Made by a program: the position numbers and the translations under genes. A model generated the notes under the pieces. That model was given only the letters and a program-made list of their open reading frames with translations. It had not been told where the DNA came from and did not search any database. From IMG/VR virus record IMGVR_UViG_3300032295_001004, positions 3,068 to 67,067 of that record: a DNA stretch of 64,000 bases; one strand, written 5' to 3'. Position 1 is the stretch's first letter. Every line of letters begins with the position of its first letter. Positions 1-64,000 of this stretch are shown here, piece after piece. Origin of the DNA: a virus (lineage: Duplodnaviria; Caudoviricetes).

Positions 1-42
1 TATTCAACAACTAAAATCATTCAAGATATTACTAATAGGTGA
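1..42 (+). CDS. 3' end of a probable HldE/RfaE domain II-type nucleotidyltransferase (partial)
   Basis: Frame 1 reads YSTTKIIQDITNR-stop, the typical C-terminus of RfaE domain II. It overlaps the downstream RfaE kinase gene. Confidence 0.5.
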   Translation, partial: YSTTKIIQDITNR

Positions 43-748
43 CAACTGTACTGATGTATATCAATACGGAACAGTAGATCGTATTAGTCCAGAAGCACCT
101 ATTCCTGTGTTTGTTCCTAGTTATAAAGAAGAACGCCATGGCATGGCAGGTAATGTTTTTAACAATTTAGAAGCATTAGGTTGCGAAGTAGAATATCTAT
201 TTGGCGAAACTAGTACCAAGACTCGACTTATCGATGCTCGTAGCAAACAGCAGATTGTAAGGATTGACAACGATGTTAAATCTTCTCCTATTCAATTTGA
301 AACTGCTATTCCCGATATTTACGATGCTATTGTTATTAGTGATTATTGTAAAGGTACAATATCATACGAGCTAGTTGAAGAAATTATCAAAGAGGTCAAA
401 TGTCCAGTGTTTATTGACACAAAGAAACACGATCTAGCTAGATTCGAGGGTGCCGTTATTAAGATTAATGCACACGAGTTTAGTCAACTAGTTAGTAAAC
501 CTAGTAGTCGGAATCTTATCGTAACACAAGGAGACAAGGGTGTTCTATGGGACGGATGGGCGATGCCTCCAGACATAGTTGAAGTAGCAGATGTATGTGG
601 GGCAGGAGATACATTCCTAGCTGCACTAGTGTACTCTTACTTAGACACTAAAGATATGAGGACAGCAATTAGATTTGCTATTAAAGCTGCCGGTGTGAGT
701 GTACAGCATATTGGCTGTTATGCGCCTAGACTAGAGGAGCTTATATGA
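2..748 (+). CDS. rfaE: PfkB-family sugar kinase, HldE/RfaE domain I (heptose-7-phosphate kinase-like); 5' end lies before the window
   Basis: The frame is open back to the window start (KILLIGDNCTDVYQYGTVDRISPEAPIPV). Motifs GMAGNV, ISDYCKG, KIN and DVCGAGDTFLAAL are present. Confidence 0.85.
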   Translation: MQQLKSFKILLIGDNCTDVYQYGTVDRISPEAPIPVFVPSYKEERHGMAGNVFNNLEALGCEVEYLFGETSTKTRLIDARSKQQIVRIDNDVKSSPIQFETAIPDIYDAIVISDYCKGTISYELVEEIIKEVKCPVFIDTKKHDLARFEGAVIKINAHEFSQLVSKPSSRNLIVTQGDKGVLWDGWAMPPDIVEVADVCGAGDTFLAALVYSYLDTKDMRTAIRFAIKAAGVSVQHIGCYAPRLEELI

Positions 749-1443
749 TAGTCTCTCATAAACTAGATGTAAACCCAGACGAATATTGTTACGAAACTAA
801 AATTAAATTTTCAGAAGATTTCTGCACTAAACTACTAAACAAAATTTTAGAAGACGATAGTTTTTTAATTAGACGGAAGAGATATCTAGATCCAAAAGAA
901 CATTTAAAAGAAATTGCATCTACTTTAAATTTTGAGGATGGTAAATTGCTTGCTCGAAGAATACATCAAGTATACAAATACTATCCAAATCAGATGCCTA
1001 TTGAGTTTAAACAATACTCTATGCCAGAAGATTTAACAAAAGAGTTTGACAGTTTAATCCCGCAGTGGCTTAAAGACATTGTGCCCGGAGAACCTAAAGC
1101 TGTAGTACAAATTAGTCAAGGTGGTGATTTCCTAGGCGTGCATAAAGGACATCAACGACAAAGTTCTTTGTTTATGCTATTACAAGGAAACGACGAAGAA
1201 ACACGATGGTATAAAGATACCGGTGAATTTAAAGTAATTGATTTTTATAGGATTCCAGATTTAGAAAAAATTGAACATGTTGTAACTGCAAAGCTAGAAC
1301 CGTTTAAATGGACCATGTTTAATCATAAAGCATGGCATAGTGTGCATAAATTTAATAGCACAGGAATTAGAATTAATATAGGTATTGATTTTGACAGTGT
1401 TCCAGCAGAGGAACTAGTTAGAATTATTAAAGAACACGAATAA
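745..1443 (+). CDS. Putative 2OG-Fe(II)/cupin (DSBH) oxygenase-like protein
   Basis: VHKGH...FNHKAWHSV...RINIGIDF pattern resembles the other DSBH paralogs here. The HxD motif is atypical (HKG). Confidence 0.45.
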   Translation: MIVSHKLDVNPDEYCYETKIKFSEDFCTKLLNKILEDDSFLIRRKRYLDPKEHLKEIASTLNFEDGKLLARRIHQVYKYYPNQMPIEFKQYSMPEDLTKEFDSLIPQWLKDIVPGEPKAVVQISQGGDFLGVHKGHQRQSSLFMLLQGNDEETRWYKDTGEFKVIDFYRIPDLEKIEHVVTAKLEPFKWTMFNHKAWHSVHKFNSTGIRINIGIDFDSVPAEELVRIIKEHE

Positions 1444-1447
1444 CTTT

Positions 1448-2014
1448 ATGAACAGGTATTATACACAAACACTGATACCTACTCCAAAGGTAGACTGCAA
1501 ATCAGTATGGCCTAACGATCCTACTGATCCTATAGACACAAAACCGAGGTGGAAAACTATACAAGTGAATAATTCAGATCTTTGGTCTGAAGAAATTTAT
1601 AATAAACTAAAATTATGTAACTTAATACCTAGAATGGTAAGAGTATTTAGATGGGCTCCGAATAATTATTATTCATGGCATGTAGATGGGGATTCTAATA
1701 ACAGTAAAGTAGTACCATTTGCAATTAATTGGATAGTTGAAGGAGCAGGATTAGTACAGTGGAACCCTAATCTACCTTTAAATAAGCCTAGCGAAAAAAT
1801 GGCATATACAAATTTAGGGTATTATAACGGATCTAAAGATGATGCATATGAAGAACAAACATCCGGACACGGTTGTATATTAAATACAGAAATAATACAT
1901 AGAGTTATAAATTTAGAAAACATTCATAGGTTAAGTATTTCTATAATGTTCGACTTCAACCTAAACTACTGTGATACTGTTAATAATTTAAAACAACAGG
2001 GATTAATAGTATAA
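1448..2014 (+). CDS. Putative 2OG-Fe(II) oxygenase-like protein
   Basis: WHVD ... IIHRV ... RLSISI (HxD...H...R pattern). Confidence 0.55.
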   Translation: MNRYYTQTLIPTPKVDCKSVWPNDPTDPIDTKPRWKTIQVNNSDLWSEEIYNKLKLCNLIPRMVRVFRWAPNNYYSWHVDGDSNNSKVVPFAINWIVEGAGLVQWNPNLPLNKPSEKMAYTNLGYYNGSKDDAYEEQTSGHGCILNTEIIHRVINLENIHRLSISIMFDFNLNYCDTVNNLKQQGLIV

Positions 2015-2154
2015 TGAGCACAAAAGAAACACTAGAAAAAGCATACGGTGGAATTCCTAAAGAAATAGGTTTATATACTCAATTTGACACAGTGATTGCA
2101 TGGCGTGGTGTTAAATATTATTGGTTAAAATTTATTCGTAAATTTACAAGATAA
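2014..2154 (+). CDS. Small hypothetical protein (46 aa, MSTKETLEKAYGG...)
   Basis: TAATG coupling with the upstream gene; ends just before tRNA-Gly. Not in the ORF track. Confidence 0.5.
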   Translation: MSTKETLEKAYGGIPKEIGLYTQFDTVIAWRGVKYYWLKFIRKFTR

Positions 2155-2155
2155 C

Positions 2156-2229
2156 GCGGGATTAGTTTAATGGTCAAACGAAACCTTGCCAAGGTTTAGT
2201 CAGGAGTTCGATTCTCCTATCCCGCTCCA
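2156..2229 (+). tRNA. tRNA-Gly(GCC)
   Basis: Acceptor GCGGGAT/ATCCCGC, anticodon loop TT-GCC-AA, TTCGATT T-loop, U73, encoded CCA. Confidence 0.93.
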
Positions 2230-2234
2230 GATTC

Positions 2235-2261
2235 AAGCCGTTACTATAAGTAACGGTTTTT
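2235..2261 (+). terminator. Intrinsic terminator-like hairpin after tRNA-Gly
   Basis: AGCCGTTAC-tataa-GTAACGGTT followed by a T-run. Confidence 0.6.
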
Positions 2262-2300
2262 CACATTTAAAGATAAGTACAATTATAATGACAGGCAATC

Positions 2301-2735
2301 ATGTTACACATCATAGACTCACCTACCGATCCGTTGATCAAACTTATCCAGGATGATCCTGTTCGCCCAGACATTCCAGTTGACTTTAGAATAAGCAACA
2401 ACAATCAAATTTTTGTTCTTTTAGATGATGATAGTAACCACCAAGCTGTTGTGTGTGTTGCCTATAAAGATTATATTCCAGCTGATGAAGATCAGCTAAT
2501 GCATGCCTCTGAACTTCCTACTACAGCAGTATTTTACACTATTTGGAGTTATACTCCGGGTTCTGGAAAAAAGCTAATTAGGCAGGCCAAGAAGCATATA
2601 GAAGAAAACAAAACAACTATTACAAAATTCGTAACACTAAGTCCTCGCACTGAAATGGCAAGAACATTTCATTTAAAGAACGGTGCTAGTGTGTTTCGTG
2701 AAAACGAAACTAGTGTAAACTACGAATATCATTAA
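2301..2735 (+). CDS. Hypothetical protein, possibly GNAT-like fold
   Basis: AVFYTIWSY..GSGKKLI...FVTLSP..MARTFHLKNGA resembles GNAT motif A/B spacing. Confidence 0.4.
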   Translation: MLHIIDSPTDPLIKLIQDDPVRPDIPVDFRISNNNQIFVLLDDDSNHQAVVCVAYKDYIPADEDQLMHASELPTTAVFYTIWSYTPGSGKKLIRQAKKHIEENKTTITKFVTLSPRTEMARTFHLKNGASVFRENETSVNYEYH

Positions 2736-2810
2736 GCCCCTTTAGTGAAATGGATATCATCTCTGTCTTCGAAACAGAGGGTGGGAGTTCGATCCTCTCA
2801 GGGGGCGCCA
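2736..2810 (+). tRNA. tRNA-Arg(UCG)
   Basis: Acceptor GCCCCTT/AGGGGGC, anticodon arm TCTGT-CT-TCG-AA-ACAGA, TTCGATC T-loop, CCA. Confidence 0.9.
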
Positions 2811-2814
2811 ATTA

Positions 2815-2888
2815 GCTCTTGTAGTATAAAGGTATTACACTTCCTTGGTAAGGATGAGACCCTGGATCGTTCCCAGGCTAGAGCACCA
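2815..2888 (+). tRNA. tRNA-Thr(GGU), atypical T-loop
   Basis: Acceptor GCTCTTG/CTAGAGC (one mismatch), loop TT-GGT-AA, T-stem CCTGG/CCAGG with loop ATCGTTC, CCA. Confidence 0.75.
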
Positions 2889-2894
2889 TAACAC

Positions 2895-2923
2895 TTGACA
2901 ACTTGGTAAAAACCAAGTACAAT
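2895..2923 (+). promoter_or_regulatory. Sigma70-type promoter
   Basis: TTGACA-N17-TACAAT; the spacer contains an inverted repeat CTTGGT/ACCAAG. Confidence 0.8.
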
Positions 2924-2942
2924 AAACTTTAAGGAGAATCAT

Positions 2943-3416
2943 ATGCCATGGATTGAAAATGTAGCAGCCGCTGATATACCTACTAGGTTCCATCACGAAG
3001 CTGGTGAGAACAGTATGCTGATCAGTATTGTTGATCCGGCAAGCTGGAGACCGACACCTGCCCACAAGTTCAAAGAACAGCATAACTTTGAATTCTTAGA
3101 TATTGAAAAGGATGACTTTGCACTCGATGAAGCTATGCGGTGTAGTCAAGAGCAGGCTAACGAGCTTGTTCGCCTGTTGCAACATGCAAAAGACAATCAC
3201 ATGAATGTGGTTGTTCATTGTTTTGCAGGCATTTGCCGTAGTGGAGCAGTATGCGAAGTTGGAGTCATGATGGGATTCGAAGATACTGGTCGCTTTCGTA
3301 GTCCTAACTTGCTGGTCAAACATCGCATGATGAAAGCCCTCGGTTGGACCTACGATGAAAACGAAAAGCCCAATATCGACGATTGGCGAACTTTCAAACC
3401 TAACGGTGAATATTAA
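2943..3416 (+). CDS. Cys-based dual-specificity/tyrosine phosphatase
   Basis: VVVHCFAGICRSGA matches the HCxxGxxRS P-loop; AGGAG RBS. Confidence 0.8.
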   Translation: MPWIENVAAADIPTRFHHEAGENSMLISIVDPASWRPTPAHKFKEQHNFEFLDIEKDDFALDEAMRCSQEQANELVRLLQHAKDNHMNVVVHCFAGICRSGAVCEVGVMMGFEDTGRFRSPNLLVKHRMMKALGWTYDENEKPNIDDWRTFKPNGEY

Positions 3417-3456
3417 AAGGCAAGCTCTTGACGGGGCTTGCCTTTTCTGCTATAAT
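3415..3456 (+). promoter_or_regulatory. Terminator hairpin fused with a sigma70 promoter
   Basis: 13-bp stem AAAAGGCAAGCTC/GGGCTTGCCTTTT whose 6-nt loop is TTGACG (-35), then N17 and TATAAT at 3451-3456. Confidence 0.8.
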
Positions 3457-3511
3457 ATATATGTACTTATAGGTAGCTAAACTAAATATTTGTACATTAT
3501 AGGAGATCATA

Positions 3512-4210
3512 ATGAAACTTTTAACTATTGCCTTAGCGGTTGCAGTCCTATCAGGTTGTGCTACGCAGGACTATCAAATATACGCAGACGCACAGAAATC
3601 TGTAGCTAATGCTAGGGCGATGTCAGAAGCTGCTCGATATGCGGCACTAGCAGAAATTGCCAAATCCGGTGATACGGCTGCTAAAGTTGCCGCTGTAATG
3701 ACTTTGCAACAAGGTGGTGGGGGTGGTCAGGCTCAACAGCAACAGATGTTGAATCCGCCTAAGTCGTTTGGAGAAACAGCGTTACAGTGGACATCTGTGT
3801 TATTACCTACTTTAACACAATTTTACGGTATCAATGCTAACAGACAAGTAGCTATTACTCAAAGTAATAATCAGGCTGCTATTGCAACTAGTACTAATAA
3901 TACATTTGCAAGTATGAACGGAAACATGGCTAAGTCTAATACAGACATTGCCAATGCCGGATTTACTGCTGTTACTACTGTTGCTAACAACGGACTTACT
4001 GCTGTAACAACTACCGCGGCTAATGGATTGAATGCCGCAACGGCAATAAACGCTAATTCAAATGCCACTATTACTGCAATTTCAAATGCATCCAATGCTA
4101 GTGTACAGGCTATTAGTAGTCAGTTGTCTAAAATACAACCTAATGTAACTACTAATACAACTAATAATTGTGGTGCAAATACGGCTGGCGGAACAGTAAC
4201 CTGCCCGTAA
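3512..4210 (+). CDS. Lipoprotein with Ala/Thr/Asn-rich 11-residue repeats
   Basis: Signal peptide with lipobox LSGC; repeats NAGFTAVTTVA/NNGLTAVTTTA/ANGLNAATAIN. Confidence 0.75.
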   Translation: MKLLTIALAVAVLSGCATQDYQIYADAQKSVANARAMSEAARYAALAEIAKSGDTAAKVAAVMTLQQGGGGGQAQQQQMLNPPKSFGETALQWTSVLLPTLTQFYGINANRQVAITQSNNQAAIATSTNNTFASMNGNMAKSNTDIANAGFTAVTTVANNGLTAVTTTAANGLNAATAINANSNATITAISNASNASVQAISSQLSKIQPNVTTNTTNNCGANTAGGTVTCP

Positions 4211-4230
4211 AAGATTAAGTTCTTTCTACT

Positions 4231-4273
4231 AAGCGCCAGATGTCTTGGCGCTTTTTTATTTTTAGTGTATAAT
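4231..4273 (+). terminator. Intrinsic terminator overlapping a sigma70 promoter
   Basis: AAGCGCCA/TGGCGCTT stem plus T-run; TTGGCG-N17-TATAAT (4245-4273). Confidence 0.7.
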
Positions 4274-4278
4274 ATATT

Positions 4279-4752
4279 ATGAAAAATAAAAAATCAAAAT
4301 GTTTTCAATTGGTCGGAGTGCCAGGTAGCGGAAAATCTACCTGGGTAGCCGAGCAAGACTGGGCGTTAACCTGTGCCCATATTAGCACAGACAAATGGGT
4401 TGAAATCTATGCCAAGGAAGTAGGCAGGACATATTCAGATGTATTCGAATCGTTTATGCCCACTGCCGTAGACCTAATGGCTAAAGAAGTTGTAGCGGCT
4501 CGCGAAATGGGCAGAGATATTATTTGGGATCAAACTTCTACCAAAATATCAAGCCGAAAAAAGAAGTTTAATATGTTACCAGATTATGAGCATATTGCTA
4601 TTGTATTTCGGACTCCTCCAGCAGAAGAATTAATCCGAAGATTAAGCAGTCGTCCGGGCAAGGAAATACCCACTCATGTCGTGGACAGTATGATCAAGGG
4701 TTGGGAAGAACCGACTGAAGATGAAGGCTTTACGGAGATTTGGTATGTCTAA
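4279..4752 (+). CDS. P-loop kinase (AAA_33/polynucleotide kinase-like)
   Basis: GVPGSGKST Walker A; WDQT; R..SRPGKEIP lid. Confidence 0.8.
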   Translation: MKNKKSKCFQLVGVPGSGKSTWVAEQDWALTCAHISTDKWVEIYAKEVGRTYSDVFESFMPTAVDLMAKEVVAAREMGRDIIWDQTSTKISSRKKKFNMLPDYEHIAIVFRTPPAEELIRRLSSRPGKEIPTHVVDSMIKGWEEPTEDEGFTEIWYV

Positions 4753-4981
4753 AGAAATCCCAACACATAAAGATAAGCTCGGCCGGCTTATTACAGTGGG
4801 TGATTTTGTAGCATTTCCATACCATAATAGTCTTGAGGTAGGAATGGTTAAAAAGCTCAATCCAAAAATGATCGGAGTCGGGCGTATAAAAAGTCAGTGT
4901 ACTCAAAACAAATACCCGCAAGATTTGATCAAGGTTGAGGGCCCGGAAGTTAGTATGTACTTACTTAAAAAAGCCGGTTGA
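4745..4981 (+). CDS. Hypothetical protein
   Basis: MSKEIPTH start with GGAG RBS, overlapping the upstream stop. Confidence 0.6.
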   Translation: MSKEIPTHKDKLGRLITVGDFVAFPYHNSLEVGMVKKLNPKMIGVGRIKSQCTQNKYPQDLIKVEGPEVSMYLLKKAG

Positions 4982-5006
4982 CAAGACTGGTAAAACCTGT
5001 TATACT
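4978..5006 (+). promoter_or_regulatory. Sigma70-type promoter
   Basis: TTGACA-N17-TATACT. Confidence 0.8.
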
Positions 5007-5037
5007 GTAAGTACAGTAAATAGAAAGGTGGTACAAA

Positions 5038-5250
5038 ATGGCCCGTATTGCAAAACCCAATGTTCAAGCATTCCGTGTAACTCTCACAGAGTATGAGCGT
5101 GGTTGGGGTTCTAAGCCCTGGGACGATGTCTATTTTGACAACGAAGCAGAAGCCCGCCAATATGCTATTGATTATAACAAAGAGCACAACACTGCCGCAT
5201 CGGCTCCAGATTGGTATGTGAGAGCAGACTATGCAGGAAAGGTTGCATAA
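5038..5250 (+). CDS. Hypothetical protein
   Basis: 70 aa ORF with AAGGTGG RBS directly after the promoter. Confidence 0.65.
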   Translation: MARIAKPNVQAFRVTLTEYERGWGSKPWDDVYFDNEAEARQYAIDYNKEHNTAASAPDWYVRADYAGKVA

Positions 5251-5648
5251 TGGAATTCTTGGTTGAAACTCGTAGTGCAAAGAAACGCAAATTCATAGAG
5301 GCAATTTTGCCCTCTATGATCCAGCAACTCAAACTAGAAAACAGTAAAAAAGTTCTTCTAGTTAGGGTTGCTAAAGAGTGTGACGGTCAAGGCATGACTA
5401 TGCCGTTGGATGGTTTAGATGCCTATGTTGTAGTTGTACAGCCTGGAAATTATATTGATATGGGCTCAACACTTGCACACGAAATGGTTCATGTGCGACA
5501 AATGGCCAAAGGTATCCTTAGGGTAGAAAATGGTATTAACTATTGGCGTGGAAAGAAGTACAGCAAGAAAACCAAGTACTTAGACATGCCGTGGGAACAA
5601 GATGCGTTTTCAAAACAAGAACTTATTTTTAGAAGGGCTGTAGAATAA
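5250..5648 (+). CDS. HExxH zincin-like putative metallopeptidase
   Basis: TLAHEMVHVRQ ... PWEQDA; TAATG-coupled start. Confidence 0.6.
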   Translation: MEFLVETRSAKKRKFIEAILPSMIQQLKLENSKKVLLVRVAKECDGQGMTMPLDGLDAYVVVVQPGNYIDMGSTLAHEMVHVRQMAKGILRVENGINYWRGKKYSKKTKYLDMPWEQDAFSKQELIFRRAVE

Positions 5649-5842
5649 TGAATATTTCAAAAATACAACAAGAACAAATTAAGAGTTATAATTTAGAGCA
5701 AGTCAATCTTCAAAGAAAACGAGAAGAAGATTATCGTAAACTTGTTGAAAAAAGAAACTTTGATCAAATTGTAGCGGACCGAGTGGAAAGAAATCGTCGC
5801 CTGGATGCAGACAAAGGTAAGAATATAGATTTAGAATGTTAG
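5648..5842 (+). CDS. Hypothetical coiled-coil protein
   Basis: TAATG-coupled 64 aa charged ORF. Confidence 0.55.
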   Translation: MNISKIQQEQIKSYNLEQVNLQRKREEDYRKLVEKRNFDQIVADRVERNRRLDADKGKNIDLEC

Positions 5843-5853
5843 AAAAGAAATGA

Positions 5854-6087
5854 ATGTATAAAGTAATAAGCAAAAGTGGATTACCACTATTCGAATGTGA
5901 CACACTAAACGGTGCAATGGCATTTGCCAAAACTGTTGGAATGTTTGTAACCATCACAGGTGCAAACTTTGAAGTGTGTGGTATATTTGGAGTAGATAGT
6001 ATTAAGAATGGTAAGTGCCCAGATGGTGTTGCTTACGATTGGAATAAGGCGAGTCGTATTGGTCGCGTTAAAAAAGAACGAGTTTAA
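5854..6087 (+). CDS. Hypothetical protein
   Basis: 77 aa ORF in the operon. Confidence 0.55.
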   Translation: MYKVISKSGLPLFECDTLNGAMAFAKTVGMFVTITGANFEVCGIFGVDSIKNGKCPDGVAYDWNKASRIGRVKKERV

Positions 6088-6100
6088 AAAGGAGGCGAAT

Positions 6101-6703
6101 ATGCCAAGTGTATTTTTAGTTAGCGATACCCACTTCGGACACACCGGTGTATGTCGCTTCACACGCAACGATGGTGTTACAAAGTTAAGGCCCTGGGATA
6201 GTCCCGAAGAAATGGACGAAGCTATGGTCAAGGCCTGGAACGAACGGGTTAAGCCCACAGACAAGGTCTACCATTTAGGTGATGTTGTTATTAACCGCAA
6301 GGCATTAAAGACATTAGCCCGCTTAAACGGCGACAAGGTCTTAATCCGTGGTAACCACGACATCTTCCGTGATGACGAGTACCGTGAGTACTTTCGTGAA
6401 TTGAGGGCCTACCATGTGATGAATGGACTTATTTTAAGTCATATTCCTGTTCATGAAGCAAGCCTTGGTAGGTTTGGTTGTAATATACACGGACACTTAC
6501 ACGCCAACAGAGTTATGAAGGCGAGAGGTGTTGATGCCCGAACTGGTGAAATCTTATACAGCGATGAGATTGATCCAAGATACTGGTGTGCCTGTGTAGA
6601 GCAAACAGACTTCGCTCCTATCCTTTTTGAAGATGCCTTAAAGAGGATTGCGGAACAAGGAGGCACCGTGGGCTTCAAGTCCGGGAACGGTCCTACAATG
6701 TAA
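6101..6703 (+). CDS. Calcineurin-like metallophosphoesterase
   Basis: DTHFGH, LGD, GNHD, HGHLH motifs; AGGAGG RBS before ATG 6101. Confidence 0.88.
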   Translation: MPSVFLVSDTHFGHTGVCRFTRNDGVTKLRPWDSPEEMDEAMVKAWNERVKPTDKVYHLGDVVINRKALKTLARLNGDKVLIRGNHDIFRDDEYREYFRELRAYHVMNGLILSHIPVHEASLGRFGCNIHGHLHANRVMKARGVDARTGEILYSDEIDPRYWCACVEQTDFAPILFEDALKRIAEQGGTVGFKSGNGPTM

Positions 6704-6726
6704 AAGGCCCTTCGGGGCCTTTTTTT
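6702..6726 (+). terminator. Intrinsic terminator
   Basis: AAAAGGCCC-TTCG-GGGCCTTTT followed by a T-run. Confidence 0.88.
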
Positions 6727-6746
6727 ACGGCTGTAGTTTCACCACC

Positions 6747-6754
6747 TATAAATA
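6747..6754 (+). promoter_or_regulatory. T4-type late promoter
   Basis: Exact TATAAATA 17 nt before the ATG of 6772 and directly after a terminator. Confidence 0.65.
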
Positions 6755-6771
6755 GGTTAGAGGATTACATA

Positions 6772-7395
6772 ATGTATCACCATCTACTAGGACGCCTACC
6801 ATTAGACACAATTAATTTTTTTAAAACTGAAATTGTAAAACGAAGACTTACTGCAAATCCGTATGAATGGATTATGTTTGATGATTTTCTAAATTTAGAG
6901 TTTTTGAAAATTTTTGAAAATACAGAATTAAAGGTTCAATGGAATAACTCTCTTAAGATTCCAAGACCTGTTCAAAAAGCATTTTACAGCGCACCAGGTC
7001 ACGGGTTTAGAATACACAAAGACGGAACACATTGTAAAAGTGCATTGAATATTGCAATCTCTTGCAATGTCAATGATTGGGTAAGATGGTATGACGAAGA
7101 TTTTATCAACAATTTAAAACAGGATACCGAGTATTCAGTTAACACACATGGTGGAACTTCAAGAGATCTTAATATTAAAGAATACGAGAATATTCCTTGT
7201 ATAAAAGAGGTGCATAATAAAATAGGCGATGTATATGTAGTAGACACAGACACATGGCATTCGTTTAAATGTAACGGTCCAGAACCAAGAATTGTTATTC
7301 AAACCAAGTTTGAAGGATTTCCTAACTTAGATACAATTAAAGAATCTTTAATAAAAAAGAGCTTTTCGAACCTTATACCAATTAACGAGACATAA
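6772..7395 (+). CDS. Putative 2OG-Fe(II) oxygenase-like protein
   Basis: RIHKD ... TWHSF ... RIVIQ. Confidence 0.55.
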   Translation: MYHHLLGRLPLDTINFFKTEIVKRRLTANPYEWIMFDDFLNLEFLKIFENTELKVQWNNSLKIPRPVQKAFYSAPGHGFRIHKDGTHCKSALNIAISCNVNDWVRWYDEDFINNLKQDTEYSVNTHGGTSRDLNIKEYENIPCIKEVHNKIGDVYVVDTDTWHSFKCNGPEPRIVIQTKFEGFPNLDTIKESLIKKSFSNLIPINET

Positions 7396-8594
7396 TGTTT
7401 TTTATAGAAGATAAAAATTTTACTAAATTTGGATATTACCAAATAGGCAATATCAAAACTCTAAGCAAGTACGAAGCATGGACTTTTTCAAAAGAAGATC
7501 CTGCACAAATAAAATTTATTTTTAACGACGAGATAATGGATCAACAGGATTGGGCTACAGAACCAATTGAAGATATTTACGAGTTATACAGACAGAGAGC
7601 ACAGCAACTAAGAAACGATTACGATTATCTTGTTTTAATGTACAGTGGTGGCATAGACAGCACAACTATCTTTGAAACATTTCTTAATAATGGAATAAAG
7701 TTAGACGAAGTATGTTCGTTCTCTAACGCAGATGTAGACGACAAAGATAATAAATTCAATCAAGAAATCTTTAATAGAGCTATACCTGTAATAAACGGAA
7801 TTGAGCTAGGCAAATTAGGTACTAAATTTCGATATGTAGAAATAGGCAAACTAGTTGTTGACCAATGGGCTGATGAATTTCATTATGAAAACTTTCATCA
7901 TTACTCCAATGGACCACAATGGTGGGTAACAAGATCTCATAAGTTTAAAGAGAGTATAGAAGACCATATGAAACTAACAGAACAAGGTAAAAAAGTTTGT
8001 TACATATGGGGATATGATAAACCGCATCTTGTTATAGAAGATGGAAAGTTTGGTATTAAGTTTATTGATGCAGCCGTTGATATTGGCGCAAGACAATTTA
8101 CCAATCATTCCCTGTTAAAAGAAAAGTTTTTAAATTTTTATGACGAGCCATTTTACATAAGCAAAGACTTTCCTAAGATATCTATTAAGCAAGGTCATAT
8201 GCTTATTAAGCTGTTAGCAACTATTCCTCTAACAGACAGTAGAATAGTATCTAGAGATCAATTGCCTGCAACCGGTCCTTTTGTCATGGTACCTAATACT
8301 GATAACAAATATCTAACTAAGAAAACTGTAGACGGTTGTATATATCCAAGAGCACTACTACATTTATTCGGTGACGATAAAGTTAGAGGTAGCATTGTTT
8401 TTTCAGCGAAAGACAAATGGTTCACACAATCAAATCACGAAAACAGATTCTTATGGGACCAAAAAATGCGAGAAATTGTTACTAAACATAGAAACTATTT
8501 CACATATTTTAAATCAAAAGAATTTGGTTTGGTACCAAGAGTACAACAAGCATTTAGAAGTAAGACACATTTTATAAAAAGTATCAATCAATGA
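7395..8594 (+). CDS. PP-loop (N-type ATP pyrophosphatase, asparagine synthase C-domain-like) protein
   Basis: LVLMYSGGIDS PP-loop; no N-terminal Cys glutaminase domain. Confidence 0.65.
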   Translation: MFFIEDKNFTKFGYYQIGNIKTLSKYEAWTFSKEDPAQIKFIFNDEIMDQQDWATEPIEDIYELYRQRAQQLRNDYDYLVLMYSGGIDSTTIFETFLNNGIKLDEVCSFSNADVDDKDNKFNQEIFNRAIPVINGIELGKLGTKFRYVEIGKLVVDQWADEFHYENFHHYSNGPQWWVTRSHKFKESIEDHMKLTEQGKKVCYIWGYDKPHLVIEDGKFGIKFIDAAVDIGARQFTNHSLLKEKFLNFYDEPFYISKDFPKISIKQGHMLIKLLATIPLTDSRIVSRDQLPATGPFVMVPNTDNKYLTKKTVDGCIYPRALLHLFGDDKVRGSIVFSAKDKWFTQSNHENRFLWDQKMREIVTKHRNYFTYFKSKEFGLVPRVQQAFRSKTHFIKSINQ

Positions 8595-9457
8595 TTAAAA
8601 AATTTATGTTATTGTTGTTGCTGTTAATCAGCACCAGCATTTATTCACAACCAATTACTATTATTGTACCATTTTCAGCTGGGGGTGCCTTTGATAAGGT
8701 TGCTAGAGAGTACGGTAATTATATCGAAGAAGAATTAAAAACCACGGTTAATATTGTTAATGTAGCCGGAGCAGGCGGCTGGCTAGGTGTTCTAAAATTA
8801 GAACAAAGTGGACCTAGAACAATAATGCTAACCAGTAGTTCATTTTATATTCATCTAAACGAGAAACAAGTTCCCCTAAGTAACTATAAATTTGTTTCAG
8901 TTATTGCAGATAGTCCTATGTATTTGATAGTAAGCAATAATAAAATAACATGCGAAGCAATAAGAAATCAAAACAGTCCAATATTTTTTGGGACTTCTGG
9001 GAGAGATAGTGTAACATCTATGCCCATTTACTTTATATCTAAAAAATACAAAAATGCTGTAGATGTTCCGTATAAAGGGCAAGCTCAAGCAATGGTAGAT
9101 TTACTAGGAGATCGTTTAACAGGAATAATGATTTCAGGGTTATCGTCTAATAGATCCGGGTTGCCAGTAATCGCATCTACATCGGATAAGACAGAAAACG
9201 GTATACCAACATTTAAAGATTGTTTAGGGATTAATAAAACTCTACATACTCAGTTCTTAGTTGCGGCTAACTTGTCTGCTGATACAGAGTTTGTAAAACA
9301 ACTGAATAGTATTGCTGATAAATTTACCAAGGATTCAATTACTAAAGAATTTTTTAAAGTATCTGGTATGAGATCTAGAAGCGGAGATTTAGCCTATACT
9401 GAAAAATTAGTTAGAGACGAATATAATAATTGGAAATCTCTGTTAGTTGAATATTAA
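8591..9457 (+). CDS. Bug/TctC-family (tripartite tricarboxylate transporter) solute-binding protein
   Basis: Signal peptide; ITIIVPFSAGGAFDKVAR, NVAGAGG, VPYKGQAQAMVDLLG. Confidence 0.8.
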   Translation: MIKKFMLLLLLLISTSIYSQPITIIVPFSAGGAFDKVAREYGNYIEEELKTTVNIVNVAGAGGWLGVLKLEQSGPRTIMLTSSSFYIHLNEKQVPLSNYKFVSVIADSPMYLIVSNNKITCEAIRNQNSPIFFGTSGRDSVTSMPIYFISKKYKNAVDVPYKGQAQAMVDLLGDRLTGIMISGLSSNRSGLPVIASTSDKTENGIPTFKDCLGINKTLHTQFLVAANLSADTEFVKQLNSIADKFTKDSITKEFFKVSGMRSRSGDLAYTEKLVRDEYNNWKSLLVEY

Positions 9458-10966
9458 TTACTCTTTTTTCAAATTAAACACTGGATGTATAGGTTTGATA
9501 TTCCAAGATGCTGAATCTGTATATCCAGGATCTTGTGTGCTTTTTAAAAGTGATACATATCTCGAGGTCCTTAACTTGTTAATTCCTCTATTAAAGGCAG
9601 CTACATCTCCAGCAGACCAGCTAACAGATTTTAACTGTAGTTCTTCTTTAGTATAATCTTGTAATATGCAAGGAACCTCGAATACATCTATATGCCTCCA
9701 CATAGTTGTTTTCTTTGACATAACTCGATTGTGATATTCTTTTGCAAGCTCTTTGCATTTATCTACATCCATTATATCACTTACCCATCGAATCATGCTT
9801 GATTCGGCATTTTGAATCTCGTGATATCTATAATATCCTTTAGACATTAACGGATCTTTATCGTTTGATTTATATAGAGATAGAGGATTCATGGCAGCAG
9901 CAAATACCGCAGGACTATCTTCTAACCATCGGCATTGTTCTTCTAAGTCTTTAACGGTGTCATACGGCAAACCTACTATGAAATTAAGATTTAAAATAAC
10001 ATCCTCACCCCAATAGCTATACAGCTTTTCGATAAGGTCCTTGGCTTGCATACCTAAACCTTTACCTACTGTTAGGCCAGCTTGCTTGTTTAATGTTTCA
10101 ATACCAAACTTAGCTCCTAGTATACCGCAATTTTTATAGATTTCCATCATCTCCGGATGCTTTTTAAATAATTCCACACGCATGTATCCAGAGAATTCAA
10201 ACTTAAATGGTAACTTGTTTACTACTCTTTCTAGAAGTAGAGCTTTGTCTAAGCTGTCGTTGATTGTATCGTCAGACAGTACATATCTTGTGGTGCCAAA
10301 TTTTTCATAATTATCCATGAATATGGAATACATTACATCTTCAGACTTAGTAAGATCACCAAACTTTTTTCCTATTAAATCGTACTGACAATATCCGCAT
10401 TTAAAAACACATCCACGACCAAACTCTACAGCAAGAGCCTCTCCAGGTGTAATCATATCATCTTTGGTATATATTAAACCTGTCGAGTTGTTATAAATGT
10501 CATACTTGTAAGTTTTGTCTGATATGTATTTTGTGCCGTTAACTTCTTCTTCTATAATTAACGGGGTATTAAACAATACATGAGAGATAATAACAGGCAC
10601 AGTACTTTCCGCTTGTCCGATAACTCCATAATCGAATCCAGGAAACCGGTTTCCTTTTATAACATAAGAACCGCCTATAATAGATACTGCATCAGGTGCG
10701 TTCTTTTTACACCTAGCTAATAGACTAGATATTTTCGGTTGAGACCAATCTAATAGAGTATTAGATACACATATAAATTTTGTGTTGTTAGATACAAATT
10801 TTTGTATACTAGACTCAAGTATATCTTCTGATAGGTTAAAAGTTTTATCTATAACAGTAACAGTTAGACCTATCTCTCGAAAAACTGATGCTACAGTATA
10901 TGCACCGGTTGGCTTAGGGCCAATTTTAGTTTCAGTATACCCACAAAATATTACAACATCTGACAT
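9458..10966 (-). CDS. Cobalamin-binding (class B-type) radical SAM enzyme
   Basis: N-terminal B12-binding-like domain; EFGRGCVFKCGYC, SDDT, GIETLN, FIVGLPYDT. Confidence 0.8.
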   Translation of the reverse strand: MSDVVIFCGYTETKIGPKPTGAYTVASVFREIGLTVTVIDKTFNLSEDILESSIQKFVSNNTKFICVSNTLLDWSQPKISSLLARCKKNAPDAVSIIGGSYVIKGNRFPGFDYGVIGQAESTVPVIISHVLFNTPLIIEEEVNGTKYISDKTYKYDIYNNSTGLIYTKDDMITPGEALAVEFGRGCVFKCGYCQYDLIGKKFGDLTKSEDVMYSIFMDNYEKFGTTRYVLSDDTINDSLDKALLLERVVNKLPFKFEFSGYMRVELFKKHPEMMEIYKNCGILGAKFGIETLNKQAGLTVGKGLGMQAKDLIEKLYSYWGEDVILNLNFIVGLPYDTVKDLEEQCRWLEDSPAVFAAAMNPLSLYKSNDKDPLMSKGYYRYHEIQNAESSMIRWVSDIMDVDKCKELAKEYHNRVMSKKTTMWRHIDVFEVPCILQDYTKEELQLKSVSWSAGDVAAFNRGINKLRTSRYVSLLKSTQDPGYTDSASWNIKPIHPVFNLKKE

Positions 10967-10969
10967 GAC

Positions 10970-11008
10970 AATATTTATTGAGTGCTTGTACTAGGCTCAA
11001 TAAATATT
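10970..11008. promoter_or_regulatory. Back-to-back late-type promoters forming a perfect 13-bp inverted repeat
   Basis: AATATTTATTGAG-N13-CTCAATAAATATT; each arm carries ATAAATA pointing at a flanking start codon (10966 minus, 11012 plus). Confidence 0.65.
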
Positions 11009-11011
11009 TTA

Positions 11012-12265
11012 ATGAGAATCGCTATATTCGGGACCAACGCAGCTTCAGACTGCCTTATAAAATTATTGCTCAAGGACCCGACAGTTACTAAAGTAATTCA
11101 TTTTGGTGCCAATTCAAGTACAGTCGGTAGCGATCGTTATGAGTTGTTAAGAGAGTATGAACTAGATCCTGCAATAAGAAAAGAAAACTTGTTAGCTAAA
11201 ATTAGAGAATTAGATGTAGATTTAATTATACCTATGAATTTACATTTTCAAACTTGGCCTGAATTTCAAATGGCTATACGGTCAAAGAATATTCCTGTGC
11301 TAGGTCCAAGATATAATGCAGCATTCTTAGAATGGTCAAAGGTAATTTCAAAAAACTTGTTTAATTATATAGGAATACCTAGTCCGAAATATGTTATATA
11401 CCCAGCTGACGAACTTCAAAAAGATTTCTTAGACATCGAGAGACCCTTTGTTTTAAAATACGATCGTGATTATCGAGCAGGATTTGAGACTATTATAGTA
11501 ACAGACGACAATGTAGATCAGGAATATGCAGAATTTAAAACAAATGGTAAGACTAGATATCTCAAAATGATGGGAGACTTTGTTGATCAGAAAATGATTA
11601 TCGAAGATTATATACCTAGCGGAAGAGAATATTCATATCATGCATTATGTAACAATACAGGGTTTACCTACATAGGATCTGCAAGAGATTATAAAAAGCT
11701 AGAAGAAGGCGATATTGGTCCAAATACAGCGGGAGTAGGATCTTATGCACCTGCTACGGATGTTGACCAAGTTGTACATACCTATGTTCAAAAGCTATTA
11801 GATCATTTTAAACAACGAAATAACGAGTATATTGGATTTTTATATTTGGGGATTATCGTAGATCAAACCGGTATTCCATTGGTGTTAGAAATTAATACAA
11901 GACCCGGAGATCCTGAATTACAATGTTTACTCCCTTTAATAAAAAATAACATTGCAAATTTGTTGTATACCACTGCTAGCGACCAACAATTACCTGTTAT
12001 TGATTTTAGTGATAAATTCTCAGTCTCAGTTAGAATCTTTAACAAAAATTATAAACTGAATACAAAACAGGAAAGAGAACCGGAATTAGGGACTATCCCT
12101 AATAATATTTCAATTAGTTATAATTCAGATAGAGAACTATTATACGCTGTACTAACAGCTGAAGCAGATAGTATTGAAGAAGCTAGTAACATTATCTATA
12201 ATTTTTTAAAAGACAAAGACTTAGGTGATTATACTTATAGAAAAGACATAGGAAAGTTACTTTAA
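11012..12265 (+). CDS. purD: PurD (GAR synthetase)-like ATP-grasp ligase, divergent
   Basis: LEWSK, IEDY..GREYS, DYKKLEEGDIGPNTAGVGSYAP, LEINTRPGDPE match PurD. The N-terminal GGREHA and GLAAGKG motifs are not conserved. Confidence 0.7.
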   Translation: MRIAIFGTNAASDCLIKLLLKDPTVTKVIHFGANSSTVGSDRYELLREYELDPAIRKENLLAKIRELDVDLIIPMNLHFQTWPEFQMAIRSKNIPVLGPRYNAAFLEWSKVISKNLFNYIGIPSPKYVIYPADELQKDFLDIERPFVLKYDRDYRAGFETIIVTDDNVDQEYAEFKTNGKTRYLKMMGDFVDQKMIIEDYIPSGREYSYHALCNNTGFTYIGSARDYKKLEEGDIGPNTAGVGSYAPATDVDQVVHTYVQKLLDHFKQRNNEYIGFLYLGIIVDQTGIPLVLEINTRPGDPELQCLLPLIKNNIANLLYTTASDQQLPVIDFSDKFSVSVRIFNKNYKLNTKQEREPELGTIPNNISISYNSDRELLYAVLTAEADSIEEASNIIYNFLKDKDLGDYTYRKDIGKLL

Positions 12266-13732
12266 AATATTAGTCTTATATTGATTAATGATATTTCTCC
12301 ATCTGTCTTTACAATCAGGAAATGCTGCAAAGTCTTTACCCAGAGCCGGACTCCAACTTAAAATTTCTTTGTGACTGTACCCTAGATTAACCCACTTAAC
12401 ATACTCTTGGGCGTGTAGATGTTTCTTAGCTGCGGCCGCTGCATCTTTATGATGTTTAGCAATCTTTATTACCTCCTCTCTAGTAAGATCCGAGAAAGCA
12501 TTATACCATCCTCTGTCGTTATCTAATTCAATATAACCAAACTTTGTAGGATTGTCTTCGATATCCGATCTCCAAACTTTAGATTTTGAAAAATCTAAAC
12601 CTAGATAATTTATGTTTACAGTATGGAACGGCGATGTATTATTATAGGTTAAAGGCAACCATTCTTCTAACTTATCACGGGTATCATAGGGTAATCCTAC
12701 AATGAGACCTGCTGATAATAAAGTATCCGGCCATAGCTCCCGTAATTTATGTGCGAACTCTAACTTAGATTCAGGATCACCACCTTTTTTAATAAAGGAG
12801 GCAGCTTTATGATTCAAACTCTCTATGCCAAAGAACGCCCCTCGAATTCCTAATGCCTTTAACAACTCAATCTGTTCAGGATGAGATTGCACTAGATCTA
12901 GTCGAATGTACCCTGCAAATCTTAATTTAAAAGATAACTTCCTAACAACATTTTCGTACAATAATTCTAATTTTTCTGTATAGTCATTAAATGTGTCGTC
13001 TGAAAAATGGTAAGTAGTAACACCATATTGTGCATAATTATATTCGAGCTCTTCTCTTAGAATATCTAAATTTCTAAGATAGTCTTTTTTGTTTTTTCCG
13101 TTAAGTGGGTACGCACAAAAACTGCACTTAAAAATACATCCTCTAGCTATTTCAATTGGAAGGCCTGCGCCCCAATGCACATAGTCTTCCGGTGTAAATT
13201 CGCTTCTTGAATTATAAAAATCAAAAGAAGCCGCAGTTTTATCACTTGTTACTCGAACTTCCCCCGCTGACCTATTGTATTGTATAGAAGATAATTTGTT
13301 ATTAAGCGATTTAGTCAACTCAACTACTGTTGTATCTGCATACCCCTCAACATATATGTCAACTCCAGGTACTGTTTTGTATGCCCTAGAACCGCCGTAG
13401 ACAATTTTTAATTTAGGATAATCAGATTTTAATTTTGCCCACACTTCTGCAGATCCTAATAATCTGTCAAGAAAATAATTTGTCTTTGGATCTTCTAAAA
13501 ATGTCGAACTAATCCCTACCCACAATGTTTCTTTTGAAACATATTTGTCAAATACTTTTTGAAAATATTCAGGATCAGAACTTAATTGAGCTGTATAATC
13601 TAATACCTTGACTGTATATCCGTGGTTCCGTAATTCTGTAGCAATCCTATAAGCACCAATTGCCCTTATTGCGCCTATCCTTAAATTAAGATCTCTAGAT
13701 CCTGTCCCGGTAAAAATAATAACTTGGTACAT
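12257..13732 (-). CDS. Cobalamin-binding (class B-type) radical SAM enzyme, paralog of 9458-10966
   Basis: GAYRIATELRNHGYTVKVLD, EIARGCIFKCSFC, SDDT, GIESLN, LIVGLPYDT. Confidence 0.8.
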   Translation of the reverse strand: MYQVIIFTGTGSRDLNLRIGAIRAIGAYRIATELRNHGYTVKVLDYTAQLSSDPEYFQKVFDKYVSKETLWVGISSTFLEDPKTNYFLDRLLGSAEVWAKLKSDYPKLKIVYGGSRAYKTVPGVDIYVEGYADTTVVELTKSLNNKLSSIQYNRSAGEVRVTSDKTAASFDFYNSRSEFTPEDYVHWGAGLPIEIARGCIFKCSFCAYPLNGKNKKDYLRNLDILREELEYNYAQYGVTTYHFSDDTFNDYTEKLELLYENVVRKLSFKLRFAGYIRLDLVQSHPEQIELLKALGIRGAFFGIESLNHKAASFIKKGGDPESKLEFAHKLRELWPDTLLSAGLIVGLPYDTRDKLEEWLPLTYNNTSPFHTVNINYLGLDFSKSKVWRSDIEDNPTKFGYIELDNDRGWYNAFSDLTREEVIKIAKHHKDAAAAAKKHLHAQEYVKWVNLGYSHKEILSWSPALGKDFAAFPDCKDRWRNIINQYKTNILK

Positions 13733-13738
13733 AGTGAA

Positions 13739-13770
13739 TATTTATTAGGCATTATAATGAACTATAAATA
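13739..13770. promoter_or_regulatory. Divergent late-type promoter motifs
   Basis: ATAAATA on the minus strand at 13739-13745 before the 13732 start; TATAAATA on the plus strand at 13763-13770 (implies the true start may be ATG 13796). Confidence 0.55.
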
Positions 13771-15088
13771 TCAGTATAACTTTAAATTTACAAATATGTT
13801 AAGCTGGTTTAAACTTAAAAACTTCCCTCGTCAGATTTTTAAAAACGAAAGCATAATTAGCGATCGAGATTATTTAAACAGTCTACTCAAAGACGGAACC
13901 AATCCTATGATCATGCTGAATAAGGACGACTTTTCAGATATCATGAACGACTGGTTTGCTAGGAGAGGATTAATGATAGAAAAGTCTATGATGTTTTATC
14001 GATTCGAAGATGCAGAACCTCACATAGACCTTAAAGCAAAATCAACTGTTGCTAGTATTCAGCACAACTACGGAATCAATATTGAGTTCTTTGGAAAAGG
14101 TACAATGTCTTGGTATAAAACTCCTAAGTTAGAAGAAAAAGATATTATTAAAACTGTAGCAGGAACTCCATTTGTTAGATTTAAAAAAGAAAACATAGAG
14201 GAAATTGATTGTCTTTACAATGTTCGAGACCCTGTCCTAGTAAGAACTGATATCCCTCACTCAGTAGAAATGATAAAAGGTCCTAGATTAGTTGTTAGTA
14301 TTCGATTTAGAGAAATTGGACAAGATGATGCATGTTCATGGGAAAACATATTGTCTATATTAAAAGAAGATCTACAATCTAGATATGATTATAATTTAAC
14401 AATACCTGGAATGACTAGACCATTTGAATTATCTGCACTAGGATATATTTCATCGTTAGTGTTACCTGGCAAGATTTTTATAGAGGTAGGTAGCTGGATA
14501 GGGAGATCCAGCTATGCAATATCTAAGAATCTCCCACCTAAGTCAGTATTACATTGTATCGATACTTGGGAATACAATAACGATTACGGTAACAACTTAT
14601 TAGACATTTCTAAACAACATACTAAATCAAACTTTAATGACTACTATATATCTCATAAAGGTATGGAGTTATTAATTGAGAGATATCAAACCAGTAAAGA
14701 TTGGCTAGATATATGGAAGCAGTATACTTCCGATTGTAATAATATTGTGCCTTTTAAAATGCGATCAGAGGATTACGATATACCTGGAAATGTTGCCTGT
14801 GTTTACATAGATGGCAACCATTCAGCTGAAGGAGTATCTGCCGATCTTAAAAAATTCAATATATCTAATGATGTGTTACTATGTGGCGATGACTGTAGCA
14901 TGAAACATATTAATGGAGTAGTATATGCATTGTTAGACGGAGAGGTAAGAGAGAAAACATTAGGTGGTGGAAGAACAATACGGAGAACTCTTATTGTTCT
15001 TCCTAATTCTAAATTTTGGATTTTACTGCCAACTGAAGGCTACTGGGCTAATGTCTTTAAACTTGGAGATATTTTAAAATTATCATGA
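13757..15088 (+). CDS. Fusion: N-terminal 2OG-Fe(II) oxygenase-like domain plus C-terminal class I SAM methyltransferase
   Basis: EPHID...IPHSV...RLVVSIRF, then IEVGSWIGRS...YIDGNHS...LLCGDD. Confidence 0.65.
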   Translation: MNYKYQYNFKFTNMLSWFKLKNFPRQIFKNESIISDRDYLNSLLKDGTNPMIMLNKDDFSDIMNDWFARRGLMIEKSMMFYRFEDAEPHIDLKAKSTVASIQHNYGINIEFFGKGTMSWYKTPKLEEKDIIKTVAGTPFVRFKKENIEEIDCLYNVRDPVLVRTDIPHSVEMIKGPRLVVSIRFREIGQDDACSWENILSILKEDLQSRYDYNLTIPGMTRPFELSALGYISSLVLPGKIFIEVGSWIGRSSYAISKNLPPKSVLHCIDTWEYNNDYGNNLLDISKQHTKSNFNDYYISHKGMELLIERYQTSKDWLDIWKQYTSDCNNIVPFKMRSEDYDIPGNVACVYIDGNHSAEGVSADLKKFNISNDVLLCGDDCSMKHINGVVYALLDGEVREKTLGGGRTIRRTLIVLPNSKFWILLPTEGYWANVFKLGDILKLS

Positions 15089-15750
15089 GCAAACTTCCTT
15101 ATCATGTAATTCCGTTTAAATTTAACGAAGAATCACAAAAATTACTAGATGAAATCATACCGGACTACATAGTTCAATTTGAAAAGAATTCAAGTGAACG
15201 AGGTGGAAACTTAACATTAAATGACGACATGCGCCTGGACCTCGGAGCAGTAGGAGACCAGTTTAGAGAAATATTTAAAAAAGTCGGCGTTGTAAAATTC
15301 AAAATTCAATTGTTTGTCTATAGGAATAAACGGCCCCAAGACCCGGAATGGGCTATCGGTAATCCTCACATTGATCAATACGGAATATGGCCCGAGATTA
15401 CCGCTTTTAATAGATTCAGTGTGCTATATGCAGGAACACAAGATTACGAATACCAGTGGTGGGAACATATTGATCAGAACAATATGGAACAACTGTCATG
15501 GCATGAACATATTACCTATACAGGTCTTCCAAGTAAACGATTACAATTAAAAGGAGTAACTGATTTAGAAAGATGGAAGCAAATTGGAAAACCTAATGTG
15601 ACTGCTACTCACTTATCAGAGGTAGGTAAAACTGCTGGATTTGTTAAAGCAACTTGCTTACATAATCTAGCAATGAAACCTGGTAGAAGAGTTGTAGTCA
15701 GTGCTCGAATACCTCAACCGTGGGAAACTTTAGACTTTTCTAAATTATAA
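15085..15750 (+). CDS. Putative 2OG-Fe(II) oxygenase-like protein
   Basis: NPHID ... CLHNL ... RRVVVSAR. Confidence 0.55.
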   Translation: MSKLPYHVIPFKFNEESQKLLDEIIPDYIVQFEKNSSERGGNLTLNDDMRLDLGAVGDQFREIFKKVGVVKFKIQLFVYRNKRPQDPEWAIGNPHIDQYGIWPEITAFNRFSVLYAGTQDYEYQWWEHIDQNNMEQLSWHEHITYTGLPSKRLQLKGVTDLERWKQIGKPNVTATHLSEVGKTAGFVKATCLHNLAMKPGRRVVVSARIPQPWETLDFSKL

Positions 15751-16673
15751 TGATTAATCAAGCACTGTTCAACGAGGCACATAGTCTCGACACAATACAC
15801 GGAAATCATAAGATATTTGTTTCTTGGATGTTAGGCAATCAATGCACATACAAATGTAGCTACTGCAACGATGCATATAACGGAGGAAACCATAAATTTC
15901 CTAGTAAAGAAAAAATACTTGAAGTTTTTAATACATTTAATACACCTATTAAGGTCATGTTCTTAGGCGGGGAACCGACATATCATCCCGACTTTGAAGA
16001 AATAGTTTTAGGAAAACCTAACCATGTTACTATTCAATTAATTAGTAACGGGTCAAGGCCATTAGCTTTCTGGGAAAGAATATCACAACACCTAGATCTT
16101 ATCATACTTACATATCATATAGAATATGCAAAATTAGAAAGATTTAAAGAAATAGCATCTGCTTGTAAAAATAAATTAAGTCGTATAAACTTGCCGATGT
16201 TACCATCTAGATGGGACGAGTGTATGGAAGTATTTGTTAGTTTGACTGAGGCGGGCTTCAAAGTATCACCTAAGGTACTATTAGAAGACTTTGGTTATAC
16301 AGCAAACAAATACCTACAAGGTTATAACAAAGAGCAATTAGCTTGGATCAATTCCAATCAAGATGCCGCTGTACATACTATGAAAATGATTGCTCCTAGT
16401 GGAAAATCGTTTAAGCAAACAAATCCTTCAGAGTTACTGGCACAGAAACTTACTAATTTTAAAGGATGGGAGTGTGAGTCTCCTAAATGGAATGTAAGCA
16501 TTTTATCTGATGGTAGAGTATTTGATACTGCATGTAAACAAAGAAAACAATTAGGAACTATCGAAAGCGGGTTTAATCTAAATAGAAGTCCAGTTATATG
16601 CGAACAAAACTTTTGTTGGTGTTATAGTGATTTACATACTAAAAAAACAAGAGTACTAAATGATAACACATGA
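15750..16673 (+). CDS. Radical SAM enzyme with C-terminal twitch/SPASM-like Cys cluster
   Basis: CTYKCSYC, GGEPT, ISNG; C-terminal GWEC...DG.VFDTAC...ICEQNFCWC. Confidence 0.8.
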   Translation: MINQALFNEAHSLDTIHGNHKIFVSWMLGNQCTYKCSYCNDAYNGGNHKFPSKEKILEVFNTFNTPIKVMFLGGEPTYHPDFEEIVLGKPNHVTIQLISNGSRPLAFWERISQHLDLIILTYHIEYAKLERFKEIASACKNKLSRINLPMLPSRWDECMEVFVSLTEAGFKVSPKVLLEDFGYTANKYLQGYNKEQLAWINSNQDAAVHTMKMIAPSGKSFKQTNPSELLAQKLTNFKGWECESPKWNVSILSDGRVFDTACKQRKQLGTIESGFNLNRSPVICEQNFCWCYSDLHTKKTRVLNDNT

Positions 16674-17418
16674 AGATCTAGAAAAATTAGGTTCCGGATC
16701 TACAATACCTGATATTTTAATTACATCATTGATCGCAAATTCAAACTCGAAGATTAAAAATTTTTACGAGTTTGGTACTTGGGTAGGAGGATTTATTATA
16801 CTAGTTAATAGTCTAACTAATGATTTAAAATTCTATGCGTCGGAGACAATGGAGCATTTTAAATTTCAAGAACTAAAAAATACAAAACCTTTAGTTAATT
16901 GGGAAGAAATTATCGACCTAGAGTCTTTAGATGTGTATATCAAGAAAACATCTATAGATTATTGCCATAAAGAAATAAACTTAGATATGTTTATTAGCAA
17001 TGATAGTATGTTAAATAGTATTAAAGTTCCTTTAGATTTCATACACTTTGATTGTATGATTGACGGAGACAAAGTATATAACACAGCAAAAAATTTAATA
17101 GAAAACCATATGTCTGATCACGGAATATTTTGTGTAGACGACTTTATGCCAATTTGCGGTTTTAGAACTATAGCTATTTCAAAGCTAGTTACTGAAAACA
17201 AATTATTTCCTTTGTATCTTGGCCATAACAAAATGTTCTTTTGTAAAAGCCACGAAGCGCAATGGCAAGCTGCCAAAATGCTCTTAGCCTATGTTAAGAC
17301 CGCAGATTGTAAAAACAAGTTTTCTACATTATATAGCAGTCAAAATTTTCGACCATTAGAATTAAGTTTCAATGGAACTCGACATACACATTTCAGATAC
17401 GATCCAAGATGGAAATAA
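16660..17418 (+). CDS. Putative class I SAM-dependent methyltransferase
   Basis: YEFGTWVGG, DFIHFD, FCVDD motifs (Methyltransf_24-like). Confidence 0.55.
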   Translation: MITHEDLEKLGSGSTIPDILITSLIANSNSKIKNFYEFGTWVGGFIILVNSLTNDLKFYASETMEHFKFQELKNTKPLVNWEEIIDLESLDVYIKKTSIDYCHKEINLDMFISNDSMLNSIKVPLDFIHFDCMIDGDKVYNTAKNLIENHMSDHGIFCVDDFMPICGFRTIAISKLVTENKLFPLYLGHNKMFFCKSHEAQWQAAKMLLAYVKTADCKNKFSTLYSSQNFRPLELSFNGTRHTHFRYDPRWK

Positions 17419-17421
17419 ATT

Positions 17422-17979
17422 ATGCATAATTATAAAAGATTATTATCTGCACCTAAGACTACTGAAAAGTTAGTTACAATTGACATACAAAAACTAGCAA
17501 ATGAAATTTCTAAATACAATCTTGGAATACATTCCAAAGACGAGAAGTATATGAAATTTAGCCCGTTAGTCGATTTAAGATCGTTTATAATTAAAGAAGT
17601 TAACTGGGATTTTAAATGTAGCGGAGATTATACTAATGAATTACCAGAATTTGTTGCTATTGTAATGGATATCTTTAAATGTGATAAAGAATGGATTGAC
17701 AAGAAATTACAAAGAGCATACTATACTGAATTAAACCCAGGTAAAGTTGTAAAGCCTCATCATGATGGTAATCATAGATATTTTGATAAAGTTGACAGAT
17801 TTCATATCTACTTGTCAGAAGAAGATGCACAGATTGATCTTTACTGCAATAGTCAACGATTAGATTATAAACTAGGAGAGGTATGGAGATTTGACCTAGG
17901 GAAAGAACACTGGGCAAAAAATAACTCAACTAAACCTTTAAAAATGTTTGTATTTGATTTACTGAGAGATGATGAATGA
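17422..17979 (+). CDS. Aspartyl/asparaginyl beta-hydroxylase-like 2OG oxygenase
   Basis: LNPGKVVKPHHD...RFHIYL...EVWRFD..KEHWAKN...FVFD. Confidence 0.65.
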   Translation: MHNYKRLLSAPKTTEKLVTIDIQKLANEISKYNLGIHSKDEKYMKFSPLVDLRSFIIKEVNWDFKCSGDYTNELPEFVAIVMDIFKCDKEWIDKKLQRAYYTELNPGKVVKPHHDGNHRYFDKVDRFHIYLSEEDAQIDLYCNSQRLDYKLGEVWRFDLGKEHWAKNNSTKPLKMFVFDLLRDDE

Positions 17980-18530
17980 AATATGTTTACAAATTAAATT
18001 TGCCGCCTTTAGAAGAAGTTTTTTTAGATTCTGCATTTAGAATGTTTTTCTCAGAAATTCCAAAATATAGATTTATTTCTTATAAGTATTTTAAACCAGC
18101 AGACTTGTTTAAAGAAGAATTTTTAAATATCAACGGCAACGAATTTGATCTATCGACTGTTTATATAAAAAAAGACAGGGCTGGCGAAATACATGCTGAT
18201 ACTGGAAAAGATGCAAGTGTTAAGACATGGGGTATTAATTGGGTACACGGCGGCACCGGAATGTTAGAATATTGGGATTTCCTGCCTGAAGAAAAAAAGA
18301 TACAGCCTACTCAGACCAGTGGTTTGTTATATCAAATATACGACATCGATACTCCGGCTACTCATAGTTACGATATGGAACCAGGTTGTGCATATTTGGT
18401 AAATGCAGCAATACCTCATAGAGCGTCCGGTGTAGGAAATCGATTTGCAGTAACTCTGCGATCAACTAAAATGTTTCATTTAAGTTGGGAAGAAGTAGTA
18501 GGACAAATGAAAAATTTAATTAAGGAATAA
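17976..18530 (+). CDS. Putative 2OG-Fe(II) oxygenase-like protein
   Basis: EIHAD ... IPHRA ... RFAVTLR. Confidence 0.55.
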   Translation: MKYVYKLNLPPLEEVFLDSAFRMFFSEIPKYRFISYKYFKPADLFKEEFLNINGNEFDLSTVYIKKDRAGEIHADTGKDASVKTWGINWVHGGTGMLEYWDFLPEEKKIQPTQTSGLLYQIYDIDTPATHSYDMEPGCAYLVNAAIPHRASGVGNRFAVTLRSTKMFHLSWEEVVGQMKNLIKE

Positions 18531-18534
18531 AAGT

Positions 18535-19848
18535 ATGTTTTGTAAAACTGTTTGGCATGGTCTTTATATTTTACCGTACGGTGATGTAAGATTGTGTTCT
18601 ATTGCAACTAATTCTAAAAAAGAATTAGACAATAATGCCGCAAGAGATAAAGATGGAAATTTAATGAATATACTTACGCATAGTATTAAAGAAATTATGA
18701 ATTCCGATAAGCATTGTCAGGTCAGGGCATTAAATCAAAAAGATCCTAAAGCATGGAGTCCTCATTGTGATTGTTGCGAAGTTAGAGAACGAGTTACAAA
18801 CCACGAAAGAACACATAAAAATAAAAGTCGTAGAATTTATTTGAACGAGTTAATTCCAACAGAGGATACTGCCACTGAAGAAAATTATATAGGTAAAGCA
18901 ACAGAGGATGGAAAGATTGATTGGTATCCTGCTAGTTTAGATATCCGATTTGGAAACTTATGTAATCAAAAATGCATTATGTGTTCTCCAGAGTTTAGTA
19001 ACCTATGGTACGACGACTGGCACGAGTGGACCGGTGGGTTGAAGCAATTCCACAATGGAAGGCCTGTGACCTTAATTAAAAACGAACATAACAAATGGGT
19101 TGCACCTGATCAACTTCAATGGCACGAAGATCCAAGGTGGTGGCCAAAGTTTGAAGAAATGGCACCCCATCTAAAGCACATATATGTAACTGGCGGCGAA
19201 CCAATGGTTGTACCTGCTCACGATATTATGCTAGATAAACTAATAGAATGGGGACATGCTGAACATATTGTTATAGAATATGATACAAATGCCACAGTTG
19301 TAAATGACAAACTAGCAGAACGATGGAAACACTTTAAGATGGTTGACATACGAGTTAGTATGGATTCAACTAAAGACCAGTACGAAATAATTAGGTCTGG
19401 TGGCAAGTGGGAAAAGTTTGTAAAGAATGTAGAGAAATTAAAGCAGTACGAAAAAGAAAGTAACAAGCAGATTCGTGTATCTGCACTGACTACTTGTTTT
19501 CAGATGACTACAGCTCACACTATATTAAAAACTGAGGAATGGTGTAAATCTATAGGTGTTAATTTCCATATTAGATTCTTAGAAGGTCCTCCTCATCACA
19601 GAGTATTACATCTTCCTGTAGCGGCAAGAGACGAGCTACTAAAGATCTATAGCGAGTCTGATTCAGAGAAGGCAAAGATGATTATAAAGTTCTTAATTGA
19701 CAATAGAAATTCTACAGTTAGCAATCCAGAACATGTACATACATTTGTAAAGTTTATGAACTTCTTAGACGAAAGAAGAGGAACAGACTGGAAACCAGTT
19801 TTTCCTCAGTTAACTGATATGTTAACAAGACACGGATTTATGCCTTAA
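18535..19848 (+). CDS. Radical SAM enzyme with N-terminal SPASM-like Cys domain
   Basis: FCKTVW...GDVRLC...CDCC; LDIRFGNLCNQKCIMC; TGGEP. Confidence 0.8.
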   Translation: MFCKTVWHGLYILPYGDVRLCSIATNSKKELDNNAARDKDGNLMNILTHSIKEIMNSDKHCQVRALNQKDPKAWSPHCDCCEVRERVTNHERTHKNKSRRIYLNELIPTEDTATEENYIGKATEDGKIDWYPASLDIRFGNLCNQKCIMCSPEFSNLWYDDWHEWTGGLKQFHNGRPVTLIKNEHNKWVAPDQLQWHEDPRWWPKFEEMAPHLKHIYVTGGEPMVVPAHDIMLDKLIEWGHAEHIVIEYDTNATVVNDKLAERWKHFKMVDIRVSMDSTKDQYEIIRSGGKWEKFVKNVEKLKQYEKESNKQIRVSALTTCFQMTTAHTILKTEEWCKSIGVNFHIRFLEGPPHHRVLHLPVAARDELLKIYSESDSEKAKMIIKFLIDNRNSTVSNPEHVHTFVKFMNFLDERRGTDWKPVFPQLTDMLTRHGFMP

Positions 19849-20425
19849 CATTTAATAGGGGAGCTATTTCTTTAAATGGTTCCCCGAATCCGTATGTGAT
19901 TAGATATCTAGGAACAGTATTAGATGCTACTACAGCATGAATTCGATGAGTATCCACTAGATAGGCCTCTCCCTCTTTCATGATATAAGTGTGGTGACGA
20001 GCACGAAATGTATCGTATCTATTATCTATACCCATCTGTGTAAGAGATCCTGAGCTATTCTTAACACCTACATTAATACAACACATTCTTCCATCTTCAT
20101 CACGATGAGGAACAATGTCGCCTAGTGTCTTAATAAAATGGACTCGCTCTCGTTTCAATTTTAATTCAGGTTTAAATATTTCAGCAAACCTTTCTAGTAC
20201 AAGAGTAACCATGTCTCTTAGAACAGGGTGTTTGTCAGTGTGTCTAGTAAAACTAATTGATCCGCCTGAGTTACCTTCATTCCTATATTCCATCCAGCAA
20301 GGGTAGCTAGGAACTTCCATCTCTGCTCCGTACTTATGGACAACAATTTCCAATTCCTCAGATGCTTCGATAAACTTATTAAACTCAGCGGGCTCTATTA
20401 TTCGACCTAATGGTAATACTGACAT
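19838..20425 (-). CDS. Putative 2OG-Fe(II) oxygenase-like protein
   Basis: IVPHRD ... RIHAV ... RYLITY. Confidence 0.6.
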   Translation of the reverse strand: MSVLPLGRIIEPAEFNKFIEASEELEIVVHKYGAEMEVPSYPCWMEYRNEGNSGGSISFTRHTDKHPVLRDMVTLVLERFAEIFKPELKLKRERVHFIKTLGDIVPHRDEDGRMCCINVGVKNSSGSLTQMGIDNRYDTFRARHHTYIMKEGEAYLVDTHRIHAVVASNTVPRYLITYGFGEPFKEIAPLLNVKA

Positions 20426-20433
20426 ACGATTCC

Positions 20434-21228
20434 TTATTTTAAAAATGGTTTAAAGATATTACAAGGATCCCATTCCCACCATTTTCCGCTGACTGCTTTT
20501 CCAAAATCAAAACTTTTAGGATCATAATGATGATTGTTGTGCCATCCTTGACCCCATGCTGTGTATCCTAGAATTAGATTATTCTGACTTTGATCAGGTG
20601 TATCGAAATTACGATAACCTATAAGTCCTTTATAGTGACCGTATACATTAACTAAGTTATCTTGGGTAACTCCTATCATAGATACTAAACAACATACACC
20701 TAGTGCGAATTGCCAGTTGAATAAAGCAATTAGTAAGGGAACACCCCACAGTACTTTTAAATGATGATTGTGGAACCAAACATGGTTTGGTTTTCTTAAT
20801 AAGTCTACTGAATATTTGATGTTAACAGGGTTAGTGGTTTCTGTAATTTTATATTGCCAGCCCACAAATGCAGTTAGTTTATTGTAGGCTGCTGGACTAT
20901 GTAAGTCTGTTAATGTATCTGAATGAGGATGATGATATCCTCGGTGCAATGCTACCCAAAATATACTTGCACCCTGGCCCGATAATGCACCAAAAAATAA
21001 TAAAACATTTTCTTTCCATGTAGGCAGTTTATGAGTCCTATGACTAAAAACTCTATGGTATCCTACTGCAACACCTAACCCACATACCAGTACCCACAAG
21101 ATAAATGCAAACCATAGGTAATACAAAGGAATTACGCCAATTGCATAACATACAACTGCCGTAGTCCCTAATATCATAGCCGGTACAAATTGAAACCAAA
21201 ATGATTTACTAATTGTTTGCAACTTCAT
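20434..21228 (-). CDS. Membrane-bound fatty acid desaturase (delta-9/DesC-like)
   Basis: Three His boxes HRVFSH, HRGYHH, HNNHH plus hydrophobic segments. Confidence 0.88.
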   Translation of the reverse strand: MKLQTISKSFWFQFVPAMILGTTAVVCYAIGVIPLYYLWFAFILWVLVCGLGVAVGYHRVFSHRTHKLPTWKENVLLFFGALSGQGASIFWVALHRGYHHPHSDTLTDLHSPAAYNKLTAFVGWQYKITETTNPVNIKYSVDLLRKPNHVWFHNHHLKVLWGVPLLIALFNWQFALGVCCLVSMIGVTQDNLVNVYGHYKGLIGYRNFDTPDQSQNNLILGYTAWGQGWHNNHHYDPKSFDFGKAVSGKWWEWDPCNIFKPFLK

Positions 21229-21863
21229 ATGTTCCCACCAATAGGCAATGTTGTTCGATATTCCTGCTTTAGAAAGCTACATCTAATAACAGTATCTGCA
21301 GGCAATAAGGTTCTTTTAAACAATACTTCCCAATATTTTGCAAAGAAACATTTTGTTTGTTTAGGAATTATCATTTCGTCAAAGTATCCGTATCTATCAT
21401 TATTGTAATCACTGTATGTAAATTTTCGAAGTAACCTTGCGTGTTTTTTATTAACTAAGGTAAAGAACTTTAGTCTACCATTTGCTTCGTTATACTCAAT
21501 ACACTTATCTAACAACGCTTTTAATGTATTATTATCTCCGTCGCTTCTATAAAGTGTGCAATACCAAGACGGTTCTTCTTGACTTTCGTAAAATGTTGCA
21601 AAGGCAGTGACCTGACCTTCTTCGTTTATGTTTCCAAAAGCATGAAAAGTTTTTAAATCTTTAAGGTATGTGCTACAGAATGCACCATATAATTTTTCAT
21701 TAAAATCTATTTCTTCAACTTGTTGTCTATATTCCGGCTCTAATTTTTCATCTACATTTTTATAATAGTCCGCTGCATCATCTACACCCATGTATTTTCG
21801 TGTACTGTAGAATAAATTTTTAACTGCCTCTCGATGAGACCTATCCAATTTTACAATGTTCAT
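21225..21863 (-). CDS. Hypothetical protein, possible GNAT-fold acyltransferase
   Basis: beta-rich core (FGNINEEGQVTAFATFY), then LKALLDKCIEYNEANG; 4-nt overlaps on both sides. Confidence 0.4.
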   Translation of the reverse strand: MNIVKLDRSHREAVKNLFYSTRKYMGVDDAADYYKNVDEKLEPEYRQQVEEIDFNEKLYGAFCSTYLKDLKTFHAFGNINEEGQVTAFATFYESQEEPSWYCTLYRSDGDNNTLKALLDKCIEYNEANGRLKFFTLVNKKHARLLRKFTYSDYNNDRYGYFDEMIIPKQTKCFFAKYWEVLFKRTLLPADTVIRCSFLKQEYRTTLPIGGNI

Positions 21864-22771
21864 AAACTGTTATCTTCCATTAATTTAGAAATAGGAATAC
21901 CATCTAAACTAGGTTCAAGGCGCCTAACCAACGGTAACCCTAATTGTACAAACGCTTCCGCATTGAATGCCAGCAGTTTTTCAAATCCGTGAGTTTTCTT
22001 TTTAAATCTTATATCAGGATATAGCTGTCGTAAAATTCTATTCTTACTAGACACTGATGCCAGTTTATAATTGTACCTAGTGTGTATTAATTCTTGTATT
22101 TCAAAATCTTCTAAGTAATACATCATCATTTCTGGGGTATAACTAAACCATTCATTAACTAAAGGTATCTTAAACTTTTCGCTAAAACGCATTGCACTGG
22201 CGTCTTCATTTTCTCGGAAACAATGATACCACCAGCTATCTGTAGGTGTAACCTGCCTTCTTAGAAATTGTTCTCCGCCCATTACAGCAGGTAATCCTAA
22301 TTTCTTTATTTGATTATATACCATAAGATATGTAATTTGACTACAATCAATCTCTTTGGCAAATTCAGCAGCTTCACCTGACCAGAAAAAGTCTTCAACA
22401 TCAAAATCTATAATTTCTAATTGTAAGTCTAGTTCTTTAGCAATAGCAATTGCTTCTTCTACATCTGGCAAATTGTAGTCATCTTTAAATTTAAGCATGA
22501 AGCATTTAGGCTTATGCCCAATTTCTAAAAAATTTCTAACAACAATTTCACTATCAGTGCCGCCACTGAGCAGAACAACTAGATCCTTACCATACTCAGA
22601 TAATACACAATCTGCTGTTCTTCTTAGCTCTTGGCGCCAACTACTAGTTCTATAATAATCTTTGTCAATCGTTCCTGCAAACACTTCATACTTTTCGTAT
22701 GGTGTTTCTCTATATCCAAATTTTCTTCCACCTATAGTATAGTAAAGGTGGTTATTATATGTATAGTTCAT
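21860..22771 (-). CDS. PP-loop (asparagine synthase C-domain-like) adenylating enzyme
   Basis: LVVLLSGGTDSE PP-loop, AVMGGE; paralog of 7395-8594. Confidence 0.7.
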   Translation of the reverse strand: MNYTYNNHLYYTIGGRKFGYRETPYEKYEVFAGTIDKDYYRTSSWRQELRRTADCVLSEYGKDLVVLLSGGTDSEIVVRNFLEIGHKPKCFMLKFKDDYNLPDVEEAIAIAKELDLQLEIIDFDVEDFFWSGEAAEFAKEIDCSQITYLMVYNQIKKLGLPAVMGGEQFLRRQVTPTDSWWYHCFRENEDASAMRFSEKFKIPLVNEWFSYTPEMMMYYLEDFEIQELIHTRYNYKLASVSSKNRILRQLYPDIRFKKKTHGFEKLLAFNAEAFVQLGLPLVRRLEPSLDGIPISKLMEDNSL

Positions 22772-23004
22772 TGCATTAAATCAATCAAATGTTTAACTGT
22801 AACAACAGCGGTTTTTGAATCAATAGTTTCTTTGCCGGTCACATCTTCATAATACATTTGTAATTCAACCGCATCGAGACTATCAACACCTATGTCTAGT
22901 AATCTAGTATCTTCGGTGATTAGATCCGGAACTTTACCTTTTAACTCTAGAAGTGCTTTTTTTAAAAACTCAATTTTATCTGTCTGCGTAGTTAATTCAA
23001 TCAT
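22768..23004 (-). CDS. Acyl carrier protein
   Basis: 78 aa acidic protein with LLDIGVDSLDAVEL (GxDSL phosphopantetheine site) and TVKHLID. Confidence 0.85.
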   Translation of the reverse strand: MIELTTQTDKIEFLKKALLELKGKVPDLITEDTRLLDIGVDSLDAVELQMYYEDVTGKETIDSKTAVVTVKHLIDLMQ

Positions 23005-23539
23005 TTTGTTCTCTTTTATATTCAGCTACAAACTGTACAGAATTATTTACTACCTTAGTACCTATGGGTTTAAATTTCTTGTAATCAGCTGGCCACTGAT
23101 TAAACATACCTGCGGGTTTGTTATTTGAAAGATTTACAAGTGCATCGTATATCGGTTTATTATAATGATTGCAAGTTATCCAGATAGAGTTGTATGCTTT
23201 CGATTCTTCAATAATCTTTGGAAGAATATATTTTGCCATATTGTATGATGTTCTAAACTTCAACGGAATATAAGCTCGAACCAGAGCCAATACTGTATTG
23301 TCATCTAACCTGTTCCATCCTGCACTACCTGCATACTCTCCAGTTTCAGTTTGCATAACAAAATAGTTTCCTATTTCAAACCTACCATGTTCTAGTAGAT
23401 AAAACAGATTAGCATGATCATCTTTAAAATATGGATGATAGTTTATAGCAAGATCGTGTTCGGGAAGATCCTCTAATCCTTGCTGTAATAATTTAACAAT
23501 CGGATTATTACTTAAATCTTTTATCGAATGGACAATCAT
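22997..23539 (-). CDS. GNAT-like acyltransferase
   Basis: YFVMQ..GEYAGSAGW...LVRAYIPLKFR (motif A-like). Confidence 0.5.
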   Translation of the reverse strand: MIVHSIKDLSNNPIVKLLQQGLEDLPEHDLAINYHPYFKDDHANLFYLLEHGRFEIGNYFVMQTETGEYAGSAGWNRLDDNTVLALVRAYIPLKFRTSYNMAKYILPKIIEESKAYNSIWITCNHYNKPIYDALVNLSNNKPAGMFNQWPADYKKFKPIGTKVVNNSVQFVAEYKREQND

Positions 23540-23545
23540 ATTAGA

Positions 23546-23592
23546 TATTTAATTCATAAATAGTTGACACAGATGCTAAGTGATACTATACT
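23546..23592. promoter_or_regulatory. Divergent control region: minus-strand TAAATA for the ACP operon; plus-strand ATAAATA and sigma70 promoter for the tRNA-like RNA
   Basis: TATTTA at 23546-23551; ATAAATA at 23556-23562; TTGACA(23564)-N17-TATACT(23587). Confidence 0.7.
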
Positions 23593-23598
23593 AGTTAT

Positions 23599-23708
23599 AC
23601 GGTCGTGAGTGGAATATGGCAGACCTCCATTTTGTTGCAATACAAGATCGGGACGGGGCGAAGACTTAGTCACAGCCCTTGTAGGTTCAAGACCTACCGA
23701 CCGTACCA
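23599..23708 (+). ncRNA. 110-nt tRNA-Leu-like RNA with enlarged anticodon and variable arms
   Basis: Acceptor ACGGTCG/CGACCGT, A73, CCA; D-loop ...TGGCAGA; T-arm GTAGG-TTCAAGA-CCTAC. About 55 nt lie between the D and T arms, with no canonical 7-nt anticodon loop. Confidence 0.7.
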
Positions 23709-23739
23709 GATTTATATATAAGTAAAAACAACAACAATT

Positions 23740-23822
23740 GCCCTGGTGGTGAAATTGGTAGACACGCTGGTCTTAGAAGCCAGTGCGAGAGCGTGACGGT
23801 TCGAGTCCGTCCTAGGGCACCA
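23740..23822 (+). tRNA. tRNA-Leu(UAG)
   Basis: GCCCTGG/CTAGGGC acceptor, CTGGT-CT-TAG-AA-GCCAG, variable arm, TTCGAGT, CCA. Confidence 0.93.
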
Positions 23823-23828
23823 AATACA

Positions 23829-24533
23829 ATGAGCTACGATCGTAGAATAGAACTAATACATATTTTGCTAAGCCGGACTAACGGCAAGGTATATCAAGGT
23901 CCGTTTAAAGGGATGAAAATTTTACCCAAATGGAGTTGGGGTGACGGTGATGTTGGTGGTAAGGTTCTAGGTGTTTACGAGTCAGAATTGTTTCCTGCTA
24001 TCGAAACTGCTATTGCAAATAATCCAGACTTAGTTTTAAACATTGGCTGTGCTGAAGGATTCTACGGAATTGGATTGGCAATCCGTACAGGTCGTAAAAC
24101 TATTTTGTTTGATCTTATGGAATCTGCAATAAGTATTGCCAGAGAGAACGCACAGGCCAATGGTGTAAACAATATTCTGTTCAGCAACGAATGCACCTCA
24201 GAAGTTTACCAACACTACCTTAATCAAGCAAACAATCCGTTAGTAGTTATGGACTGTGAGGGCGCAGAAGATCAATTATTAGATTTATCTGTAATTCCTG
24301 CACTATTAAAGACTTCAATTATTGTCGAAAGCCATGATTGCAATATCCCCGGGTTGACCAACAAGTTAATCGAACGATTTAAAGATACTCATAATATTCA
24401 AATTATTGAGCAAGGTTCAAAGAATCCCTATACTGAAATTACTCGAGACTTTTCAGATTGGGATAAAATGTTATTAAGTTGTGAGTTTAGACCTAGTACA
24501 ATGAGCTGGTTATACTTGACACCTAAAACTTAA
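23829..24533 (+). CDS. Class I SAM methyltransferase-like protein
   Basis: VLNIGCAEGFYG glycine motif, VVMDCEGAE (FkbM-like). Start moved to ATG 23829 because the track start overlaps tRNA-Leu. Confidence 0.6.
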   Translation: MSYDRRIELIHILLSRTNGKVYQGPFKGMKILPKWSWGDGDVGGKVLGVYESELFPAIETAIANNPDLVLNIGCAEGFYGIGLAIRTGRKTILFDLMESAISIARENAQANGVNNILFSNECTSEVYQHYLNQANNPLVVMDCEGAEDQLLDLSVIPALLKTSIIVESHDCNIPGLTNKLIERFKDTHNIQIIEQGSKNPYTEITRDFSDWDKMLLSCEFRPSTMSWLYLTPKT

Positions 24534-24544
24534 TCAGTTATTAT
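24516..24544 (+). promoter_or_regulatory. Probable sigma70 promoter for tRNA-Thr
   Basis: TTGACA-N17-TATTAT. Confidence 0.5.
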
Positions 24545-24566
24545 AGTAGTAGTTAAATAAACACAC

Positions 24567-24641
24567 GCCCTTGTAGCTCACTGGCAGAGCACTCGCCTTG
24601 TAAGCGATAGGTAGTTAGTTCGATTCTAACCTGGGGCACCA
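24567..24641 (+). tRNA. tRNA-Thr(UGU)
   Basis: GCCCTTG/CTGGGGC acceptor, TCGC-CT-TGT-AA-GCGA, TTCGATT, CCA. Confidence 0.9.
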
Positions 24642-24655
24642 ACTACAATATAATA

Positions 24656-25306
24656 ATGCTAGACACAATTTGCGATGTACTTAAAGCCAGCTACGATAAA
24701 GGCTGGATCACAACACGGGATGGCAACGCCAGTTTCCGTAGACCCTCAGAAAATCATTTCTATATCACTCCTAGTGGTGTTCGTAAGCAACACCTAAATG
24801 CCGAACTAATGATCAAGTTAGCATTTACAGAGGAAGAAGAAACAGCAGTCAAAGCCGATGTCAAGATGCCCTGGCATAATATTGCTCGAGTAGATGACGA
24901 ATACCAGCGCAGAATTTCAGGCCTTGGTCCAAGTGGTGAATTACCTATGCACTACCTGTTGCAACAAGCAACTAAAGAAAATAGAGTAATACTGCACCTA
25001 CACCCAACATATATTATTTCAGCTATGTACGCAGGTCTTGACCTGCAATACATTGCACAAGAATTTCCAGAGATCAATAGGTATACTAGGGTAGGACCTG
25101 CACTACCACAAATACCTCCCATTAGTGCCGCATTGGCATTAGATGTTGAAAAAGCATTTAATCACAACGATGGCAAGATTGATTTTGATATTATAGGCAT
25201 GGACAGGCATGGAGTTGTAGCAATTGCCGACAATGCATGGACTGCCTTTGAACATGTTGAACGATTAGAACATGTTTGCCAAATTGTTTTAGGTGCTAAT
25301 TTATGA
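24656..25306 (+). CDS. Class II aldolase/adducin-family protein
   Basis: DGNAS, ITPSG, ELPMH, HLHP, RHG metal-binding motifs. Confidence 0.8.
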   Translation: MLDTICDVLKASYDKGWITTRDGNASFRRPSENHFYITPSGVRKQHLNAELMIKLAFTEEEETAVKADVKMPWHNIARVDDEYQRRISGLGPSGELPMHYLLQQATKENRVILHLHPTYIISAMYAGLDLQYIAQEFPEINRYTRVGPALPQIPPISAALALDVEKAFNHNDGKIDFDIIGMDRHGVVAIADNAWTAFEHVERLEHVCQIVLGANL

Positions 25307-26157
25307 AAAAAATATACGACTGTTTTACATTTTACAACGAATTCGACTTGCTTGAATTAAGATTAGAAGAGCATTGGGATTATGTTGATTACTTTGTAAT
25401 TGCAGAAGCCAACAAGACTCACCAAGGTAGAGACAAGCCCTTCTATCTTGCAGACAATTGGGATAGGTATAAAAAGTATCACGAAAAGATTATCCACATT
25501 AAAGTGGAAGATATGCCTACTGATTCTAATGCATGGGTTTTAGAAAACTTTCAACGAAATGCGTTAACACGAGGATTAACAGATGCTGCTCCGGATGACA
25601 TTGTTGTTATCTCTGACTGCGACGAAGTTATGCGTGGAGAGACATTTGAATTAATGAGAGAAGATGACAAACATATTTTGTGGATTTGTCGTGCTCCATT
25701 GTTCTACTTCAAACTAAACTATCTAATGGTTCGTCCTCGTTCTTATTGGGTCAATGCCATGGCCACACTAAGAAAACACTTAACAAGTCCACAGGATCTA
25801 AGAAACGCAACACACTGGGCGTCTGCACAGAAAGAAGACCTTGAGGACGATAAGGTAATGACTATTCAACATGCAGGATGGCATTTTACTTACTTAGGTA
25901 ATACAGACCACGCTAAGAACAAGTTGTTGAACTTTGCTCATCAAGAGTCTAATCACTTAGCGGAAACAGTTGATGTTGAAGAATTTATGAAACTTAAAAA
26001 AGGCATTGACAAAAACAATCCTAACGAAAGTTTTGAATATATCGAATTAGATGATTACTTTCCTGAAACAGTAGTAGAAGATCCAGTTCGCTGGAAAGAT
26101 TTTATTGCAGTAGGAGAATGTGTAAACATTAAAGGCTTCGTGCCAAGTTGGGAATAA
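25303..26157 (+). CDS. Glycosyltransferase family 17 (beta-1,4-GlcNAc transferase-like)
   Basis: [34 protein letters not shown]. Confidence 0.85.
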
Positions 26158-26158
26158 A

Positions 26159-27316
26159 ATGACACAAAAATTTAGATTTCATATTTTGGGCTTGCCCCAT
26201 ACAGTAACAAACAAAGAATACAACGCCTGTGCTTACACTCAAAAGGTATTAAAATTTGGCAAGATGATGAAGGCATTAGGACACTATGTTATTCATTACG
26301 GTCACGAAGATAGTGTGCTAGAGTGTGACGAACATGTAACTGTTACCACAAACAAAGATTTAGAAATTGCTTATGGTAATTATAACTGGCGTGAAAACTT
26401 CTTTAAGTTTGATATGAATGATCATGCTTATCAAACATTCTTTAAAAATGCAATCCGTGAAGTAGGACTTCGTAAGCAACCCAAAGATTTTATTCTTCCA
26501 TTTTGGGGATCGGGTGTTCGTCCTATTTGCGATGCTCACCCCGACTTAATCTGTGTTGAACCAGGTATTGGTTACGCAGGTGGTCACTGGGCTCGTTGGA
26601 AGATCTTTGAAAGCTATGCTATCTACCACGCATACTACGGTCTTGAAGCTGTGGGAAGTTGTAAACAAGATTGGTATGACGCAGTTATTCCCAACTACTT
26701 TGATCTCGACGACTTTGAATACAGTGAAGAAAAAGAAGATTACTTCTTATACCTAGGTCGTGTATATAGTGGCAAAGGAACTAACATTGCTATTGAAGTT
26801 ACTAAGGAATTAAATGTTCCTTTAAAGATTGCAGGGCAAAACAATTTAAAAGACATGGGCTACGATAAAACTCCTGACCATGTTGAGTTCATTGGATATG
26901 CAGATGTTCCCACTCGCAAGAAGTTAATGAGCAAGGCCAAGGCTGCGTTTACACCAAGTATGTATGTTGAGCCGTTTGGCGGAGTACAGATCGAAATGTT
27001 ATTAAGTGGTACACCTACAATCACAACAGACTGGGGTAGCTTCAGCGAAAATAATGTACACGGGGTAACAGGTTACCGTTGCCGCACATTTGAACAGTTC
27101 AAGTGGGCCGCGCAAAATATTGGAAACATTAAACCATCCGACTGTCGAGACTATGCTGTTAAAAACTTTAGTCTAGAGAGAGTAGGCAAAATGTACGAAG
27201 AATATTTCCAGATGGTATACGATGTACACAGTGGCAATGGTTGGTATCAACCTCATCCAGAGCGTGAAAATCTAGACTGGTTACGCAAATATTACCCACC
27301 TATGGAACCTAAATGA
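26159..27316 (+). CDS. GT-B glycosyltransferase (GT4-like)
   Basis: [31 protein letters not shown] (ExF..E motif). Confidence 0.85.
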
Positions 27317-28251
27317 AAAGAGTAGTTTTCTATTTTGAGCCCAATTGGGCGTTCGGTACAGTTCATTATGAACTGTTCAAATACCTATGGGCTGAGGGAT
27401 TTAATTGTCAATTGCTTCCTTGGAACAAAAGCTACACCAGAGAAGAAATGTACGAGCTTAATGCAACTACAGATCTATTTGTAACTACTCCCCACGGATG
27501 GCGCTTCCTCGGCTACGATTATGCAACTGTTAGACCAGAACAATGTGTTATCATCAGTCATGCTAAGTTAGATATGACTGAATTAATTCATTACCACGGT
27601 ACGGACGATTTTAACAAATTTTATAAGTACGGTGCTGTTAGTGATTGGCTTGTTGGTGTTAGTAAAGAGTTAGGTATCCAGCGACCTGCCCAACTTGCAC
27701 CGGTTGCTGTAAATTGTAATACATTTTACAGTCCTCCAAATAGTTCGTTGAGAATTGTTGGATATACAGGATCATTCCATGCCAAACAAGAGTTTAGCGA
27801 CGATCAAGTTGCAAGTCAACTTGCACAGCCCAAGTATCACAAACGAGGTTGGTTAGTGAAACAAGCTGTTGAAATGGCTGGCTTAGAGTTCAAAGTAGCT
27901 CAACCTTATCATAATAGCTATATTACTATGCCAGGATTCTACAAAGGAATTGATGCTGTTATTTGTGCCAGTACTGAAGAAGGTGCAGGGTTGCCTGTAC
28001 TAGAGGGCGGTGCTGCCGGTAAATTAGTAATTGGCACTAATGTAGGGCATTGGGAACAACGAGTTGGCACAAAAGGTGGAGAAGTTGTACCAATTCCTGA
28101 AGCTGAATTTCTAGAAAAAACTGTGGAAATCCTACATTATTATAAAGATAATCCGTTAAAATACATTGAAAGATGTATGCAAATTCAAGAACATGCTAAG
28201 AGCTACGACTGGTCGCATGTTATTGACAAATGGGTAGACATTTTAAGTTAA
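27313..28251 (+). CDS. GT-B glycosyltransferase
   Basis: [27 protein letters not shown]. Confidence 0.75.
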
Positions 28252-28313
28252 TTAAGTATGTAGTTAACCTAGTATTTTTTTTAGATAACTAAGATTATGT
28301 GCTGAGGTGCTAC

Positions 28314-29045
28314 ATGAATACTGTAAGATGTTTCGATTGGTCAACCCTAGATAGAGAACTCCTAGCAGAGATGTTGTTAATATCAACTACGGATTTTGTG
28401 AATAAGTCGTATACACCCACCGCACTGACAAAAAGAGTTAGGCATCAGTTTAATTTCTTTCAAGTTCCTATTAAATTTGCCACTACAAAAAGCCCAGAAA
28501 CTAAACTTAAAGAAGTTTGGGTCGGTGGGTTATACGACAGCGGGTTAGATCAGGATGGTCAAGCTGCAATAACTATACGGCTACAGTACAACACTGACGC
28601 TAAGAAAATTACTTTAACAAAAAAGAATTTTAAACGAATTGCCTTGGGAATTGCCGATACTTTACTTCACGAAGTAATACATACTAGACAATATCGTAGA
28701 CGAAATTACAAAGAAATTGTGGGCTACACTAGCACCGCAGAGTTTTCAAAACAAATAAAAGAACAAACTTATCTCGGACACAGTGACGAAATAGATGCGT
28801 ATGCATTTAATATTGCGTGTGCGCTGTCAGATAAGTTTAACAAAGACCATGAAAAGATAGTACAATATCTTAATGCTGATTTAAAAGACAAACGATTTAA
28901 GAAAAATGGTTATACCATGTATCTTGAAACTTTTGATCACGATCACAGACACAGAGTTATCAAAAAACTTAAAAAGAAAATTATGTATTACCTTCCTTAT
29001 ACAACATTAGGGAAGCCGTATAAAACTTCAGACTGGTTAAAATGA
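28314..29045 (+). CDS. HExxH-containing hypothetical protein
   Basis: LLHEVIHTRQY ... YLGHSDEIDAYAFNIA. Confidence 0.6.
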   Translation: MNTVRCFDWSTLDRELLAEMLLISTTDFVNKSYTPTALTKRVRHQFNFFQVPIKFATTKSPETKLKEVWVGGLYDSGLDQDGQAAITIRLQYNTDAKKITLTKKNFKRIALGIADTLLHEVIHTRQYRRRNYKEIVGYTSTAEFSKQIKEQTYLGHSDEIDAYAFNIACALSDKFNKDHEKIVQYLNADLKDKRFKKNGYTMYLETFDHDHRHRVIKKLKKKIMYYLPYTTLGKPYKTSDWLK

Positions 29046-29776
29046 CTGCAAAAAGAAAAACTAAAAAAATCAATACATTCAACTGTTCTCCAAAGTTGAA
29101 TAGAAAAGTAGTAGTACCTACTAGATCTGAGATATTACCTATTCTGGACGAGCTCCGCGGCGAAGTAGTAAATCAATTTTTAACAGTTGACGAGCTAATT
29201 GATATTGTGGCTTTCTTTATAGGTACTAGATTCAATGTTAATGTTAAACATGCAGAAAGTGCCCAAGTAGAACATAACGATATGGACCTTAACGCATACT
29301 ATGACGGTGGACTCGACGAAGCTGATGAAGTTCCGATTGAACTGTATCTAATTACTAATCCATTACAAGATGTTATGATCATCGATCATAAAGGGTTCGA
29401 TACAATTATTAGAAGGATTTCGGATAGTCTAGCACATGAAGTTATTCATATGCAACAGTACAGGTCCAGAGACTTTTTGGAAGTAGGAGCCTACTATCCA
29501 GACGAATTGTCCGAAGAAGAAGAAACCAAAATGTATCTTAGTGATCCGGACGAAATTAATGCCTATGCTCATAACATTGCAAACGAGTTGTTAGAGCATG
29601 GCGATTTTGAAGTTGTTAAACAAAAGCTAGCCAATATAAAAGATATTTCAATCCAGGAAAGTATCAACCTTTGGGCTTATGTTAACGCATTTTCAAAGAA
29701 CCCTTCACATCCAGTAATCAAACGATTACTAAAAAGAGTTTACCAAAATTTACAACATCTAGGTAAATCTCGTTGA
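29042..29776 (+). CDS. HExxH-containing hypothetical protein, tandem paralog
   Basis: LAHEVIHMQQY ... YLSDPDEINAYAHNIA. Confidence 0.6.
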   Translation: MTAKRKTKKINTFNCSPKLNRKVVVPTRSEILPILDELRGEVVNQFLTVDELIDIVAFFIGTRFNVNVKHAESAQVEHNDMDLNAYYDGGLDEADEVPIELYLITNPLQDVMIIDHKGFDTIIRRISDSLAHEVIHMQQYRSRDFLEVGAYYPDELSEEEETKMYLSDPDEINAYAHNIANELLEHGDFEVVKQKLANIKDISIQESINLWAYVNAFSKNPSHPVIKRLLKRVYQNLQHLGKSR

Positions 29777-29801
29777 CATAGAGTAACTTGTATGTTATAC
29801 T
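29773..29801 (+). promoter_or_regulatory. Sigma70-type promoter
   Basis: TTGACA-N17-TATACT. Confidence 0.8.
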
Positions 29802-29807
29802 GTTAGT

Positions 29808-30038
29808 ATGACATACACAGTTCACACAAGTCAAGTTCGAACAATTAAATCAGACAATCCTAATTTTGTAATTCATGACGGATTAATGATTTCTCCCAGA
29901 GCAGGATTTGAAATTAACAAAGACTGCCCGCGGGAATATCGACAGATTATTGCTGCCTGTATTGATCGAGGTTGGCTCAAACCGGTAGCCAATGTAACTG
30001 AACGAGAGTTGCTGTTTATCGGTCTTAGTCAAGAATGA
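29808..30038 (+). CDS. Hypothetical protein
   Basis: 76 aa ORF directly after the promoter. Confidence 0.6.
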   Translation: MTYTVHTSQVRTIKSDNPNFVIHDGLMISPRAGFEINKDCPREYRQIIAACIDRGWLKPVANVTERELLFIGLSQE

Positions 30039-30092
30039 ATAAACTGATCAGTTAATTTAGATAATTACAATTATAATTTCTTAAGGAATAGA

Positions 30093-30794
30093 ATGAAAGT
30101 CAAACCAAAGTTTAATGTCAAGCCAGCACAACCTAAGCCGGCACAGACAGCACCGCAAACCCAAGGGCGAGCACCAAGCATTATGATCGCAGTTCCAGCA
30201 ATGGAAATGGTCAATGCAGAATTTGCACAACACTTAGCAATGTCAGCAGCCAATTTGGTAGCTAACGGTATTAAGATCAACTGTGCATTTAACATCGGAT
30301 CAGTTATTACTATTGCCCGTCGTAACCTAGTTGATATCTTTTTAAAGAGCGACTTTGATTACATTTGGTGGGTCGATAGCGACATGAAGTTCCCAATTGA
30401 TGCACCGTTGCGTTTGCTAAAGCGTAACAAGCCAATTGTAGGTGCTAACTATCGTAGACGCCGTTTCCCTAATCCCAACTTTACAGGTATGATGGGTTCG
30501 GCGGGTCAATACACTGAATTCCAAACAACTGACAACAGTCCAGCAATGGAACTGATTGATGTACTTCCACATGGTATGGTATTGTGCCATCGTTCAGTTT
30601 ACGAAAAAATTCCACAACCGCACTACTTGCAAGAGTATATTCCCGAACTTAATCTTGAGATCGGTGAAGACATCTACTTCTGTCAACAAGCACAGAAGGC
30701 AGGGTATGAAGTGTGGTGTGACCAAGAGTTGAGTCGTGAAGTATCACACATTGGTATCTTCCACTTTAACTATAATCTTTCAGTTCCACAATAA
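30093..30794 (+). CDS. GT-A-fold glycosyltransferase-like protein
   Basis: WWVDSDM (DxD) and GEDIYFC motifs; Lys/Pro-rich N-tail. Confidence 0.7.
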   Translation: MKVKPKFNVKPAQPKPAQTAPQTQGRAPSIMIAVPAMEMVNAEFAQHLAMSAANLVANGIKINCAFNIGSVITIARRNLVDIFLKSDFDYIWWVDSDMKFPIDAPLRLLKRNKPIVGANYRRRRFPNPNFTGMMGSAGQYTEFQTTDNSPAMELIDVLPHGMVLCHRSVYEKIPQPHYLQEYIPELNLEIGEDIYFCQQAQKAGYEVWCDQELSREVSHIGIFHFNYNLSVPQ

Positions 30795-30809
30795 CACACA
30801 GGAGGCCTT

Positions 30810-30962
30810 ATGGCATTTGAATCAATTGAGTTACGACAGGTAAAGAACGGCATTATCGTTGTTCTTCGAACAGAAGACGATGAAAATGAGTATGTATTCG
30901 ATACAAGTCGAAAAGCACTCAAATTTGTTAAAGAATTGCTAGAGGCAAAAGCTGTTCAATGA
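30810..30962 (+). CDS. Small hypothetical protein (50 aa)
   Basis: GGAGG RBS; MAFESIELRQVKNG...; ATGA overlap with galE. Not in the ORF track. Confidence 0.6.
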   Translation: MAFESIELRQVKNGIIVVLRTEDDENEYVFDTSRKALKFVKELLEAKAVQ

Positions 30963-31969
30963 AAGTGTTAGTTACAGGCGGCAGTGGCTTTGTGGGAAGC
31001 CATGTCGCCAAAATGTTATATGAAAACGGTCATACTCCAGTAGTATATGACATGGTGGCAAAACAGCGTACATGGGCAAGTCCGAACTGGGAATGTATTT
31101 CATCAGATATTAATAAAAAATATTCTATAGAAACAACACTCGAACTAGGTAACTTTGATGCTGTAATACATTTGGCCGCCAGTTCCGAAGTAGGATCTAG
31201 CGTTTGGAATCCGCTGACTTATTATCAAAATAATGTCAGCGGCTCTGCTACTGTCTTACAGGCATGTGTAAAGCATGGAGTAGACAAAATTGTATTCAGT
31301 TCGACTAGTTCAGTATACGGAGAAGTAGATCCTAGCAGATTGCCAACTCGTGAACACTATCCTAAAAATCCTTTAACTAGCTACGGAGCCAGTAAGTTAG
31401 CAGTAGAAAATATGCTACGGGATGTAGAAGTAGCACATGGTATTCGAAGTGTTAGTTTGCGTTACTTTAATGCTAGCGGCGCAGCCCCAGATGGTACAAT
31501 TGGCGAATATAGAGCAAAGCCAACTCATTTAATTCCCAGCTTACAAAGCGTAGTAGACGGACATCGAGAGGAGTTTATTATTAATGGAGGCGACTATCCT
31601 ACTGAAGATGGTACAACTGTTAGAGATTATACTCATATTTGGGATATTGCTTCTGCACATATCAAGGCATTAGAATATCTCAATGCTGGTGGTAAAACTG
31701 ATTACATCAATATCGGCGCAGGCAAGGGTAAGTCTGTTATAGATATTATGGGAGAGTTTATTAAACTTAGCCCTGTGGGTAATTACAAATGGAAAATGGG
31801 TCCTAGGCGCCCAGGTGACATTCCTATTAACTATGCTGATATTACCAAGGCTAAAGAAGTCTTAGGTTGGGAACCTAAAATCAGCGATGCCTATAACATT
31901 GTCAAGGATGCGGTTAATTGGTATAACAGTGACCTGTACAAGGAACTAACAAATGAAAACAGAATATAA
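30959..31969 (+). CDS. galE: UDP-glucose 4-epimerase
   Basis: TGGSGFVG, HLAA, SSTSSVYG, YGASK, LRYFNASGA, VRDYTH, RRPGD. Confidence 0.9.
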   Translation: MKVLVTGGSGFVGSHVAKMLYENGHTPVVYDMVAKQRTWASPNWECISSDINKKYSIETTLELGNFDAVIHLAASSEVGSSVWNPLTYYQNNVSGSATVLQACVKHGVDKIVFSSTSSVYGEVDPSRLPTREHYPKNPLTSYGASKLAVENMLRDVEVAHGIRSVSLRYFNASGAAPDGTIGEYRAKPTHLIPSLQSVVDGHREEFIINGGDYPTEDGTTVRDYTHIWDIASAHIKALEYLNAGGKTDYINIGAGKGKSVIDIMGEFIKLSPVGNYKWKMGPRRPGDIPINYADITKAKEVLGWEPKISDAYNIVKDAVNWYNSDLYKELTNENRI

Positions 31970-32441
31970 TATAAAGGATAAGGTTTGGATTCACTTAGGT
32001 GAACGAAGCCTAGTAGAAGGTAGAGTAGTTGATATCTTTGACCTACATCATGTAGGTTACTCAAAAGATCGCGAGTTCTATGTTATCGAAATCCAAACAG
32101 GAATCGATAACATTTTTGAAGTGCGAGACTTCGAGCAAATTAGCCCAGATGCTAAAGGGCCAATTAACTTGTTTAGGCATATCAAAAATGACATGGCAAA
32201 GGCTAAACGATTCCTAAAGAAAGTAGGTATTGTATTACCAGTAAATGGTCCAGATCCTCTTGAAGAATTTACAGGTGACGGTCACGATGGGATGGGTAGT
32301 ATCGACGAAGATGGTCCCACTACTGAACAAATTCATGCCGCAATGGACAAGAGTTTAAAAGATGTTGCTCATACTCCTTTGAACCTTAAATCCGAAAAGC
32401 CTAAACGCAGATCTTATCCTCCCAGAAAGAAAAAAGTTTGA
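31953..32441 (+). CDS. Hypothetical protein
   Basis: 162 aa ORF, basic C-tail. Confidence 0.6.
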   Translation: MKTEYNIKDKVWIHLGERSLVEGRVVDIFDLHHVGYSKDREFYVIEIQTGIDNIFEVRDFEQISPDAKGPINLFRHIKNDMAKAKRFLKKVGIVLPVNGPDPLEEFTGDGHDGMGSIDEDGPTTEQIHAAMDKSLKDVAHTPLNLKSEKPKRRSYPPRKKKV

Positions 32442-32734
32442 GCGCACTCGATGATCTGCAGGCAGTAATGTTTCAATGGAAAGATCAAATGTCTGTAATT
32501 AAACCTAAATTGCATCTCTTAAAGAGCGGTTGGTGGAGATTACAATATGTAGAAGAGATGTTTGACGACTCATATTACCAAACCTACAGATTTGATAATT
32601 GTATTAGATGGACTGACGAAAAATTAAAAGATTGGCCCAACTGTAAGAGAATGTCTTGGGACATGTGGGATTTTAAAAATCGTAGTGATGCTGAAAAGTT
32701 TATTACATTATTTCATTTATCATGGGAACAGTAA
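32438..32734 (+). CDS. Hypothetical protein
   Basis: Trp-rich 98 aa ORF; TTG start overlapping the upstream stop. Confidence 0.5.
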   Translation: MSALDDLQAVMFQWKDQMSVIKPKLHLLKSGWWRLQYVEEMFDDSYYQTYRFDNCIRWTDEKLKDWPNCKRMSWDMWDFKNRSDAEKFITLFHLSWEQ

Positions 32735-33018
32735 GATACAAAGTCGAAGATGATGTTGTGAAAGAAATTCACAAGGTTGTTGTCCATAAGTTTAATTTAA
32801 GCGATGTTGAAGATCCTGACATATATGCTGCCGGTCCTATGTTCGATTGGGAACGAAGTGAAGCAGGACAGTTTGTATTCAAACACGCTGTAGATCCTCC
32901 CGAATGGCATAGACATATGGATCCTATGTTTATGGGCTATCGATATATTATTGTAGCCGAATTAGAAAAGAAAAAACTTGCCGAATACTATTTAAGATTT
33001 GACAAATCACACATTTGA
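32722..33018 (+). CDS. Hypothetical protein
   Basis: 98 aa ORF in the operon. Confidence 0.6.
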   Translation: MGTVRYKVEDDVVKEIHKVVVHKFNLSDVEDPDIYAAGPMFDWERSEAGQFVFKHAVDPPEWHRHMDPMFMGYRYIIVAELEKKKLAEYYLRFDKSHI

Positions 33019-33027
33019 CTGTATAAT
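32999..33027 (+). promoter_or_regulatory. Sigma70-type promoter
   Basis: TTGACA-N17-TATAAT. Confidence 0.82.
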
Positions 33028-33053
33028 TAATATATACAGAGGATTTTTATATT

Positions 33054-33893
33054 ATGGCACAACACTCAAAATATTGGAGTTGCAGTCCTTTTGCTGACTG
33101 GGTTCGTGGTACCCCTAAGGGTGGCGCAAAGACCAGTGAAGGTTGGGATGAATGGACTACTGAAGCTCAGCGTTACAATCCTGTACGATATTGGATTGCA
33201 GAAGAAGGTCTTAGTTATCTTCAGGATTTCGTTACCTGGCCTATTAGGAAAATTTACGATGTTAAGTACTATATCAATAATCGTTGGGTTAGTCGTACTC
33301 ATAGTCTTACTGCACACCCTAAAGACATTAGACCCGGTCAGTGGCAAGATGTTGGCAATCGTTTCCTTCCTTGTCTATTTAATGAGCTTGTCGATTTTGT
33401 GGAGATAGAAACAGCCTGGAGCCATATTGCCTGGGGCAATAAAGAAGCCCGTGCCAAATACGATCCTCCATTTTGGGCCAGTGGTTGGTGGCGTTGGAGA
33501 ACTTGGCGATGTCCGCAAGCCGGCCTAGATCATCTTGATTGGGCAATGACCTTAACCAACAGTGACTGGTGCGGTCCCGAACATCCAGATTACAATAAGC
33601 CTACTAAACAAGCTATCAATGCAAAAGAAATTAAAGAGCTGTATCTATGGTGGACTGAAGTTTATCCCAATCGCCCTGATCCTCATGATGCCAGCGGTTG
33701 GACTGCTTACTGCGAACTCAGTCGTTTATCCAATGGTGGCAAACTAAATTGGGGTGCAGATAAAACACCTGAGCTTAAAAAAGCCAGTAAGCTAGCTCAT
33801 AAAGAACTTCAAAAAATTGAAGCCGCTTACGAAAAGGAAGACGAACAAATGATGATTCGTTTAATTAAAGTTAGAAACTCACTTTGGACTTAA
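33054..33893 (+). CDS. Hypothetical Trp-rich protein
   Basis: 279 aa ORF with GAGG RBS after the promoter. Confidence 0.7.
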   Translation: MAQHSKYWSCSPFADWVRGTPKGGAKTSEGWDEWTTEAQRYNPVRYWIAEEGLSYLQDFVTWPIRKIYDVKYYINNRWVSRTHSLTAHPKDIRPGQWQDVGNRFLPCLFNELVDFVEIETAWSHIAWGNKEARAKYDPPFWASGWWRWRTWRCPQAGLDHLDWAMTLTNSDWCGPEHPDYNKPTKQAINAKEIKELYLWWTEVYPNRPDPHDASGWTAYCELSRLSNGGKLNWGADKTPELKKASKLAHKELQKIEAAYEKEDEQMMIRLIKVRNSLWT

Positions 33894-33894
33894 T

Positions 33895-34164
33895 ATGACT
33901 AAAAAGATTGAAGGTATGGCGACTATTGAAGAAGCCGCAGATGGCAAGGTAAAGATTGAATTTGCCCCTGGTTGTTTCGACAGCTTTGAAGGTACTCAAG
34001 AAGAACTTGACGAGCTTATTGCCGAAATCCACCGCATGTTTGAAAGTGGCGAGATCGAAGAACACGCTAGAACCGTTGACCTTGACGAACTTCTAGAAGA
34101 AGAACCAGAATGGGCTGAAAAGATTATTAACAGTTTAGGCGAAGAAAAACGGCCACTGCAATGA
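33895..34164 (+). CDS. Acidic hypothetical protein
   Basis: 89 aa, Glu-rich. Confidence 0.6.
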   Translation: MTKKIEGMATIEEAADGKVKIEFAPGCFDSFEGTQEELDELIAEIHRMFESGEIEEHARTVDLDELLEEEPEWAEKIINSLGEEKRPLQ

Positions 34165-34331
34165 AAAATCAACCTTTTTCTAATTGGGTTAAGCGCCTTT
34201 GGCAAGAGCATCTTTCCGAACTAGAAGCCGAAGGTCTGGGACTTCCAAAATATAAATTTCAAGATTATTTTAATAAACATAAATGGTGGCTGCGGCGTGA
34301 GTACAGATTCCAAAATATCAAAAAGTCCTGA
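34161..34331 (+). CDS. Small hypothetical protein (56 aa)
   Basis: ATGA overlap; MKNQPFSNWVKRLW... Not in the ORF track. Confidence 0.55.
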   Translation: MKNQPFSNWVKRLWQEHLSELEAEGLGLPKYKFQDYFNKHKWWLRREYRFQNIKKS

Positions 34332-34845
34332 ACGACATACCTTTCAAGCCGAAGGATATATCAAACGCTGTGAAGAAGAGGGCAAAGAGCCTAGGGAAGA
34401 TTATCTCAATCTTTACAAGTCAGCGCGACAGCAAGATGAGGAAAACATGGTTAATCCTGAATGGCAAAAAGACAACATGGAGTACGATCTGCGTTCAACT
34501 GATTGGATTTTGGAAAAAGTTCGTGCTAGTGAATCTTACGCTCAAAATCTTTATGCCGCAATCTGTAACAATGATTTTCAAAAACTAGCAGTAATACCTA
34601 TCCTTAAAGATCAGCGTTGGCATGCCTCGTGGCGTAGTGCTGGCGGTATTGTAGCAGATATGCGTGAAGAAGGTGACTACATTGATTGGTACTGTTCGGG
34701 CATTCGAAACGATCATAGTTATGACCCAGAAATAAACATCAAGTTTCCAAACGGATATGTTCCGGAATCAGTAGTCACTGATGAAATTCGTGCAGATTTA
34801 CAACAACTCGGTTGGATAGTTGTTGATGCAAATGATGAGTTCTAA
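34297..34845 (+). CDS. Hypothetical protein
   Basis: 182 aa ORF; SWRSAGGIVA...DYIDWYCSG motif. Confidence 0.65.
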   Translation: MSTDSKISKSPERHTFQAEGYIKRCEEEGKEPREDYLNLYKSARQQDEENMVNPEWQKDNMEYDLRSTDWILEKVRASESYAQNLYAAICNNDFQKLAVIPILKDQRWHASWRSAGGIVADMREEGDYIDWYCSGIRNDHSYDPEINIKFPNGYVPESVVTDEIRADLQQLGWIVVDANDEF

Positions 34846-35126
34846 TGAGTAAACCAATTGTATTAGATTTGAAACAATGGGCTAAACTGCATACTCAATT
34901 GGCTAAAGATAACCATTCCAGTGTTATGCTAATCCGCTCAAAGATGAAAATGGTGCTAGGGTTTACTGTTAGAAGGCATACAAAATGGAAAATGGATCCT
35001 GATTTTGGACATAAGTATTCAGAAGATACAATACATCTAGACTTCTACAATGAGCCGAAACGAACAATGTTCCTACTTAAATATAGTGACTATTTGATCA
35101 AAACTGATGATTCACTCTTGACATAG
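34845..35126 (+). CDS. Hypothetical protein
   Basis: TAATG-coupled 93 aa ORF. Confidence 0.6.
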   Translation: MSKPIVLDLKQWAKLHTQLAKDNHSSVMLIRSKMKMVLGFTVRRHTKWKMDPDFGHKYSEDTIHLDFYNEPKRTMFLLKYSDYLIKTDDSLLT

Positions 35127-35146
35127 AGTGAAAAATACTGTATAAT
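35111..35146 (+). promoter_or_regulatory. Sigma70 promoter with -35 inside an inverted repeat
   Basis: TTCACTCT/AGAGTGAA flank TTGACA(35118)-N17-TATAAT(35141). Confidence 0.8.
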
Positions 35147-35167
35147 ATAAGTATTGTTAAACACAAT

Positions 35168-35241
35168 GCGGGGTTGGCATAGAGGTTGTGTTCTAGCCTT
35201 CCAAGCTAGCTAGACGGGTTCGATTCCCGTACCCCGCTCCA
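35168..35241 (+). tRNA. tRNA-Gly(UCC)
   Basis: GCGGGGT/ACCCCGC, CTAGC-CT-TCC-AA-GCTAG, TTCGATT, U73, CCA. Confidence 0.9.
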
Positions 35242-35256
35242 CATTTAAGGTACATC

Positions 35257-36474
35257 ATGGCAACAGTAGCAGGCATTAAGATCACTCCTAAAGTTAAAAA
35301 AGAAAAAGTCACTAGTGTAAGCATCCGTGAGAATGCCAAGCGTGACTACAGCCCAAAGTGGGATGGTTCAGAAACTTGGACTGGTGCTCAATTTACCAAA
35401 CACTTCCGCGGTGCTATGGAATACTACCGCTTGGAAAAGACTACCAAAGAACTCAAGCCACAGATTATCAACTGGATGGCTCTTAACGATTATACCAAAT
35501 CTGAAATTGCGGCTTTTAAGAAAACTAAAGACAGCCGATGTTCAATGACTGTGGCCGCTCTTGCAGCCTGTTTGCAACGAGGCATGACCCCAATCCATAG
35601 TGGATTTAACGAGGGTCGTGACAGTACACTTTGGTTGCGTAAAGAAATTGCTAAAATTATTGAGCAAGGTAAAGACGACATTGACGAAACAGAAACAGCC
35701 AAGCCTACGGTCAAGACCGAAGTATATGTTCCAACGATTCAAGATCGTCTGCGTGAAGCCGCAGGTGGCATGAGTGAAGAGCTTGATACTGCTATTGATG
35801 CATGGATTACTGATCCAGAAGCGTTCAATCCTAAAGACATTAAGGTTGTTAACCTGCTTAAAGGCAAAGGTGCCAAGGCTGCTCATTCTCGATTGATTAA
35901 AGGTTACTTTCAGCGCAACTATGACGAACTGTTAGAGTTGTCCAGCGGTAAGGCCGACGAACAATTGAAAGAAGCCTATAAGCATAACAGCCGTAAGAAT
36001 GTTAACAAGCTAATCGAATTCTATGCCAGTATTATGGCAGCATGTGAGCAGATTGCCGCTGAGCAGAAGGTTATGAAAAAGCCTCGAGCTGCCAAAGTTA
36101 AGCCTGCAGAAGATCTGGTTAAGAAGCTGAAGTTCCAATTGAGTGATACTAAGTTAGGTATTACTAGTATGCCGCCGGCTACCATTATTGGTTCACAGGG
36201 TGTTGTAGTGTTTAATACTAAAACTCGAAAGATTGGTTATTACATTGCTAAGACCAGTGCTGGACTCGGTGTTAAGAACAGTAGTATTACTGACTTTACC
36301 GAAAAGAGTATGCAGAAAACTTTGCGTAAGCCCCCGGAGCAAATTAAGGAATTCAAAGAGCAGAACACACAAAAGAGGTTTGAAACTTGGTTTGCCAAAG
36401 GTATTAAAACTACAGAGACAGTACTCAACGGACGATTTAGCGAGGAGACTGTTATTTTAAAAGTATATAAATGA
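35257..36474 (+). CDS. Hypothetical Lys-rich protein (405 aa)
   Basis: Long ORF with codon usage typical of highly expressed genes; no motif recognised. Confidence 0.75.
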   Translation: MATVAGIKITPKVKKEKVTSVSIRENAKRDYSPKWDGSETWTGAQFTKHFRGAMEYYRLEKTTKELKPQIINWMALNDYTKSEIAAFKKTKDSRCSMTVAALAACLQRGMTPIHSGFNEGRDSTLWLRKEIAKIIEQGKDDIDETETAKPTVKTEVYVPTIQDRLREAAGGMSEELDTAIDAWITDPEAFNPKDIKVVNLLKGKGAKAAHSRLIKGYFQRNYDELLELSSGKADEQLKEAYKHNSRKNVNKLIEFYASIMAACEQIAAEQKVMKKPRAAKVKPAEDLVKKLKFQLSDTKLGITSMPPATIIGSQGVVVFNTKTRKIGYYIAKTSAGLGVKNSSITDFTEKSMQKTLRKPPEQIKEFKEQNTQKRFETWFAKGIKTTETVLNGRFSEETVILKVYK

Positions 36475-36698
36475 AAGAAAGAATAAAAGAATTAATGTTA
36501 GACTGCTATAATCCATATGGCAATTTTGACTATGAAAAATTTGCCAGTTTGATTTGGCAAGAAGCAATAGAGACAGTTAAAGAAACTCCTACCCATTGTG
36601 CATACACTACTTACGATTATCCAATAGTTAAATGTACTATTGATAAATCTGTAGAAATTCTTATAAAGAAATTTGAAAATGAAAAAGGTATACTATGA
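36471..36698 (+). CDS. Hypothetical protein
   Basis: ATGA-type overlap. Confidence 0.55.
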   Translation: MKERIKELMLDCYNPYGNFDYEKFASLIWQEAIETVKETPTHCAYTTYDYPIVKCTIDKSVEILIKKFENEKGIL

Positions 36699-37134
36699 AA
36701 AGGTCGGTCGTAGATATGTGCCTGTTGCTGAGTACGATAGCACTTACATGGATAGTTTCCCTAAAGGTAATCACTTGGTCATGTGCTACCCTGGGGGATC
36801 CAGCCGAAGGTTTAACATTGAACCTAACTATGCCGCGATGATTGCTGCCGGGCGGATAGCAGAAGATGTTATCAGTTCAGCAGTTGTAAAGGCCAGTGAA
36901 ATGCGGCCACACAATAGGCCTATTACTGAAAAGCAAAAGAAGGCCTGGGAGGCATTGGCTAGGGCATTCGGTGATGACCGTTACTATGTAGAGATTCCTA
37001 GTGCTAGAGAAATTGCCGAAGCAGGTGTAAAGGCCATGCAAGAAGAAGCTAACAAACTTATGGAACACGAAAGTGTTCGTAAAGCATATGAACATTTTAT
37101 ACTAATGTGCCAACTAACTAAGGAAATAAAATGA
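36679..37134 (+). CDS. Hypothetical protein
   Basis: MKKVYYEKVGRRYVPV...; overlapping operon gene. Confidence 0.6.
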   Translation: MKKVYYEKVGRRYVPVAEYDSTYMDSFPKGNHLVMCYPGGSSRRFNIEPNYAAMIAAGRIAEDVISSAVVKASEMRPHNRPITEKQKKAWEALARAFGDDRYYVEIPSAREIAEAGVKAMQEEANKLMEHESVRKAYEHFILMCQLTKEIK

Positions 37135-37559
37135 CTGACAATCTTAGTAAGTACGATCAATTTGAAAAAAGACTAACTGATAAGTACCCTGCAATGTTTT
37201 CACAACCATACGGCGGTATTGCTGTAGGTGAGGGTTGGTGGCCTATTATAGAATCGCTATGTGGGAATATTCAACACTATCTTAACTGGATCAATACGAA
37301 CCATGAAAAGCATCCCGTAGTTGAACAAGTGGTGGTAACGCAAGTTAAAGAAAAGTTTGGCGGATTGCGATTCTACTATGATGGCGGCGATGATCGAGTC
37401 ATTGGTATGGTCCGTATGGCAGAGTCATGGGCTGATAAGACATGTGAAGATTGCGGAGTGCCTGCAACTAAGAAAACAGGCGGCTGGATCAAGAATGTTT
37501 GCGATAAGCATTTTGAAGAATACGAAGCTCGTAGGAAAGAAAGGTTAGGTATAAAATGA
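37131..37559 (+). CDS. Hypothetical phage protein
   Basis: QVKEKFGGLRFY motif plus CEDCG...C zinc-ribbon-like end. Confidence 0.65.
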   Translation: MTDNLSKYDQFEKRLTDKYPAMFSQPYGGIAVGEGWWPIIESLCGNIQHYLNWINTNHEKHPVVEQVVVTQVKEKFGGLRFYYDGGDDRVIGMVRMAESWADKTCEDCGVPATKKTGGWIKNVCDKHFEEYEARRKERLGIK

Positions 37560-37810
37560 CACTACCCGATGAACGATATCGTGCTGTAATACAGACTAGA
37601 AGATTCTTGTTGGATCTAACTAATCCACAGCACACACCAAGGCTTCCGAAACTCATTAGACAGACTGCCGCGGCTATGTTGCGACACTATCCTAATGAAT
37701 GGGACATGAATATAGCGGCAAGTAGATCTCCAGAAGTCTTTGCTGAAGATATGGAACCGTTGTATCGGATGATTAAACAATATGAACAGGACAAAAATGA
37801 AAATACCTAG
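37556..37810 (+). CDS. Hypothetical phage protein
   Basis: MTLPDERYRAV...LRHYP; ATGA overlap. Confidence 0.65.
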   Translation: MTLPDERYRAVIQTRRFLLDLTNPQHTPRLPKLIRQTAAAMLRHYPNEWDMNIAASRSPEVFAEDMEPLYRMIKQYEQDKNENT

Positions 37811-37982
37811 AGAATTGTTAATTGTTGCAATTTGTTTGCCCTTAGGGTTTTGTTTAACATATTTTATCTTGCCCAAGCATGGTGAAAGAGTGTATAATTG
37901 CAGTATAGCAGAAATTAGTCCAGACATTCCTATTAAAGTTAAAGAGGAATGTCGCAAACTCAGAACGGATAAAATAAAATGA
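37797..37982 (+). CDS. Small membrane-anchored protein
   Basis: One TM helix followed by YNCSIAEISPD...EEC. Confidence 0.55.
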   Translation: MKIPRELLIVAICLPLGFCLTYFILPKHGERVYNCSIAEISPDIPIKVKEECRKLRTDKIK

Positions 37983-38386
37983 AAGTTGGTCTAAGTTATA
38001 GCCGGTGTATTCGTGATATCGTTGATGGCACAGTAGACATCAACGATGTCTTAGTTGTTGTTTCTCGTACGGACTTTGATCCGCACAATGACGAACAATG
38101 GGCAGGTATTTGGGAAGGATACCATTGGGCTAATCCAGAATGGGCTAGCTACCCAGATGAAGACGAGAGTCGCTTCCGTCAGATCAGTATTGATCTTTGG
38201 GAGCAAGGTAAGTTTCATCAACCTCGTAAGTTCGGTGCTAGACCACAGCGCATGTCTTACTACTGGCTAGAAGTTGGCTTAACATCACACGACATCGACA
38301 GTAATCCCACAGTGAAGAAAGCGTGGGAACAATTTCAAATTCTTGCAGGACTTGCAAATACAAATAAAGTAAAGGATAATTTTTAA
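37979..38386 (+). CDS. Hypothetical protein
   Basis: 135 aa ORF, ATGA overlap. Confidence 0.6.
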
Positions 38387-38387
38387 T

Positions 38388-39005
38388 ATGTTAGTACCAA
38401 TGGTCATTGAAAAGACTAGTTCAGGAGAACGAGCCTTTGACATCTATAGTCGCTTGCTTAACGAACGCATCGTGTTCCTTAATGGGCCAGTTGACGATCA
38501 CAGTGCCAATGTAATTGTTGCACAATTTTTACATCTTGAGAGTCAGGACAGCGAAAAGGACATTAACTTCTATATTAATAGTCCAGGCGGACTTGTTACT
38601 GCTGGCCTAAGCATTTACGATGTTATGCAATTTGTCAAACCCGATGTAGCAACATTTGTGATGGGTCAGGCTTGCTCAATGGGGTCGTTCCTTGCACAAG
38701 CAGGTGCCAAGGACAAGCGATTTGTATTGCCGGAAAGCCGCACAATGATTCACCGTGTTAGTTCTGGTACACGCGGTACAAGTGGTTCTGTACATGTACA
38801 AGACTTGCAGTTCGAAGATGCAAAACGCAGTTTTGAAGAATCTAAACGGATTAACGAACGACTGACGCAGTTGTATGTCAAGCACAATACCAAAGGTAAG
38901 ACCTACGAAGAAATGTTTGAAACTATGAAGTTTGATACATTCTTAAGTGCCCAAGAAGCAGTAGATTATGGACTGGCTGATAAAGTTGTTGAACAGCGTA
39001 ATTAA
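38388..39005 (+). CDS. clpP: ATP-dependent Clp protease proteolytic subunit
   Basis: [29 protein letters not shown] (Ser), MIH (His), [12 protein letters not shown]. Confidence 0.93.
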
Positions 39006-39798
39006 GTGTTTGGTTATCTCCTCATTTTTATGCGGAGTGCCTATTTACGCTAAATCAAAGGCAACCCCCATTACTGCCACTAGCTATGCGGTAATGGATC
39101 TCAATACTGGTACAATGCTCAAGGAACGAAACAGCGAAGAAGTCCGTAGCATAGCCAGTATTACTAAAATAATGACAGCAATGGTTATTTTAGATGCAGG
39201 TACAGATCTCACTGAACTGGTCAAGGTTGAGCGCATTAAAGGAATAAGAAGTAGATTGCAAAACAATCTGACTGTGCCTAAAAGTACATTACTTCATATC
39301 ACTTTAATGAGTTCAGACAATCTAGCTTCTAAACTATTAGCTAAACACTATCCCGGTGGCGAAGATGCGTTTATTGTAAAAATGAACGAAAAAGCACAGT
39401 CGCTAGGCATGACCCATACTCAGTTTACTGATCCTACAGGCTTATTAGACACTAATATCAGTACGGCACAAGACTTGATTAAGCTGTTATCACATGCAGC
39501 GACCTACGAAACTATCTTAAAATATAGCACTAGCGATCATACTTCTATAGAAATTCCAGGCAAGAAACGGTCTACTTCTGTTAATTATGGAACTACAAAC
39601 AGTCTTGTTAAGAAATATAAAGACATAGTTATAAGCAAAACAGGCTGGATTCAAAGGTCAGGCGGATGTCTAATCATGCTTGTACAAGGCCAAGATCATA
39701 AGCGAGCTATTATTGTACTAAATAGTAGAAACACCCATACCAGAATTCTGGAAGGTGACCTACTATACGGAATGTACAACAATGGTAAAAACTTTTGA
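38968..39798 (+). CDS. Peptidase S11 (D-Ala-D-Ala carboxy/endopeptidase, PBP5/PBP7-like)
   Basis: Signal-like N-terminus; ASITK (SxxK), SSDN (SxN), SKTG (KTG), FTDPTGL. Confidence 0.88.
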
Positions 39799-40864
39799 CG
39801 GAAATACAATTGACAGTATTCCACGCTCTAATCTAACTTTAAATGCCGGCGATCTCTCTGGAGATTTAGTCAACGGTGGCACAATCACAAACTTTGCCAG
39901 TACGGGCATTAAAGATCGAAGCACTAAGCAAACCTTAGTAGTTGAAGATGATAAAATTACCGTTAAAACACTTGCGGTAACTACCATTGAAAATAGCTTT
40001 ACAGTCCGCGGCGATGTTAAAATCTACGGTGTACTAGATGCAGGATTTGTTAGAACTACTGAGCTGATTACTAATCAAGTCTACGAAAAACAATATTTAG
40101 AGTTCGGAGAGGGCGAAAAAGGCTCCAACATGGGAACTGGTTTGTTATGGCCGCAAAAAGATTCATATAACAAACAATTTGTATTAATGGCAGGTCCTGA
40201 TAGATTCTTTAGTACAGAAAATATTGATATTACTGCTGGTAGAAACTATATGATCGGCGGGCATATTGTTCTAAACGATTCCGAACTAGGTAGTGGAATT
40301 ACTGCTAGTAACCTTAAAAAAGTTGGCAGACTAGAAAAATTAGTTGTAACAGGTAATGTAGAATTTAACGATAATGTGTTTTATGATGCAGAATCTGGTA
40401 GATTCAGTATCGGGTATGATAGTCCAACTGCAATCTTTACAGTGTACGACGAGGTAAATGACATCGAAATGGTTATTAACGGAGACCGTAACGGCGTTGG
40501 TAGATTTGGTACTAGAAATAACAAAGGCGTTAGTATTATTACCGATGACCAACCTAGAATTAGCGTTGATGAAAAAGGTGATATTACATTTGGACATGAG
40601 TTTAAAGACTCCACAGTTGTCCGATCATTTGGCAAATTCTCTGTTGGTGTTAAGAATCCTAGAGAACAATTTGAAGTTGCAGGCAACATGAGATTTGCCG
40701 GCAAATTATTTGCCAAAGGTGATGAGCCTCCGAGAGATGGTAATTACACCAAAGGTGACATAGTGTGGAACAGCGAGCCAAGACCAACTGGAAATGTGGG
40801 CTGGATTTGTGTACAGGGCGGTAGTCCAGGTCTTTGGAAAACATTTGGACAAATCTCAGGATAA
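39782..40864 (+). CDS. Fibre/spike-like structural protein
   Basis: beta-strand repeats (FSVGVKNPREQFEVAGN) and C-terminal GDIVWNSEP...GWICV..G.PG.WKTFG typical of fibre termini. Confidence 0.5.
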   Translation: MVKTFDGNTIDSIPRSNLTLNAGDLSGDLVNGGTITNFASTGIKDRSTKQTLVVEDDKITVKTLAVTTIENSFTVRGDVKIYGVLDAGFVRTTELITNQVYEKQYLEFGEGEKGSNMGTGLLWPQKDSYNKQFVLMAGPDRFFSTENIDITAGRNYMIGGHIVLNDSELGSGITASNLKKVGRLEKLVVTGNVEFNDNVFYDAESGRFSIGYDSPTAIFTVYDEVNDIEMVINGDRNGVGRFGTRNNKGVSIITDDQPRISVDEKGDITFGHEFKDSTVVRSFGKFSVGVKNPREQFEVAGNMRFAGKLFAKGDEPPRDGNYTKGDIVWNSEPRPTGNVGWICVQGGSPGLWKTFGQISG

Positions 40865-40910
40865 AGCACCGACTAAAGTATATCAGGTTCTCAAGTAAAT
40901 ATTTTTACTC

Positions 40911-41108
40911 ATGGGAACTATTATGGCAAATTATATAACAATATTTTTATTTGTAGGTGGGGCTGTTGGCTGGACTTTGTTTGCGCTAGCATTTGTTCAA
41001 TTACAACACAGTCGTCGAAAAGAATTAGAAATGATCAAAGAAATCTCCAAAGAACTTAAAACAGTCAAAGAGGAAATAAAATTGTTGACAACAGGTACTA
41101 TTAAATAG
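40911..41108 (+). CDS. Small membrane protein with coiled-coil tail
   Basis: One hydrophobic helix followed by a heptad-rich charged segment; TAAATA at 40896. Confidence 0.55.
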   Translation: MGTIMANYITIFLFVGGAVGWTLFALAFVQLQHSRRKELEMIKEISKELKTVKEEIKLLTTGTIK

Positions 41109-41114
41109 TATACT
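41085..41114 (+). promoter_or_regulatory. Probable sigma70 promoter
   Basis: TTGACA-N18-TATACT upstream of queD. Confidence 0.6.
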
Positions 41115-41202
41115 AATAGCTCAGCGGACTTTTACGCACATTCATCCCGCTTTATAAACTCTGCATGTCGTCAAACTTGCTACCTTATAAAGGAGACTAG
41201 AG

Positions 41203-41709
41203 ATGGCAAATCTACAACCTGTACTATACAAGTACACAAGCACTAAAGAATATCACGATGCATTTCCCTGTGCATACCGCCAATGGCGTAGTGATAGTCA
41301 TTGTAATCTAATTCACGGCTATTCATTTAGCATGAAATTCTACTTTGGCACCAACGACCTAGATGTCCGCAACTGGGCGGCTGACTACGGTGGTTTAAAA
41401 GAACTAAAGAAAACATTAGAGGATCAATTCGATCATACTTTAATTGTTGCACAAGACGATCCTCAAATGGAAGTATTCAAAATGCTACAAGAAAAGAACA
41501 TGGCTAAGATTGTCATTCTACCTGCACTCGGTTGTGAAGCATTAAGTGACATGCTCTACAAATATGTCAACGGCGTTTACATTCCAGAGATGTGGGGACC
41601 GGGCGAAGCGGCAAGACTTTGGTGCTATCGTGTGGAAGTACGCGAAACACAGGCCAATATGGCGTTCCGTGAAGGACATCGTGAATGGAATGAAGACCTA
41701 TTTGCGTAA
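41203..41709 (+). CDS. queD: 6-pyruvoyl-tetrahydropterin synthase/QueD-family protein
   Basis: HCNLIHGYS, DYGGLK, FDH, VRET; AAGGAG RBS. Confidence 0.75.
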   Translation: MANLQPVLYKYTSTKEYHDAFPCAYRQWRSDSHCNLIHGYSFSMKFYFGTNDLDVRNWAADYGGLKELKKTLEDQFDHTLIVAQDDPQMEVFKMLQEKNMAKIVILPALGCEALSDMLYKYVNGVYIPEMWGPGEAARLWCYRVEVRETQANMAFREGHREWNEDLFA

Positions 41710-41863
41710 CATTTGGAGACTATGGGCTAAGGCCCTTGGAGAAAAAGCAGGCAATACAGATTCGGAATCGGATCTAATTGCTTGCTTTCGCACATTTATT
41801 GTGCTATCATACATAATAACAAACTGCTTTATAGTAGCAGGTGTAATTCGACACTGGAATTGA
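41690..41863 (+). CDS. Small membrane protein
   Basis: MKTYLRNIWRLWAKALG... with a hydrophobic C-terminal helix. Confidence 0.55.
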   Translation: MKTYLRNIWRLWAKALGEKAGNTDSESDLIACFRTFIVLSYIITNCFIVAGVIRHWN

Positions 41864-41864
41864 T

Positions 41865-42005
41865 ATGATTATAACAGACAAAGATTGGTTAGAAAAAGTA
41901 AACATTGCATATAAGGCATATCCTTTTCCTACCAAAGAAATTGAAGCATATATTAATTGGCTTTATAAACAATACGGCATTGTACAACCAAAGGACAACA
42001 AATGA
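41865..42005 (+). CDS. Small hypothetical protein (46 aa)
   Basis: [12 protein letters not shown]...; overlaps the next ATG. Not in the ORF track. Confidence 0.5.
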
Positions 42006-42937
42006 AAAAAATATTAGTAACCGGTGGGGCAGGATTCCTTGGCAGTCATCTGTGCGATAGATTAGTTACAGAAGGGCATCATGTTCTTTGTGTGGACAAC
42101 TACTTTACAGGTAGCAAGAATAACATTGCCCATTTGTTAGATAATAAAAATTTTGAAGTTATTCGTCAAGATATCTGCTTTCCATTATATGTAGAAGTAG
42201 ACGAAATTTATAACTTAGCATGTCCTGCAAGCCCATTCTATTATCAATGGGACCCTATCCAGACAATGAAAACTAGTGTATTAGGTGCGTACAATATGCT
42301 AGGACTTGCTAAACGAACTGGTGCTAAAATTTTACAGGCAAGTACAAGTGAAATTTATGGAGATCCACAAGTTCATCCGCAGCCAGAAAGCTATTGGGGC
42401 AATGTAAATCCAATTGGTATTCGTAGTTGCTATGATGAAGGCAAACGAGCAGCAGAAACCTTATTCATGGACTACTATCGTACTCACGATGTTAAGGCTA
42501 AAATTGTTCGGATTTTCAACACTTATGGACCAAGAATGGCCACAAATGATGGCAGAGTAGTCAGTAATTTCATCGTTCAAGCACTGCAAGGCAAAGACAT
42601 TACTTTGTACGGTGACGGTATGCAAACTCGTAGTTTCTGCTATGTTGATGATCTTTTGGATGCTATGCAGGCAATGATGAATCACACAGATGATAATTTT
42701 ATTGGGCCTGTCAATATTGGAAACCCTGGCGAGTTTACCATGTGGGAATTAGCACATAAAGTAATCGAGCTAACCGGGAGTAAGAGTCAAATCCTCCAAA
42801 TGTCGTTGCCCCAAGATGACCCTAAACAAAGACGCCCAGATATTTCTCAGGCCAAACAAATGTTAAACTGGGAACCAACAATTAATTTGGAACAAGGTCT
42901 TGTTAAAACCATTGACTATTTCCGAGGAATAGTGTAA
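42002..42937 (+). CDS. UDP-glucuronate decarboxylase (UDP-xylose synthase)-like SDR
   Basis: [53 protein letters not shown]. Confidence 0.88.
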
Positions 42938-42946
42938 AATAATAAC

Positions 42947-43222
42947 ATGACACATGGTATTATTGCACAAGAAGTTGGAGAGGCATTTTCAGAAATGTTT
43001 ACTATTCAACCGACTCCACGGCCGACTCCAGTGTTTTCAGTAACTGCTCCTCCCCAAAATAACATTATATTCCATTCTAACAAATCTGAGATTCTTAGAG
43101 TTGCTGAAGATGGATTTTATGTTAGGGGAGTAAAGGTTCCTGTAGACGATAATGAAGCGGCTGCTGTCTATAAGGCTTTTAAATCATTTTTAGTTCATCA
43201 CGCACTTACAAAGGAGTATTGA
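42947..43222 (+). CDS. Hypothetical protein
   Basis: 91 aa ORF. Confidence 0.55.
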   Translation: MTHGIIAQEVGEAFSEMFTIQPTPRPTPVFSVTAPPQNNIIFHSNKSEILRVAEDGFYVRGVKVPVDDNEAAAVYKAFKSFLVHHALTKEY

Positions 43223-43223
43223 G

Positions 43224-43400
43224 ATGGAACAATTTAGAAATTGGTATGTTCGCAACCAGGATGCGATTACATGGTTTATCATTGGTTTTCTAACCATGCA
43301 AGGACTAAATGAGCTTGCCAAGGGAGATTATGTCTGGGCTGGCATTTCTTTTATGATTGCTTATGCAAACTACGCAATTCGTAATTTTAGAATGCAATGA
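43224..43400 (+). CDS. Small two-TM membrane protein (58 aa)
   Basis: AAGGAG RBS; two hydrophobic segments. Not in the ORF track. Confidence 0.55.
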   Translation: MEQFRNWYVRNQDAITWFIIGFLTMQGLNELAKGDYVWAGISFMIAYANYAIRNFRMQ

Positions 43401-43567
43401 CCAATTGGACTGTGACAATTGAAGAAGACACCGAAACAGGTGATCTTCTGTTACCACTTCCAGAAGATCTGTTAAATCTACAGGGATGGGTCGAAGGCGA
43501 TACATTAACATGGATCGATAACAAAGACGGTACATGGTCTATTCAGAAAGTCCAAGATGAGCAGTGA
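43397..43567 (+). CDS. AbrB/MazE-like small DNA-binding protein (56 aa)
   Basis: LLLPLPEDLLNLQGWVEGDTLTWIDNKDG fits the AbrB swapped-hairpin pattern. Confidence 0.5.
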   Translation: MTNWTVTIEEDTETGDLLLPLPEDLLNLQGWVEGDTLTWIDNKDGTWSIQKVQDEQ

Positions 43568-43661
43568 TAAAATATTCTTCGGAACTATTTTAGCAATGAT
43601 GGCTCTGCTATTTGGACATCCTCTTATTGCATTAATTATTTTCATTCTAAGTATTATATGA
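43557..43661 (+). CDS. Hydrophobic micro-protein (34 aa)
   Basis: MSSDKIFFGTILAMMALLFGHPLIALIIFILSII; ATGA overlap with uvsE. Confidence 0.45.
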   Translation: MSSDKIFFGTILAMMALLFGHPLIALIIFILSII

Positions 43662-44686
43662 CTAAAAAAATCGGTTTTGCCTGCAAGTGGATTGATCATG
43701 CCGGACAAGTAGACGGCATTAAACCCAATGATGATGCTAAAAAGTACAATACAGGCAGTACTACAGTTGCCTGGTTAAATAGACAGAGTCGAGATGTAGC
43801 TGAACAGAAGCTCTGGGACCTAATGGTAGGTAACATCGAGGCAGTTCGAAAACTAGTTGAAAGGGTAGGAAGTTTAGATGAAAATCTTCGTATGGTGCGC
43901 CTCGGTAGTGATATTTTGCCTGTTTATACCCAATCCGACTGGAGTTATTTTTGGCGTCGTAGCGATGTTATTGACTATTGTTCTAAAAATTTTAAGTCTG
44001 TTGGCGACAGTGCTAGGAACAATAATGTTCGGCTTAGCTTCCATCCTGGACAGTTTACTGTACTTGCCAGCGACAATCCCGACATCGTCAATCGAAGCAT
44101 AGAGGAGTTTGAATATCATGCAGATATGGCCAGGTACATGGGCTACGGTAAATCATTTCAGGACTTTAAAATCAATGTCCACATCTCGGGTAGAGCCGGT
44201 CCCGAAGGTATTCGCTCTGCCTACAAAAGACTTACCCCCGAAGCAAGAAATTGTATTACCATCGAAAACGAAGAAATAAGCTATGGATTGGAAGATTGTC
44301 TCACTATTAGTGATTTGGTGCCTATCGTATTGGATGTGCATCACCATTGGGTTAAAACAGGCAATTACCTCTCGCCCATGGACTCCCTCAATGATCGGGT
44401 GGTTGAGTCTTGGCGTGGTGTCCGGCCTACTATGCACTATTCTGTCAGTCGTGAAGATTGGCTCGTGGGTCATGACACTGGTGTAAAACCAGATTACACA
44501 AAACTATTAAGTGAAGGCCACAAAAAACAAAAACTGCGGGCCCACAGTGATTTCATGTGGAATACCGCAGTAAATGAATGGGCGTTACAATTTACTCAGA
44601 CACATGATATAATGGTCGAAGCTAAAGGTAAAAATTTAGCCAGCTTCGCATTATACGAGCAGGCTAAACAATTAGGCCTTCTTTGA
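43658..44686 (+). CDS. uvsE: UV damage endonuclease
   Basis: IGFAC, MVRLGSD, RLSFHPGQF, IENEE, LDVHHH, HYS, AHSD, IMVEAKGK. Confidence 0.9.
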   Translation: MTKKIGFACKWIDHAGQVDGIKPNDDAKKYNTGSTTVAWLNRQSRDVAEQKLWDLMVGNIEAVRKLVERVGSLDENLRMVRLGSDILPVYTQSDWSYFWRRSDVIDYCSKNFKSVGDSARNNNVRLSFHPGQFTVLASDNPDIVNRSIEEFEYHADMARYMGYGKSFQDFKINVHISGRAGPEGIRSAYKRLTPEARNCITIENEEISYGLEDCLTISDLVPIVLDVHHHWVKTGNYLSPMDSLNDRVVESWRGVRPTMHYSVSREDWLVGHDTGVKPDYTKLLSEGHKKQKLRAHSDFMWNTAVNEWALQFTQTHDIMVEAKGKNLASFALYEQAKQLGLL

Positions 44687-45046
44687 TGTTGCCGTTTTAG
44701 CTTTAGCTTTTGGAGCAGCCTTAATAGCAGCTACCTTTTTAGGGGCTGCTTTTTTTACGACTGGTTTTTCTACAACAGCTTTTGGAGCTCGAGGCTTGCG
44801 AGGCTTCTTGGCCGGTGCAGCTGGTGTGCTTAGATCTAATGGTTCTAAATCTAATGCTACAGCTACTGGATCAACCTTGGCTTCTACTACCGGCTGAACA
44901 GGTTCTACTACCAAAGGAATTGGTGTAGTGGCAGCAGGCTCAGGTACCTTATAAGGTGCTGATTCTACTACAGGTGCTGGTGCCGGAGCTGGTACTGGCT
45001 CTGTGCTCTTGTATGAGCTAAAAAATGATTTGATGAAGTTAATCAT
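44672..45046 (-). CDS. Pro/Ala/Lys-rich histone H1-like protein
   Basis: Start MINFIKSFF with AAGGA RBS and upstream TAAATA; tail AKKPRKPRAPKAVVEKPVVKKAAPKK. Confidence 0.6.
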   Translation of the reverse strand: MINFIKSFFSSYKSTEPVPAPAPAPVVESAPYKVPEPAATTPIPLVVEPVQPVVEAKVDPVAVALDLEPLDLSTPAAPAKKPRKPRAPKAVVEKPVVKKAAPKKVAAIKAAPKAKAKTATSKKA

Positions 45047-45171
45047 ACTAGTCCTTTCGATTAAGTATATATTTAACAGAATAGATTTCCCACTTATATT
45101 AGATTGATGTAGTTCCAAATAAATACTTGTTGATATGTAAAAATGCTTTAAACTAGGCATTCCATGCCATA

Positions 45172-45178
45172 ATAAATA
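45172..45178 (+). promoter_or_regulatory. Late-type promoter of the structural operon
   Basis: ATAAATA 20 nt upstream of ATG 45199 (GAGGA RBS). Confidence 0.6.
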
Positions 45179-45198
45179 TGGCTACAGCAGAGGAAATT

Positions 45199-48100
45199 AT
45201 GGCAAATCAACAAACTATTAACATTGGAAGCCAACCAAATGACGGGACAGGCGATAGCATTTATACCGCTTTCCAAAAGGTAAATCAAAACTTTTCAGAT
45301 GTATATAATCTGTTAGGATTCGGTGCTAGCTTCAGTTTCTTAAGACTTAAAGAAGCTCCAACAAGCCTAACACCGAAGGCTGTGCTAAGTGTTAATGACT
45401 TCGGCACTAAAATTGTTAACCGAACTTTAAATGCTGGAACAGGCATTAATATTCTTATTACCGGTGACAGTATTACAATTGCTAATACTGCATCTACATT
45501 AAAATCAGACACTGCACCAACTCTTGCAGGTAACCTAAACGGGCAAAATCTTTATAGTTTAGTTAATATGGATCGTAGTGGTCCGTTAGAAGATTACGAT
45601 GCAGTAAGTCGCCGTTGGGTGTTTGAAAACTTTGTTTCTAGAACTGGTTACGCATTTACTGGTTCTACAACTTTATATTATACATCTAGTACAGTTACTG
45701 GTAACATTCCTTCTATTATAGATGCTTCTAGTTCAACGCACCTAGTTAATAAAAAATATGCTGATACTAAAATTGGACTAGCTGGTACTAGTACAATTGA
45801 CTCGTTTACAGGTTTACCAAACCCTGCGTTTGGTACTATGACAGGTGCTTTGTACTTGTTTAGAGATCCAGTTGAAACTGATCACCCGAGCCAGGCGGCC
45901 ACTAAGAATTATGTAGATAGTTCTAGCTTTATTAGCCCAGTTAACTTTTATGTAAGTTTAACCGGTAGCGATACACAGTTTGATAAGCCTGTTTACAAAA
46001 GAGGCCGTGGTCCAGCATACGCATTTAAAACTGTAAACAGAGCGGCTCGTGCAGCTGAAATGTTTATTCAGAATAGTGAAATTATTTTAGGTCCGTACTT
46101 AAAAACTGTCACATATAATAATACTCTTAACACAGCGTATGTAACTGCTAGTGCGGCATCTACTATTTTAGATGCAACTTTATTTGGCGTACAGTTAACA
46201 ATGGGCGGAGTTGGCAGCAACGGTAGTGATGGTTATGTTGCTGGTAGTATTTTTCCAGGGTGCTATATTCAAGGAAAGAACAGCGGCGCTGTTGCAAAAA
46301 TTGAATCTATTAGACAAAGCGCAGGCGATGAAATTTATGATGTAGTACCAGTTGACTATGCCAGAGGATTTAATGTACCAATTACTCCGGACAGTGTATC
46401 TAGTACTGTTACATTTACATTAAATCCTAGTGATCTCACAGAAACTCCAGACTTCTGGATAGGATATAAATTTACTGTGTCTAACAACGCAGGAACTGTT
46501 CTTAGTTACGGTACCATCACTGATGTAGGTGAAACAATTGATACTTCAAATAATTGCGTTAACTATATTGTAGTTGATTTCTCTAATGGAGTTGGATTAA
46601 CTAGTGGTTTAACAATCGAAGGTGACAACTGGCATGTATTTGTAGCAGATTTTGAACTAGCGGAAGAAATAGAATGGGGTCAATTACAGCCTAAGAATCA
46701 ATGTACTATTATTTTAGAATCCGGCGAACATCGAGATGAATACCCTATTAGGCTTGGACAAAATGTGTCTTTACGAGGTGATGAGTTTAGACGAAGTATT
46801 GTAAAGCCTCAATATAGAGATAACTCTAGAATTTCTTCAATTAGTGGAAGTAAATGGGCAAATACCTATTTTTTCAGAGATACTCAAATTGACCAAATTT
46901 TAACAGTACAGTTAAACACATCGACAGATTATGCATCCGCTGTAGGAATTACCATTAATTCTTTAACGAATGATTCTACAACGAGAGTGGTTACTGTTAC
47001 CTTAGCAACAGGTAGTGCTAGTGCCTCTTGGATTGGTAAAGTCTTTAAGTTATCAGGAATCTACAAAGGTAACGGTATTATTACAGCAATTAATGCTAAT
47101 ACATTTGCAGTTAACCTTGCTCAAAATTCCAATTACTTAAAAATAATTGAAAATTACACACCTGGCGCTACAATTCCGTCCGGAAGCTGGAACATTTATT
47201 CTCCAATTAATTACGGCTATCATTACTTAAGAGATGCTAGTAGACCAGTGAACTTGTTAACCACAGTGTATAACGGTGGCGGTATTAACAATGCTTCTAA
47301 ATTATTAGAGTTGAACAGATCATTTATTCAGTCTGAAATCATTGCATGGATCAATTCCACATACCCAGGTTTTAGTTATAATCAGACCCAGTACCGAGAA
47401 GATGTCGGTTATATTGTAGATGCGTTTATTGACGATATGCGTGATAGTGGAAATAATAATACTATTAACATTGCAGACGAATATCGAACTTTAGCATCGG
47501 CTCAGATTGTTGCTTCTATTAATAGAATTAATACCATCGGTCAACTAATTATTGCTAACAGTACTGTAACTAAATCTCCCGGTAACTCAGCAAGTCAAGT
47601 TATAGATAGTGCATATACCGCAGAAACTAGAGCTTCGGCAGTCTTAGCAGACCTAGTACAAGCATGTTCTAGAATTGTCAACAACGATGCTGCGTTTAAT
47701 CCTCCTAAGTATAACGACCAAATGGATGTGTTCTTAATGAATGACGCTACACTCATTCGATATGTTAGCGCACAAGGACACGGCGGCTTCATGAAAGTAC
47801 TTGACCCAAATGGTCAGATTCTTGCCAAGTCACCATACACCCAAACTGCTTCTAGTTTCTCTAAGAGCTATAACAGACATGTATTCTCAGGTGGTATGTT
47901 TATTGATGGCTTTGCTGGTAACCTACAAGTTAGCCCGGCAAGTATTACAAACAATAGCAGTGGAAATCCTGTAAAGATTAATATTACTTCACCCGGCGGA
48001 TTAGGTAGGCCAGCTGTTTCTACTTCTACTGTTGTTCGATACGAAATTCCTCAAACTCCATGTTTCTTTGTTCACAACGGAGTTAGCTACGAAGTAAACT

Positions 48101-51100
48101 TTATTAGTGAATGGGATCCTTTAAACGGAACTGGTGGTATAAACTTAAACCCTGCAAGAGCTGGAGGTATTGCAACTGTTACTAGTGTTAATGGCACTGG
48201 ATTTAGAACTGGAGCAACTAGGACGGTTAGAGCAAGATTTGGTTCTCCTACTAAATCAGGTGGTCTAGCATCTACTGGTACAGCAACTATTAATAGTTCC
48301 GGAGTTGTAACTGCAATTGCTACATCGTTTCCTGGAAGTGGATATGTAAATGGTACATTTATTAAAGGAACTACAGCAGGTACACCCGACATTGTTATCG
48401 GTGGTGCAAGATTAAGTTGGACCATTAGTAATGCAGGTATAATTACAGGCGGAACTATTATTGACGGCGGCGAAGGATATGCCGTCAATACACCAATTAA
48501 CTTTCCTATACAAGGAGGAGGTGTTGCTGCAACAGCTCGAGTAGCCAGTGTAGATGCTAATGGTGCTATTACAGGTATTACTATTGACACCGGCGGTACT
48601 AATTATTCATCTGATCCTTCCGTAACATTTGGTGGGTCACTTGCTTATACTATCACAGTTAAGCCAGGCTTTATTACAACAACTGAGCAACCGTTACCTA
48701 GTAGTTTAACGCTAATTACTGCAGGTAATCGTAGTATGTTGGCGAACGATTTTACACAAATGAATGATTTAGGTTATGGTATTTTCTGTACTAACGGTGC
48801 GTTGGTAGAAAATGTATCCATGTTTACCTACTACTGCTACTCTGCATATTATGCATTAAATGGCGCTCAATGTCGAAGTGTTGCAGGATCGTGTGTATCT
48901 GGTGAAAATGCTCTGCGATCCGAAGGTAGTGACCCTACTGAAGTTCCAGTTGCTGCAAGAAGCAAATATGCAACATCTCAAATTGCCACAGTTAAGTCAA
49001 CAGGCGCTTACACAAATAAGATTGACGATTCTACAATATATGTAGAAAGTGTAAGCTATGTACCTATAGCACAGAGTCAACTTGAGATTAATCATAACGG
49101 TGTATGGAGATTATATAATGTTAAGAGTGCAACCCAAGACTCTAATACTAGCGGTGTTTATAATTTAAGTATTGACGACGGTACCGGTAAGGGATTATAT
49201 GCCGCAGTAGCAGACGGCACTGAAGTAATTATCAGGCAGTATTTTAATCAAGTGTTAATGGATGTTAACGCATCTACTCTGTCAAGACCTAGTACTGTAC
49301 TAACTTACAATGAAGATCCTACTTATGTATATCGAATCTTAAGTTTTACAAACTTAGGTGGAGACAGTGCATTAGCAGAAGGTGATACACCTTATAACTA
49401 CATCTTGTTTAGTCCTTACTTCTCAGGTAATTTCTACAGACAAGGATTAGGTAAACTAACAGTTACCAGTGGTGGCTCAGGGTATACACCTAACTCAACA
49501 GTTACAGCAGTTATTCCTGCTCCAACTGCGGCCACAAGAACTGCTACAGTTAGCGGTAACCAAACTGACACAGACTTAGTAACTATTACAGGTGCCAGTG
49601 GTGTGATTCATATTGGTACCAAAGTTACTATCGGTGGAGTTGATCCAGGCGGTATTCCTACTTATGTGTTGTGGTCTAATAGTGCTGGTACTCAAATCCG
49701 CGTTAGTAATGCTACTAACTGGACAACCGGCAATACATTAACATTCACTAATATACAAGCAACAGGCTACGGTGTTACAAATAGTAGTGGTGTTATTACC
49801 AGTGTTGTACTAACTGAGTCTGGTGTAGGTTATGATTCGACTAGTGTTCAAAACATTACTTTTGCTAGTGGGTCTGCAACTGCAACGGCCTTTGTAACTG
49901 GTATTGCTGGCACTAAAACTATTAAAGTTGCAGACATCGGTGTATCTAGTCAGGCTAGAATTGCGTCAGGTATAACTTACATCTTCGGTTACGAAGGTGA
50001 TATTTACAAAGTTACTGCTTATAGAAATGCAACTGCAACCGGAAATGCATGGGGCGAAGTTGACTTTGAGAGACTAAGTGATGCTGCGGCATTGCAAGCA
50101 GAAATAGGTAACACAACTCTAAAAGCAGGTACACAAGCTAACCAAGTTGGCGGAGTTACTTCTAAGATTTCTTCGATGCGTGTAACAGGCCACGACTTAT
50201 CTAACATTGGTACTGGCGGCTATGCTGATTCTAAATATCCAAACGACTTATATGGACCTCCGAACAATGCTCCAGATAGTTCTAAAGAAGTTCAAGAAAT
50301 CGGAAAAGGTCGTGTGTACTATGTAACTAGTGACCAAGACGGTAACTTTAAAGTTGGTAAGTTCTTTAGCGTTGACCAAGGTCGTGGTACAGTAAGTATT
50401 AGCGCACCTATTAGCTTAACCAATGTTGACGGTATTAGCTTTAAACGAGGTCAAACTCTAGTTCAAGTATTCTCCGTTGACGGGACTATGGGTAATGAAT
50501 CTAACAATAGTGTTCCTACAGAAAAAGCTATTGTAAGTTATGTTGACAGTCGTTTAGGCCTAAACAAAAATAATAGTAGCAACGGTGTTACACCAATTGG
50601 TAGTGGCTACTTAGATTTAGGAGGTGTTCGTTCTATGGGTGCAGACCTTAAGATGAATACCTATAAAGTAACAGGTGTTGGTTCTCCAACAGCAACTACT
50701 GATGCAGCCACTAAAGGTTATGCAGATACTAAATTAGCCAAAGACGGAGTTAACAGTTCTCTAGGAGTAGGAGCTGGTACACTAAGCGGACCAGTCTATA
50801 CTAACGAACTTCGTCCTAACACCGATTTAACATTCTGGTTAGGTACTGGTACGCACCGATACAGTGATGTATACGCTGCCAGATTCCAGGGAACTGCAAC
50901 CAGCGCACTAAAATGGGATACTGCTCGAACAGTTACATTTAGTGGCGGTGATGTTACTGGTTCGTTTAGTATTGATGGTAGTTCTAGTGTAACCAATGTT
51001 GCATTAACTATCGGTGCTGATAGTGTAGCACTAGGTACAGATACAACAGGTAACTATGTCAAAGACGGTTCAATTAGTGGCTTTGGAGTTAGTGGCAGCT

Positions 51101-51903
51101 CAACCAGCGAAGGCGGGTCTTATAATATTACTGTTAACTCTACTTCCTCAAACACTGCCAACTACATTGTTGCTAGGGATGCAAGTGGAAACTTTAATGC
51201 CGGTATTATTACTGCTACAACATTTGTGGGTAATTTAACTGGTACTGCACGAGATGCCAATAAAGTTAATAGTTCATTAACATTAGGTACGCATTTAAGT
51301 TGGGCTACAGGGTCTGGCTTCGATGGTAGTGCTGCACGACAGATTAACACTAATGCTACTGATGGAAACACTGTAAGTACAATTGTTGCTAGAGATTCGA
51401 GTGGAGACTTTGCCGCTAGAACTATTACTTTAGAAAGTATTACTAAGGCAGGATCTGATGGAGTAGGAAATATTGGTTCCGGTGGTAATAGATTTAATGT
51501 AATCTACGGTACCGCTACTAGTGCCTACTATGCTGACTTGGCAGAAAAATATTTGCCAGATGCAGATTATGAACCTGGTACAGTTGTTGTATTTGGGGGA
51601 GATAAAGAAGTAACTATTGCACGACAGTTTATGGACAGACGAATTGCAGGTGTTGTATCTACTAACCCTGCATATCGAATGAACGATGAGCAAGTCGGCG
51701 GTATACATATTGCGTTAACTGGTAGAGTACCGTGTAAGGTAGTCGGTAAAATTAGAAAGGGTGATATGCTAGTATCTAGTGGCGCACCTGGTGTTGCTAC
51801 TGCTGACAACGATCCTAAGTTAGGTTCTGTTATTGGTAAGGCGTTAGAAGATTACGATAGTCAATCAATTGGCGTTATCGAAGTAGTAGTAGGAAGACTA
51901 TAA
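45199..51903 (+). CDS. Giant virion fibre/baseplate-associated protein (~2234 aa)
   Basis: gp9/gp10-like N-terminus (INIGSQPNDGTGD...AFQKVNQNF); beta-helix entry motif FYVSLTGSD...AFKTV; GGSGY/GGEGY repeats; C-terminal ADLAEKY chaperone-like domain. Confidence 0.8.
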   Translation: MANQQTINIGSQPNDGTGDSIYTAFQKVNQNFSDVYNLLGFGASFSFLRLKEAPTSLTPKAVLSVNDFGTKIVNRTLNAGTGINILITGDSITIANTASTLKSDTAPTLAGNLNGQNLYSLVNMDRSGPLEDYDAVSRRWVFENFVSRTGYAFTGSTTLYYTSSTVTGNIPSIIDASSSTHLVNKKYADTKIGLAGTSTIDSFTGLPNPAFGTMTGALYLFRDPVETDHPSQAATKNYVDSSSFISPVNFYVSLTGSDTQFDKPVYKRGRGPAYAFKTVNRAARAAEMFIQNSEIILGPYLKTVTYNNTLNTAYVTASAASTILDATLFGVQLTMGGVGSNGSDGYVAGSIFPGCYIQGKNSGAVAKIESIRQSAGDEIYDVVPVDYARGFNVPITPDSVSSTVTFTLNPSDLTETPDFWIGYKFTVSNNAGTVLSYGTITDVGETIDTSNNCVNYIVVDFSNGVGLTSGLTIEGDNWHVFVADFELAEEIEWGQLQPKNQCTIILESGEHRDEYPIRLGQNVSLRGDEFRRSIVKPQYRDNSRISSISGSKWANTYFFRDTQIDQILTVQLNTSTDYASAVGITINSLTNDSTTRVVTVTLATGSASASWIGKVFKLSGIYKGNGIITAINANTFAVNLAQNSNYLKIIENYTPGATIPSGSWNIYSPINYGYHYLRDASRPVNLLTTVYNGGGINNASKLLELNRSFIQSEIIAWINSTYPGFSYNQTQYREDVGYIVDAFIDDMRDSGNNNTINIADEYRTLASAQIVASINRINTIGQLIIANSTVTKSPGNSASQVIDSAYTAETRASAVLADLVQACSRIVNNDAAFNPPKYNDQMDVFLMNDATLIRYVSAQGHGGFMKVLDPNGQILAKSPYTQTASSFSKSYNRHVFSGGMFIDGFAGNLQVSPASITNNSSGNPVKINITSPGGLGRPAVSTSTVVRYEIPQTPCFFVHNGVSYEVNFISEWDPLNGTGGINLNPARAGGIATVTSVNGTGFRTGATRTVRARFGSPTKSGGLASTGTATINSSGVVTAIATSFPGSGYVNGTFIKGTTAGTPDIVIGGARLSWTISNAGIITGGTIIDGGEGYAVNTPINFPIQGGGVAATARVASVDANGAITGITIDTGGTNYSSDPSVTFGGSLAYTITVKPGFITTTEQPLPSSLTLITAGNRSMLANDFTQMNDLGYGIFCTNGALVENVSMFTYYCYSAYYALNGAQCRSVAGSCVSGENALRSEGSDPTEVPVAARSKYATSQIATVKSTGAYTNKIDDSTIYVESVSYVPIAQSQLEINHNGVWRLYNVKSATQDSNTSGVYNLSIDDGTGKGLYAAVADGTEVIIRQYFNQVLMDVNASTLSRPSTVLTYNEDPTYVYRILSFTNLGGDSALAEGDTPYNYILFSPYFSGNFYRQGLGKLTVTSGGSGYTPNSTVTAVIPAPTAATRTATVSGNQTDTDLVTITGASGVIHIGTKVTIGGVDPGGIPTYVLWSNSAGTQIRVSNATNWTTGNTLTFTNIQATGYGVTNSSGVITSVVLTESGVGYDSTSVQNITFASGSATATAFVTGIAGTKTIKVADIGVSSQARIASGITYIFGYEGDIYKVTAYRNATATGNAWGEVDFERLSDAAALQAEIGNTTLKAGTQANQVGGVTSKISSMRVTGHDLSNIGTGGYADSKYPNDLYGPPNNAPDSSKEVQEIGKGRVYYVTSDQDGNFKVGKFFSVDQGRGTVSISAPISLTNVDGISFKRGQTLVQVFSVDGTMGNESNNSVPTEKAIVSYVDSRLGLNKNNSSNGVTPIGSGYLDLGGVRSMGADLKMNTYKVTGVGSPTATTDAATKGYADTKLAKDGVNSSLGVGAGTLSGPVYTNELRPNTDLTFWLGTGTHRYSDVYAARFQGTATSALKWDTARTVTFSGGDVTGSFSIDGSSSVTNVALTIGADSVALGTDTTGNYVKDGSISGFGVSGSSTSEGGSYNITVNSTSSNTANYIVARDASGNFNAGIITATTFVGNLTGTARDANKVNSSLTLGTHLSWATGSGFDGSAARQINTNATDGNTVSTIVARDSSGDFAARTITLESITKAGSDGVGNIGSGGNRFNVIYGTATSAYYADLAEKYLPDADYEPGTVVVFGGDKEVTIARQFMDRRIAGVVSTNPAYRMNDEQVGGIHIALTGRVPCKVVGKIRKGDMLVSSGAPGVATADNDPKLGSVIGKALEDYDSQSIGVIEVVVGRL

Positions 51904-52449
51904 ATGACCATACAATATATTAATACAGGTTCATCGTCTAACAAAGGTGACGGAGACACACTCCGCACCGCGTTTAGAAAGATCAATGATAACTTTAGAG
52001 TTTTAGAAACAACTGGCGGAGGTGGCAGCGGATCAACAGCTACTTCTAATGTTTCTATTTTAGATAATACACTTGCTCCTTCTATAGACATTAAATCTTT
52101 TAGTGGTACATTTACATTACCGACTAATAGTTCTACTGTTACATTATTTTCATTCGATAAGTCAGTATACCAAGGTGCGTCAATTGATATATTTGCGGTT
52201 GATAGTACAAACAGCACACATAACATGGCCAGCGGTTATACTGTAGTATGGAATGGCCCGAGTGCTATAGTGACTGGACTTGGAGTTGTATCTATCGCAG
52301 CCAACGGAGCAAGCGGTAATGCAGTTTGGGATTTAAAAGATGCAAATGTAGTAGGGGACGCAATCAATGTAAGAGCGTTTAACGCATCAGGTGTCGGTAC
52401 AAGTAATCAAATTGCATGGCGAGCAAAAGTAAGTTTATTTAGGGTCTAA
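51904..52449 (+). CDS. Structural protein with gp9/gp10-like N-terminus
   Basis: INTGSSSNKGDGDTLRTAFRKINDNF. Confidence 0.65.
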   Translation: MTIQYINTGSSSNKGDGDTLRTAFRKINDNFRVLETTGGGGSGSTATSNVSILDNTLAPSIDIKSFSGTFTLPTNSSTVTLFSFDKSVYQGASIDIFAVDSTNSTHNMASGYTVVWNGPSAIVTGLGVVSIAANGASGNAVWDLKDANVVGDAINVRAFNASGVGTSNQIAWRAKVSLFRV

Positions 52450-52450
52450 T

Positions 52451-55012
52451 ATGACAGAACCAGTATGGACCACCTTAGAAACATTTTTAGGAACCTTTAC
52501 GCAACGACAATCGGTATTAATACCATTTACTGCTACAGGTACTTCTACTAATTTTTCTATAATTGCCGGATCTCTTCCAGAAGGATTAATGCTTCAGGTT
52601 GAATCTACTGCAACGACTGCAACAACCACCGGATTTATCTTTGGTAGTTCAAATGCTATACCTACTGATTTAACAAGCAAGTTTGTTATTAGAGCGTCTA
52701 ACTCAACTGGAATAACAGATAAAACATTTACTATTGATATTACCGGTGCCACTGAACCTGTATGGATTACTCCTAGCGGTTATCTGCCTGTTGGGTCAAG
52801 TAATGAATATTTTGCCATTAATCGACAAATAGTAGATTACCAATTGGCGGCGCAACCTAATACATTATTCGACAATATGGAAATGCGCTATTATATAGAA
52901 GATGGTGAGGGAGTATTACCATCCGGATTACGGCTAACAGAAGATGGCCGTATTACAGGAACTATTAAAGAAGTAACCGTACAAAATTTCGATAGTTTAG
53001 GTGGTGTAGGATACGATGGATTAAAGTATGATAGTTACGGATATGACACAGTAGAAATTATAGACTTACAACCTGTTAAACCAAAGTTTATTCCTAAACA
53101 ATATCAATTCTATGTTACGGCTAGCGACGGATATAATACATCTAAGAGATTGTTTAAAATGAAAATTGTTGATGCTAATAGTTTAAGAAGTGATACTTCT
53201 TGGATATATGCAGATGCAGACTTTTTCCTAAGTAGTGACAGCTACTTATTTTCCCCTAATTGGTTAAATCCTGCTAACTTAGGTATTAGACGAGCAGCTA
53301 ATTATCAAATTATTCCTATCAAATTATACGACCCTGTTCCAGGAGCAGGTCCTTTATCATTCGAATGGAATAATATAACTGTTAACCCAGAAATAAAAGC
53401 TCGAGCTAATAGTTCAAGTGATCCTAACACATATCGACAAACTACTAACTTAGCAGGTGATACAGTTTTATATCTAAAAAATTTAACGGCATTACCAGTT
53501 GTAGGGCAAAAATTTAGATTAGATAGTTATGTAGAAGGGGCCGGAACCACTACTTATACCATTACAAGTGTGTCGGGCGATTTAAATAATTGCAGTGTTC
53601 AATTTAAAAGGAGTAGTGCGTTAGAAATTGATCTTTTAGATGATATACCTAACGATACTATTTTGTTCTTGGGCAGTTCTAGCGAGCACCCAATAGGGTT
53701 TCAGCTAGACACCAACTCAGGTAATTTGTATGGGCAAATTCCGTACATTCCTGCATACAGTATAGATTATAAATTTACAATTAGAATGATTCGAACTTCT
53801 AGTACTGGTGAAGTTCGAAAATATGATAGAGTATTTTCATTAAGATTACAAGGCAGTGTAGATAGCGACTTAAGATGGATTACTACTTCAACTGTTGGTG
53901 AAATTAAAACAGGGTATCAAAGTGAACTTAGTGTTGTAGCTGCTCACTATAATCATCCTGAAATAGGTGTCACTTATAGAATAACTGCTGGAGAACTTCC
54001 TACAGGGTTAGAATTTAAATCAGATGGTACTATCATTGGAAAAATTCCGTTTAATAAAACTACTACAGTCGACGGTGTTACAGATGATTTAGATTTTACA
54101 ATTGACGGTGGTAATACTGATATTGATAGAACCTATACATTTACTGTTGAAGCTACAGATATATATAGATTAGCTGCAATTGATAAAGAATTTACAATTA
54201 AGCTAGGAGATAATAGTCTTACTCCATATAGCTCTATATACATGAGACCATTTATGTATAGAGACAAAAGAAAGTCTTACAGAAACTTTATCAATGATTC
54301 CAATGTGTTTGACTACAAGGTATTGTATAGGGCCAACGATCCTGCCTTTGGTCTTCAGAGCGAAATTAAATTAGTATTAGAACACGGCATTGAAAGACTT
54401 AACTTAGCTGAATACATTATTGGATTACAGAATTATTTCTATAATAAAAGGTTTTTCTTCGGCGAGGTTAAAACTCTTAAAGCAGAAGATGAAACAGGCA
54501 AATATGTTTACGATCTAGTATATGTAGATGTTATCGATTATAATTCAGTTGCTAATAGAAGTCCAGATACTGTATCATTCTTTATTAACGATTCAATTGC
54601 ATCTTATTCTATTGCTAGTATAGAGAACTGGCAAAAGAGTTTAGAAGCAATTCCAATCAAAGGTGAAACCATTAAAGTTGACGAATTCTTAAGACCTAGA
54701 TTTATGCGTACTATACAGCAAGATACTGGTGCTCCTTTAGGATTTATCAAAGCTATGCCAATATGTTATGTATTGCCGGGAGAAGGTGCTACTGTTGTTA
54801 AAAAGATCAAATTAAGCGGATTTGACTTTAGAGTGCTAGATTTTGAAGTAGATCGATTAGTAATTGATAATACCCTAGATTATAGTGGCGATAAATACCT
54901 CAAGTTCCCAGTTACGAATATTGATAGTCAGCGTCCACTCGATGTTATCGCAGGACCAGATGGTATTATTCTAGAAAGCGAAGACGGACAAGACCTATTT
55001 ACAGATATTTAA
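52451..55012 (+). CDS. Structural protein with putative Ig-like domains (baseplate-associated)
   Basis: Repeated GSLPEGL/GVLPSGLRLTEDGRITG/GELPTGLEFKSDGTIIG...YTFTVEATD units. Confidence 0.7.
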   Translation: MTEPVWTTLETFLGTFTQRQSVLIPFTATGTSTNFSIIAGSLPEGLMLQVESTATTATTTGFIFGSSNAIPTDLTSKFVIRASNSTGITDKTFTIDITGATEPVWITPSGYLPVGSSNEYFAINRQIVDYQLAAQPNTLFDNMEMRYYIEDGEGVLPSGLRLTEDGRITGTIKEVTVQNFDSLGGVGYDGLKYDSYGYDTVEIIDLQPVKPKFIPKQYQFYVTASDGYNTSKRLFKMKIVDANSLRSDTSWIYADADFFLSSDSYLFSPNWLNPANLGIRRAANYQIIPIKLYDPVPGAGPLSFEWNNITVNPEIKARANSSSDPNTYRQTTNLAGDTVLYLKNLTALPVVGQKFRLDSYVEGAGTTTYTITSVSGDLNNCSVQFKRSSALEIDLLDDIPNDTILFLGSSSEHPIGFQLDTNSGNLYGQIPYIPAYSIDYKFTIRMIRTSSTGEVRKYDRVFSLRLQGSVDSDLRWITTSTVGEIKTGYQSELSVVAAHYNHPEIGVTYRITAGELPTGLEFKSDGTIIGKIPFNKTTTVDGVTDDLDFTIDGGNTDIDRTYTFTVEATDIYRLAAIDKEFTIKLGDNSLTPYSSIYMRPFMYRDKRKSYRNFINDSNVFDYKVLYRANDPAFGLQSEIKLVLEHGIERLNLAEYIIGLQNYFYNKRFFFGEVKTLKAEDETGKYVYDLVYVDVIDYNSVANRSPDTVSFFINDSIASYSIASIENWQKSLEAIPIKGETIKVDEFLRPRFMRTIQQDTGAPLGFIKAMPICYVLPGEGATVVKKIKLSGFDFRVLDFEVDRLVIDNTLDYSGDKYLKFPVTNIDSQRPLDVIAGPDGIILESEDGQDLFTDI

Positions 55013-55015
55013 AAT

Positions 55016-57427
55016 ATGAGCACCATTAGTAATTTACCCATAATAAACACCTTTACTGGTACTCTGATTATACCCGTTTCAGATGGTAGTAAGACTTACC
55101 AAGCAACTAGCCAACAGATTTCAGATTTTATCAGGCCGGGACTTTCCGTAGGATCAACTGGTCCACAAGGTCCAGTTGGTATACAAGGTGCCACAGGTCA
55201 ATTTGGTAGTACAGGTGCAAGTGGTGCCACAGGGTTACAAGGTGGTACAGGTGCTACTGGTCAAGGAGCCACTGGTGCTACTGGATCCGCCGGTGCAACC
55301 GGTCTTACAGGTGCTACTGGCCCTCAGGGTATACCTGGATCTGCTGCTGCTGCCGGAGGAACAGGGTCTACTGGAGCCACTGGATCACAGGGTGCTACTG
55401 GTGCAACAGGACAGCAAGGTGCAACTGGGGAAGGTGCAACTGGTGCTACTGGACCTCAAGGAATACCTGGTACATTTGCAGGTCAAGGCGGAACAGGTGC
55501 TACTGGTCCAGAAGGAGCAACAGGTGCTACCGGATTAGGAGCAACTGGTGCTACTGGACCTATTGGACCGTCATTTACTATTGATGCATTAGGAAGCTAT
55601 CCTACACCGTTCGATGAAAGAAGCCAGTACGATGATAGAGCATTCGGGTTCACATTCTTAGCAACTAATACTGGATTATTATATTATAAATTAAATGGGT
55701 TCGGTAATTGGACTACTGGCATTCCGTTTGGCGGTGCAGGTTCTACAGGTGCTACTGGATCAGGAGCAACAGGTGCTACTGGATTAGGAGCAACAGGTGC
55801 TACTGGAACTATAGGAGGTACAGGCGCTACTGGGCAAGGTTCAACTGGTGCTACTGGAATTCAAGGTGTACAAGGAGATGTAGGTACTACAGGTGCAACA
55901 GGTGCTACTGGATTAGGAGCAACAGGTGCTACTGGACAATGGGGTAGCACAGGTTCTACAGGAGCTACGGGTAACATAGGTGGCACAGGTGCTACCGGAC
56001 CGCAAGGTAATCCAGGAGTAAGTGATGTGCCTGGTGCAACAGGTGCTACTGGTGTAGGAGATACAGGTGCTACTGGACCTCAAGGTTTTGTTGGTGCAAG
56101 TGGTGCTACTGGCGGTCCTGGAGCAACAGGTGCTACTGGAGCAGGTGCTACTGGTGCTAGCGGTCCAGAAGGTCCTCAAGGTAATCAGGGAGCAACAGGT
56201 CCAGAAGGTGCAACAGGTGCTACTGGTATAGGCTCTACTGGAGCAACAGGACCACAAGGAGGAACAGGTGCTACAGGTGCAGGTGCAACAGGAGCAACAG
56301 GTCCTACTGGCGCAACAGGTGCTGACAGCACAATACCAGGTGCTACTGGACCTCAAGGCGCTACCGGTGCAACAGGATTTAGTCTTCCCGGAAGTACAGG
56401 TGCTACTGGCGCTACCGGAGGTACCGGTCCAGAAGGAGCAACAGGAGCTACTGGAAATCCAGGTCTAGTAGGATCAAGTGGAGCGACTGGTGCTACAGGA
56501 TTAGTTGGTGCTACAGGATCAGGTGCTACAGGTGCCACTGGTATAGGTTCCACAGGTGCTGATGGTGCAACTGGACCTGTAGGTGCAAGTGGACCAACTG
56601 GTGCTACAGGGCCGTTTGGTCCAGCCGGTACTATTGAGATTAGTACAGTTACTTCAATTACATGGACATATACTGCCACTGTTATTAATCTAGGGTCGAC
56701 AGGAAATGCAATTTTATCATTCTTTATTCCGTCAGGAGCTCCGGGTGCTACAGGATCATTAGGACCTACAGGAGATACAGGAGCTAGCGGCGCTACTGGT
56801 GCGTTTGGATCAACAGGTGCTACTGGTCCATTAGGATCAACAGGTGCTACTGGTCCAGAAGGTCCAGTAGGAGTAGGAACGGTAGGTGCTACTGGTGCTC
56901 AAGGTAATGCTGGCGCAACTGGTGCAACCGGTATTAGTACACAATCTAATCAATTGTTTGTTCAAGAATTAGTAACTTATCAAAATGCCAATACCGCTGC
57001 GGTGCCAAATACTGTTGCGGCAAGAAATGCAAATGGTGATTTATTTGCAGTTTTATTCCAAGGAACAGCAACATCAGCCTACTACGCTGACTTGGCGGAA
57101 AAATATCTTGCAGATCGAGAATATGAAATTGGCACAGTAGTAACTGTAGGCGGTATTAAAGAAGTAACAGCCGTTACGACATCTGATTGTTATGTAGTCG
57201 GCGTAGTATCTGGTGCGCCAGCGTATATGATGAACAGCGGACTTACAGGCGGAACATACATTGCGTTAACTGGACGAGTTCCGGTTAGAATTGAAGGATA
57301 TGTAGTTAAAGGCGATCCTATTTGGCCGTTCGGTGACGGTAAAGGAACAAGTGTAAGCAATGGACGCCAACCATTTGCTTTTGCTCTAGAAAGCGGATTT
57401 GGTGTAGTGGAGTGTTTAGTTAAATGA
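55016..57427 (+). CDS. Collagen-like (Gly-Ala-Thr) fibre protein with C-terminal ADLAEKY domain
   Basis: Long GAT/GST/GPQ triplet runs; C-terminus [15 protein letters not shown]. Confidence 0.85.
55148..56935 (+). repeat. Degenerate collagen-coding tandem repeats
   Basis: The 21-mer GGAGCAACAGGTGCTACTGGA recurs at 55763, 55787, 55916 and 56120, with many near-copies. Boundaries approximate. Confidence 0.8.
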
Positions 57428-58959
57428 GTACCATCAGTAATTTACCCGTCGTAACTACAGTTACAGGAGGACTTGTTCTTCCTGTAATGGATAACGGAAA
57501 AACTAAACAGATAAGTCTTGATGCTATCGGCAGCTACATTAATAACGAATTAGAAAGTACAATATTACCCCCGGCATCTACATCAACACTGGGCGGAATT
57601 ATTGTAGGTGACGGACTTGCTATTACAACTAGCGGATCATTAAGTATTGTTGATAGAATTAATATTATTGCTACTACATCTACACTAGGCGGTGTTATAG
57701 CTGGCAATGGAGTAAGTATTACACCGAGTGGTGTTATTAGTGTCAATACTAGTCAACCAATTGCGTCTACTACAACTGTGGGCATTGTTAAAATTGGTGC
57801 TAACATTAATATCACAACCAGCGGTACAATAAGTGTTGCTGCTCCATTTGTTCTAGCTACTGCAACTGATACCGTTTTAGGTGGTATCAAAATTGGCAGC
57901 GGGTTAACAATATCAGATGGGGTTCTCTCTAATCCTAATATTGGCGCAACTGGCGCAACTGGTCCAATCGGCGATACCGGAACTTACATTGTAAGTGTTG
58001 AAGTAGTCAGCGACAACTTAATTGTGACTACTAGCGATGGTAACAGTATTAATGCTGGACGAGTTTTAGGTCCAAGTGGTGCTACTGGTATAGGTGCCAC
58101 TGGATTAACAGGTGCAATTGGCTCAACAGGTGCTCGAGGCTCAACAGGTGCTACTGGACCTCAAGGACCAAGTGGAGTAGCAACATATCAAGGTGCCACT
58201 GGTCCACTAGGATCTACTGGTGCTACTGGACCTAAAGGAGACCCAGGTGGTCCAATTGGAAGTACAGGTGCTACTGGCCCTCAAGGTATACCAGGTAGAG
58301 GATATGCAGGACCTATAGGTAACAACGGTGCTACTGGAGCAACAGGTCCAGAAGGTGCTACAGGACCATCAGGCGGACCGACTGGTGCTACTGGATTTAC
58401 AGGAGCAACTGGTGCTCAGGGAGACCCAGGAGGTGCTACTGGTTTAACGGGCAGTACAGGCTCTACTGGTTTAACGGGCAGTACAGGCTTTAATGGTGCA
58501 ACCGGATTAACGGGAGCCACTGGAACTTCTGGCATCAACGGAAGTACTGGCGCAACTGGTTTGCAAGGCGGTACAGGAGCAACTGGATTTACAGGAGCAA
58601 CTGGTGCAGACGGGTTGTTTGCTGGTCAAGGTGCTACAGGCGCAACTGGTAGTGCAGTATTAGTTGGTAATACTTACACTATTCAAACACTATATGTTAG
58701 TACACTAACTGTATCAGGTGTTGGAATTGGAACAATTCAATCAGGCAACGATTTAGCACTAAAAGCAGTTGGACAAATCACAGCTAACGCACCCTTTGTA
58801 TTATCCACTGCTACAACATCTACACTAGCAAGTATCGGTGCTATTACACAACAAGGCGCCCTTGTTCTTGCAATTGACGCCAATGGTGTTAGACAGCCTG
58901 CATATTTTGACGGAACATATTGGTGGACATTTGGCGGAACTAGAACAAGGATTTATTAA
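57424..58959 (+). CDS. Second collagen-like fibre protein with ATTSTLGG-type repeats
   Basis: Four ~38-aa repeats ([40 protein letters not shown]), then GAT triplets. Confidence 0.82.
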
Positions 58960-60527
58960 TGTTACATAAATTTTTTGTTGTAGTCGACGATCCGGCATAC
59001 AAAGAGGAAATTCATAGTGAATTAATGTCTCCTGTGGGAGATGACATTATCCCTGCCCGAAATGTACAAGCACTCGATACAATGCCAGGCAGTGAGTATA
59101 ACGGTACATTTTATCTAACACAGGAAGAAGCAGATGCTTTAATGTCTGATCTTAGAATTAAAAGCGTCACTAGAGATGCCGAGTCATTAGGTATTCAAAA
59201 AAAATTACTAGGAACAAGAAGCGGTGTGTTCTATAGAGACGGCTCTCCTATTATATCCAATACACATAAAAACTGGGGACTAGTTAGAAGCCTGTTTAAA
59301 GAAAACAACTACGGATCATTAAACACCACTTCTACACAGTACACATATAATTTAGACGGATCTGGAGTAGATGTTATAGTGATGGACAGTGGCATTGAAT
59401 CAGGACACCCTGAATTTGCTGTTAATGCAGATGGAACTGGTGGATCTAGAGTTGTTAATCATGACTGGACACAATACGGATATCTATCAACACCTGTAGG
59501 CGGCTTTGACGGTGACTGCGACGGTCACGGCAGTAATTGTGCCAGTATCGCTGCGGGCAACACATGTGGATGGGCAAGTGGTGCTAAAATATACAGTTTA
59601 AGATGTGTTGGCACAGGCGCATTTATAGAAACCAGTATATTCGATGGAAGAGAATTAGAAATTTTAGATAATATTGCTTGTTGGCAAAGTATTAGGGCGT
59701 TCCATAATGCTAAGCCTATTGATCCTGCAACAGGATATAAAAGACCTACAATTGTAAATTGTAGCTTTGGATATTTCAATCCTTATACTAGAGTAACTTC
59801 TATCACATATAGAGGATCTACATTTGCAGCCAATACTACTAGCGGAACTTATGGTACCATAGGAAGACCACAGGGAGGTATAGGAGTTCATGGAATTGAC
59901 TATCCTCCCGAAGATGCAGAAATAAGAAGCTGCTTAAATGCTGGGATTATAATTATAGGTGCAGCAGGAAACGATAGACACAAAATAGATGTATCAACTG
60001 GTGCTGATTATAATAATCAATGGACAGAATATACAGGGTTCTCTTACTACTATCACAGAGGTGGAACACCTACTTGGAACCCAGGAGTAATCATGGTAGG
60101 ATGCATTGCATCAGCTGCCAACACTGCTGCTGATTCCGAACATAAAAGAAATTTTAGCAACTCAGGTCCACGGGTTGATATTTGGGCGCCAGGCGATTAC
60201 ATTATGGGTGCGTATGCTAATGCTGACTATGCAACTGCTGCTGTAGCCGATCCTCGAAATTCCTCGTATTACTTAAACAAAGTATCCGGAACTAGTCAGG
60301 CTTGCCCACAAGTTGCCGGAGTACTTGCATGTGTATTACAAATGAGGCCGTGGTTTACTGCCACTAACGCTATGAATTGGCTTACCGCAGTATCCCCACC
60401 CTGGCCAGTGAATGAAGCGTTCTATGGAGGGTCTGGATATACAAGTTTCGGTAGTTTGCAAGGCGGGCCAAATAGAGCATTATATATGCCTTACAATTTA
60501 CCAGATCCAGTAACAATCACTGGATAA
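58959..60527 (+). CDS. Subtilisin-family (S8) serine protease
   Basis: VIVMDSG (Asp), GHGSNCAS (His), AAGN (oxyanion Asn), SGTSQACP (Ser), DIWAPG. Confidence 0.92.
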   Translation: MLHKFFVVVDDPAYKEEIHSELMSPVGDDIIPARNVQALDTMPGSEYNGTFYLTQEEADALMSDLRIKSVTRDAESLGIQKKLLGTRSGVFYRDGSPIISNTHKNWGLVRSLFKENNYGSLNTTSTQYTYNLDGSGVDVIVMDSGIESGHPEFAVNADGTGGSRVVNHDWTQYGYLSTPVGGFDGDCDGHGSNCASIAAGNTCGWASGAKIYSLRCVGTGAFIETSIFDGRELEILDNIACWQSIRAFHNAKPIDPATGYKRPTIVNCSFGYFNPYTRVTSITYRGSTFAANTTSGTYGTIGRPQGGIGVHGIDYPPEDAEIRSCLNAGIIIIGAAGNDRHKIDVSTGADYNNQWTEYTGFSYYYHRGGTPTWNPGVIMVGCIASAANTAADSEHKRNFSNSGPRVDIWAPGDYIMGAYANADYATAAVADPRNSSYYLNKVSGTSQACPQVAGVLACVLQMRPWFTATNAMNWLTAVSPPWPVNEAFYGGSGYTSFGSLQGGPNRALYMPYNLPDPVTITG

Positions 60528-60530
60528 ATA
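60524..60530 (+). promoter_or_regulatory. Late-type promoter
   Basis: ATAAATA 21 nt before ATG 60552. Confidence 0.55.
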
Positions 60531-60551
60531 TTAGACTTAGCGAGATCTTAA

Positions 60552-61754
60552 ATGGCCAGTACTCTAACGAATTATAGCAATAATATTAATACATTGTATC
60601 CTGTTGCAGGGCAAGACAATGATACCCAAGGTTTTAGGAACAACTTTTCCTATATACAAAAATCATTCTCAGCAGCAGCTGGGGAGATTTCTAGCCTACA
60701 ACAAACTACACCCAAATTAAATGCGGCTGTTAGCGATTTTAATAACAATAAAATTTATAGGGCTAGTCTAGTTGGCGGCGGAAATTATGCTCCCACTATG
60801 TATAGTATTAGTACTAATACAGAATTAAGCTACTTGCAAGGAAGCTATCAAAAAATAGCAATTGCAAATACACTTACTATTTCAATTGTTGACTGGCCGC
60901 CAGCTACTATACAAGGAAAAATTGCATTAGAATTAAGCAATGCAAATAATACAGGATCATATACTGTAAATTTTGCTGCTAGTTATTCTGGGCAACTTGT
61001 TAAAGAACCTAATTTAAATTTACCTATTAATATTCCTGCAAGTACATCAACATATCAAATAGTAGAACTATGGTCTACTGATGCAGGAGAAACTGTATTT
61101 GTAAAAGCTGTTGGTAGCATGGGTGCGTTAGCTGATAACATTTACTATGTTACTAGTTCTTCGTTTGCTACAACTGCCACTAATGCAACTACTGCCACTT
61201 ACGCATTAACAGCAGGAGTTGCAAACGGTGTTAGCACACTAACTAATTTAAAAGTTGGAACAGCAAATATTGCTGCTACTTCTAGCAATTTAGTAGTATC
61301 CGGAACAACTGGAATTAAAACTCTTACTACACAGACTTTTACAAAAAATTATGTAGGCGGAACTGTTGGTCCATCTCTAAATCTTACTTCGTTAACACTA
61401 AACAATGCTTACGAAATAAAGCCCGGTGATGTATTTAGAATATTCCCTACAGAAACAGCTACTCATATTATTTCAACTATTAATACTATTACAGGTGTAA
61501 TAACATTCCCAGCATTCAGTTCTGATGAAGCAAATAGTAGAGGCGTTACTACTAATAGTCCTATTAATATTTTTAGAGAAATGAATTATAGCAATATGAT
61601 GTATGCTACAGATGTTCCAGATAGTCCAATGGGTAGACCTGGAGACAGAGCAGGAACGGTTGCAGCAACTTCATCATCTGTTTATATGTGCTATGCAAAT
61701 TATGTAAACACAACAACTCAAATCTGGACTAAACTAACTGCGGCTTGGTGGTAA
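60552..61754 (+). CDS. Probable virion structural protein
   Basis: INTLYPVAGQDNDTQGFRNNF N-terminal motif; Thr/Ser-rich beta body; fibre-like C-terminus (GDRAG...YMC..NY...QIW). Confidence 0.6.
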   Translation: MASTLTNYSNNINTLYPVAGQDNDTQGFRNNFSYIQKSFSAAAGEISSLQQTTPKLNAAVSDFNNNKIYRASLVGGGNYAPTMYSISTNTELSYLQGSYQKIAIANTLTISIVDWPPATIQGKIALELSNANNTGSYTVNFAASYSGQLVKEPNLNLPINIPASTSTYQIVELWSTDAGETVFVKAVGSMGALADNIYYVTSSSFATTATNATTATYALTAGVANGVSTLTNLKVGTANIAATSSNLVVSGTTGIKTLTTQTFTKNYVGGTVGPSLNLTSLTLNNAYEIKPGDVFRIFPTETATHIISTINTITGVITFPAFSSDEANSRGVTTNSPINIFREMNYSNMMYATDVPDSPMGRPGDRAGTVAATSSSVYMCYANYVNTTTQIWTKLTAAWW

Positions 61755-61756
61755 TA

Positions 61757-61999
61757 ATGTATCATCCATTACTAGGTAACCCTGCTGAAATTAAAGATGC
61801 TGATCTAGAAAATAAGATCAACGAACTTCAACGAAAGTATAGTATTGCTGCCAGGACTGGAATGAATGATGTGTTACCACAGATTGCCATGGTAATCGAA
61901 GCATACAGGACTGAAATGACCAAGCGACATTCACAGTCGCTGAAAAAGGCTACTAAAAACTCCAATAAGGACTTGGACGACTTGATCAAGGTTAATTAA
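61757..61999 (+). CDS. Hypothetical helical protein
   Basis: MYHPLLG... 80 aa. Confidence 0.6.
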   Translation: MYHPLLGNPAEIKDADLENKINELQRKYSIAARTGMNDVLPQIAMVIEAYRTEMTKRHSQSLKKATKNSNKDLDDLIKVN

Positions 62000-62010
62000 T
62001 CTGCTATACT
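61982..62010 (+). promoter_or_regulatory. Probable sigma70 promoter
   Basis: TTGATC-N17-TATACT. Confidence 0.55.
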
Positions 62011-62016
62011 AGCAGT

Positions 62017-62538
62017 ATGAGAGTTGACAAATACGGACAAGTTATTCTAAATGTAGATGAAATTATTGCTGGATTATATTCCGGCAAAATTACCAACTTG
62101 TCCAAAGTGTTTACAGATAACACTAATTCAATACAACAATTTAACTCTGCCGTTAAAGAAAACTACGATAATTTTCCAACTATCGAAATTTACAAAGAAT
62201 CTGACGATAGCATAGAGTTTTTTGATGAAGCTAATCAATGCGATTGGTTTATGCCAGAAGATACTGTCAAAGAAAATCTAGTAGAAATGTTGTACAGTAT
62301 GTGTACTACAGAAGTACAGCGCAGACGAGTAGATGAAGAACTAGAATTGTTTATTCAACATGGCATGTTTGACCTGTTGTTTTATCTTAAATACTTAGTA
62401 GATACAATGCGTGAAAACAAGGTTGTATGGGGTGTAGGTCGTGGTAGTAGTGTTGCCAGCTATGTATTGTACTTAATCGGTATTCACAAAGTTGACAGTA
62501 TCAAGTATAATCTCGACATTAGAGAATTTTTAAAATAG
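62017..62538 (+). CDS. dnaE: Stand-alone fragment of DNA polymerase III alpha subunit (C-family)
   Basis: RVDEELELF...LFYLKYLVDTMRENKVVWGVGRGSSVASYVLYLIGIHKVDSIKYNL matches the DnaE GRGS region; only 173 aa. Confidence 0.75.
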   Translation: MRVDKYGQVILNVDEIIAGLYSGKITNLSKVFTDNTNSIQQFNSAVKENYDNFPTIEIYKESDDSIEFFDEANQCDWFMPEDTVKENLVEMLYSMCTTEVQRRRVDEELELFIQHGMFDLLFYLKYLVDTMRENKVVWGVGRGSSVASYVLYLIGIHKVDSIKYNLDIREFLK

Positions 62539-62547
62539 GAGACTTAA

Positions 62548-62847
62548 ATGTCCAAAAAATCATATAGATCAATGCTAGGCCGTGAAATTGACATGGACTC
62601 ATTGCTAGAAAAAAATCAAACGATGCCTGCTGTAGGTAATGTTCGCATGAACGCTCGCGGAGACGAATTAGGTCCTGGTGGTAAGATTATTAAAAAGCGT
62701 GAAGAAGTAGTTACCGCTTACTACGAAAATAATCCAATGGCTAGGCCTGCTGCGGTTTCAACTGCACAACCAAAACAAGAGCCAGCACCGTTAATTCAGC
62801 AAGAAGTTAAGCCAATTAAAGTTATCAAGACAAAAGGTGACGAATGA
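62548..62847 (+). CDS. Hypothetical protein
   Basis: YRSMLGREIDMDSL...AVGNVRMNARGDELGPGG; AGGAG RBS. Confidence 0.65.
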   Translation: MSKKSYRSMLGREIDMDSLLEKNQTMPAVGNVRMNARGDELGPGGKIIKKREEVVTAYYENNPMARPAAVSTAQPKQEPAPLIQQEVKPIKVIKTKGDE

Positions 62848-63206
62848 AAGTAACTGGAAAAGTTAGTCCATTAGGAGACAAGGTTATTGTTTCTGATATG
62901 GAGTTTGGTGAGCAACGGACAAAATCCGGTCTGTATATACCCTCAGATGATGCAAAATCTAGCGGCATTCACCCTCGTTGGGGTAAGGTATGGGCAATTG
63001 GACCCGAACAGAAAGATGTCAAAGTAGGCGAATGGGTTCTTATTGAACACGGTCGCTGGAGCAGAACTGCCGAATATGAAAACGAAGATGGTAGTATCAC
63101 AGAAATTCGATTAGCAGATAACGCAGCCATCTTGTTAGCCGCTGATGAAAAGCCAGATGATGTAGAACGCATTGTTATGGGCGCATTTAACTTAAACACA
63201 CAATAA
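62844..63206 (+). CDS. groES: GroES/Cpn10-like co-chaperonin
   Basis: VSPLGDKVIV, TKSGLYIP mobile loop, GKVWAIGPE..DVKVGEWVL. Confidence 0.8.
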   Translation: MKVTGKVSPLGDKVIVSDMEFGEQRTKSGLYIPSDDAKSSGIHPRWGKVWAIGPEQKDVKVGEWVLIEHGRWSRTAEYENEDGSITEIRLADNAAILLAADEKPDDVERIVMGAFNLNTQ

Positions 63207-63580
63207 TGACAAATCCTTTTAGAGACCAAGAAAAATTTATGCGGGCCAGCGATCAAACTGTTGGCGAACTTAATGAGGCGCAGTACAAACTATACTTAGA
63301 CCTTATGGATGAAGAATGGAAAGAGCTTAAGACTGCTCTCCTAATGGAAGACCGTGTAGAGCAGTTAGATGCTCTATTAGACTTCATTGTTGTTACTATC
63401 GGTGCTATCCATAGTGGCGGATTCGATGGTGAAGGTGGTTGGAAAGAAGTTATCGGCACCAACTTGGCTAAGATTGACAAGGAAACTGGCAAAGTTCGCA
63501 AGCGTGAAGATGGCAAAGTACTTAAACCGATCGGTTGGGTTCCTCCTAACTTAGAACCATTTGTTTCTAAAACTAAGTAA
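63206..63580 (+). CDS. MazG-like/PRA-PH nucleoside triphosphate pyrophosphohydrolase
   Basis: MDEEWKEL...EQLDALLDFIVV...NLAK...KREDGKVLKP.GW.PP. Confidence 0.75.
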   Translation: MTNPFRDQEKFMRASDQTVGELNEAQYKLYLDLMDEEWKELKTALLMEDRVEQLDALLDFIVVTIGAIHSGGFDGEGGWKEVIGTNLAKIDKETGKVRKREDGKVLKPIGWVPPNLEPFVSKTK

Positions 63581-63582
63581 CC

Positions 63583-63619
63583 AAAGGGTCTTGACAGACC
63601 CTTTTTTATCCTCTATAAT
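63583..63619 (+). terminator. Terminator hairpin whose loop is the -35 box of the next promoter
   Basis: AAAGGGTC-TTGACA-GACCCTTT plus T-run; TTGACA-N17-TATAAT(63614). Confidence 0.82.
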
Positions 63620-63625
63620 TTATAC

Positions 63626-63877
63626 ATGGGATTTAGATACCTTTACTCAGCAAATGATATGGCAGACGCAGTCAGAACAATAAATGCTATCAAGTATGAT
63701 GCCTGCGATATGAAAAACGACAGTTATGTTCAATGGGGCGCAAAGCAAGATCTATATAGATTGAAGTGGATACTCGACCAAGCTCTCAGAGACTGTCCTA
63801 CATTCTCGCCAGAAGAAGAATGGCTTAAAGAACAAGAACAAAAGAAAATTATAAAGTACCTTAAAGATGAAATGTAA
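63626..63877 (+). CDS. Hypothetical protein
   Basis: 83 aa ORF after the promoter. Confidence 0.6.
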   Translation: MGFRYLYSANDMADAVRTINAIKYDACDMKNDSYVQWGAKQDLYRLKWILDQALRDCPTFSPEEEWLKEQEQKKIIKYLKDEM

Positions 63878-64000
63878 TACATGTAATAAAGAATACACAC
63901 CCGAATGCGATTATAATCAAGGACGGTGTCCACATCATCCTCCTATAATTAATATTCAACCAAAAGATACCAGTAACGGGCATTTCTTTGCCAGCCTAGC
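63867..64000 (+). CDS. Cys-rich small protein (partial, runs off the window)
   Basis: MKCNTCNKEYTPECDYNQGRCPHHPP... Confidence 0.5.
   Translation, partial: MKCNTCNKEYTPECDYNQGRCPHHPPIINIQPKDTSNGHFFASL

Follow-up and report, generated by a model that had tools for sequence, protein, structure and literature searches.

Radical-SAM cassettes are known inside the hypervariable host recognition cluster, where they look like insertions between pelagimyophages that otherwise resemble each other (PMC7029224). In the Pelagibacter phage Mosig, an analogous island adjoins the tail fibres and combines radical SAM, AspH, desaturase, TauD and GNAT genes with those for a sugar aminotransferase, a carbamoyltransferase and an epimerase. 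Here we analysed a 64,000-nucleotide stretch from an uncultured large aquatic phage (the window), in which 19 tightly packed, contiguous ORFs (g01 to g19) occupy positions 6772-23539. An earlier note had described them as 19 contiguous genes, mostly for tailoring and ligating enzymes, and the ORF listing together with Pfam, NCBIfam and fold comparisons identified a real phage-borne cluster of this kind. Our preferred reading, to which we give a probability of roughly 0.45, is a carrier-protein pathway leading to an amide-linked acyl compound that is desaturated, hydroxylated and C-methylated.

Borders and control regions of the island

[quoted passage not shown] The left border is formed by an intrinsic terminator (6702..6726, plus strand) closing the upstream metallophosphoesterase unit. 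It is a genuine, canonical terminator, in which a UUCG loop caps a stem of 9 bp and U7 is present (MFE -14.4 kcal/mol, z -2.6). The tRNA cluster postulated on the right amounts to two tRNA genes, tRNA-Leu at 23740 and tRNA-Thr at 24567. Directly after the island, at 23.8-32 kb, lie genes for a methyltransferase, a class II aldolase, a GT17 enzyme, two GT-B enzymes and an epimerase, and Thr-rich collagen-like fibre proteins are encoded at 55-59 kb of the window. Copies of the island with 94-95% identity were present in two other metagenomes, the differences being mostly synonymous. Synonymous changes predominated in each gene from g06 to g19 when compared with such a population variant (33 synonymous and 4 nonsynonymous changes in g09; 67 and 5 in g13), and g06 differed from its counterpart in locus L034 by 103 synonymous and 38 nonsynonymous changes. 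Judged from sequence, the island genes are under purifying selection.

A TAAATA late-type motif had been reported for every unit. Five of the six units carry NATAAATA 5-25 nt upstream of their start codons, while the sixth has the variant ATTAAATA (23546..23553, minus strand), 6 nt before the ATG of g19. At the left end, TATAAATA (6747..6754, plus strand) precedes the ATG of g01 by 17 nt. Between g04 and g05 lies a mirror-symmetric divergent control region (10964..11014), a 19-nt inverted repeat that places one CAATAAATA motif 5 nt from the ATG of either gene. A second divergent control region (13738..13771) holds TAATAAATA on the minus strand for g06 and TATAAATA on the plus strand for g07. 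Across the window ATAAATA occurs 10 times, compared with 31 +/- 6 expected occurrences, which is a three-fold depletion. The unit-start motifs match the published late promoter motif of cyanomyoviruses (PMC2984593). As all six units bear T4-type late motifs, the island enzymes are probably produced together with virion proteins.

Core operon and its recurrence in other genomes

The minus-strand core operon runs from g19 (22997..23539) to g14 (19838..20425), an AspH-like cupin oxygenase with a weak PF05118 match. The product of g18 (22768..23004) is an acyl carrier protein (ACP), as had been claimed: it passes PF00550 (22.7 bits, cut-off 20.8), is also matched by NCBIfam ACP models, and its DSLD motif, which contains the serine, is invariant in the alignment. 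The adjacent g17 (21860..22771; AF2 pLDDT 89.6) encodes a stand-alone AsnB/beta-lactam-synthetase-type PP-loop synthetase without a glutaminase domain, with 765 homologs at 60-74% identity. Its predicted structure matches ASNS (Z 15.4), beta-LS (14.6), CarA (13.9) and LarE (10.7), giving the AsnB-family synthetase of a previously drawn thienamycin analogy a counterpart at the level of predicted fold. Of two proposed GNAT-like proteins, g16 (21225..21863; AF2 pLDDT 92.7) is a GNAT-fold acyltransferase by its predicted structure (Foldseek E 7e-7; Z 14.1), while GNAT is a weak lead for g19 (best PDB profile match 2jlm, E 0.23). A fusion ORF of the g19 family with an ACP occurs in L100, and the g19 relative P0368 has 258 aa, the length expected of a g19-ACP fusion. 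Finally, g15 (20434..21228) encodes an SCD1-type integral-membrane di-iron desaturase (PF00487; SCD1 E 3e-11), in agreement with the earlier assignment, with His boxes HRVFSH, HRGYHH and HNNHH and four hydrophobic segments; it is the sole integral-membrane protein encoded in the island. The SCD1-type desaturase family works on lipophilic chains. The ACP and this sole membrane enzyme point to an acyl chain as the substrate, rather than a peptide or a glycan.

Linkage was counted over 54 well-flanked IMG/VR loci, and that of ACP, AspH and TauD genes over 80 related IMG/VR loci. The conserved linkage implied by the earlier note holds for the core, as the genes are not scattered and g17, g16 and g15 are adjacent in 54 of 54 loci, but the full set of 19 does not recur as one conserved block. 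While g19 is present in 63% of the 54 loci, each family outside the core occurs in 0-48% of related loci, including B12 radical SAMs within 10 kb of g17 (33%), g13-like genes (31%) and g02-like genes (48%); given these low frequencies, the island is a conserved core plus exchangeable tailoring cassettes. AspH-type genes, located after the desaturase, were found in 42 of the 80 loci and TauD in 31. An ACP ORF recurs in 32 of the 80, in favour of an acyl product, yet a share of only ~40% also speaks against it. Recurring in relatives are g19, ACP, AspH-type cupin, B12 radical SAM, g02-like PP-loop, PurD-like and TctC genes. The core (carrier protein, amide synthetase, desaturase) is found in hundreds of big phages and almost no bacteria: among 185,579 species searched, a related cassette was present in only four Bdellovibrionales MAGs. 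One of these four carries in its chromosome a 12-kb block that joins a g17-like gene and a g16-like GNAT with an ACP, AspH, two desaturases and two B12 radical SAMs.

Such variability could also arise if unrelated auxiliary cassettes (the core acyl set, a PurD-like/PP-loop/TctC module, and radical-SAM/cupin sets) lay side by side in a hypervariable dumping ground without a common product, which we consider unlikely. Co-occurrence with g17 of just 0-48% outside g15-g19, alternating units with a promoter-like motif each, the lower GC content and the insertion-like radical-SAM cassettes of pelagimyophages (PMC7029224) are consistent with such a mosaic. So is the PurD-like/PP-loop/TctC module, which is split here, with g02/g03 2.4 kb away from g05, and adjacent in L024, L026, L028 and L029. 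However, these families come together repeatedly in independent settings, a bacterial chromosome among them, a fixed core with variable tailoring sets is typical of biosynthetic cluster families, and the late-type motif is common to all units. With non-core content this variable, the 19 genes need not share one product, which counts against the acyl reading.

The flanking genes raise an alternative that we consider rather unlikely, in which the island enzymes would build or modify an unusual sugar (N-acylated, methylated or hydroxylated) for the neighbouring glycosyltransferases to attach to the collagen-like fibres or to a host envelope glycan; this would resemble BclA/anthrose, set in the hypervariable host recognition cluster that T4-like aquatic phages carry. 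The glycosyltransferases, epimerase and aldolase next to the island and the fibre genes further on suit this idea, as does the order of two glycosyltransferases, methyltransferase and core cassette kept in L032, L034 and L036. The position of the Mosig island, the radical-SAM cassettes of the hypervariable cluster (PMC7029224) and the late motifs, which are consistent with structural-gene co-expression, agree with it as well. Against a sugar product, Pfam and NCBIfam returned no sugar-nucleotide family match in 6772-23539, and it is hard to see what an SCD-type membrane desaturase and an ACP would do to a sugar. Moreover, some loci have the core cassette and the PurD-like pair at a distance from fibre and glycosyltransferase genes, near RNR and RtcB in L024 and near DNA polymerase in L029 and L030. 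Modification of the virion surface would have adjacency to glycosyltransferases and fibre genes as its only basis; these adjoining genes fit a glycan product as well as they fit an acyl one.

Radical SAM enzymes, oxygenases and ligases outside the core

The two B12-type radical SAM enzymes of the earlier note are g04 (9458..10966, minus strand) and g06 (12257..13732, minus strand), which are paralogs (E 1e-58). Both exceed the Pfam cut-off for Radical_SAM; their B12-binding domains score 27.8 and 23.8 bits, below the 32.1-bit cut-off, and NCBIfam class-B models span both domains of each, upholding the assignment. As to two SPASM/twitch enzymes, g13 (18535..19848, plus strand) is an N-terminal-twitch radical SAM (NF033640, 269 bits, cut-off 170), whereas g09 (15750..16673, plus strand) is a radical SAM by Pfam and its CxxxCxxC motif, with a Cys-rich C-terminus, in which a SPASM/twitch domain is no more than a weak possibility.

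Six HxD...H oxygenase domains had been counted, and all six were recovered: g01 (6772..7395; H82-x-D84...H163, weak Cupin_2 match), the N-terminal half of g07 (13796..15088; start adopted from the L034 gene call), g08 (15085..15750; H95-x-D97...H193, Atlas lead DUF1826/2OG-Fe_Oxy_2), g11 (17422..17979) and g12 (17976..18530; H73-x-D75...H148), all on the plus strand, and g14. Only g11, of the Asp/Asn beta-hydroxylase type (AspH/LpxO family), passes a Pfam cut-off (PF05118, 34.3 bits, cut-off 22.6). Iterative HMMs over 856 ORFs of related loci connect all six, linking g01 to g11 and g14, and together with triad alignment they place g08 and g12; hhalign gave 83% for g01-g14, 95% for g07N-g12 and 66% for g07N-g08. 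The H, D and distal H of the triad are invariant in each family alignment. Of two methyltransferase domains claimed, the C-terminal half of g07 is retained, with Methyltransf_24 narrowly over the Pfam cut-off, while g10 (16660..17418, plus strand; motif EFGTWVGG) is a possible Methyltransf_24-like protein with a weak match (E 0.029).

Proteusins, lasso peptides and graspetides are matured by the same enzyme families as found here. The B12 radical SAM C-methyltransferases might, with the other radical SAMs, the ATP-grasp, the AspH-type hydroxylases, the GNATs and the AsnB-like (lasso-cyclase-like) enzyme, modify a peptide in a RiPP-like pathway or a structural protein of the virion, which we regard as improbable. 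Weak matches to the NCBIfam RiPP radical SAM models TIGR03975 and NF050148, the protein Asp/Asn hydroxylases among PF05118 enzymes and plausible late co-expression with virion proteins would accord with protein modification. Yet gaps of at most 68 nt leave no space for a precursor gene, and Pfam returned no RRE/PqqD, leader peptidase or transporter domain (E<=0.01 for all 19 ORFs; E<=10 for nine). Furthermore, g17 has half the size of a lasso cyclase, and the ACP and membrane desaturase would be left unexplained.

The postulated ATP-grasp ligase is g05 (11012..12265, plus strand; GARS_A E 1.6e-26), whose ORF opens at GTG 10982 with ATG 11012 as the likely start. It is PurD-derived and belongs to a viral family at 40-50% identity. 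It can be aligned to PurD structures over residues 90-347 only, with the N-domain motif lost, and scores 159 bits with the PurD model TIGR00877 (cut-off 288). The second PP-loop adenylating enzyme predicted besides g17 is g02 (7395..8594, plus strand), identified by its SGGIDS motif and by hhalign to g17 (90% over the PP-loop). Its family is virus-only, with ESM Atlas neighbours 100% viral, and its relatives sit after the PurD-like gene in L024, L026, L028 and L029. The Bug solute-binding protein is g03 (8591..9457, plus strand), a TctC/Bug-family member (PF03401, 46 bits, cut-off 27) predicted to be secreted from its hydrophobic N-terminus and signal peptide; in L028 and L029, too, a TctC gene adjoins the PurD-like and PP-loop genes.

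These ligases bear on the very improbable case that the island enzymes modify phage DNA or tRNA, or that g05 is a divergent PurD. PurD is the closest relative of g05, and QueC, TilS and MnmA are PP-loop enzymes; in addition, tRNA genes lie beside the island, in L029 and L030 the PurD-like pair has replication genes as neighbours, and g07 weakly matches a PHROG annotated as DNA methyltransferase. However, g05 falls far short of the PurD cut-off and has lost the N-domain motif, other pur genes are absent, and no known hypermodification enzyme was returned by Pfam, NCBIfam or PHROGs. By predicted fold g17 fits AsnB/beta-LS far better than QueC, MnmA or TilS, and the ACP, desaturase and TctC would be out of place. 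The occurrence of the PurD-like/PP-loop pair among replication genes of other phages also counts against an acyl product.

A possible carrier-protein pathway

In the acyl pathway that we prefer, a host phosphopantetheinyl transferase would prime g18. No such enzyme was found in the 67-kb record, which carries little weight because the record is only ~19% complete. An acyl or dicarboxylic group may be loaded on the ACP as an acyl-adenylate formed by g17, or by transacylation through g19 or g16. Pfam matched no ANL/AMP-binding ligase or thioesterase among the island ORFs, so that the usual loading enzyme is absent, and we know of no AsnB-type enzyme that loads a carrier protein. The membrane desaturase g15 would add unsaturation, and an AspH/LpxO-type cupin would hydroxylate the acyl chain. 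As it is devoid of a glutaminase domain, g17 would adenylate a carboxylate and couple it to a substrate amine, and a GNAT may use an amine as acceptor for the acyl group.

The two class-B radical SAMs could C-methylate unactivated carbons, with further tailoring by two more radical SAMs, five more cupins and one or two methyltransferases. The PurD-derived ATP-grasp and the second PP-loop enzyme may use ATP to attach a glycine-like amino acid or to make a further amide, and the secreted TctC may take up a carboxylate precursor in the periplasm. The product could be free, membrane-inserted or attached to something. Read as a modular phage biosynthetic island, the locus probably yields a fatty compound, modified and amide-linked, in the late phase of infection. 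Some relatives carry two to four desaturases plus a Rieske protein, and in this they are like thiotemplated polyyne clusters (PMC9828172).

Organization and genomic setting of the island

The island comprises 19 ORFs (g01 to g19) within positions 6772-23539, with intergenic gaps never exceeding 68 nt, and is divided into six units: g01-g03 (plus strand), g04 (minus), g05 (plus), g06 (minus), g07-g13 (plus) and g19-g14 (minus). To the left of the island the upstream unit is closed by a canonical terminator; to the right lie tRNA-Leu and tRNA-Thr, the sole Rfam matches at the gathering threshold, with no cobalamin or SAM riboswitch detected. The ORF map together with Pfam, NCBIfam and fold annotation confirmed what the earlier note had observed, namely 19 contiguous genes for mostly tailoring or ligating enzymes. 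The GC content of most of the island (8001-24000) is 31-36%, whereas the structural genes of the window lie at 38-41%, with a maximum of 46%; this difference hints at a separate origin of the island.

The 67-kb source record has an estimated completeness of ~19% (CheckV-type), implying a genome of roughly 350 kb, and the phage may thus be a jumbo phage. Its nearest cultured relatives have genomes of ~216 kb, and contigs bearing g17 homologs reach 379-524 kb. For a glycosyltransferase of the window, identity to the enzymes of Synechococcus phages S-CAM7 and ACG-2014f is ~70%, and the fibre and baseplate proteins share ~30-36% identity with cyanomyovirus proteins; these similarities identify the phage as a T4-like, Kyanoviridae-like myovirus. 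S-CAM7 carries no counterpart of the island beside its matching glycosyltransferase, and a megablast search with the entire region returned zero matches among 50,697 GenBank phage records.

Several genes outside the island deserve mention. Upstream are an AAA_33 kinase (4279-4752) and a metallophosphoesterase (6008-6703), which may be members of the island's neighbourhood; in locus L028 members of both families likewise border the related island, and the kinase family occurs in 19 of 80 IMG/VR loci. A 144-aa ORF between tRNA genes (2301-2735), 4 kb outside the island, matches the GNAT-fold C-terminal domain of malonyl-CoA decarboxylase (PF05292; 26 bits, cut-off 23.2) and may be relevant to acyl-ACP chemistry. 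For the Methyltransf_31 ORF at 23793-24533, initiation at GTG 23793 would overlap tRNA-Leu; the gene call in the 94%-identical related locus L034 is 234 aa long and places the start at 23829.

The late-promoter motif of cyanomyoviruses is NATAAATA (PMC2984593). As the earlier note had claimed, each unit start bears a late-type motif: NATAAATA is found upstream of five of the six units, and the sixth, headed by g19, bears ATTAAATA instead. ATAAATA is depleted three-fold across the window (10 copies versus 31 ± 6 expected), and five of the 10 copies stand directly before the starts of g01, g04, g05, g06 and g07. The distance from motif to ATG is only 5-6 nt in four of the six units (10964-11014, 13738-13771, 23539-23553), and the divergent regions g04/g05 and g06/g07 are near-palindromes enclosing both start codons. 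Late control of the island units is suggested by this arrangement; if the motifs act as late promoters of the T4 type, the transcripts would have almost no leader or none at all. Other copies of ATAAATA precede ORFs starting at 45178 and 60552, adjoining fibre genes, and the motif at 45172 overlaps the ATG of a 2241-aa ORF. TATAAATA occurs twice in the window (9.3 copies expected), and almost all copies of ATAAATA and TATAAATA lie immediately upstream of gene starts.

Linkage and enzymes of the core operon

The minus-strand core operon consists of g19, the ACP gene g18, the synthetase gene g17, the GNAT gene g16, the desaturase gene g15 and the AspH-like oxygenase gene g14. We retrieved 765 homologs of g17 with 60-74% identity, on contigs of up to 379 kb, and evaluated co-occurrence in the 54 IMG/VR loci whose flanks measured 6 kb or more on each side. 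The earlier note had set conserved linkage against scattered homologs, and here linkage was found: g17 was followed by g16 and g15 in all 54 loci (100%). Other genes accompanied g17 at decreasing rates: g19 (63%), g02-like (48%), B12 radical SAM (33%), g13-like (31%), g01-like (28%), g09-like (24%), and g05 and TctC (6% each), down to g07, g10 and g12 (0% each). Among 80 IMG/VR loci, an ACP ORF was present in 32, and the commonest extra neighbours were AspH-type (42) and TauD (31) genes. The PurD-like gene was always followed by a g02-like PP-loop gene, often with GNAT, cupin and TctC genes close by, on phage contigs of up to 332 kb, and loci retrieved by the B12 radical SAM alone also contained g09-like, g13-like and g15-like genes. 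The linkage of the island is therefore real but modular. The interpretation of the earlier note, that the phage makes a small molecule or an elaborate decoration late in infection, is supported in part; linkage is kept, but by module, with g07, g10 and g12 found in none of the 54 loci. A mosaic of unrelated cassettes would fit the low co-occurrence outside the core.

Outside viruses, g17 relatives were confined to four Bdellovibrionales MAG loci among 185,579 bacterial and archaeal species genomes. Copies of g06-g19 and of the glycosylation genes with 94-95% identity were present in two other metagenomes, and the changes relative to the island were mostly synonymous in every gene (e.g. 67 versus 5 in g13 and 31 versus 3 in g16). 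For g10, g11 and g12 (16660-18530), synonymous versus nonsynonymous changes numbered 30 versus 21, 26 versus 14 and 22 versus 14, respectively; these genes probably evolve faster or under relaxed constraint, unlike their neighbours.

AlphaFold models of g17 (pLDDT 89.6) and g16 (92.7) were built from natural homologs. The g17 model best resembled asparagine synthetase (ASNS; Z 15.4), beta-lactam synthetase (14.6) and carbapenam synthetase (CarA; 13.9), with Z from 15.4 to 11.9 across 236-262 residues for AsnB-family synthetase domains; LarE (Z 10.7) and other PP-loop enzymes scored clearly below these. An SGGTDS PP-loop is invariant in the family. By this model, g17 is an AsnB/beta-lactam-synthetase-type PP-loop protein. 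With a length of 303 aa, it aligns only from ASNS residue 75-119 onward, and by both length and structural alignment the N-terminal Ntn glutaminase domain (~200 aa), active or vestigial, is absent. In Pfam and NCBIfam the PP-loop match of g17 was weak, Asn_synthase reaching 19.4 bits (cut-off 21), and neither tblastn against GenBank phage records nor PHROGs gave a match.

The g16 model adopts a predicted GNAT fold (Z 14.1; 155 of 164 residues aligned, rmsd 2.9), and a Pfam search with all 58 members of its family yielded no match. The sole membrane protein of the block is g15, a PF00487 protein with three His boxes and four hydrophobic segments that aligns to mammalian SCD1 (E 3e-11). Its only tblastn match in GenBank phages is to Pelagibacter phage Mosig (29%), and g15 is therefore distinct from the desaturase AMG known in cyanophages. 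The ACP g18 scores above the PF00550 cut-off, and its DSLD motif, containing the phosphopantetheine serine, is invariant in five homologs. For g19, profile searches gave no significant match to GNATs, nor was comparison with the g16 profile significant. In a related locus (L100:9237-10004) the g19 family and the ACP are fused in one 255-aa ORF with DSLD near the C-terminus, which provides a Rosetta-stone link from g19, with which the operon begins, to the carrier protein. The g19 relative P0368 (258 aa) has, judged from length alone, the size expected of such a fusion. No significant PDB match resulted from sequence searches with g02, g08, g12, g14, g17 or g19, nor from searches with profiles of g16 and g19; among the island genes, PHROGs matched only g07 (weakly), g09, g13, g15 and the ACP.

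Accessory enzymes and a proposed pathway

Among the remaining genes, Pfam and NCBIfam assigned g03 as TctC, g05 as a PurD-like ATP-grasp protein, the C-terminal half of g07 as Methyltransf_24 and g09 as a radical SAM protein. The paralogs g04 and g06 are radical SAM proteins (PF04055 above cut-off; CxxxCxxC cores CVFKCGYC and CIFKCSFC) with a candidate B12-type N-domain; PF02310 cobalamin-binding scores of 27.8 and 23.8 bits lie below the cut-off of 32.1, and class-B NCBIfam models span both domains of each protein with scores far under their cut-offs. The N-twitch radical SAM g13 scores well above its NCBIfam cut-off. Six HxD/E...H proteins (g01, the N-terminal half of g07, g08, g11, g12 and g14) can be connected via iterative HMMs and hhalign into what is probably a single set of cupin/DSBH oxygenases, with a predicted facial triad invariant in all six family alignments; only g11, an AspH-type cupin, reaches significance for PF05118. 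The protein g02, from a virus-only family, carries SGGIDS and is related to g17 by hhalign (90% over the PP-loop). The TctC protein g03 matches PF03401 (46.2 bits, cut-off 27) and has a hydrophobic N-terminus, a predicted export signal. As a methyltransferase, g10 has a weak match only, and it gave no significant BLASTP match to the methyltransferase half of g07.

The ATP-grasp A domain is present in g05: GARS_A was matched with E 1.6e-26, and LEINTRPGDPE, kept in the family, aligns to the PurD motif E-x-N-x-R-x-G-D-P-E. The N-domain of PurD is marked by GxGGREHA. The N-terminus of g05 has GTNAASDCL instead, alignments with most PurD structures begin only at residue 88-93, and the PurD equivalog TIGR00877 scores 159 bits (cut-off 288). 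No other pur genes are present in the window, and g05 matches in GenBank phages only true purD genes (~25% identity), mostly in contaminant-like records. A function of g05 as true PurD was set aside on the grounds of the sub-threshold score, the lost motif and the lack of pur genes nearby.

An acyl chain is the substrate suggested by the ACP, by the SCD-type membrane desaturase and by the LpxO/OlsC-family cupins. Most likely, g17 would adenylate a carboxylate and couple it to a substrate amine as an amide. Transfer of the acyl group would fall to the GNATs, methylation to the class-B radical SAMs and hydroxylation to the cupins, while the g05/g02 pair might attach an amino-acid-like unit and TctC might capture a carboxylate precursor. 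No phosphopantetheinyl transferase was found in the 67-kb record, itself only ~19% complete. We tentatively propose, with a probability of roughly one in three, that large aquatic phages (contigs of up to ~380-520 kb) encode their own carrier-protein natural-product pathway, in which a virus-specific, glutaminase-less AsnB-type synthetase would act with a phage ACP, GNATs and membrane desaturases, joined in the window phage by cobalamin-type radical SAM methylases, six cupin oxygenases and a PurD-derived ligase. The product, made late in infection, would be a lipid-like metabolite not seen before, with an amide link and an unsaturated, branched and hydroxylated structure. It might act as a toxin or signal, have an effect on lysis or on membranes, or be a lipid attached to the virion.

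Modification of proteins or of nucleic acids by the island would fit fewer of its parts. DNA or tRNA hypermodification was considered and set aside, as was a RiPP cluster with its own precursor, given gaps of at most 68 nt and the absence of any Pfam match to RRE/PqqD or peptidase families in the 19 ORFs.

Phage auxiliary genes are usually lone enzymes taken from host primary metabolism. The island is unusual in scale, being a multi-enzyme carrier-protein cassette kept at 60-74% amino-acid identity across hundreds of large uncultured phage contigs. Its core is virus-restricted, nearly absent from the 185,579 cellular species genomes, and has no studied member, PHROGs and GenBank phage records being empty for the key enzyme. 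If a dedicated metabolite is made, it would demonstrate a secondary metabolism run by phages themselves and reveal a new role of the asparagine-synthetase fold in company with an ACP; it would also give a function to the many radical SAM and Fe-S assembly genes known for long from marine T4-like phages. If the proposed carrier-protein pathway proves true, it would be the first thiotemplated secondary-metabolite pathway of viruses rather than of cells.

Comparison with known systems

Thienamycin and other carbapenem clusters bring together an AsnB-family synthetase, several class-B radical SAMs, Fe/2OG-type oxygenases and a GNAT, and the island resembles them in combining the same classes. This analogy was drawn in the earlier note. 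The island differs in that it contains no Pfam or NCBIfam match to a crotonase-type carboxymethylproline synthase or to CoA-trimming enzymes, it has an ACP and a membrane desaturase, and nothing points to a beta-lactam. A beta-lactam pathway, to which only the g17 fold and beta-lactamase-fold neighbours in two related loci (L024 and L026) point, was set aside.

In aminolipid and lipid A tailoring, OlsB-type N-acyltransferases use acyl-ACP, and OlsC and LpxO are AspH-family acyl hydroxylases. The likeness of the island to these systems is one of enzyme class only (GNAT-fold acyltransferase, acyl donor on an ACP, PF05118 hydroxylases, membrane di-iron enzyme for acyl chains); none of the OlsB, OlsA and Lpx families was matched at sequence level in NCBIfam and Pfam searches.

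By position, the island resembles the hypervariable host recognition cluster of T4-like cyano- and pelagimyophages, a large non-syntenic block beside fibre and glycosyltransferase genes whose published description is positional and leaves function and core cassette undefined (PMC7029224). Radical-SAM cassettes sit in these hypervariable islands, and T4-like marine genomes carry up to 12 radical SAM genes together with Fe-S assembly genes, a function being assigned by neither paper (PMC7029224, PMC5332604). The island of Mosig EXVC030M (MT647606) likewise contains radical SAM, AspH, FA-desaturase, TauD, GNAT and methyltransferase genes, but tblastn with our 19 proteins matched its desaturase only (29% identity). 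This analogous island and the published cluster, together with the glycosyltransferases, aldolase, epimerase and collagen-like fibres adjoining our island, keep alive the alternative that its enzymes decorate glycans or fibres.

The only cellular counterpart found is in a Bdellovibrionales MAG (LNEB01000015, a 413-kb contig; L039:7831-19717). Within 12 kb it combines AspH, two B12 radical SAMs, a g17-like protein, a g16-like GNAT, an ACP and two desaturases. It differs in a g17 identity of ~30%, in an additional SDR and split transketolase, and in lacking the PurD-like ligase, TctC, g13 and g09. An ADP-ribosyltransferase-domain protein adjoins this cluster.

With the AsnB family (AsnB/ASNS, beta-lactam synthetase, carbapenam synthetase, TsnB9), g17 shares the synthetase fold and the SGGxDS PP-loop, which imply carboxylate adenylation followed by amine attack. 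It departs from the family in lacking the Ntn glutaminase domain, in the adjoining ACP gene and in its virus-specific distribution.

The terminal alkyne cassettes JamABC and TtuABC and the bacterial polyyne clusters cay and pgn (PMC9828172, PMC8406139) are systems of thiotemplated fatty-acid desaturation, which like the island place a dedicated small ACP beside an ATP-using activating enzyme and membrane di-iron desaturases. The window has one desaturase only, in contrast to the desaturase triad of polyyne clusters, but three desaturases are found in related loci L032, L033 and L036, and relatives with three desaturases and a Rieske protein strengthen the likeness. The activator of these systems is an ANL fatty acyl-AMP ligase, whereas that of the island is an AsnB-type PP-loop protein, and no AMP-binding (ANL) match was found in the 19 ORFs (E ≤0.01 for all, E ≤10 for nine). 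Polyyne clusters use a thioesterase for release; no thioesterase or hydrolase family was matched by Pfam in the 19 ORFs, although g19 could not be assigned a fold. The island adds GNATs, AspH-type cupins, class-B radical SAMs and a PurD-like ligase, and its carriers are phages. Given the AsnB-type rather than ANL activator and no thioesterase seen, we place it outside the JamABC/polyyne group: the island is a virus-specific, widespread variant of carrier-protein acyl-tailoring clusters.

Follow-up and report, generated by a model that had tools for sequence, protein, structure and literature searches.

A large uncultured phage carries a tightly coupled operon of six genes (g1 to g6), which encode a GNAT, an acyl carrier protein (ACP), a PP-loop ATPase, a second GNAT, an SCD-type membrane desaturase and a cupin with an HxD...H motif. 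The PP-loop enzyme g3, the GNAT g4 and the desaturase g5 form an invariant core in related phages, and the GNAT g1 and the ACP constitute an optional pair. Tentatively, we favor a phage-specific lipid-tailoring module of two sub-modules and an oxygenase, whose product in infected cells would probably be an acyl compound that is unsaturated and amide-linked, similar to a lipoamino acid. The initial annotation had not recognised the architecture as a described phage pathway; likewise, no published description of the module was found in the literature. No cellular homologues of the module were found.

Operon layout and protein families

The ORF listing and a reading of the minus-strand sequence revealed six consecutive minus-strand ORFs at positions 19838-23539 of the window, the 64,000-nucleotide stretch of DNA analyzed here. 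As read from the sequence, the g1/g2 junction is ATGATTGA, an 8-nt overlap, and the g2/g3, g3/g4 and g4/g5 junctions are each formed by ATGA, a 4-nt overlap. All six genes are genuine, and their translation is coupled. Both the overlaps (8, 4, 4 and 4 nt) and the 8-nt gap behind AGGA match the layout annotated initially, and all family calls made at that time (ACP, PP-loop enzyme, desaturase, oxygenase and two GNAT folds) proved right. According to the ORF listing, the stop of g6 overlaps a convergent radical SAM-SPASM gene by 11 nt.

Table 1. Genes of the operon and the g5-g6 junction, with positions in the window
Feature	Position	Strand	Basis
g1, GNAT-fold acyltransferase, 180 aa	22997..23539	-	AF2 fold, Foldseek, VIA; non-canonical CoA P-loop
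g2, acyl carrier protein, 78 aa, pI 4.5	22768..23004	-	PF00550, phrog_5934; predicted phosphopantetheine serine Ser42
g3, stand-alone PP-loop ATP pyrophosphatase, 303 aa	21860..22771	-	SGGTDSE, weak PP-loop-region profile matches
g4, GNAT-fold acyltransferase, 212 aa	21225..21863	-	AF2 fold, Foldseek, VIA; obligate neighbor of g3
g5, membrane di-iron fatty-acid desaturase, SCD1/Delta9 type, 264 aa, pI 9.2	20434..21228	-	PF00487, SCD1 structures, His boxes
g5-g6 junction	20426..20436	-	TAAGGAATCGTATG: TAA stop, AGGA overlapping the stop, 8-nt spacer, then ATG (read from sequence)
g6, cupin-type Fe(II) oxygenase, 195 aa	19838..20425	-	H107-x-D109...H163, predicted iron triad

No match was found for g1 in Pfam, NCBIfam or PHROG, nor for g4 in Pfam. 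Structure prediction and Foldseek nevertheless gave the GNAT fold that had been claimed for both of these flanking unknowns. AF2 models displayed GNAT topology (pLDDT 91.4 for g1 and 79 for g4); g1 was matched by Foldseek against the PDB with E 2.6e-6 (probability 1.0) and by VIA with Z 13.2 across 137 aa, g4 with E 1e-7 and Z 14.3 across 150 aa. The nearest matches of g4 in BFVD are uncharacterised proteins of uncultured Caudovirales. The two GNATs share no sequence similarity (hhalign probability 1%). In g1 the CoA P-loop R/Q-x-x-G-x-G/A is replaced by R96-x-x-Y99-x-M101 (39 homologues), whereas g4 retains R106-x-x-G109.

The ACP scored 22.7 bits against PF00550 (cut-off 20.8), matched phrog_5934 (acyl carrier protein) and reached about E 1e-5 with NCBIfam ACP models, under their cut-offs. 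Within its motif GVDSLDAVEL, D41-S42-L43 is invariant in seven homologues; the DSL serine is kept, in agreement with the intact ACP reported before. The desaturase, likewise described as intact with three His boxes, is above the PF00487 cut-off (E 7e-10, 39.5 bits versus 29.7), and all of 45 sequences share nine histidines (58, 63, 95, 99, 100, 198, 230, 233 and 234). It matched the NCBIfam DesA-family desaturase under its cut-off (E 2.6e-15) and aligned to the SCD1 structures 4ymk (E 3e-11) and 4zyo (E 2e-10) with every His box; hydrophobic segments lie ahead of box 1 and between boxes 2 and 3. The triad of g6 is invariant in 10 homologues. Its match to Pfam Asp_Arg_Hydrox is weak (E 0.09), and hhalign aligned it (probability 79%, E 1.6e-5) to a neighboring-gene cluster called Asp_Arg_Hydrox by Pfam.

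The SGGTDSE motif of g3 is invariant. Its family comprises 1098 mostly viral clusters at E<1e-3 among 1.84 billion representatives. Pfam gave weak matches in the PP-loop region to tRNA_Me_trans, Asn_synthase and QueC; among 60 family members QueC matched 29 and Asn_synthase 13. A PDB profile search returned just Cap9, MJ0690, MnmA, TtuA, NadE, QueC and LarE (E 0.005-0.8), Cap9 being the best real sequence match (E 0.005). The carboxylate-amidating or -ligating PP-loop enzymes of the QueC family and the asparagine-synthetase type (QueC, Cap9/QatC, NadE, AsnB and beta-lactam synthetase) resemble g3 in the SGGxDS PP-loop, in a stand-alone domain without glutaminase and in a likely carboxylate adenylation followed by amine attack. 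However, only some 70 residues at and around the PP-loop are similar, g3 has neither the QueC zinc cysteines nor the AsnB N-terminal domain, and its family, unlike these enzymes, is virus-restricted and GNAT-paired. The family lacks a conserved Cys cluster (just 35 of the 60 members have C143), QueC, Asn synthase and NAD synthase are closest to it, and the QueC-family Cap9 is described as acting in nucleobase-protein conjugation (10.1101/2025.04.06.647259); these points argue for amide chemistry over sulfur transfer. The likely role of g3 is to adenylate a carboxylate and to make an amide from it.

Conservation among related viral loci

The same genes are found again, in synteny and with 35-70% amino-acid identity, in a comparison set of 71 non-redundant related viral loci, which places the operon far beyond chance. 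Two gene orders were observed, g1-(ACP)-g3-g4-DES and DES-g3-g4-AspH-TauD, with the core adjacent in both. The core genes stay together: g4 adjoins g3 in 68 of the 71 loci, and the desaturase adjoins this pair, on either side, in 61. A distant phage (L014) and a phage with a fused PP-loop gene (L089) again combine GNAT, PP-loop, desaturase and AspH-like genes, and in distant relatives of g3 (P0225, P0245, P0262) the PP-loop protein is joined to a Pfam GNAT domain. The synteny in 71 loci together with the gene fusions shows that the genes form a functional unit. Thus, from the six-gene architecture described initially the core g3-g4-desaturase stands as fixed, but the g1/ACP pair is optional and g6 varies.

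The ACP is present in 30 and absent from 41 of the loci; g1 is found in 47, including 26 of 28 well-covered ACP-bearing loci and some without a phage ACP. One phage carries a g1-ACP fusion (L004:3680-4447). Relatives that have an ACP encode it inside the module, and their whole records contain no other PF00550 match. In contrast, no ACP was found in the whole 524-kb record, rated complete by CheckV, of a relative having g1-g3-g4-desaturase. Across the 71 loci the ACP co-varies with g1 and not with g3. Loss of the P-loop motif is a reported hallmark of the carrier-protein-dependent GNATs SbzI and FeeM (PMC11685415), and g1, as partner of the ACP, is likely to be carrier-protein dependent too.

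Direct orthologues of g6 occur in 12 of the 71 loci, and members of three related cupin clusters (c7, c18 and c38; hhalign 91-97%) often lie nearby; judged from this distribution, g6 is a variable, putative accessory tailoring enzyme and no fixed member. More distant PP-loop-GNAT fusions (L087, L088) lie in loci without a desaturase, so that the pair may originally have had a role outside lipid chemistry.

The ketosynthase, AMP-ligase and PPTase noted as absent from the window are absent from the whole 67-kb record too (PF00109, PF00501 and PF01648). Together with Spt-type PLP enzymes, they were also not found linked to the module in five long relatives, and the record itself contains no Spt-type enzyme. 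With no chain-building enzymes encoded, the acyl chain must come from the host. The operon lies in a tightly packed island with two B12 radical SAMs, a radical SAM-SPASM enzyme, a GARS-like ATP-grasp and AspH-like cupins; tRNA genes flank it, and collagen-like tail-fiber genes are encoded in the same window.

Alternative readings and the proposed pathway

An ACP-centered assembly line, with the PP-loop enzyme loading the ACP, had been proposed initially. JamA/JamB/JamC and TtuA/TtuB/TtuC are terminal-alkyne cassettes whose activating enzyme is an ANL acyl-ACP synthetase. Like the phage genes, they combine, in a small stand-alone cassette, an activating enzyme that uses ATP with a dedicated ACP and a membrane-bound enzyme of the desaturase family; here all three lie within one coupled operon. 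In a comparable thiotemplate cassette g3 would take the place of the ANL synthetase and charge the phage ACP with a free acid, the desaturase would act on the tethered chain, and the GNATs would offload it onto an amine. The operon indeed has no AMP-ligase for ACP loading, and g1, fused to the ACP in one phage, lacks the CoA P-loop. Since the PP-loop enzyme LarE converts an adenylated carboxylate into a thioester-type intermediate, such loading is chemically conceivable, but we know of no PP-loop acyl-ACP synthetase. Unlike the Jam and Ttu cassettes, the operon has a PP-loop ATPase in place of an ANL enzyme, an optional ACP and two added GNATs, and its desaturase is SCD1-like, with no support for acetylenase activity. 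More than half of the loci, and also the complete 524-kb relative, lack the ACP, which goes with g1, and g3 is paired or fused with GNATs. A dedicated ACP-loading role of g3 is therefore unlikely, and amide formation in concert with its GNAT is the likelier one. The assembly line as first drawn is not supported, and a thiotemplate cassette appears unlikely.

Somewhat less probable still is protein or peptide tailoring, in which the module would lipidate and amidate a phage structural protein (for example the collagen-like fibers encoded nearby) or a ribosomal peptide, with the AspH-like, radical SAM-SPASM, B12 radical SAM and ATP-grasp enzymes acting on the same polypeptide. These neighbors are also typical of peptide tailoring, which counts against a lipid product, and the island contains no scaffold-building enzyme. 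Selidamides are ribosomal peptides lipidated from acyl-ACP by GNAT maturases. RiPP lipopeptides are also listed among GNAT products (PMC11685415). However, the genes of the island are packed too tightly to accommodate a precursor-peptide gene, membrane SCD-type desaturases are not known to take part in such pathways, and elsewhere the core trio has quite different neighbors.

The genes might also be a loose collection of AMGs, the desaturase alone raising host membrane unsaturation and the GNATs, PP-loop enzyme and ACP being unrelated. The usual substrates of SCD-type enzymes are CoA esters or intact lipids, and g5 could therefore act on bulk host lipids; several related loci carry two to four additional desaturase paralogues. 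A role of this kind was proposed for the DesC-like vFAD of cyanophages, whose Delta9 desaturases are described as stand-alone AMGs on membrane glycerolipids (PMC5776448). As a phage-encoded membrane Delta9-type desaturase with histidine boxes, vFAD resembles g5, which is only distantly related and, in contrast, operon-locked with a PP-loop enzyme and GNATs. Among 50,697 GenBank phage records g5 had no close match (best 24-29% identity, no cyanophage at E<1e-5). Translational coupling, the g1-ACP and PP-loop-GNAT fusions, and a desaturase that stays beside g3-g4 in 61 loci despite rearrangement make this reading improbable. Very improbable is modification of tRNA or DNA by a TilS/QueC/MnmA-related PP-loop enzyme and a GNAT (as in TmcA and Elp3) with the desaturase link secondary: tRNA genes flank the operon, g3 weakly matches tRNA_Me_trans, QueC, ATP_bind_3 and ThiI models, and PP-loop-GNAT fusions occur in desaturase-less phage loci with aminoacyl-tRNA synthetases, but all the profile matches fall within the ATP-binding motif, neither a Zn or Fe-S cysteine motif nor a tRNA-binding domain is present in g3, and g3 is inherited along with an ACP and a membrane desaturase.

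For the lipid-tailoring module that we favor, partial parallels exist. In the ornithine-lipid/aminolipid pathway, with the N-acyltransferase OlsB, OlsA and the LpxO-like hydroxylase OlsC, the acyl-ACP-dependent OlsB produces a lipid with an amide linkage, and hydroxylation of this lipid by Asp/Asn-hydroxylase-family (PF05118) enzymes follows. PF05118-type cupins also surround the phage module; however, the Ols pathway has no PP-loop enzyme and no desaturase, and neither OlsB-type models nor PlsC-type OlsA gave a match. FeeM with its ACP FeeL (N-acyl amino acid synthase) and SbzI with SbzG are carrier-protein-dependent GNAT acyltransferases (PMC11685415), which resemble g1 in the GNAT fold, the dedicated carrier protein and the replaced R/Q-x-x-G-x-G/A motif, and the operon's proposed product in making an amide. 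In contrast, g1 also occurs without a phage ACP and shares no detectable sequence similarity with them; the top structural matches of g1 (Foldseek, VIA) did not include FeeM or SbzI, which speaks neither for nor against a relationship. No operon enzyme has a characterised close relative, and because both GNAT folds match generic acetyltransferases only, acyl-chain length and donor are deduced from one motif and gene linkage.

In the proposed pathway, the phage ACP would be primed by a host PPTase, and in ACP-less loci host acyl-ACP would substitute, a fatty-acyl chain being supplied either way. Lacking the CoA-binding glycines, g1 would move the chain from the carrier protein to an amine or hydroxyl acceptor. 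By chemistry of the QueC/NadE/AsnB/Cap9 type, g3 may adenylate a carboxylate of the acceptor or intermediate to yield an amide, and g4, its fixed partner, would add an acyl group, probably from a CoA thioester. The different donors are suggested because g1 has R-x-x-Y-x-M and g4 keeps R-x-x-G. The desaturase would put a cis double bond into the membrane-embedded chain, and g6 and the many neighboring AspH/TauD-like oxygenases may hydroxylate the product, which at best guess is a lipoamino-acid-like unsaturated N-acyl lipid.

Gene layout and enzyme families

The six minus-strand open reading frames proposed in the initial annotation (g1–g6) were confirmed by the ORF table and by the sequence. 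They are joined by one 8-nt overlap (ATGATTGA), then by three ATGA overlaps of 4 nt each; g5 and g6 are separated by an 8-nt gap, and an AGGA ahead of this gap overlaps the g5 stop codon. Scans for sigma-70-type promoters and terminators inside the operon stayed at chance level, with nothing above shuffled controls.

Features of the operon and its surroundings (positions in the window)
Feature	Position	Strand	Description
g1	22997-23539	-	GNAT-fold protein
g2	22768-23004	-	ACP
g3	21860-22771	-	PP-loop enzyme
g4	21225-21863	-	GNAT-fold protein
g5	20434-21228	-	membrane desaturase
g6	19838-20425	-	putative Fe(II)/2OG cupin with H-x-D...H triad
Second PP-loop protein, 399 aa, very divergent	7395-8594	+	no Pfam match; weak g3-profile match
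Tailoring island, upstream of operon	9458-19848		dense gene block
Spacer, operon start to tRNA-Leu	23564-23708	+	best sigma-70-like site of the region
SAM methyltransferase, longest ORF	23793-24533	+	GTG start inside tRNA-Leu (23740-23822)
Sugar-related genes, downstream	24656-31969	+	class II aldolase, GT17-like and two GT1 glycosyltransferases, NAD-dependent epimerase/dehydratase
Two large collagen-repeat tail-fibre-like proteins	55016-58959	+	weak match to collagen triple-helix proteins of Synechococcus phages S-CAM7 and ACG-2014f

Acyl carrier proteins (ACPs) are acidic helical proteins of about 80 amino acids, in which a D-S-L attachment motif opens helix II. Judged by its sequence, g2 is such a protein: it matches PF00550 with 22.7 bits (cut-off 20.8), has a pI of 4.47, and its DSL phosphopantetheine motif is invariant among seven homologues. 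The initial annotation had reported no ketosynthase, AMP-ligase or phosphopantetheinyl transferase (PPTase) in the window, and this holds across the whole 67-kb record; a PPTase is also absent from five long relatives. Since enzymes for building the chain or loading the ACP are lacking, a host PPTase would have to prime Ser42, the predicted phosphopantetheine site, and the chain would have to be supplied by host fatty-acid synthesis. De novo ceramide or viral sphingolipid synthesis was considered and rejected, because PF00155, the family of serine palmitoyltransferase-type PLP enzymes, had no match in the record or in the five long relatives.

The desaturase g5 matches PF00487 (39.5 bits, cut-off 29.7) and aligns to SCD1 (4ymk, E 3e-11) with the boxes HRxxSH, HRxxHH and HNNHH in register. 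Nine histidines are invariant in 45 homologues, and hydrophobic segments lie at 9-61, 75-94 and 159-193. We assign g5 to the membrane di-iron desaturases of the SCD1/Delta9 class. Among GenBank phages only three distant matches were found, in records of Pelagibacter phage Mosig and 'Acinetobacter phage MD-2021a'. In g6 the triad H107, D109 and H163 is invariant; the protein scores 13 bits against the Asp/Asn hydroxylase family (PF05118, cut-off 22.6) and is weakly related (hhalign probability 79%) to a cluster of neighbouring-gene proteins that is PF05118-positive.

Neither g1 nor g4 matched any sequence family. AlphaFold2 models built from alignments of 39 and 36 homologues, respectively, had GNAT topology with pLDDT values of 91 and 79. 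Both structures match hundreds of solved GNATs (g1: Foldseek E 2.6e-6, VIA Z 13.2, rmsd 2.8 over 137 aa; g4: Foldseek E 1e-7, VIA Z 14.3, rmsd 2.7 over 150 aa). In these models the fold of both proteins is the beta1-alpha1-alpha2-beta2-4-alpha3-beta5-alpha4-beta6-7 arrangement of GNATs. Thus all family calls of the initial annotation were borne out, including the two GNATs guessed by eye. The two proteins are not detectable paralogues (hhalign probability 1%). They also differ at the CoA pyrophosphate motif R/Q-x-x-G-x-G/A, whose position after beta4 was placed by AlphaFold2 secondary structure, without superposition. In g1 the motif is replaced by R96-x-x-Y99-x-M101, with position 99 being Y or F in 37 of 39 homologues and position 101 being M in 33, whereas g4 partly keeps it as R106-x-x-G109-x-N111. 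According to a published structural study, the R/Q-x-x-G-x-G/A motif, by which the CoA diphosphate is gripped, has been lost from SbzI and FeeM, two carrier-protein-dependent GNATs (PMC11685415). The family-wide replacement makes g1 resemble these enzymes; g4, unlike them, retains R-x-x-G and is more likely to use a CoA thioester.

The motif SGGTDSE of g3 is invariant in nine close homologues and nearly so in 60 distant ones, which places the protein in the PP-loop ATP pyrophosphatase superfamily, characterised by SGGxDS within a Rossmann-like HUP domain. Five PP-loop Pfam families match it weakly, only around this motif, and among 60 family members QueC led with 29 matches, followed by Asn synthase (13) and NAD synthase (8). 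The best solved relatives in a PDB profile search were Cap9, MJ0690, MnmA, TtuA, NadE, QueC and LarE (E 0.005-0.8). Against QueC (PF06508) g3 scores 16.6 bits, under the cut-off of 22. The zinc-binding Cys cluster of QueC is absent, the sole partly conserved cysteine being C143 (35 of 60 members); this absence argues for carboxylate-to-amide chemistry rather than sulfur transfer or QueC proper. In AsnB, beta-lactam synthetase and lasso cyclase an N-terminal Ntn (glutaminase-like) domain precedes a synthetase domain that spans some 350 aa at the C-terminus, whereas g3 has 303 aa, of which just about 60 precede the PP-loop. Its match to Asn_synthase (19.4 bits, cut-off 21) covers profile positions 20-126 of 354, and no AsnB-type chain occurred among the PDB profile matches. 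PADLOC returned only a weak QueC PP-loop match and no sign of a defence system, and a review of the QueC family makes no mention of members linked to GNATs or desaturases.

The g3 family comprises 1098 clusters (50% identity, E<1e-3) and is overwhelmingly viral. Three distant members (P0225, P0245, P0262) are fused at either end to Pfam-recognisable GNAT domains; the extra domains of five other fused relatives (P0193, P0194, P0173, P0224, P0200) had no match to Pfam or to g1 or g4 profiles. The second PP-loop protein of the window matches the g3 profile around the PP-loop (E 2e-5 to 2e-6). Additional PP-loop paralogues, in two clusters of neighbouring-gene proteins (c11, c36), occur in related loci (hhalign 95% and 86% to g3). 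Two pattern scans with g3 alignments, which are insensitive to distant relatives, found no g3 relative in 185,579 cellular species genomes, and single-sequence tblastn detected nothing in 50,697 GenBank phage records. The broad g3 alignment (A5) holds no stretch conserved enough for a scan of viral contigs. Within the limits of pattern-based cellular scans, we class g3 and g4 as an orphan, putatively virus-restricted PP-loop/GNAT pair at the heart of the module.

Conservation of the module in related phages

Scans of IMG/VR with the desaturase and a g3 alignment, together with contig look-ups, yielded 71 non-redundant loci, each with an orthologue 53-71% identical to g3. A profile search of all ORFs placed g4 directly after g3 in 68 of the 71 loci and the desaturase beside this pair in 61. 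Fewer loci had g1 (47), the ACP (30) or a direct orthologue of g6 (12). Two gene orders dominate, g1-(ACP)-g3-g4-desaturase and desaturase-g3-g4-AspH-TauD, the latter without g1 or ACP. Hence, the operon consists of a fixed core (g3, g4 and g5), an optional feeder (g1 and g2) and variable oxygenases (g6 and relatives). Many unannotated neighbours are more g6-related cupins, PP-loop paralogues or a g4-like GNAT. The more distant phages L014 and L089 again group a GNAT gene and the PP-loop gene with one or two desaturase genes and with AspH/PhyH-type oxygenase genes; two loci bearing PP-loop-GNAT fusions contain no desaturase. Several loci (L003, L008, L010, L049 and others) carry two to four further desaturase paralogues with 27-33% identity to g5, and in L010 a Rieske protein is encoded directly upstream of g1. 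The L088 locus, from a distant phage, encodes a fragment of a class I aminoacyl-tRNA synthetase as well as a seryl-tRNA synthetase close to its fused PP-loop-GNAT gene.

Where enough flank was available, 26 of 28 ACP loci also contained g1, and g1 occurred without the ACP in 20 loci. In locus L004, g1 and the ACP form a single ORF of 255 codons. Given the natural fusions, binding would be expected within both pairs, g1-ACP and g3-g4. The loss of the P-loop motif, this fusion and the co-occurrence make g1 a likely client of the ACP. In whole-record scans the ACP, where present, was the sole PF00550 match and lay within the module; the whole records of two core-bearing relatives, one of 524 kb and rated complete, had no PF00550 match. 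These distributions bear on the ACP-centred assembly line proposed in the initial annotation, with the PP-loop enzyme as ACP loader, in the manner of the terminal-alkyne cassettes JamABC and TtuABC. There, a dedicated ACP is obligatory and is loaded by an ANL acyl-ACP synthetase. Here, however, the ACP is dispensable and tracks g1 instead of g3, PF00501 has no match in the 67-kb record, and in relatives its sole matches lie >45 kb from the module. A thiotemplate cassette of this kind is therefore unlikely. We class the module as kin to small carrier-protein/GNAT acyl-tailoring cassettes.

Genomic setting

The IMG/VR viral record that contains the 64-kb window is 67 kb long and has a CheckV completeness of 19%. 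Five longer module-bearing relatives span 136-524 kb and are rated 35-100% complete (CheckV), which suggests full genomes of about 350 kb or larger. Among cultured phages, T4-like cyanomyoviruses come nearest, with about 29-36% identity in the one baseplate/peptidase protein used for this comparison. Six tRNA genes and collagen-like tail-fibre genes are present in the window. The plus strand carries almost all genes, the six-gene block being an inverted unit with negative GC skew to match. In the spacer ahead of the operon, the sigma-70-like site TTGACA-17-TATACT (23564-23592) has 11 of 12 matches, and neither ARAGORN nor Rfam called a tRNA in this spacer. Because the Pfam domain of the SAM methyltransferase starts no earlier than about residue 75, the true start of this gene probably lies further downstream. 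GT1 genes, as found downstream of the operon, are again close to the module in some related loci (L007, L010, L015, L019).

The island upstream encodes a GARS-like ATP-grasp protein between two B12-binding radical SAMs, and further a methyltransferase, a radical SAM, an Asp/Asn-hydroxylase-like cupin and a radical SAM-SPASM enzyme; no scaffold-building gene was found in it. The operon is surrounded by radical SAM-SPASM, B12 radical SAM, ATP-grasp and AspH-like genes, which would suit a role in lipidating and tailoring a peptide or protein of the phage. However, the packed island leaves no fit for a precursor gene, and to our knowledge membrane desaturases have no role on peptides, which makes this reading quite unlikely. 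Carbapenem- or clavam-like chemistry, which likewise combines a PP-loop synthetase, 2OG oxygenases, B12 radical SAMs and a GNAT, served as an analogy only and is an unlikely reading, as a desaturase has no place in that pathway.

A candidate pathway and its alternatives

Phages carrying single lipid genes, such as desaturases, are known. The six genes could be unrelated auxiliary genes, the desaturase standing alone as does vFAD, the DesC-like Delta9 desaturase of cyanophages (PMC5776448), but translational coupling, synteny and gene fusions contradict this and leave it with little probability. Modification of tRNA or DNA, for which only the similarity of the PP-loop motif speaks, is most improbable.

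From the observed families, linkage and motif differences we infer an order of steps, an acceptor and a product. The model that we prefer, as possible rather than probable, is the synthesis of an unsaturated, amide-linked lipid resembling lipoamino acids. An acyl chain would be drawn from host fatty-acid synthesis onto the ACP primed by a host PPTase, and g1 would transfer the acyl group of acyl-ACP onto the amine or hydroxyl of an acceptor. Subsequently, g3 would adenylate a carboxylate, leading to an amide, and g4 may add another acyl group. The SCD-type enzyme would desaturate the chain embedded in the membrane, and the cupins would hydroxylate the product. A more specific form of this lipid model, which we regard as somewhat doubtful, is a virus-restricted path in which a PP-loop ATPase, rather than an ANL or ATP-grasp enzyme, and its fixed GNAT partner would make a new class of unsaturated N-acyl amide lipids. 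Their synthesis, optionally fed by an ACP/GNAT pair from the phage, would be confined to phage-infected cells, and late in infection the lipids would serve to remodel the virion or the envelope of the host.

Full-text literature searches found no published account of this gene combination in phages, nor of any phage pathway in which several enzymes transfer acyl groups with the help of a carrier protein. The present analysis adds the division into core and feeder, the two kinds of fusion (g1-ACP and PP-loop-GNAT), the lack of an ACP from the entire genome of some module carriers and the contrast between the P-loops of the two GNATs. Dozens of large uncultured phages share the module, and for each of its enzymes a close relative of characterised function is lacking. 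As the genes are small and, save the desaturase, encode soluble proteins, they are directly testable by heterologous expression and lipidomics. If the lipid is indeed made only in infected cells, this would represent a new virus-driven membrane chemistry in bacteria, akin in spirit to the sphingolipids of algal viruses, and the large orphan pair of PP-loop and GNAT enzymes would gain a function.
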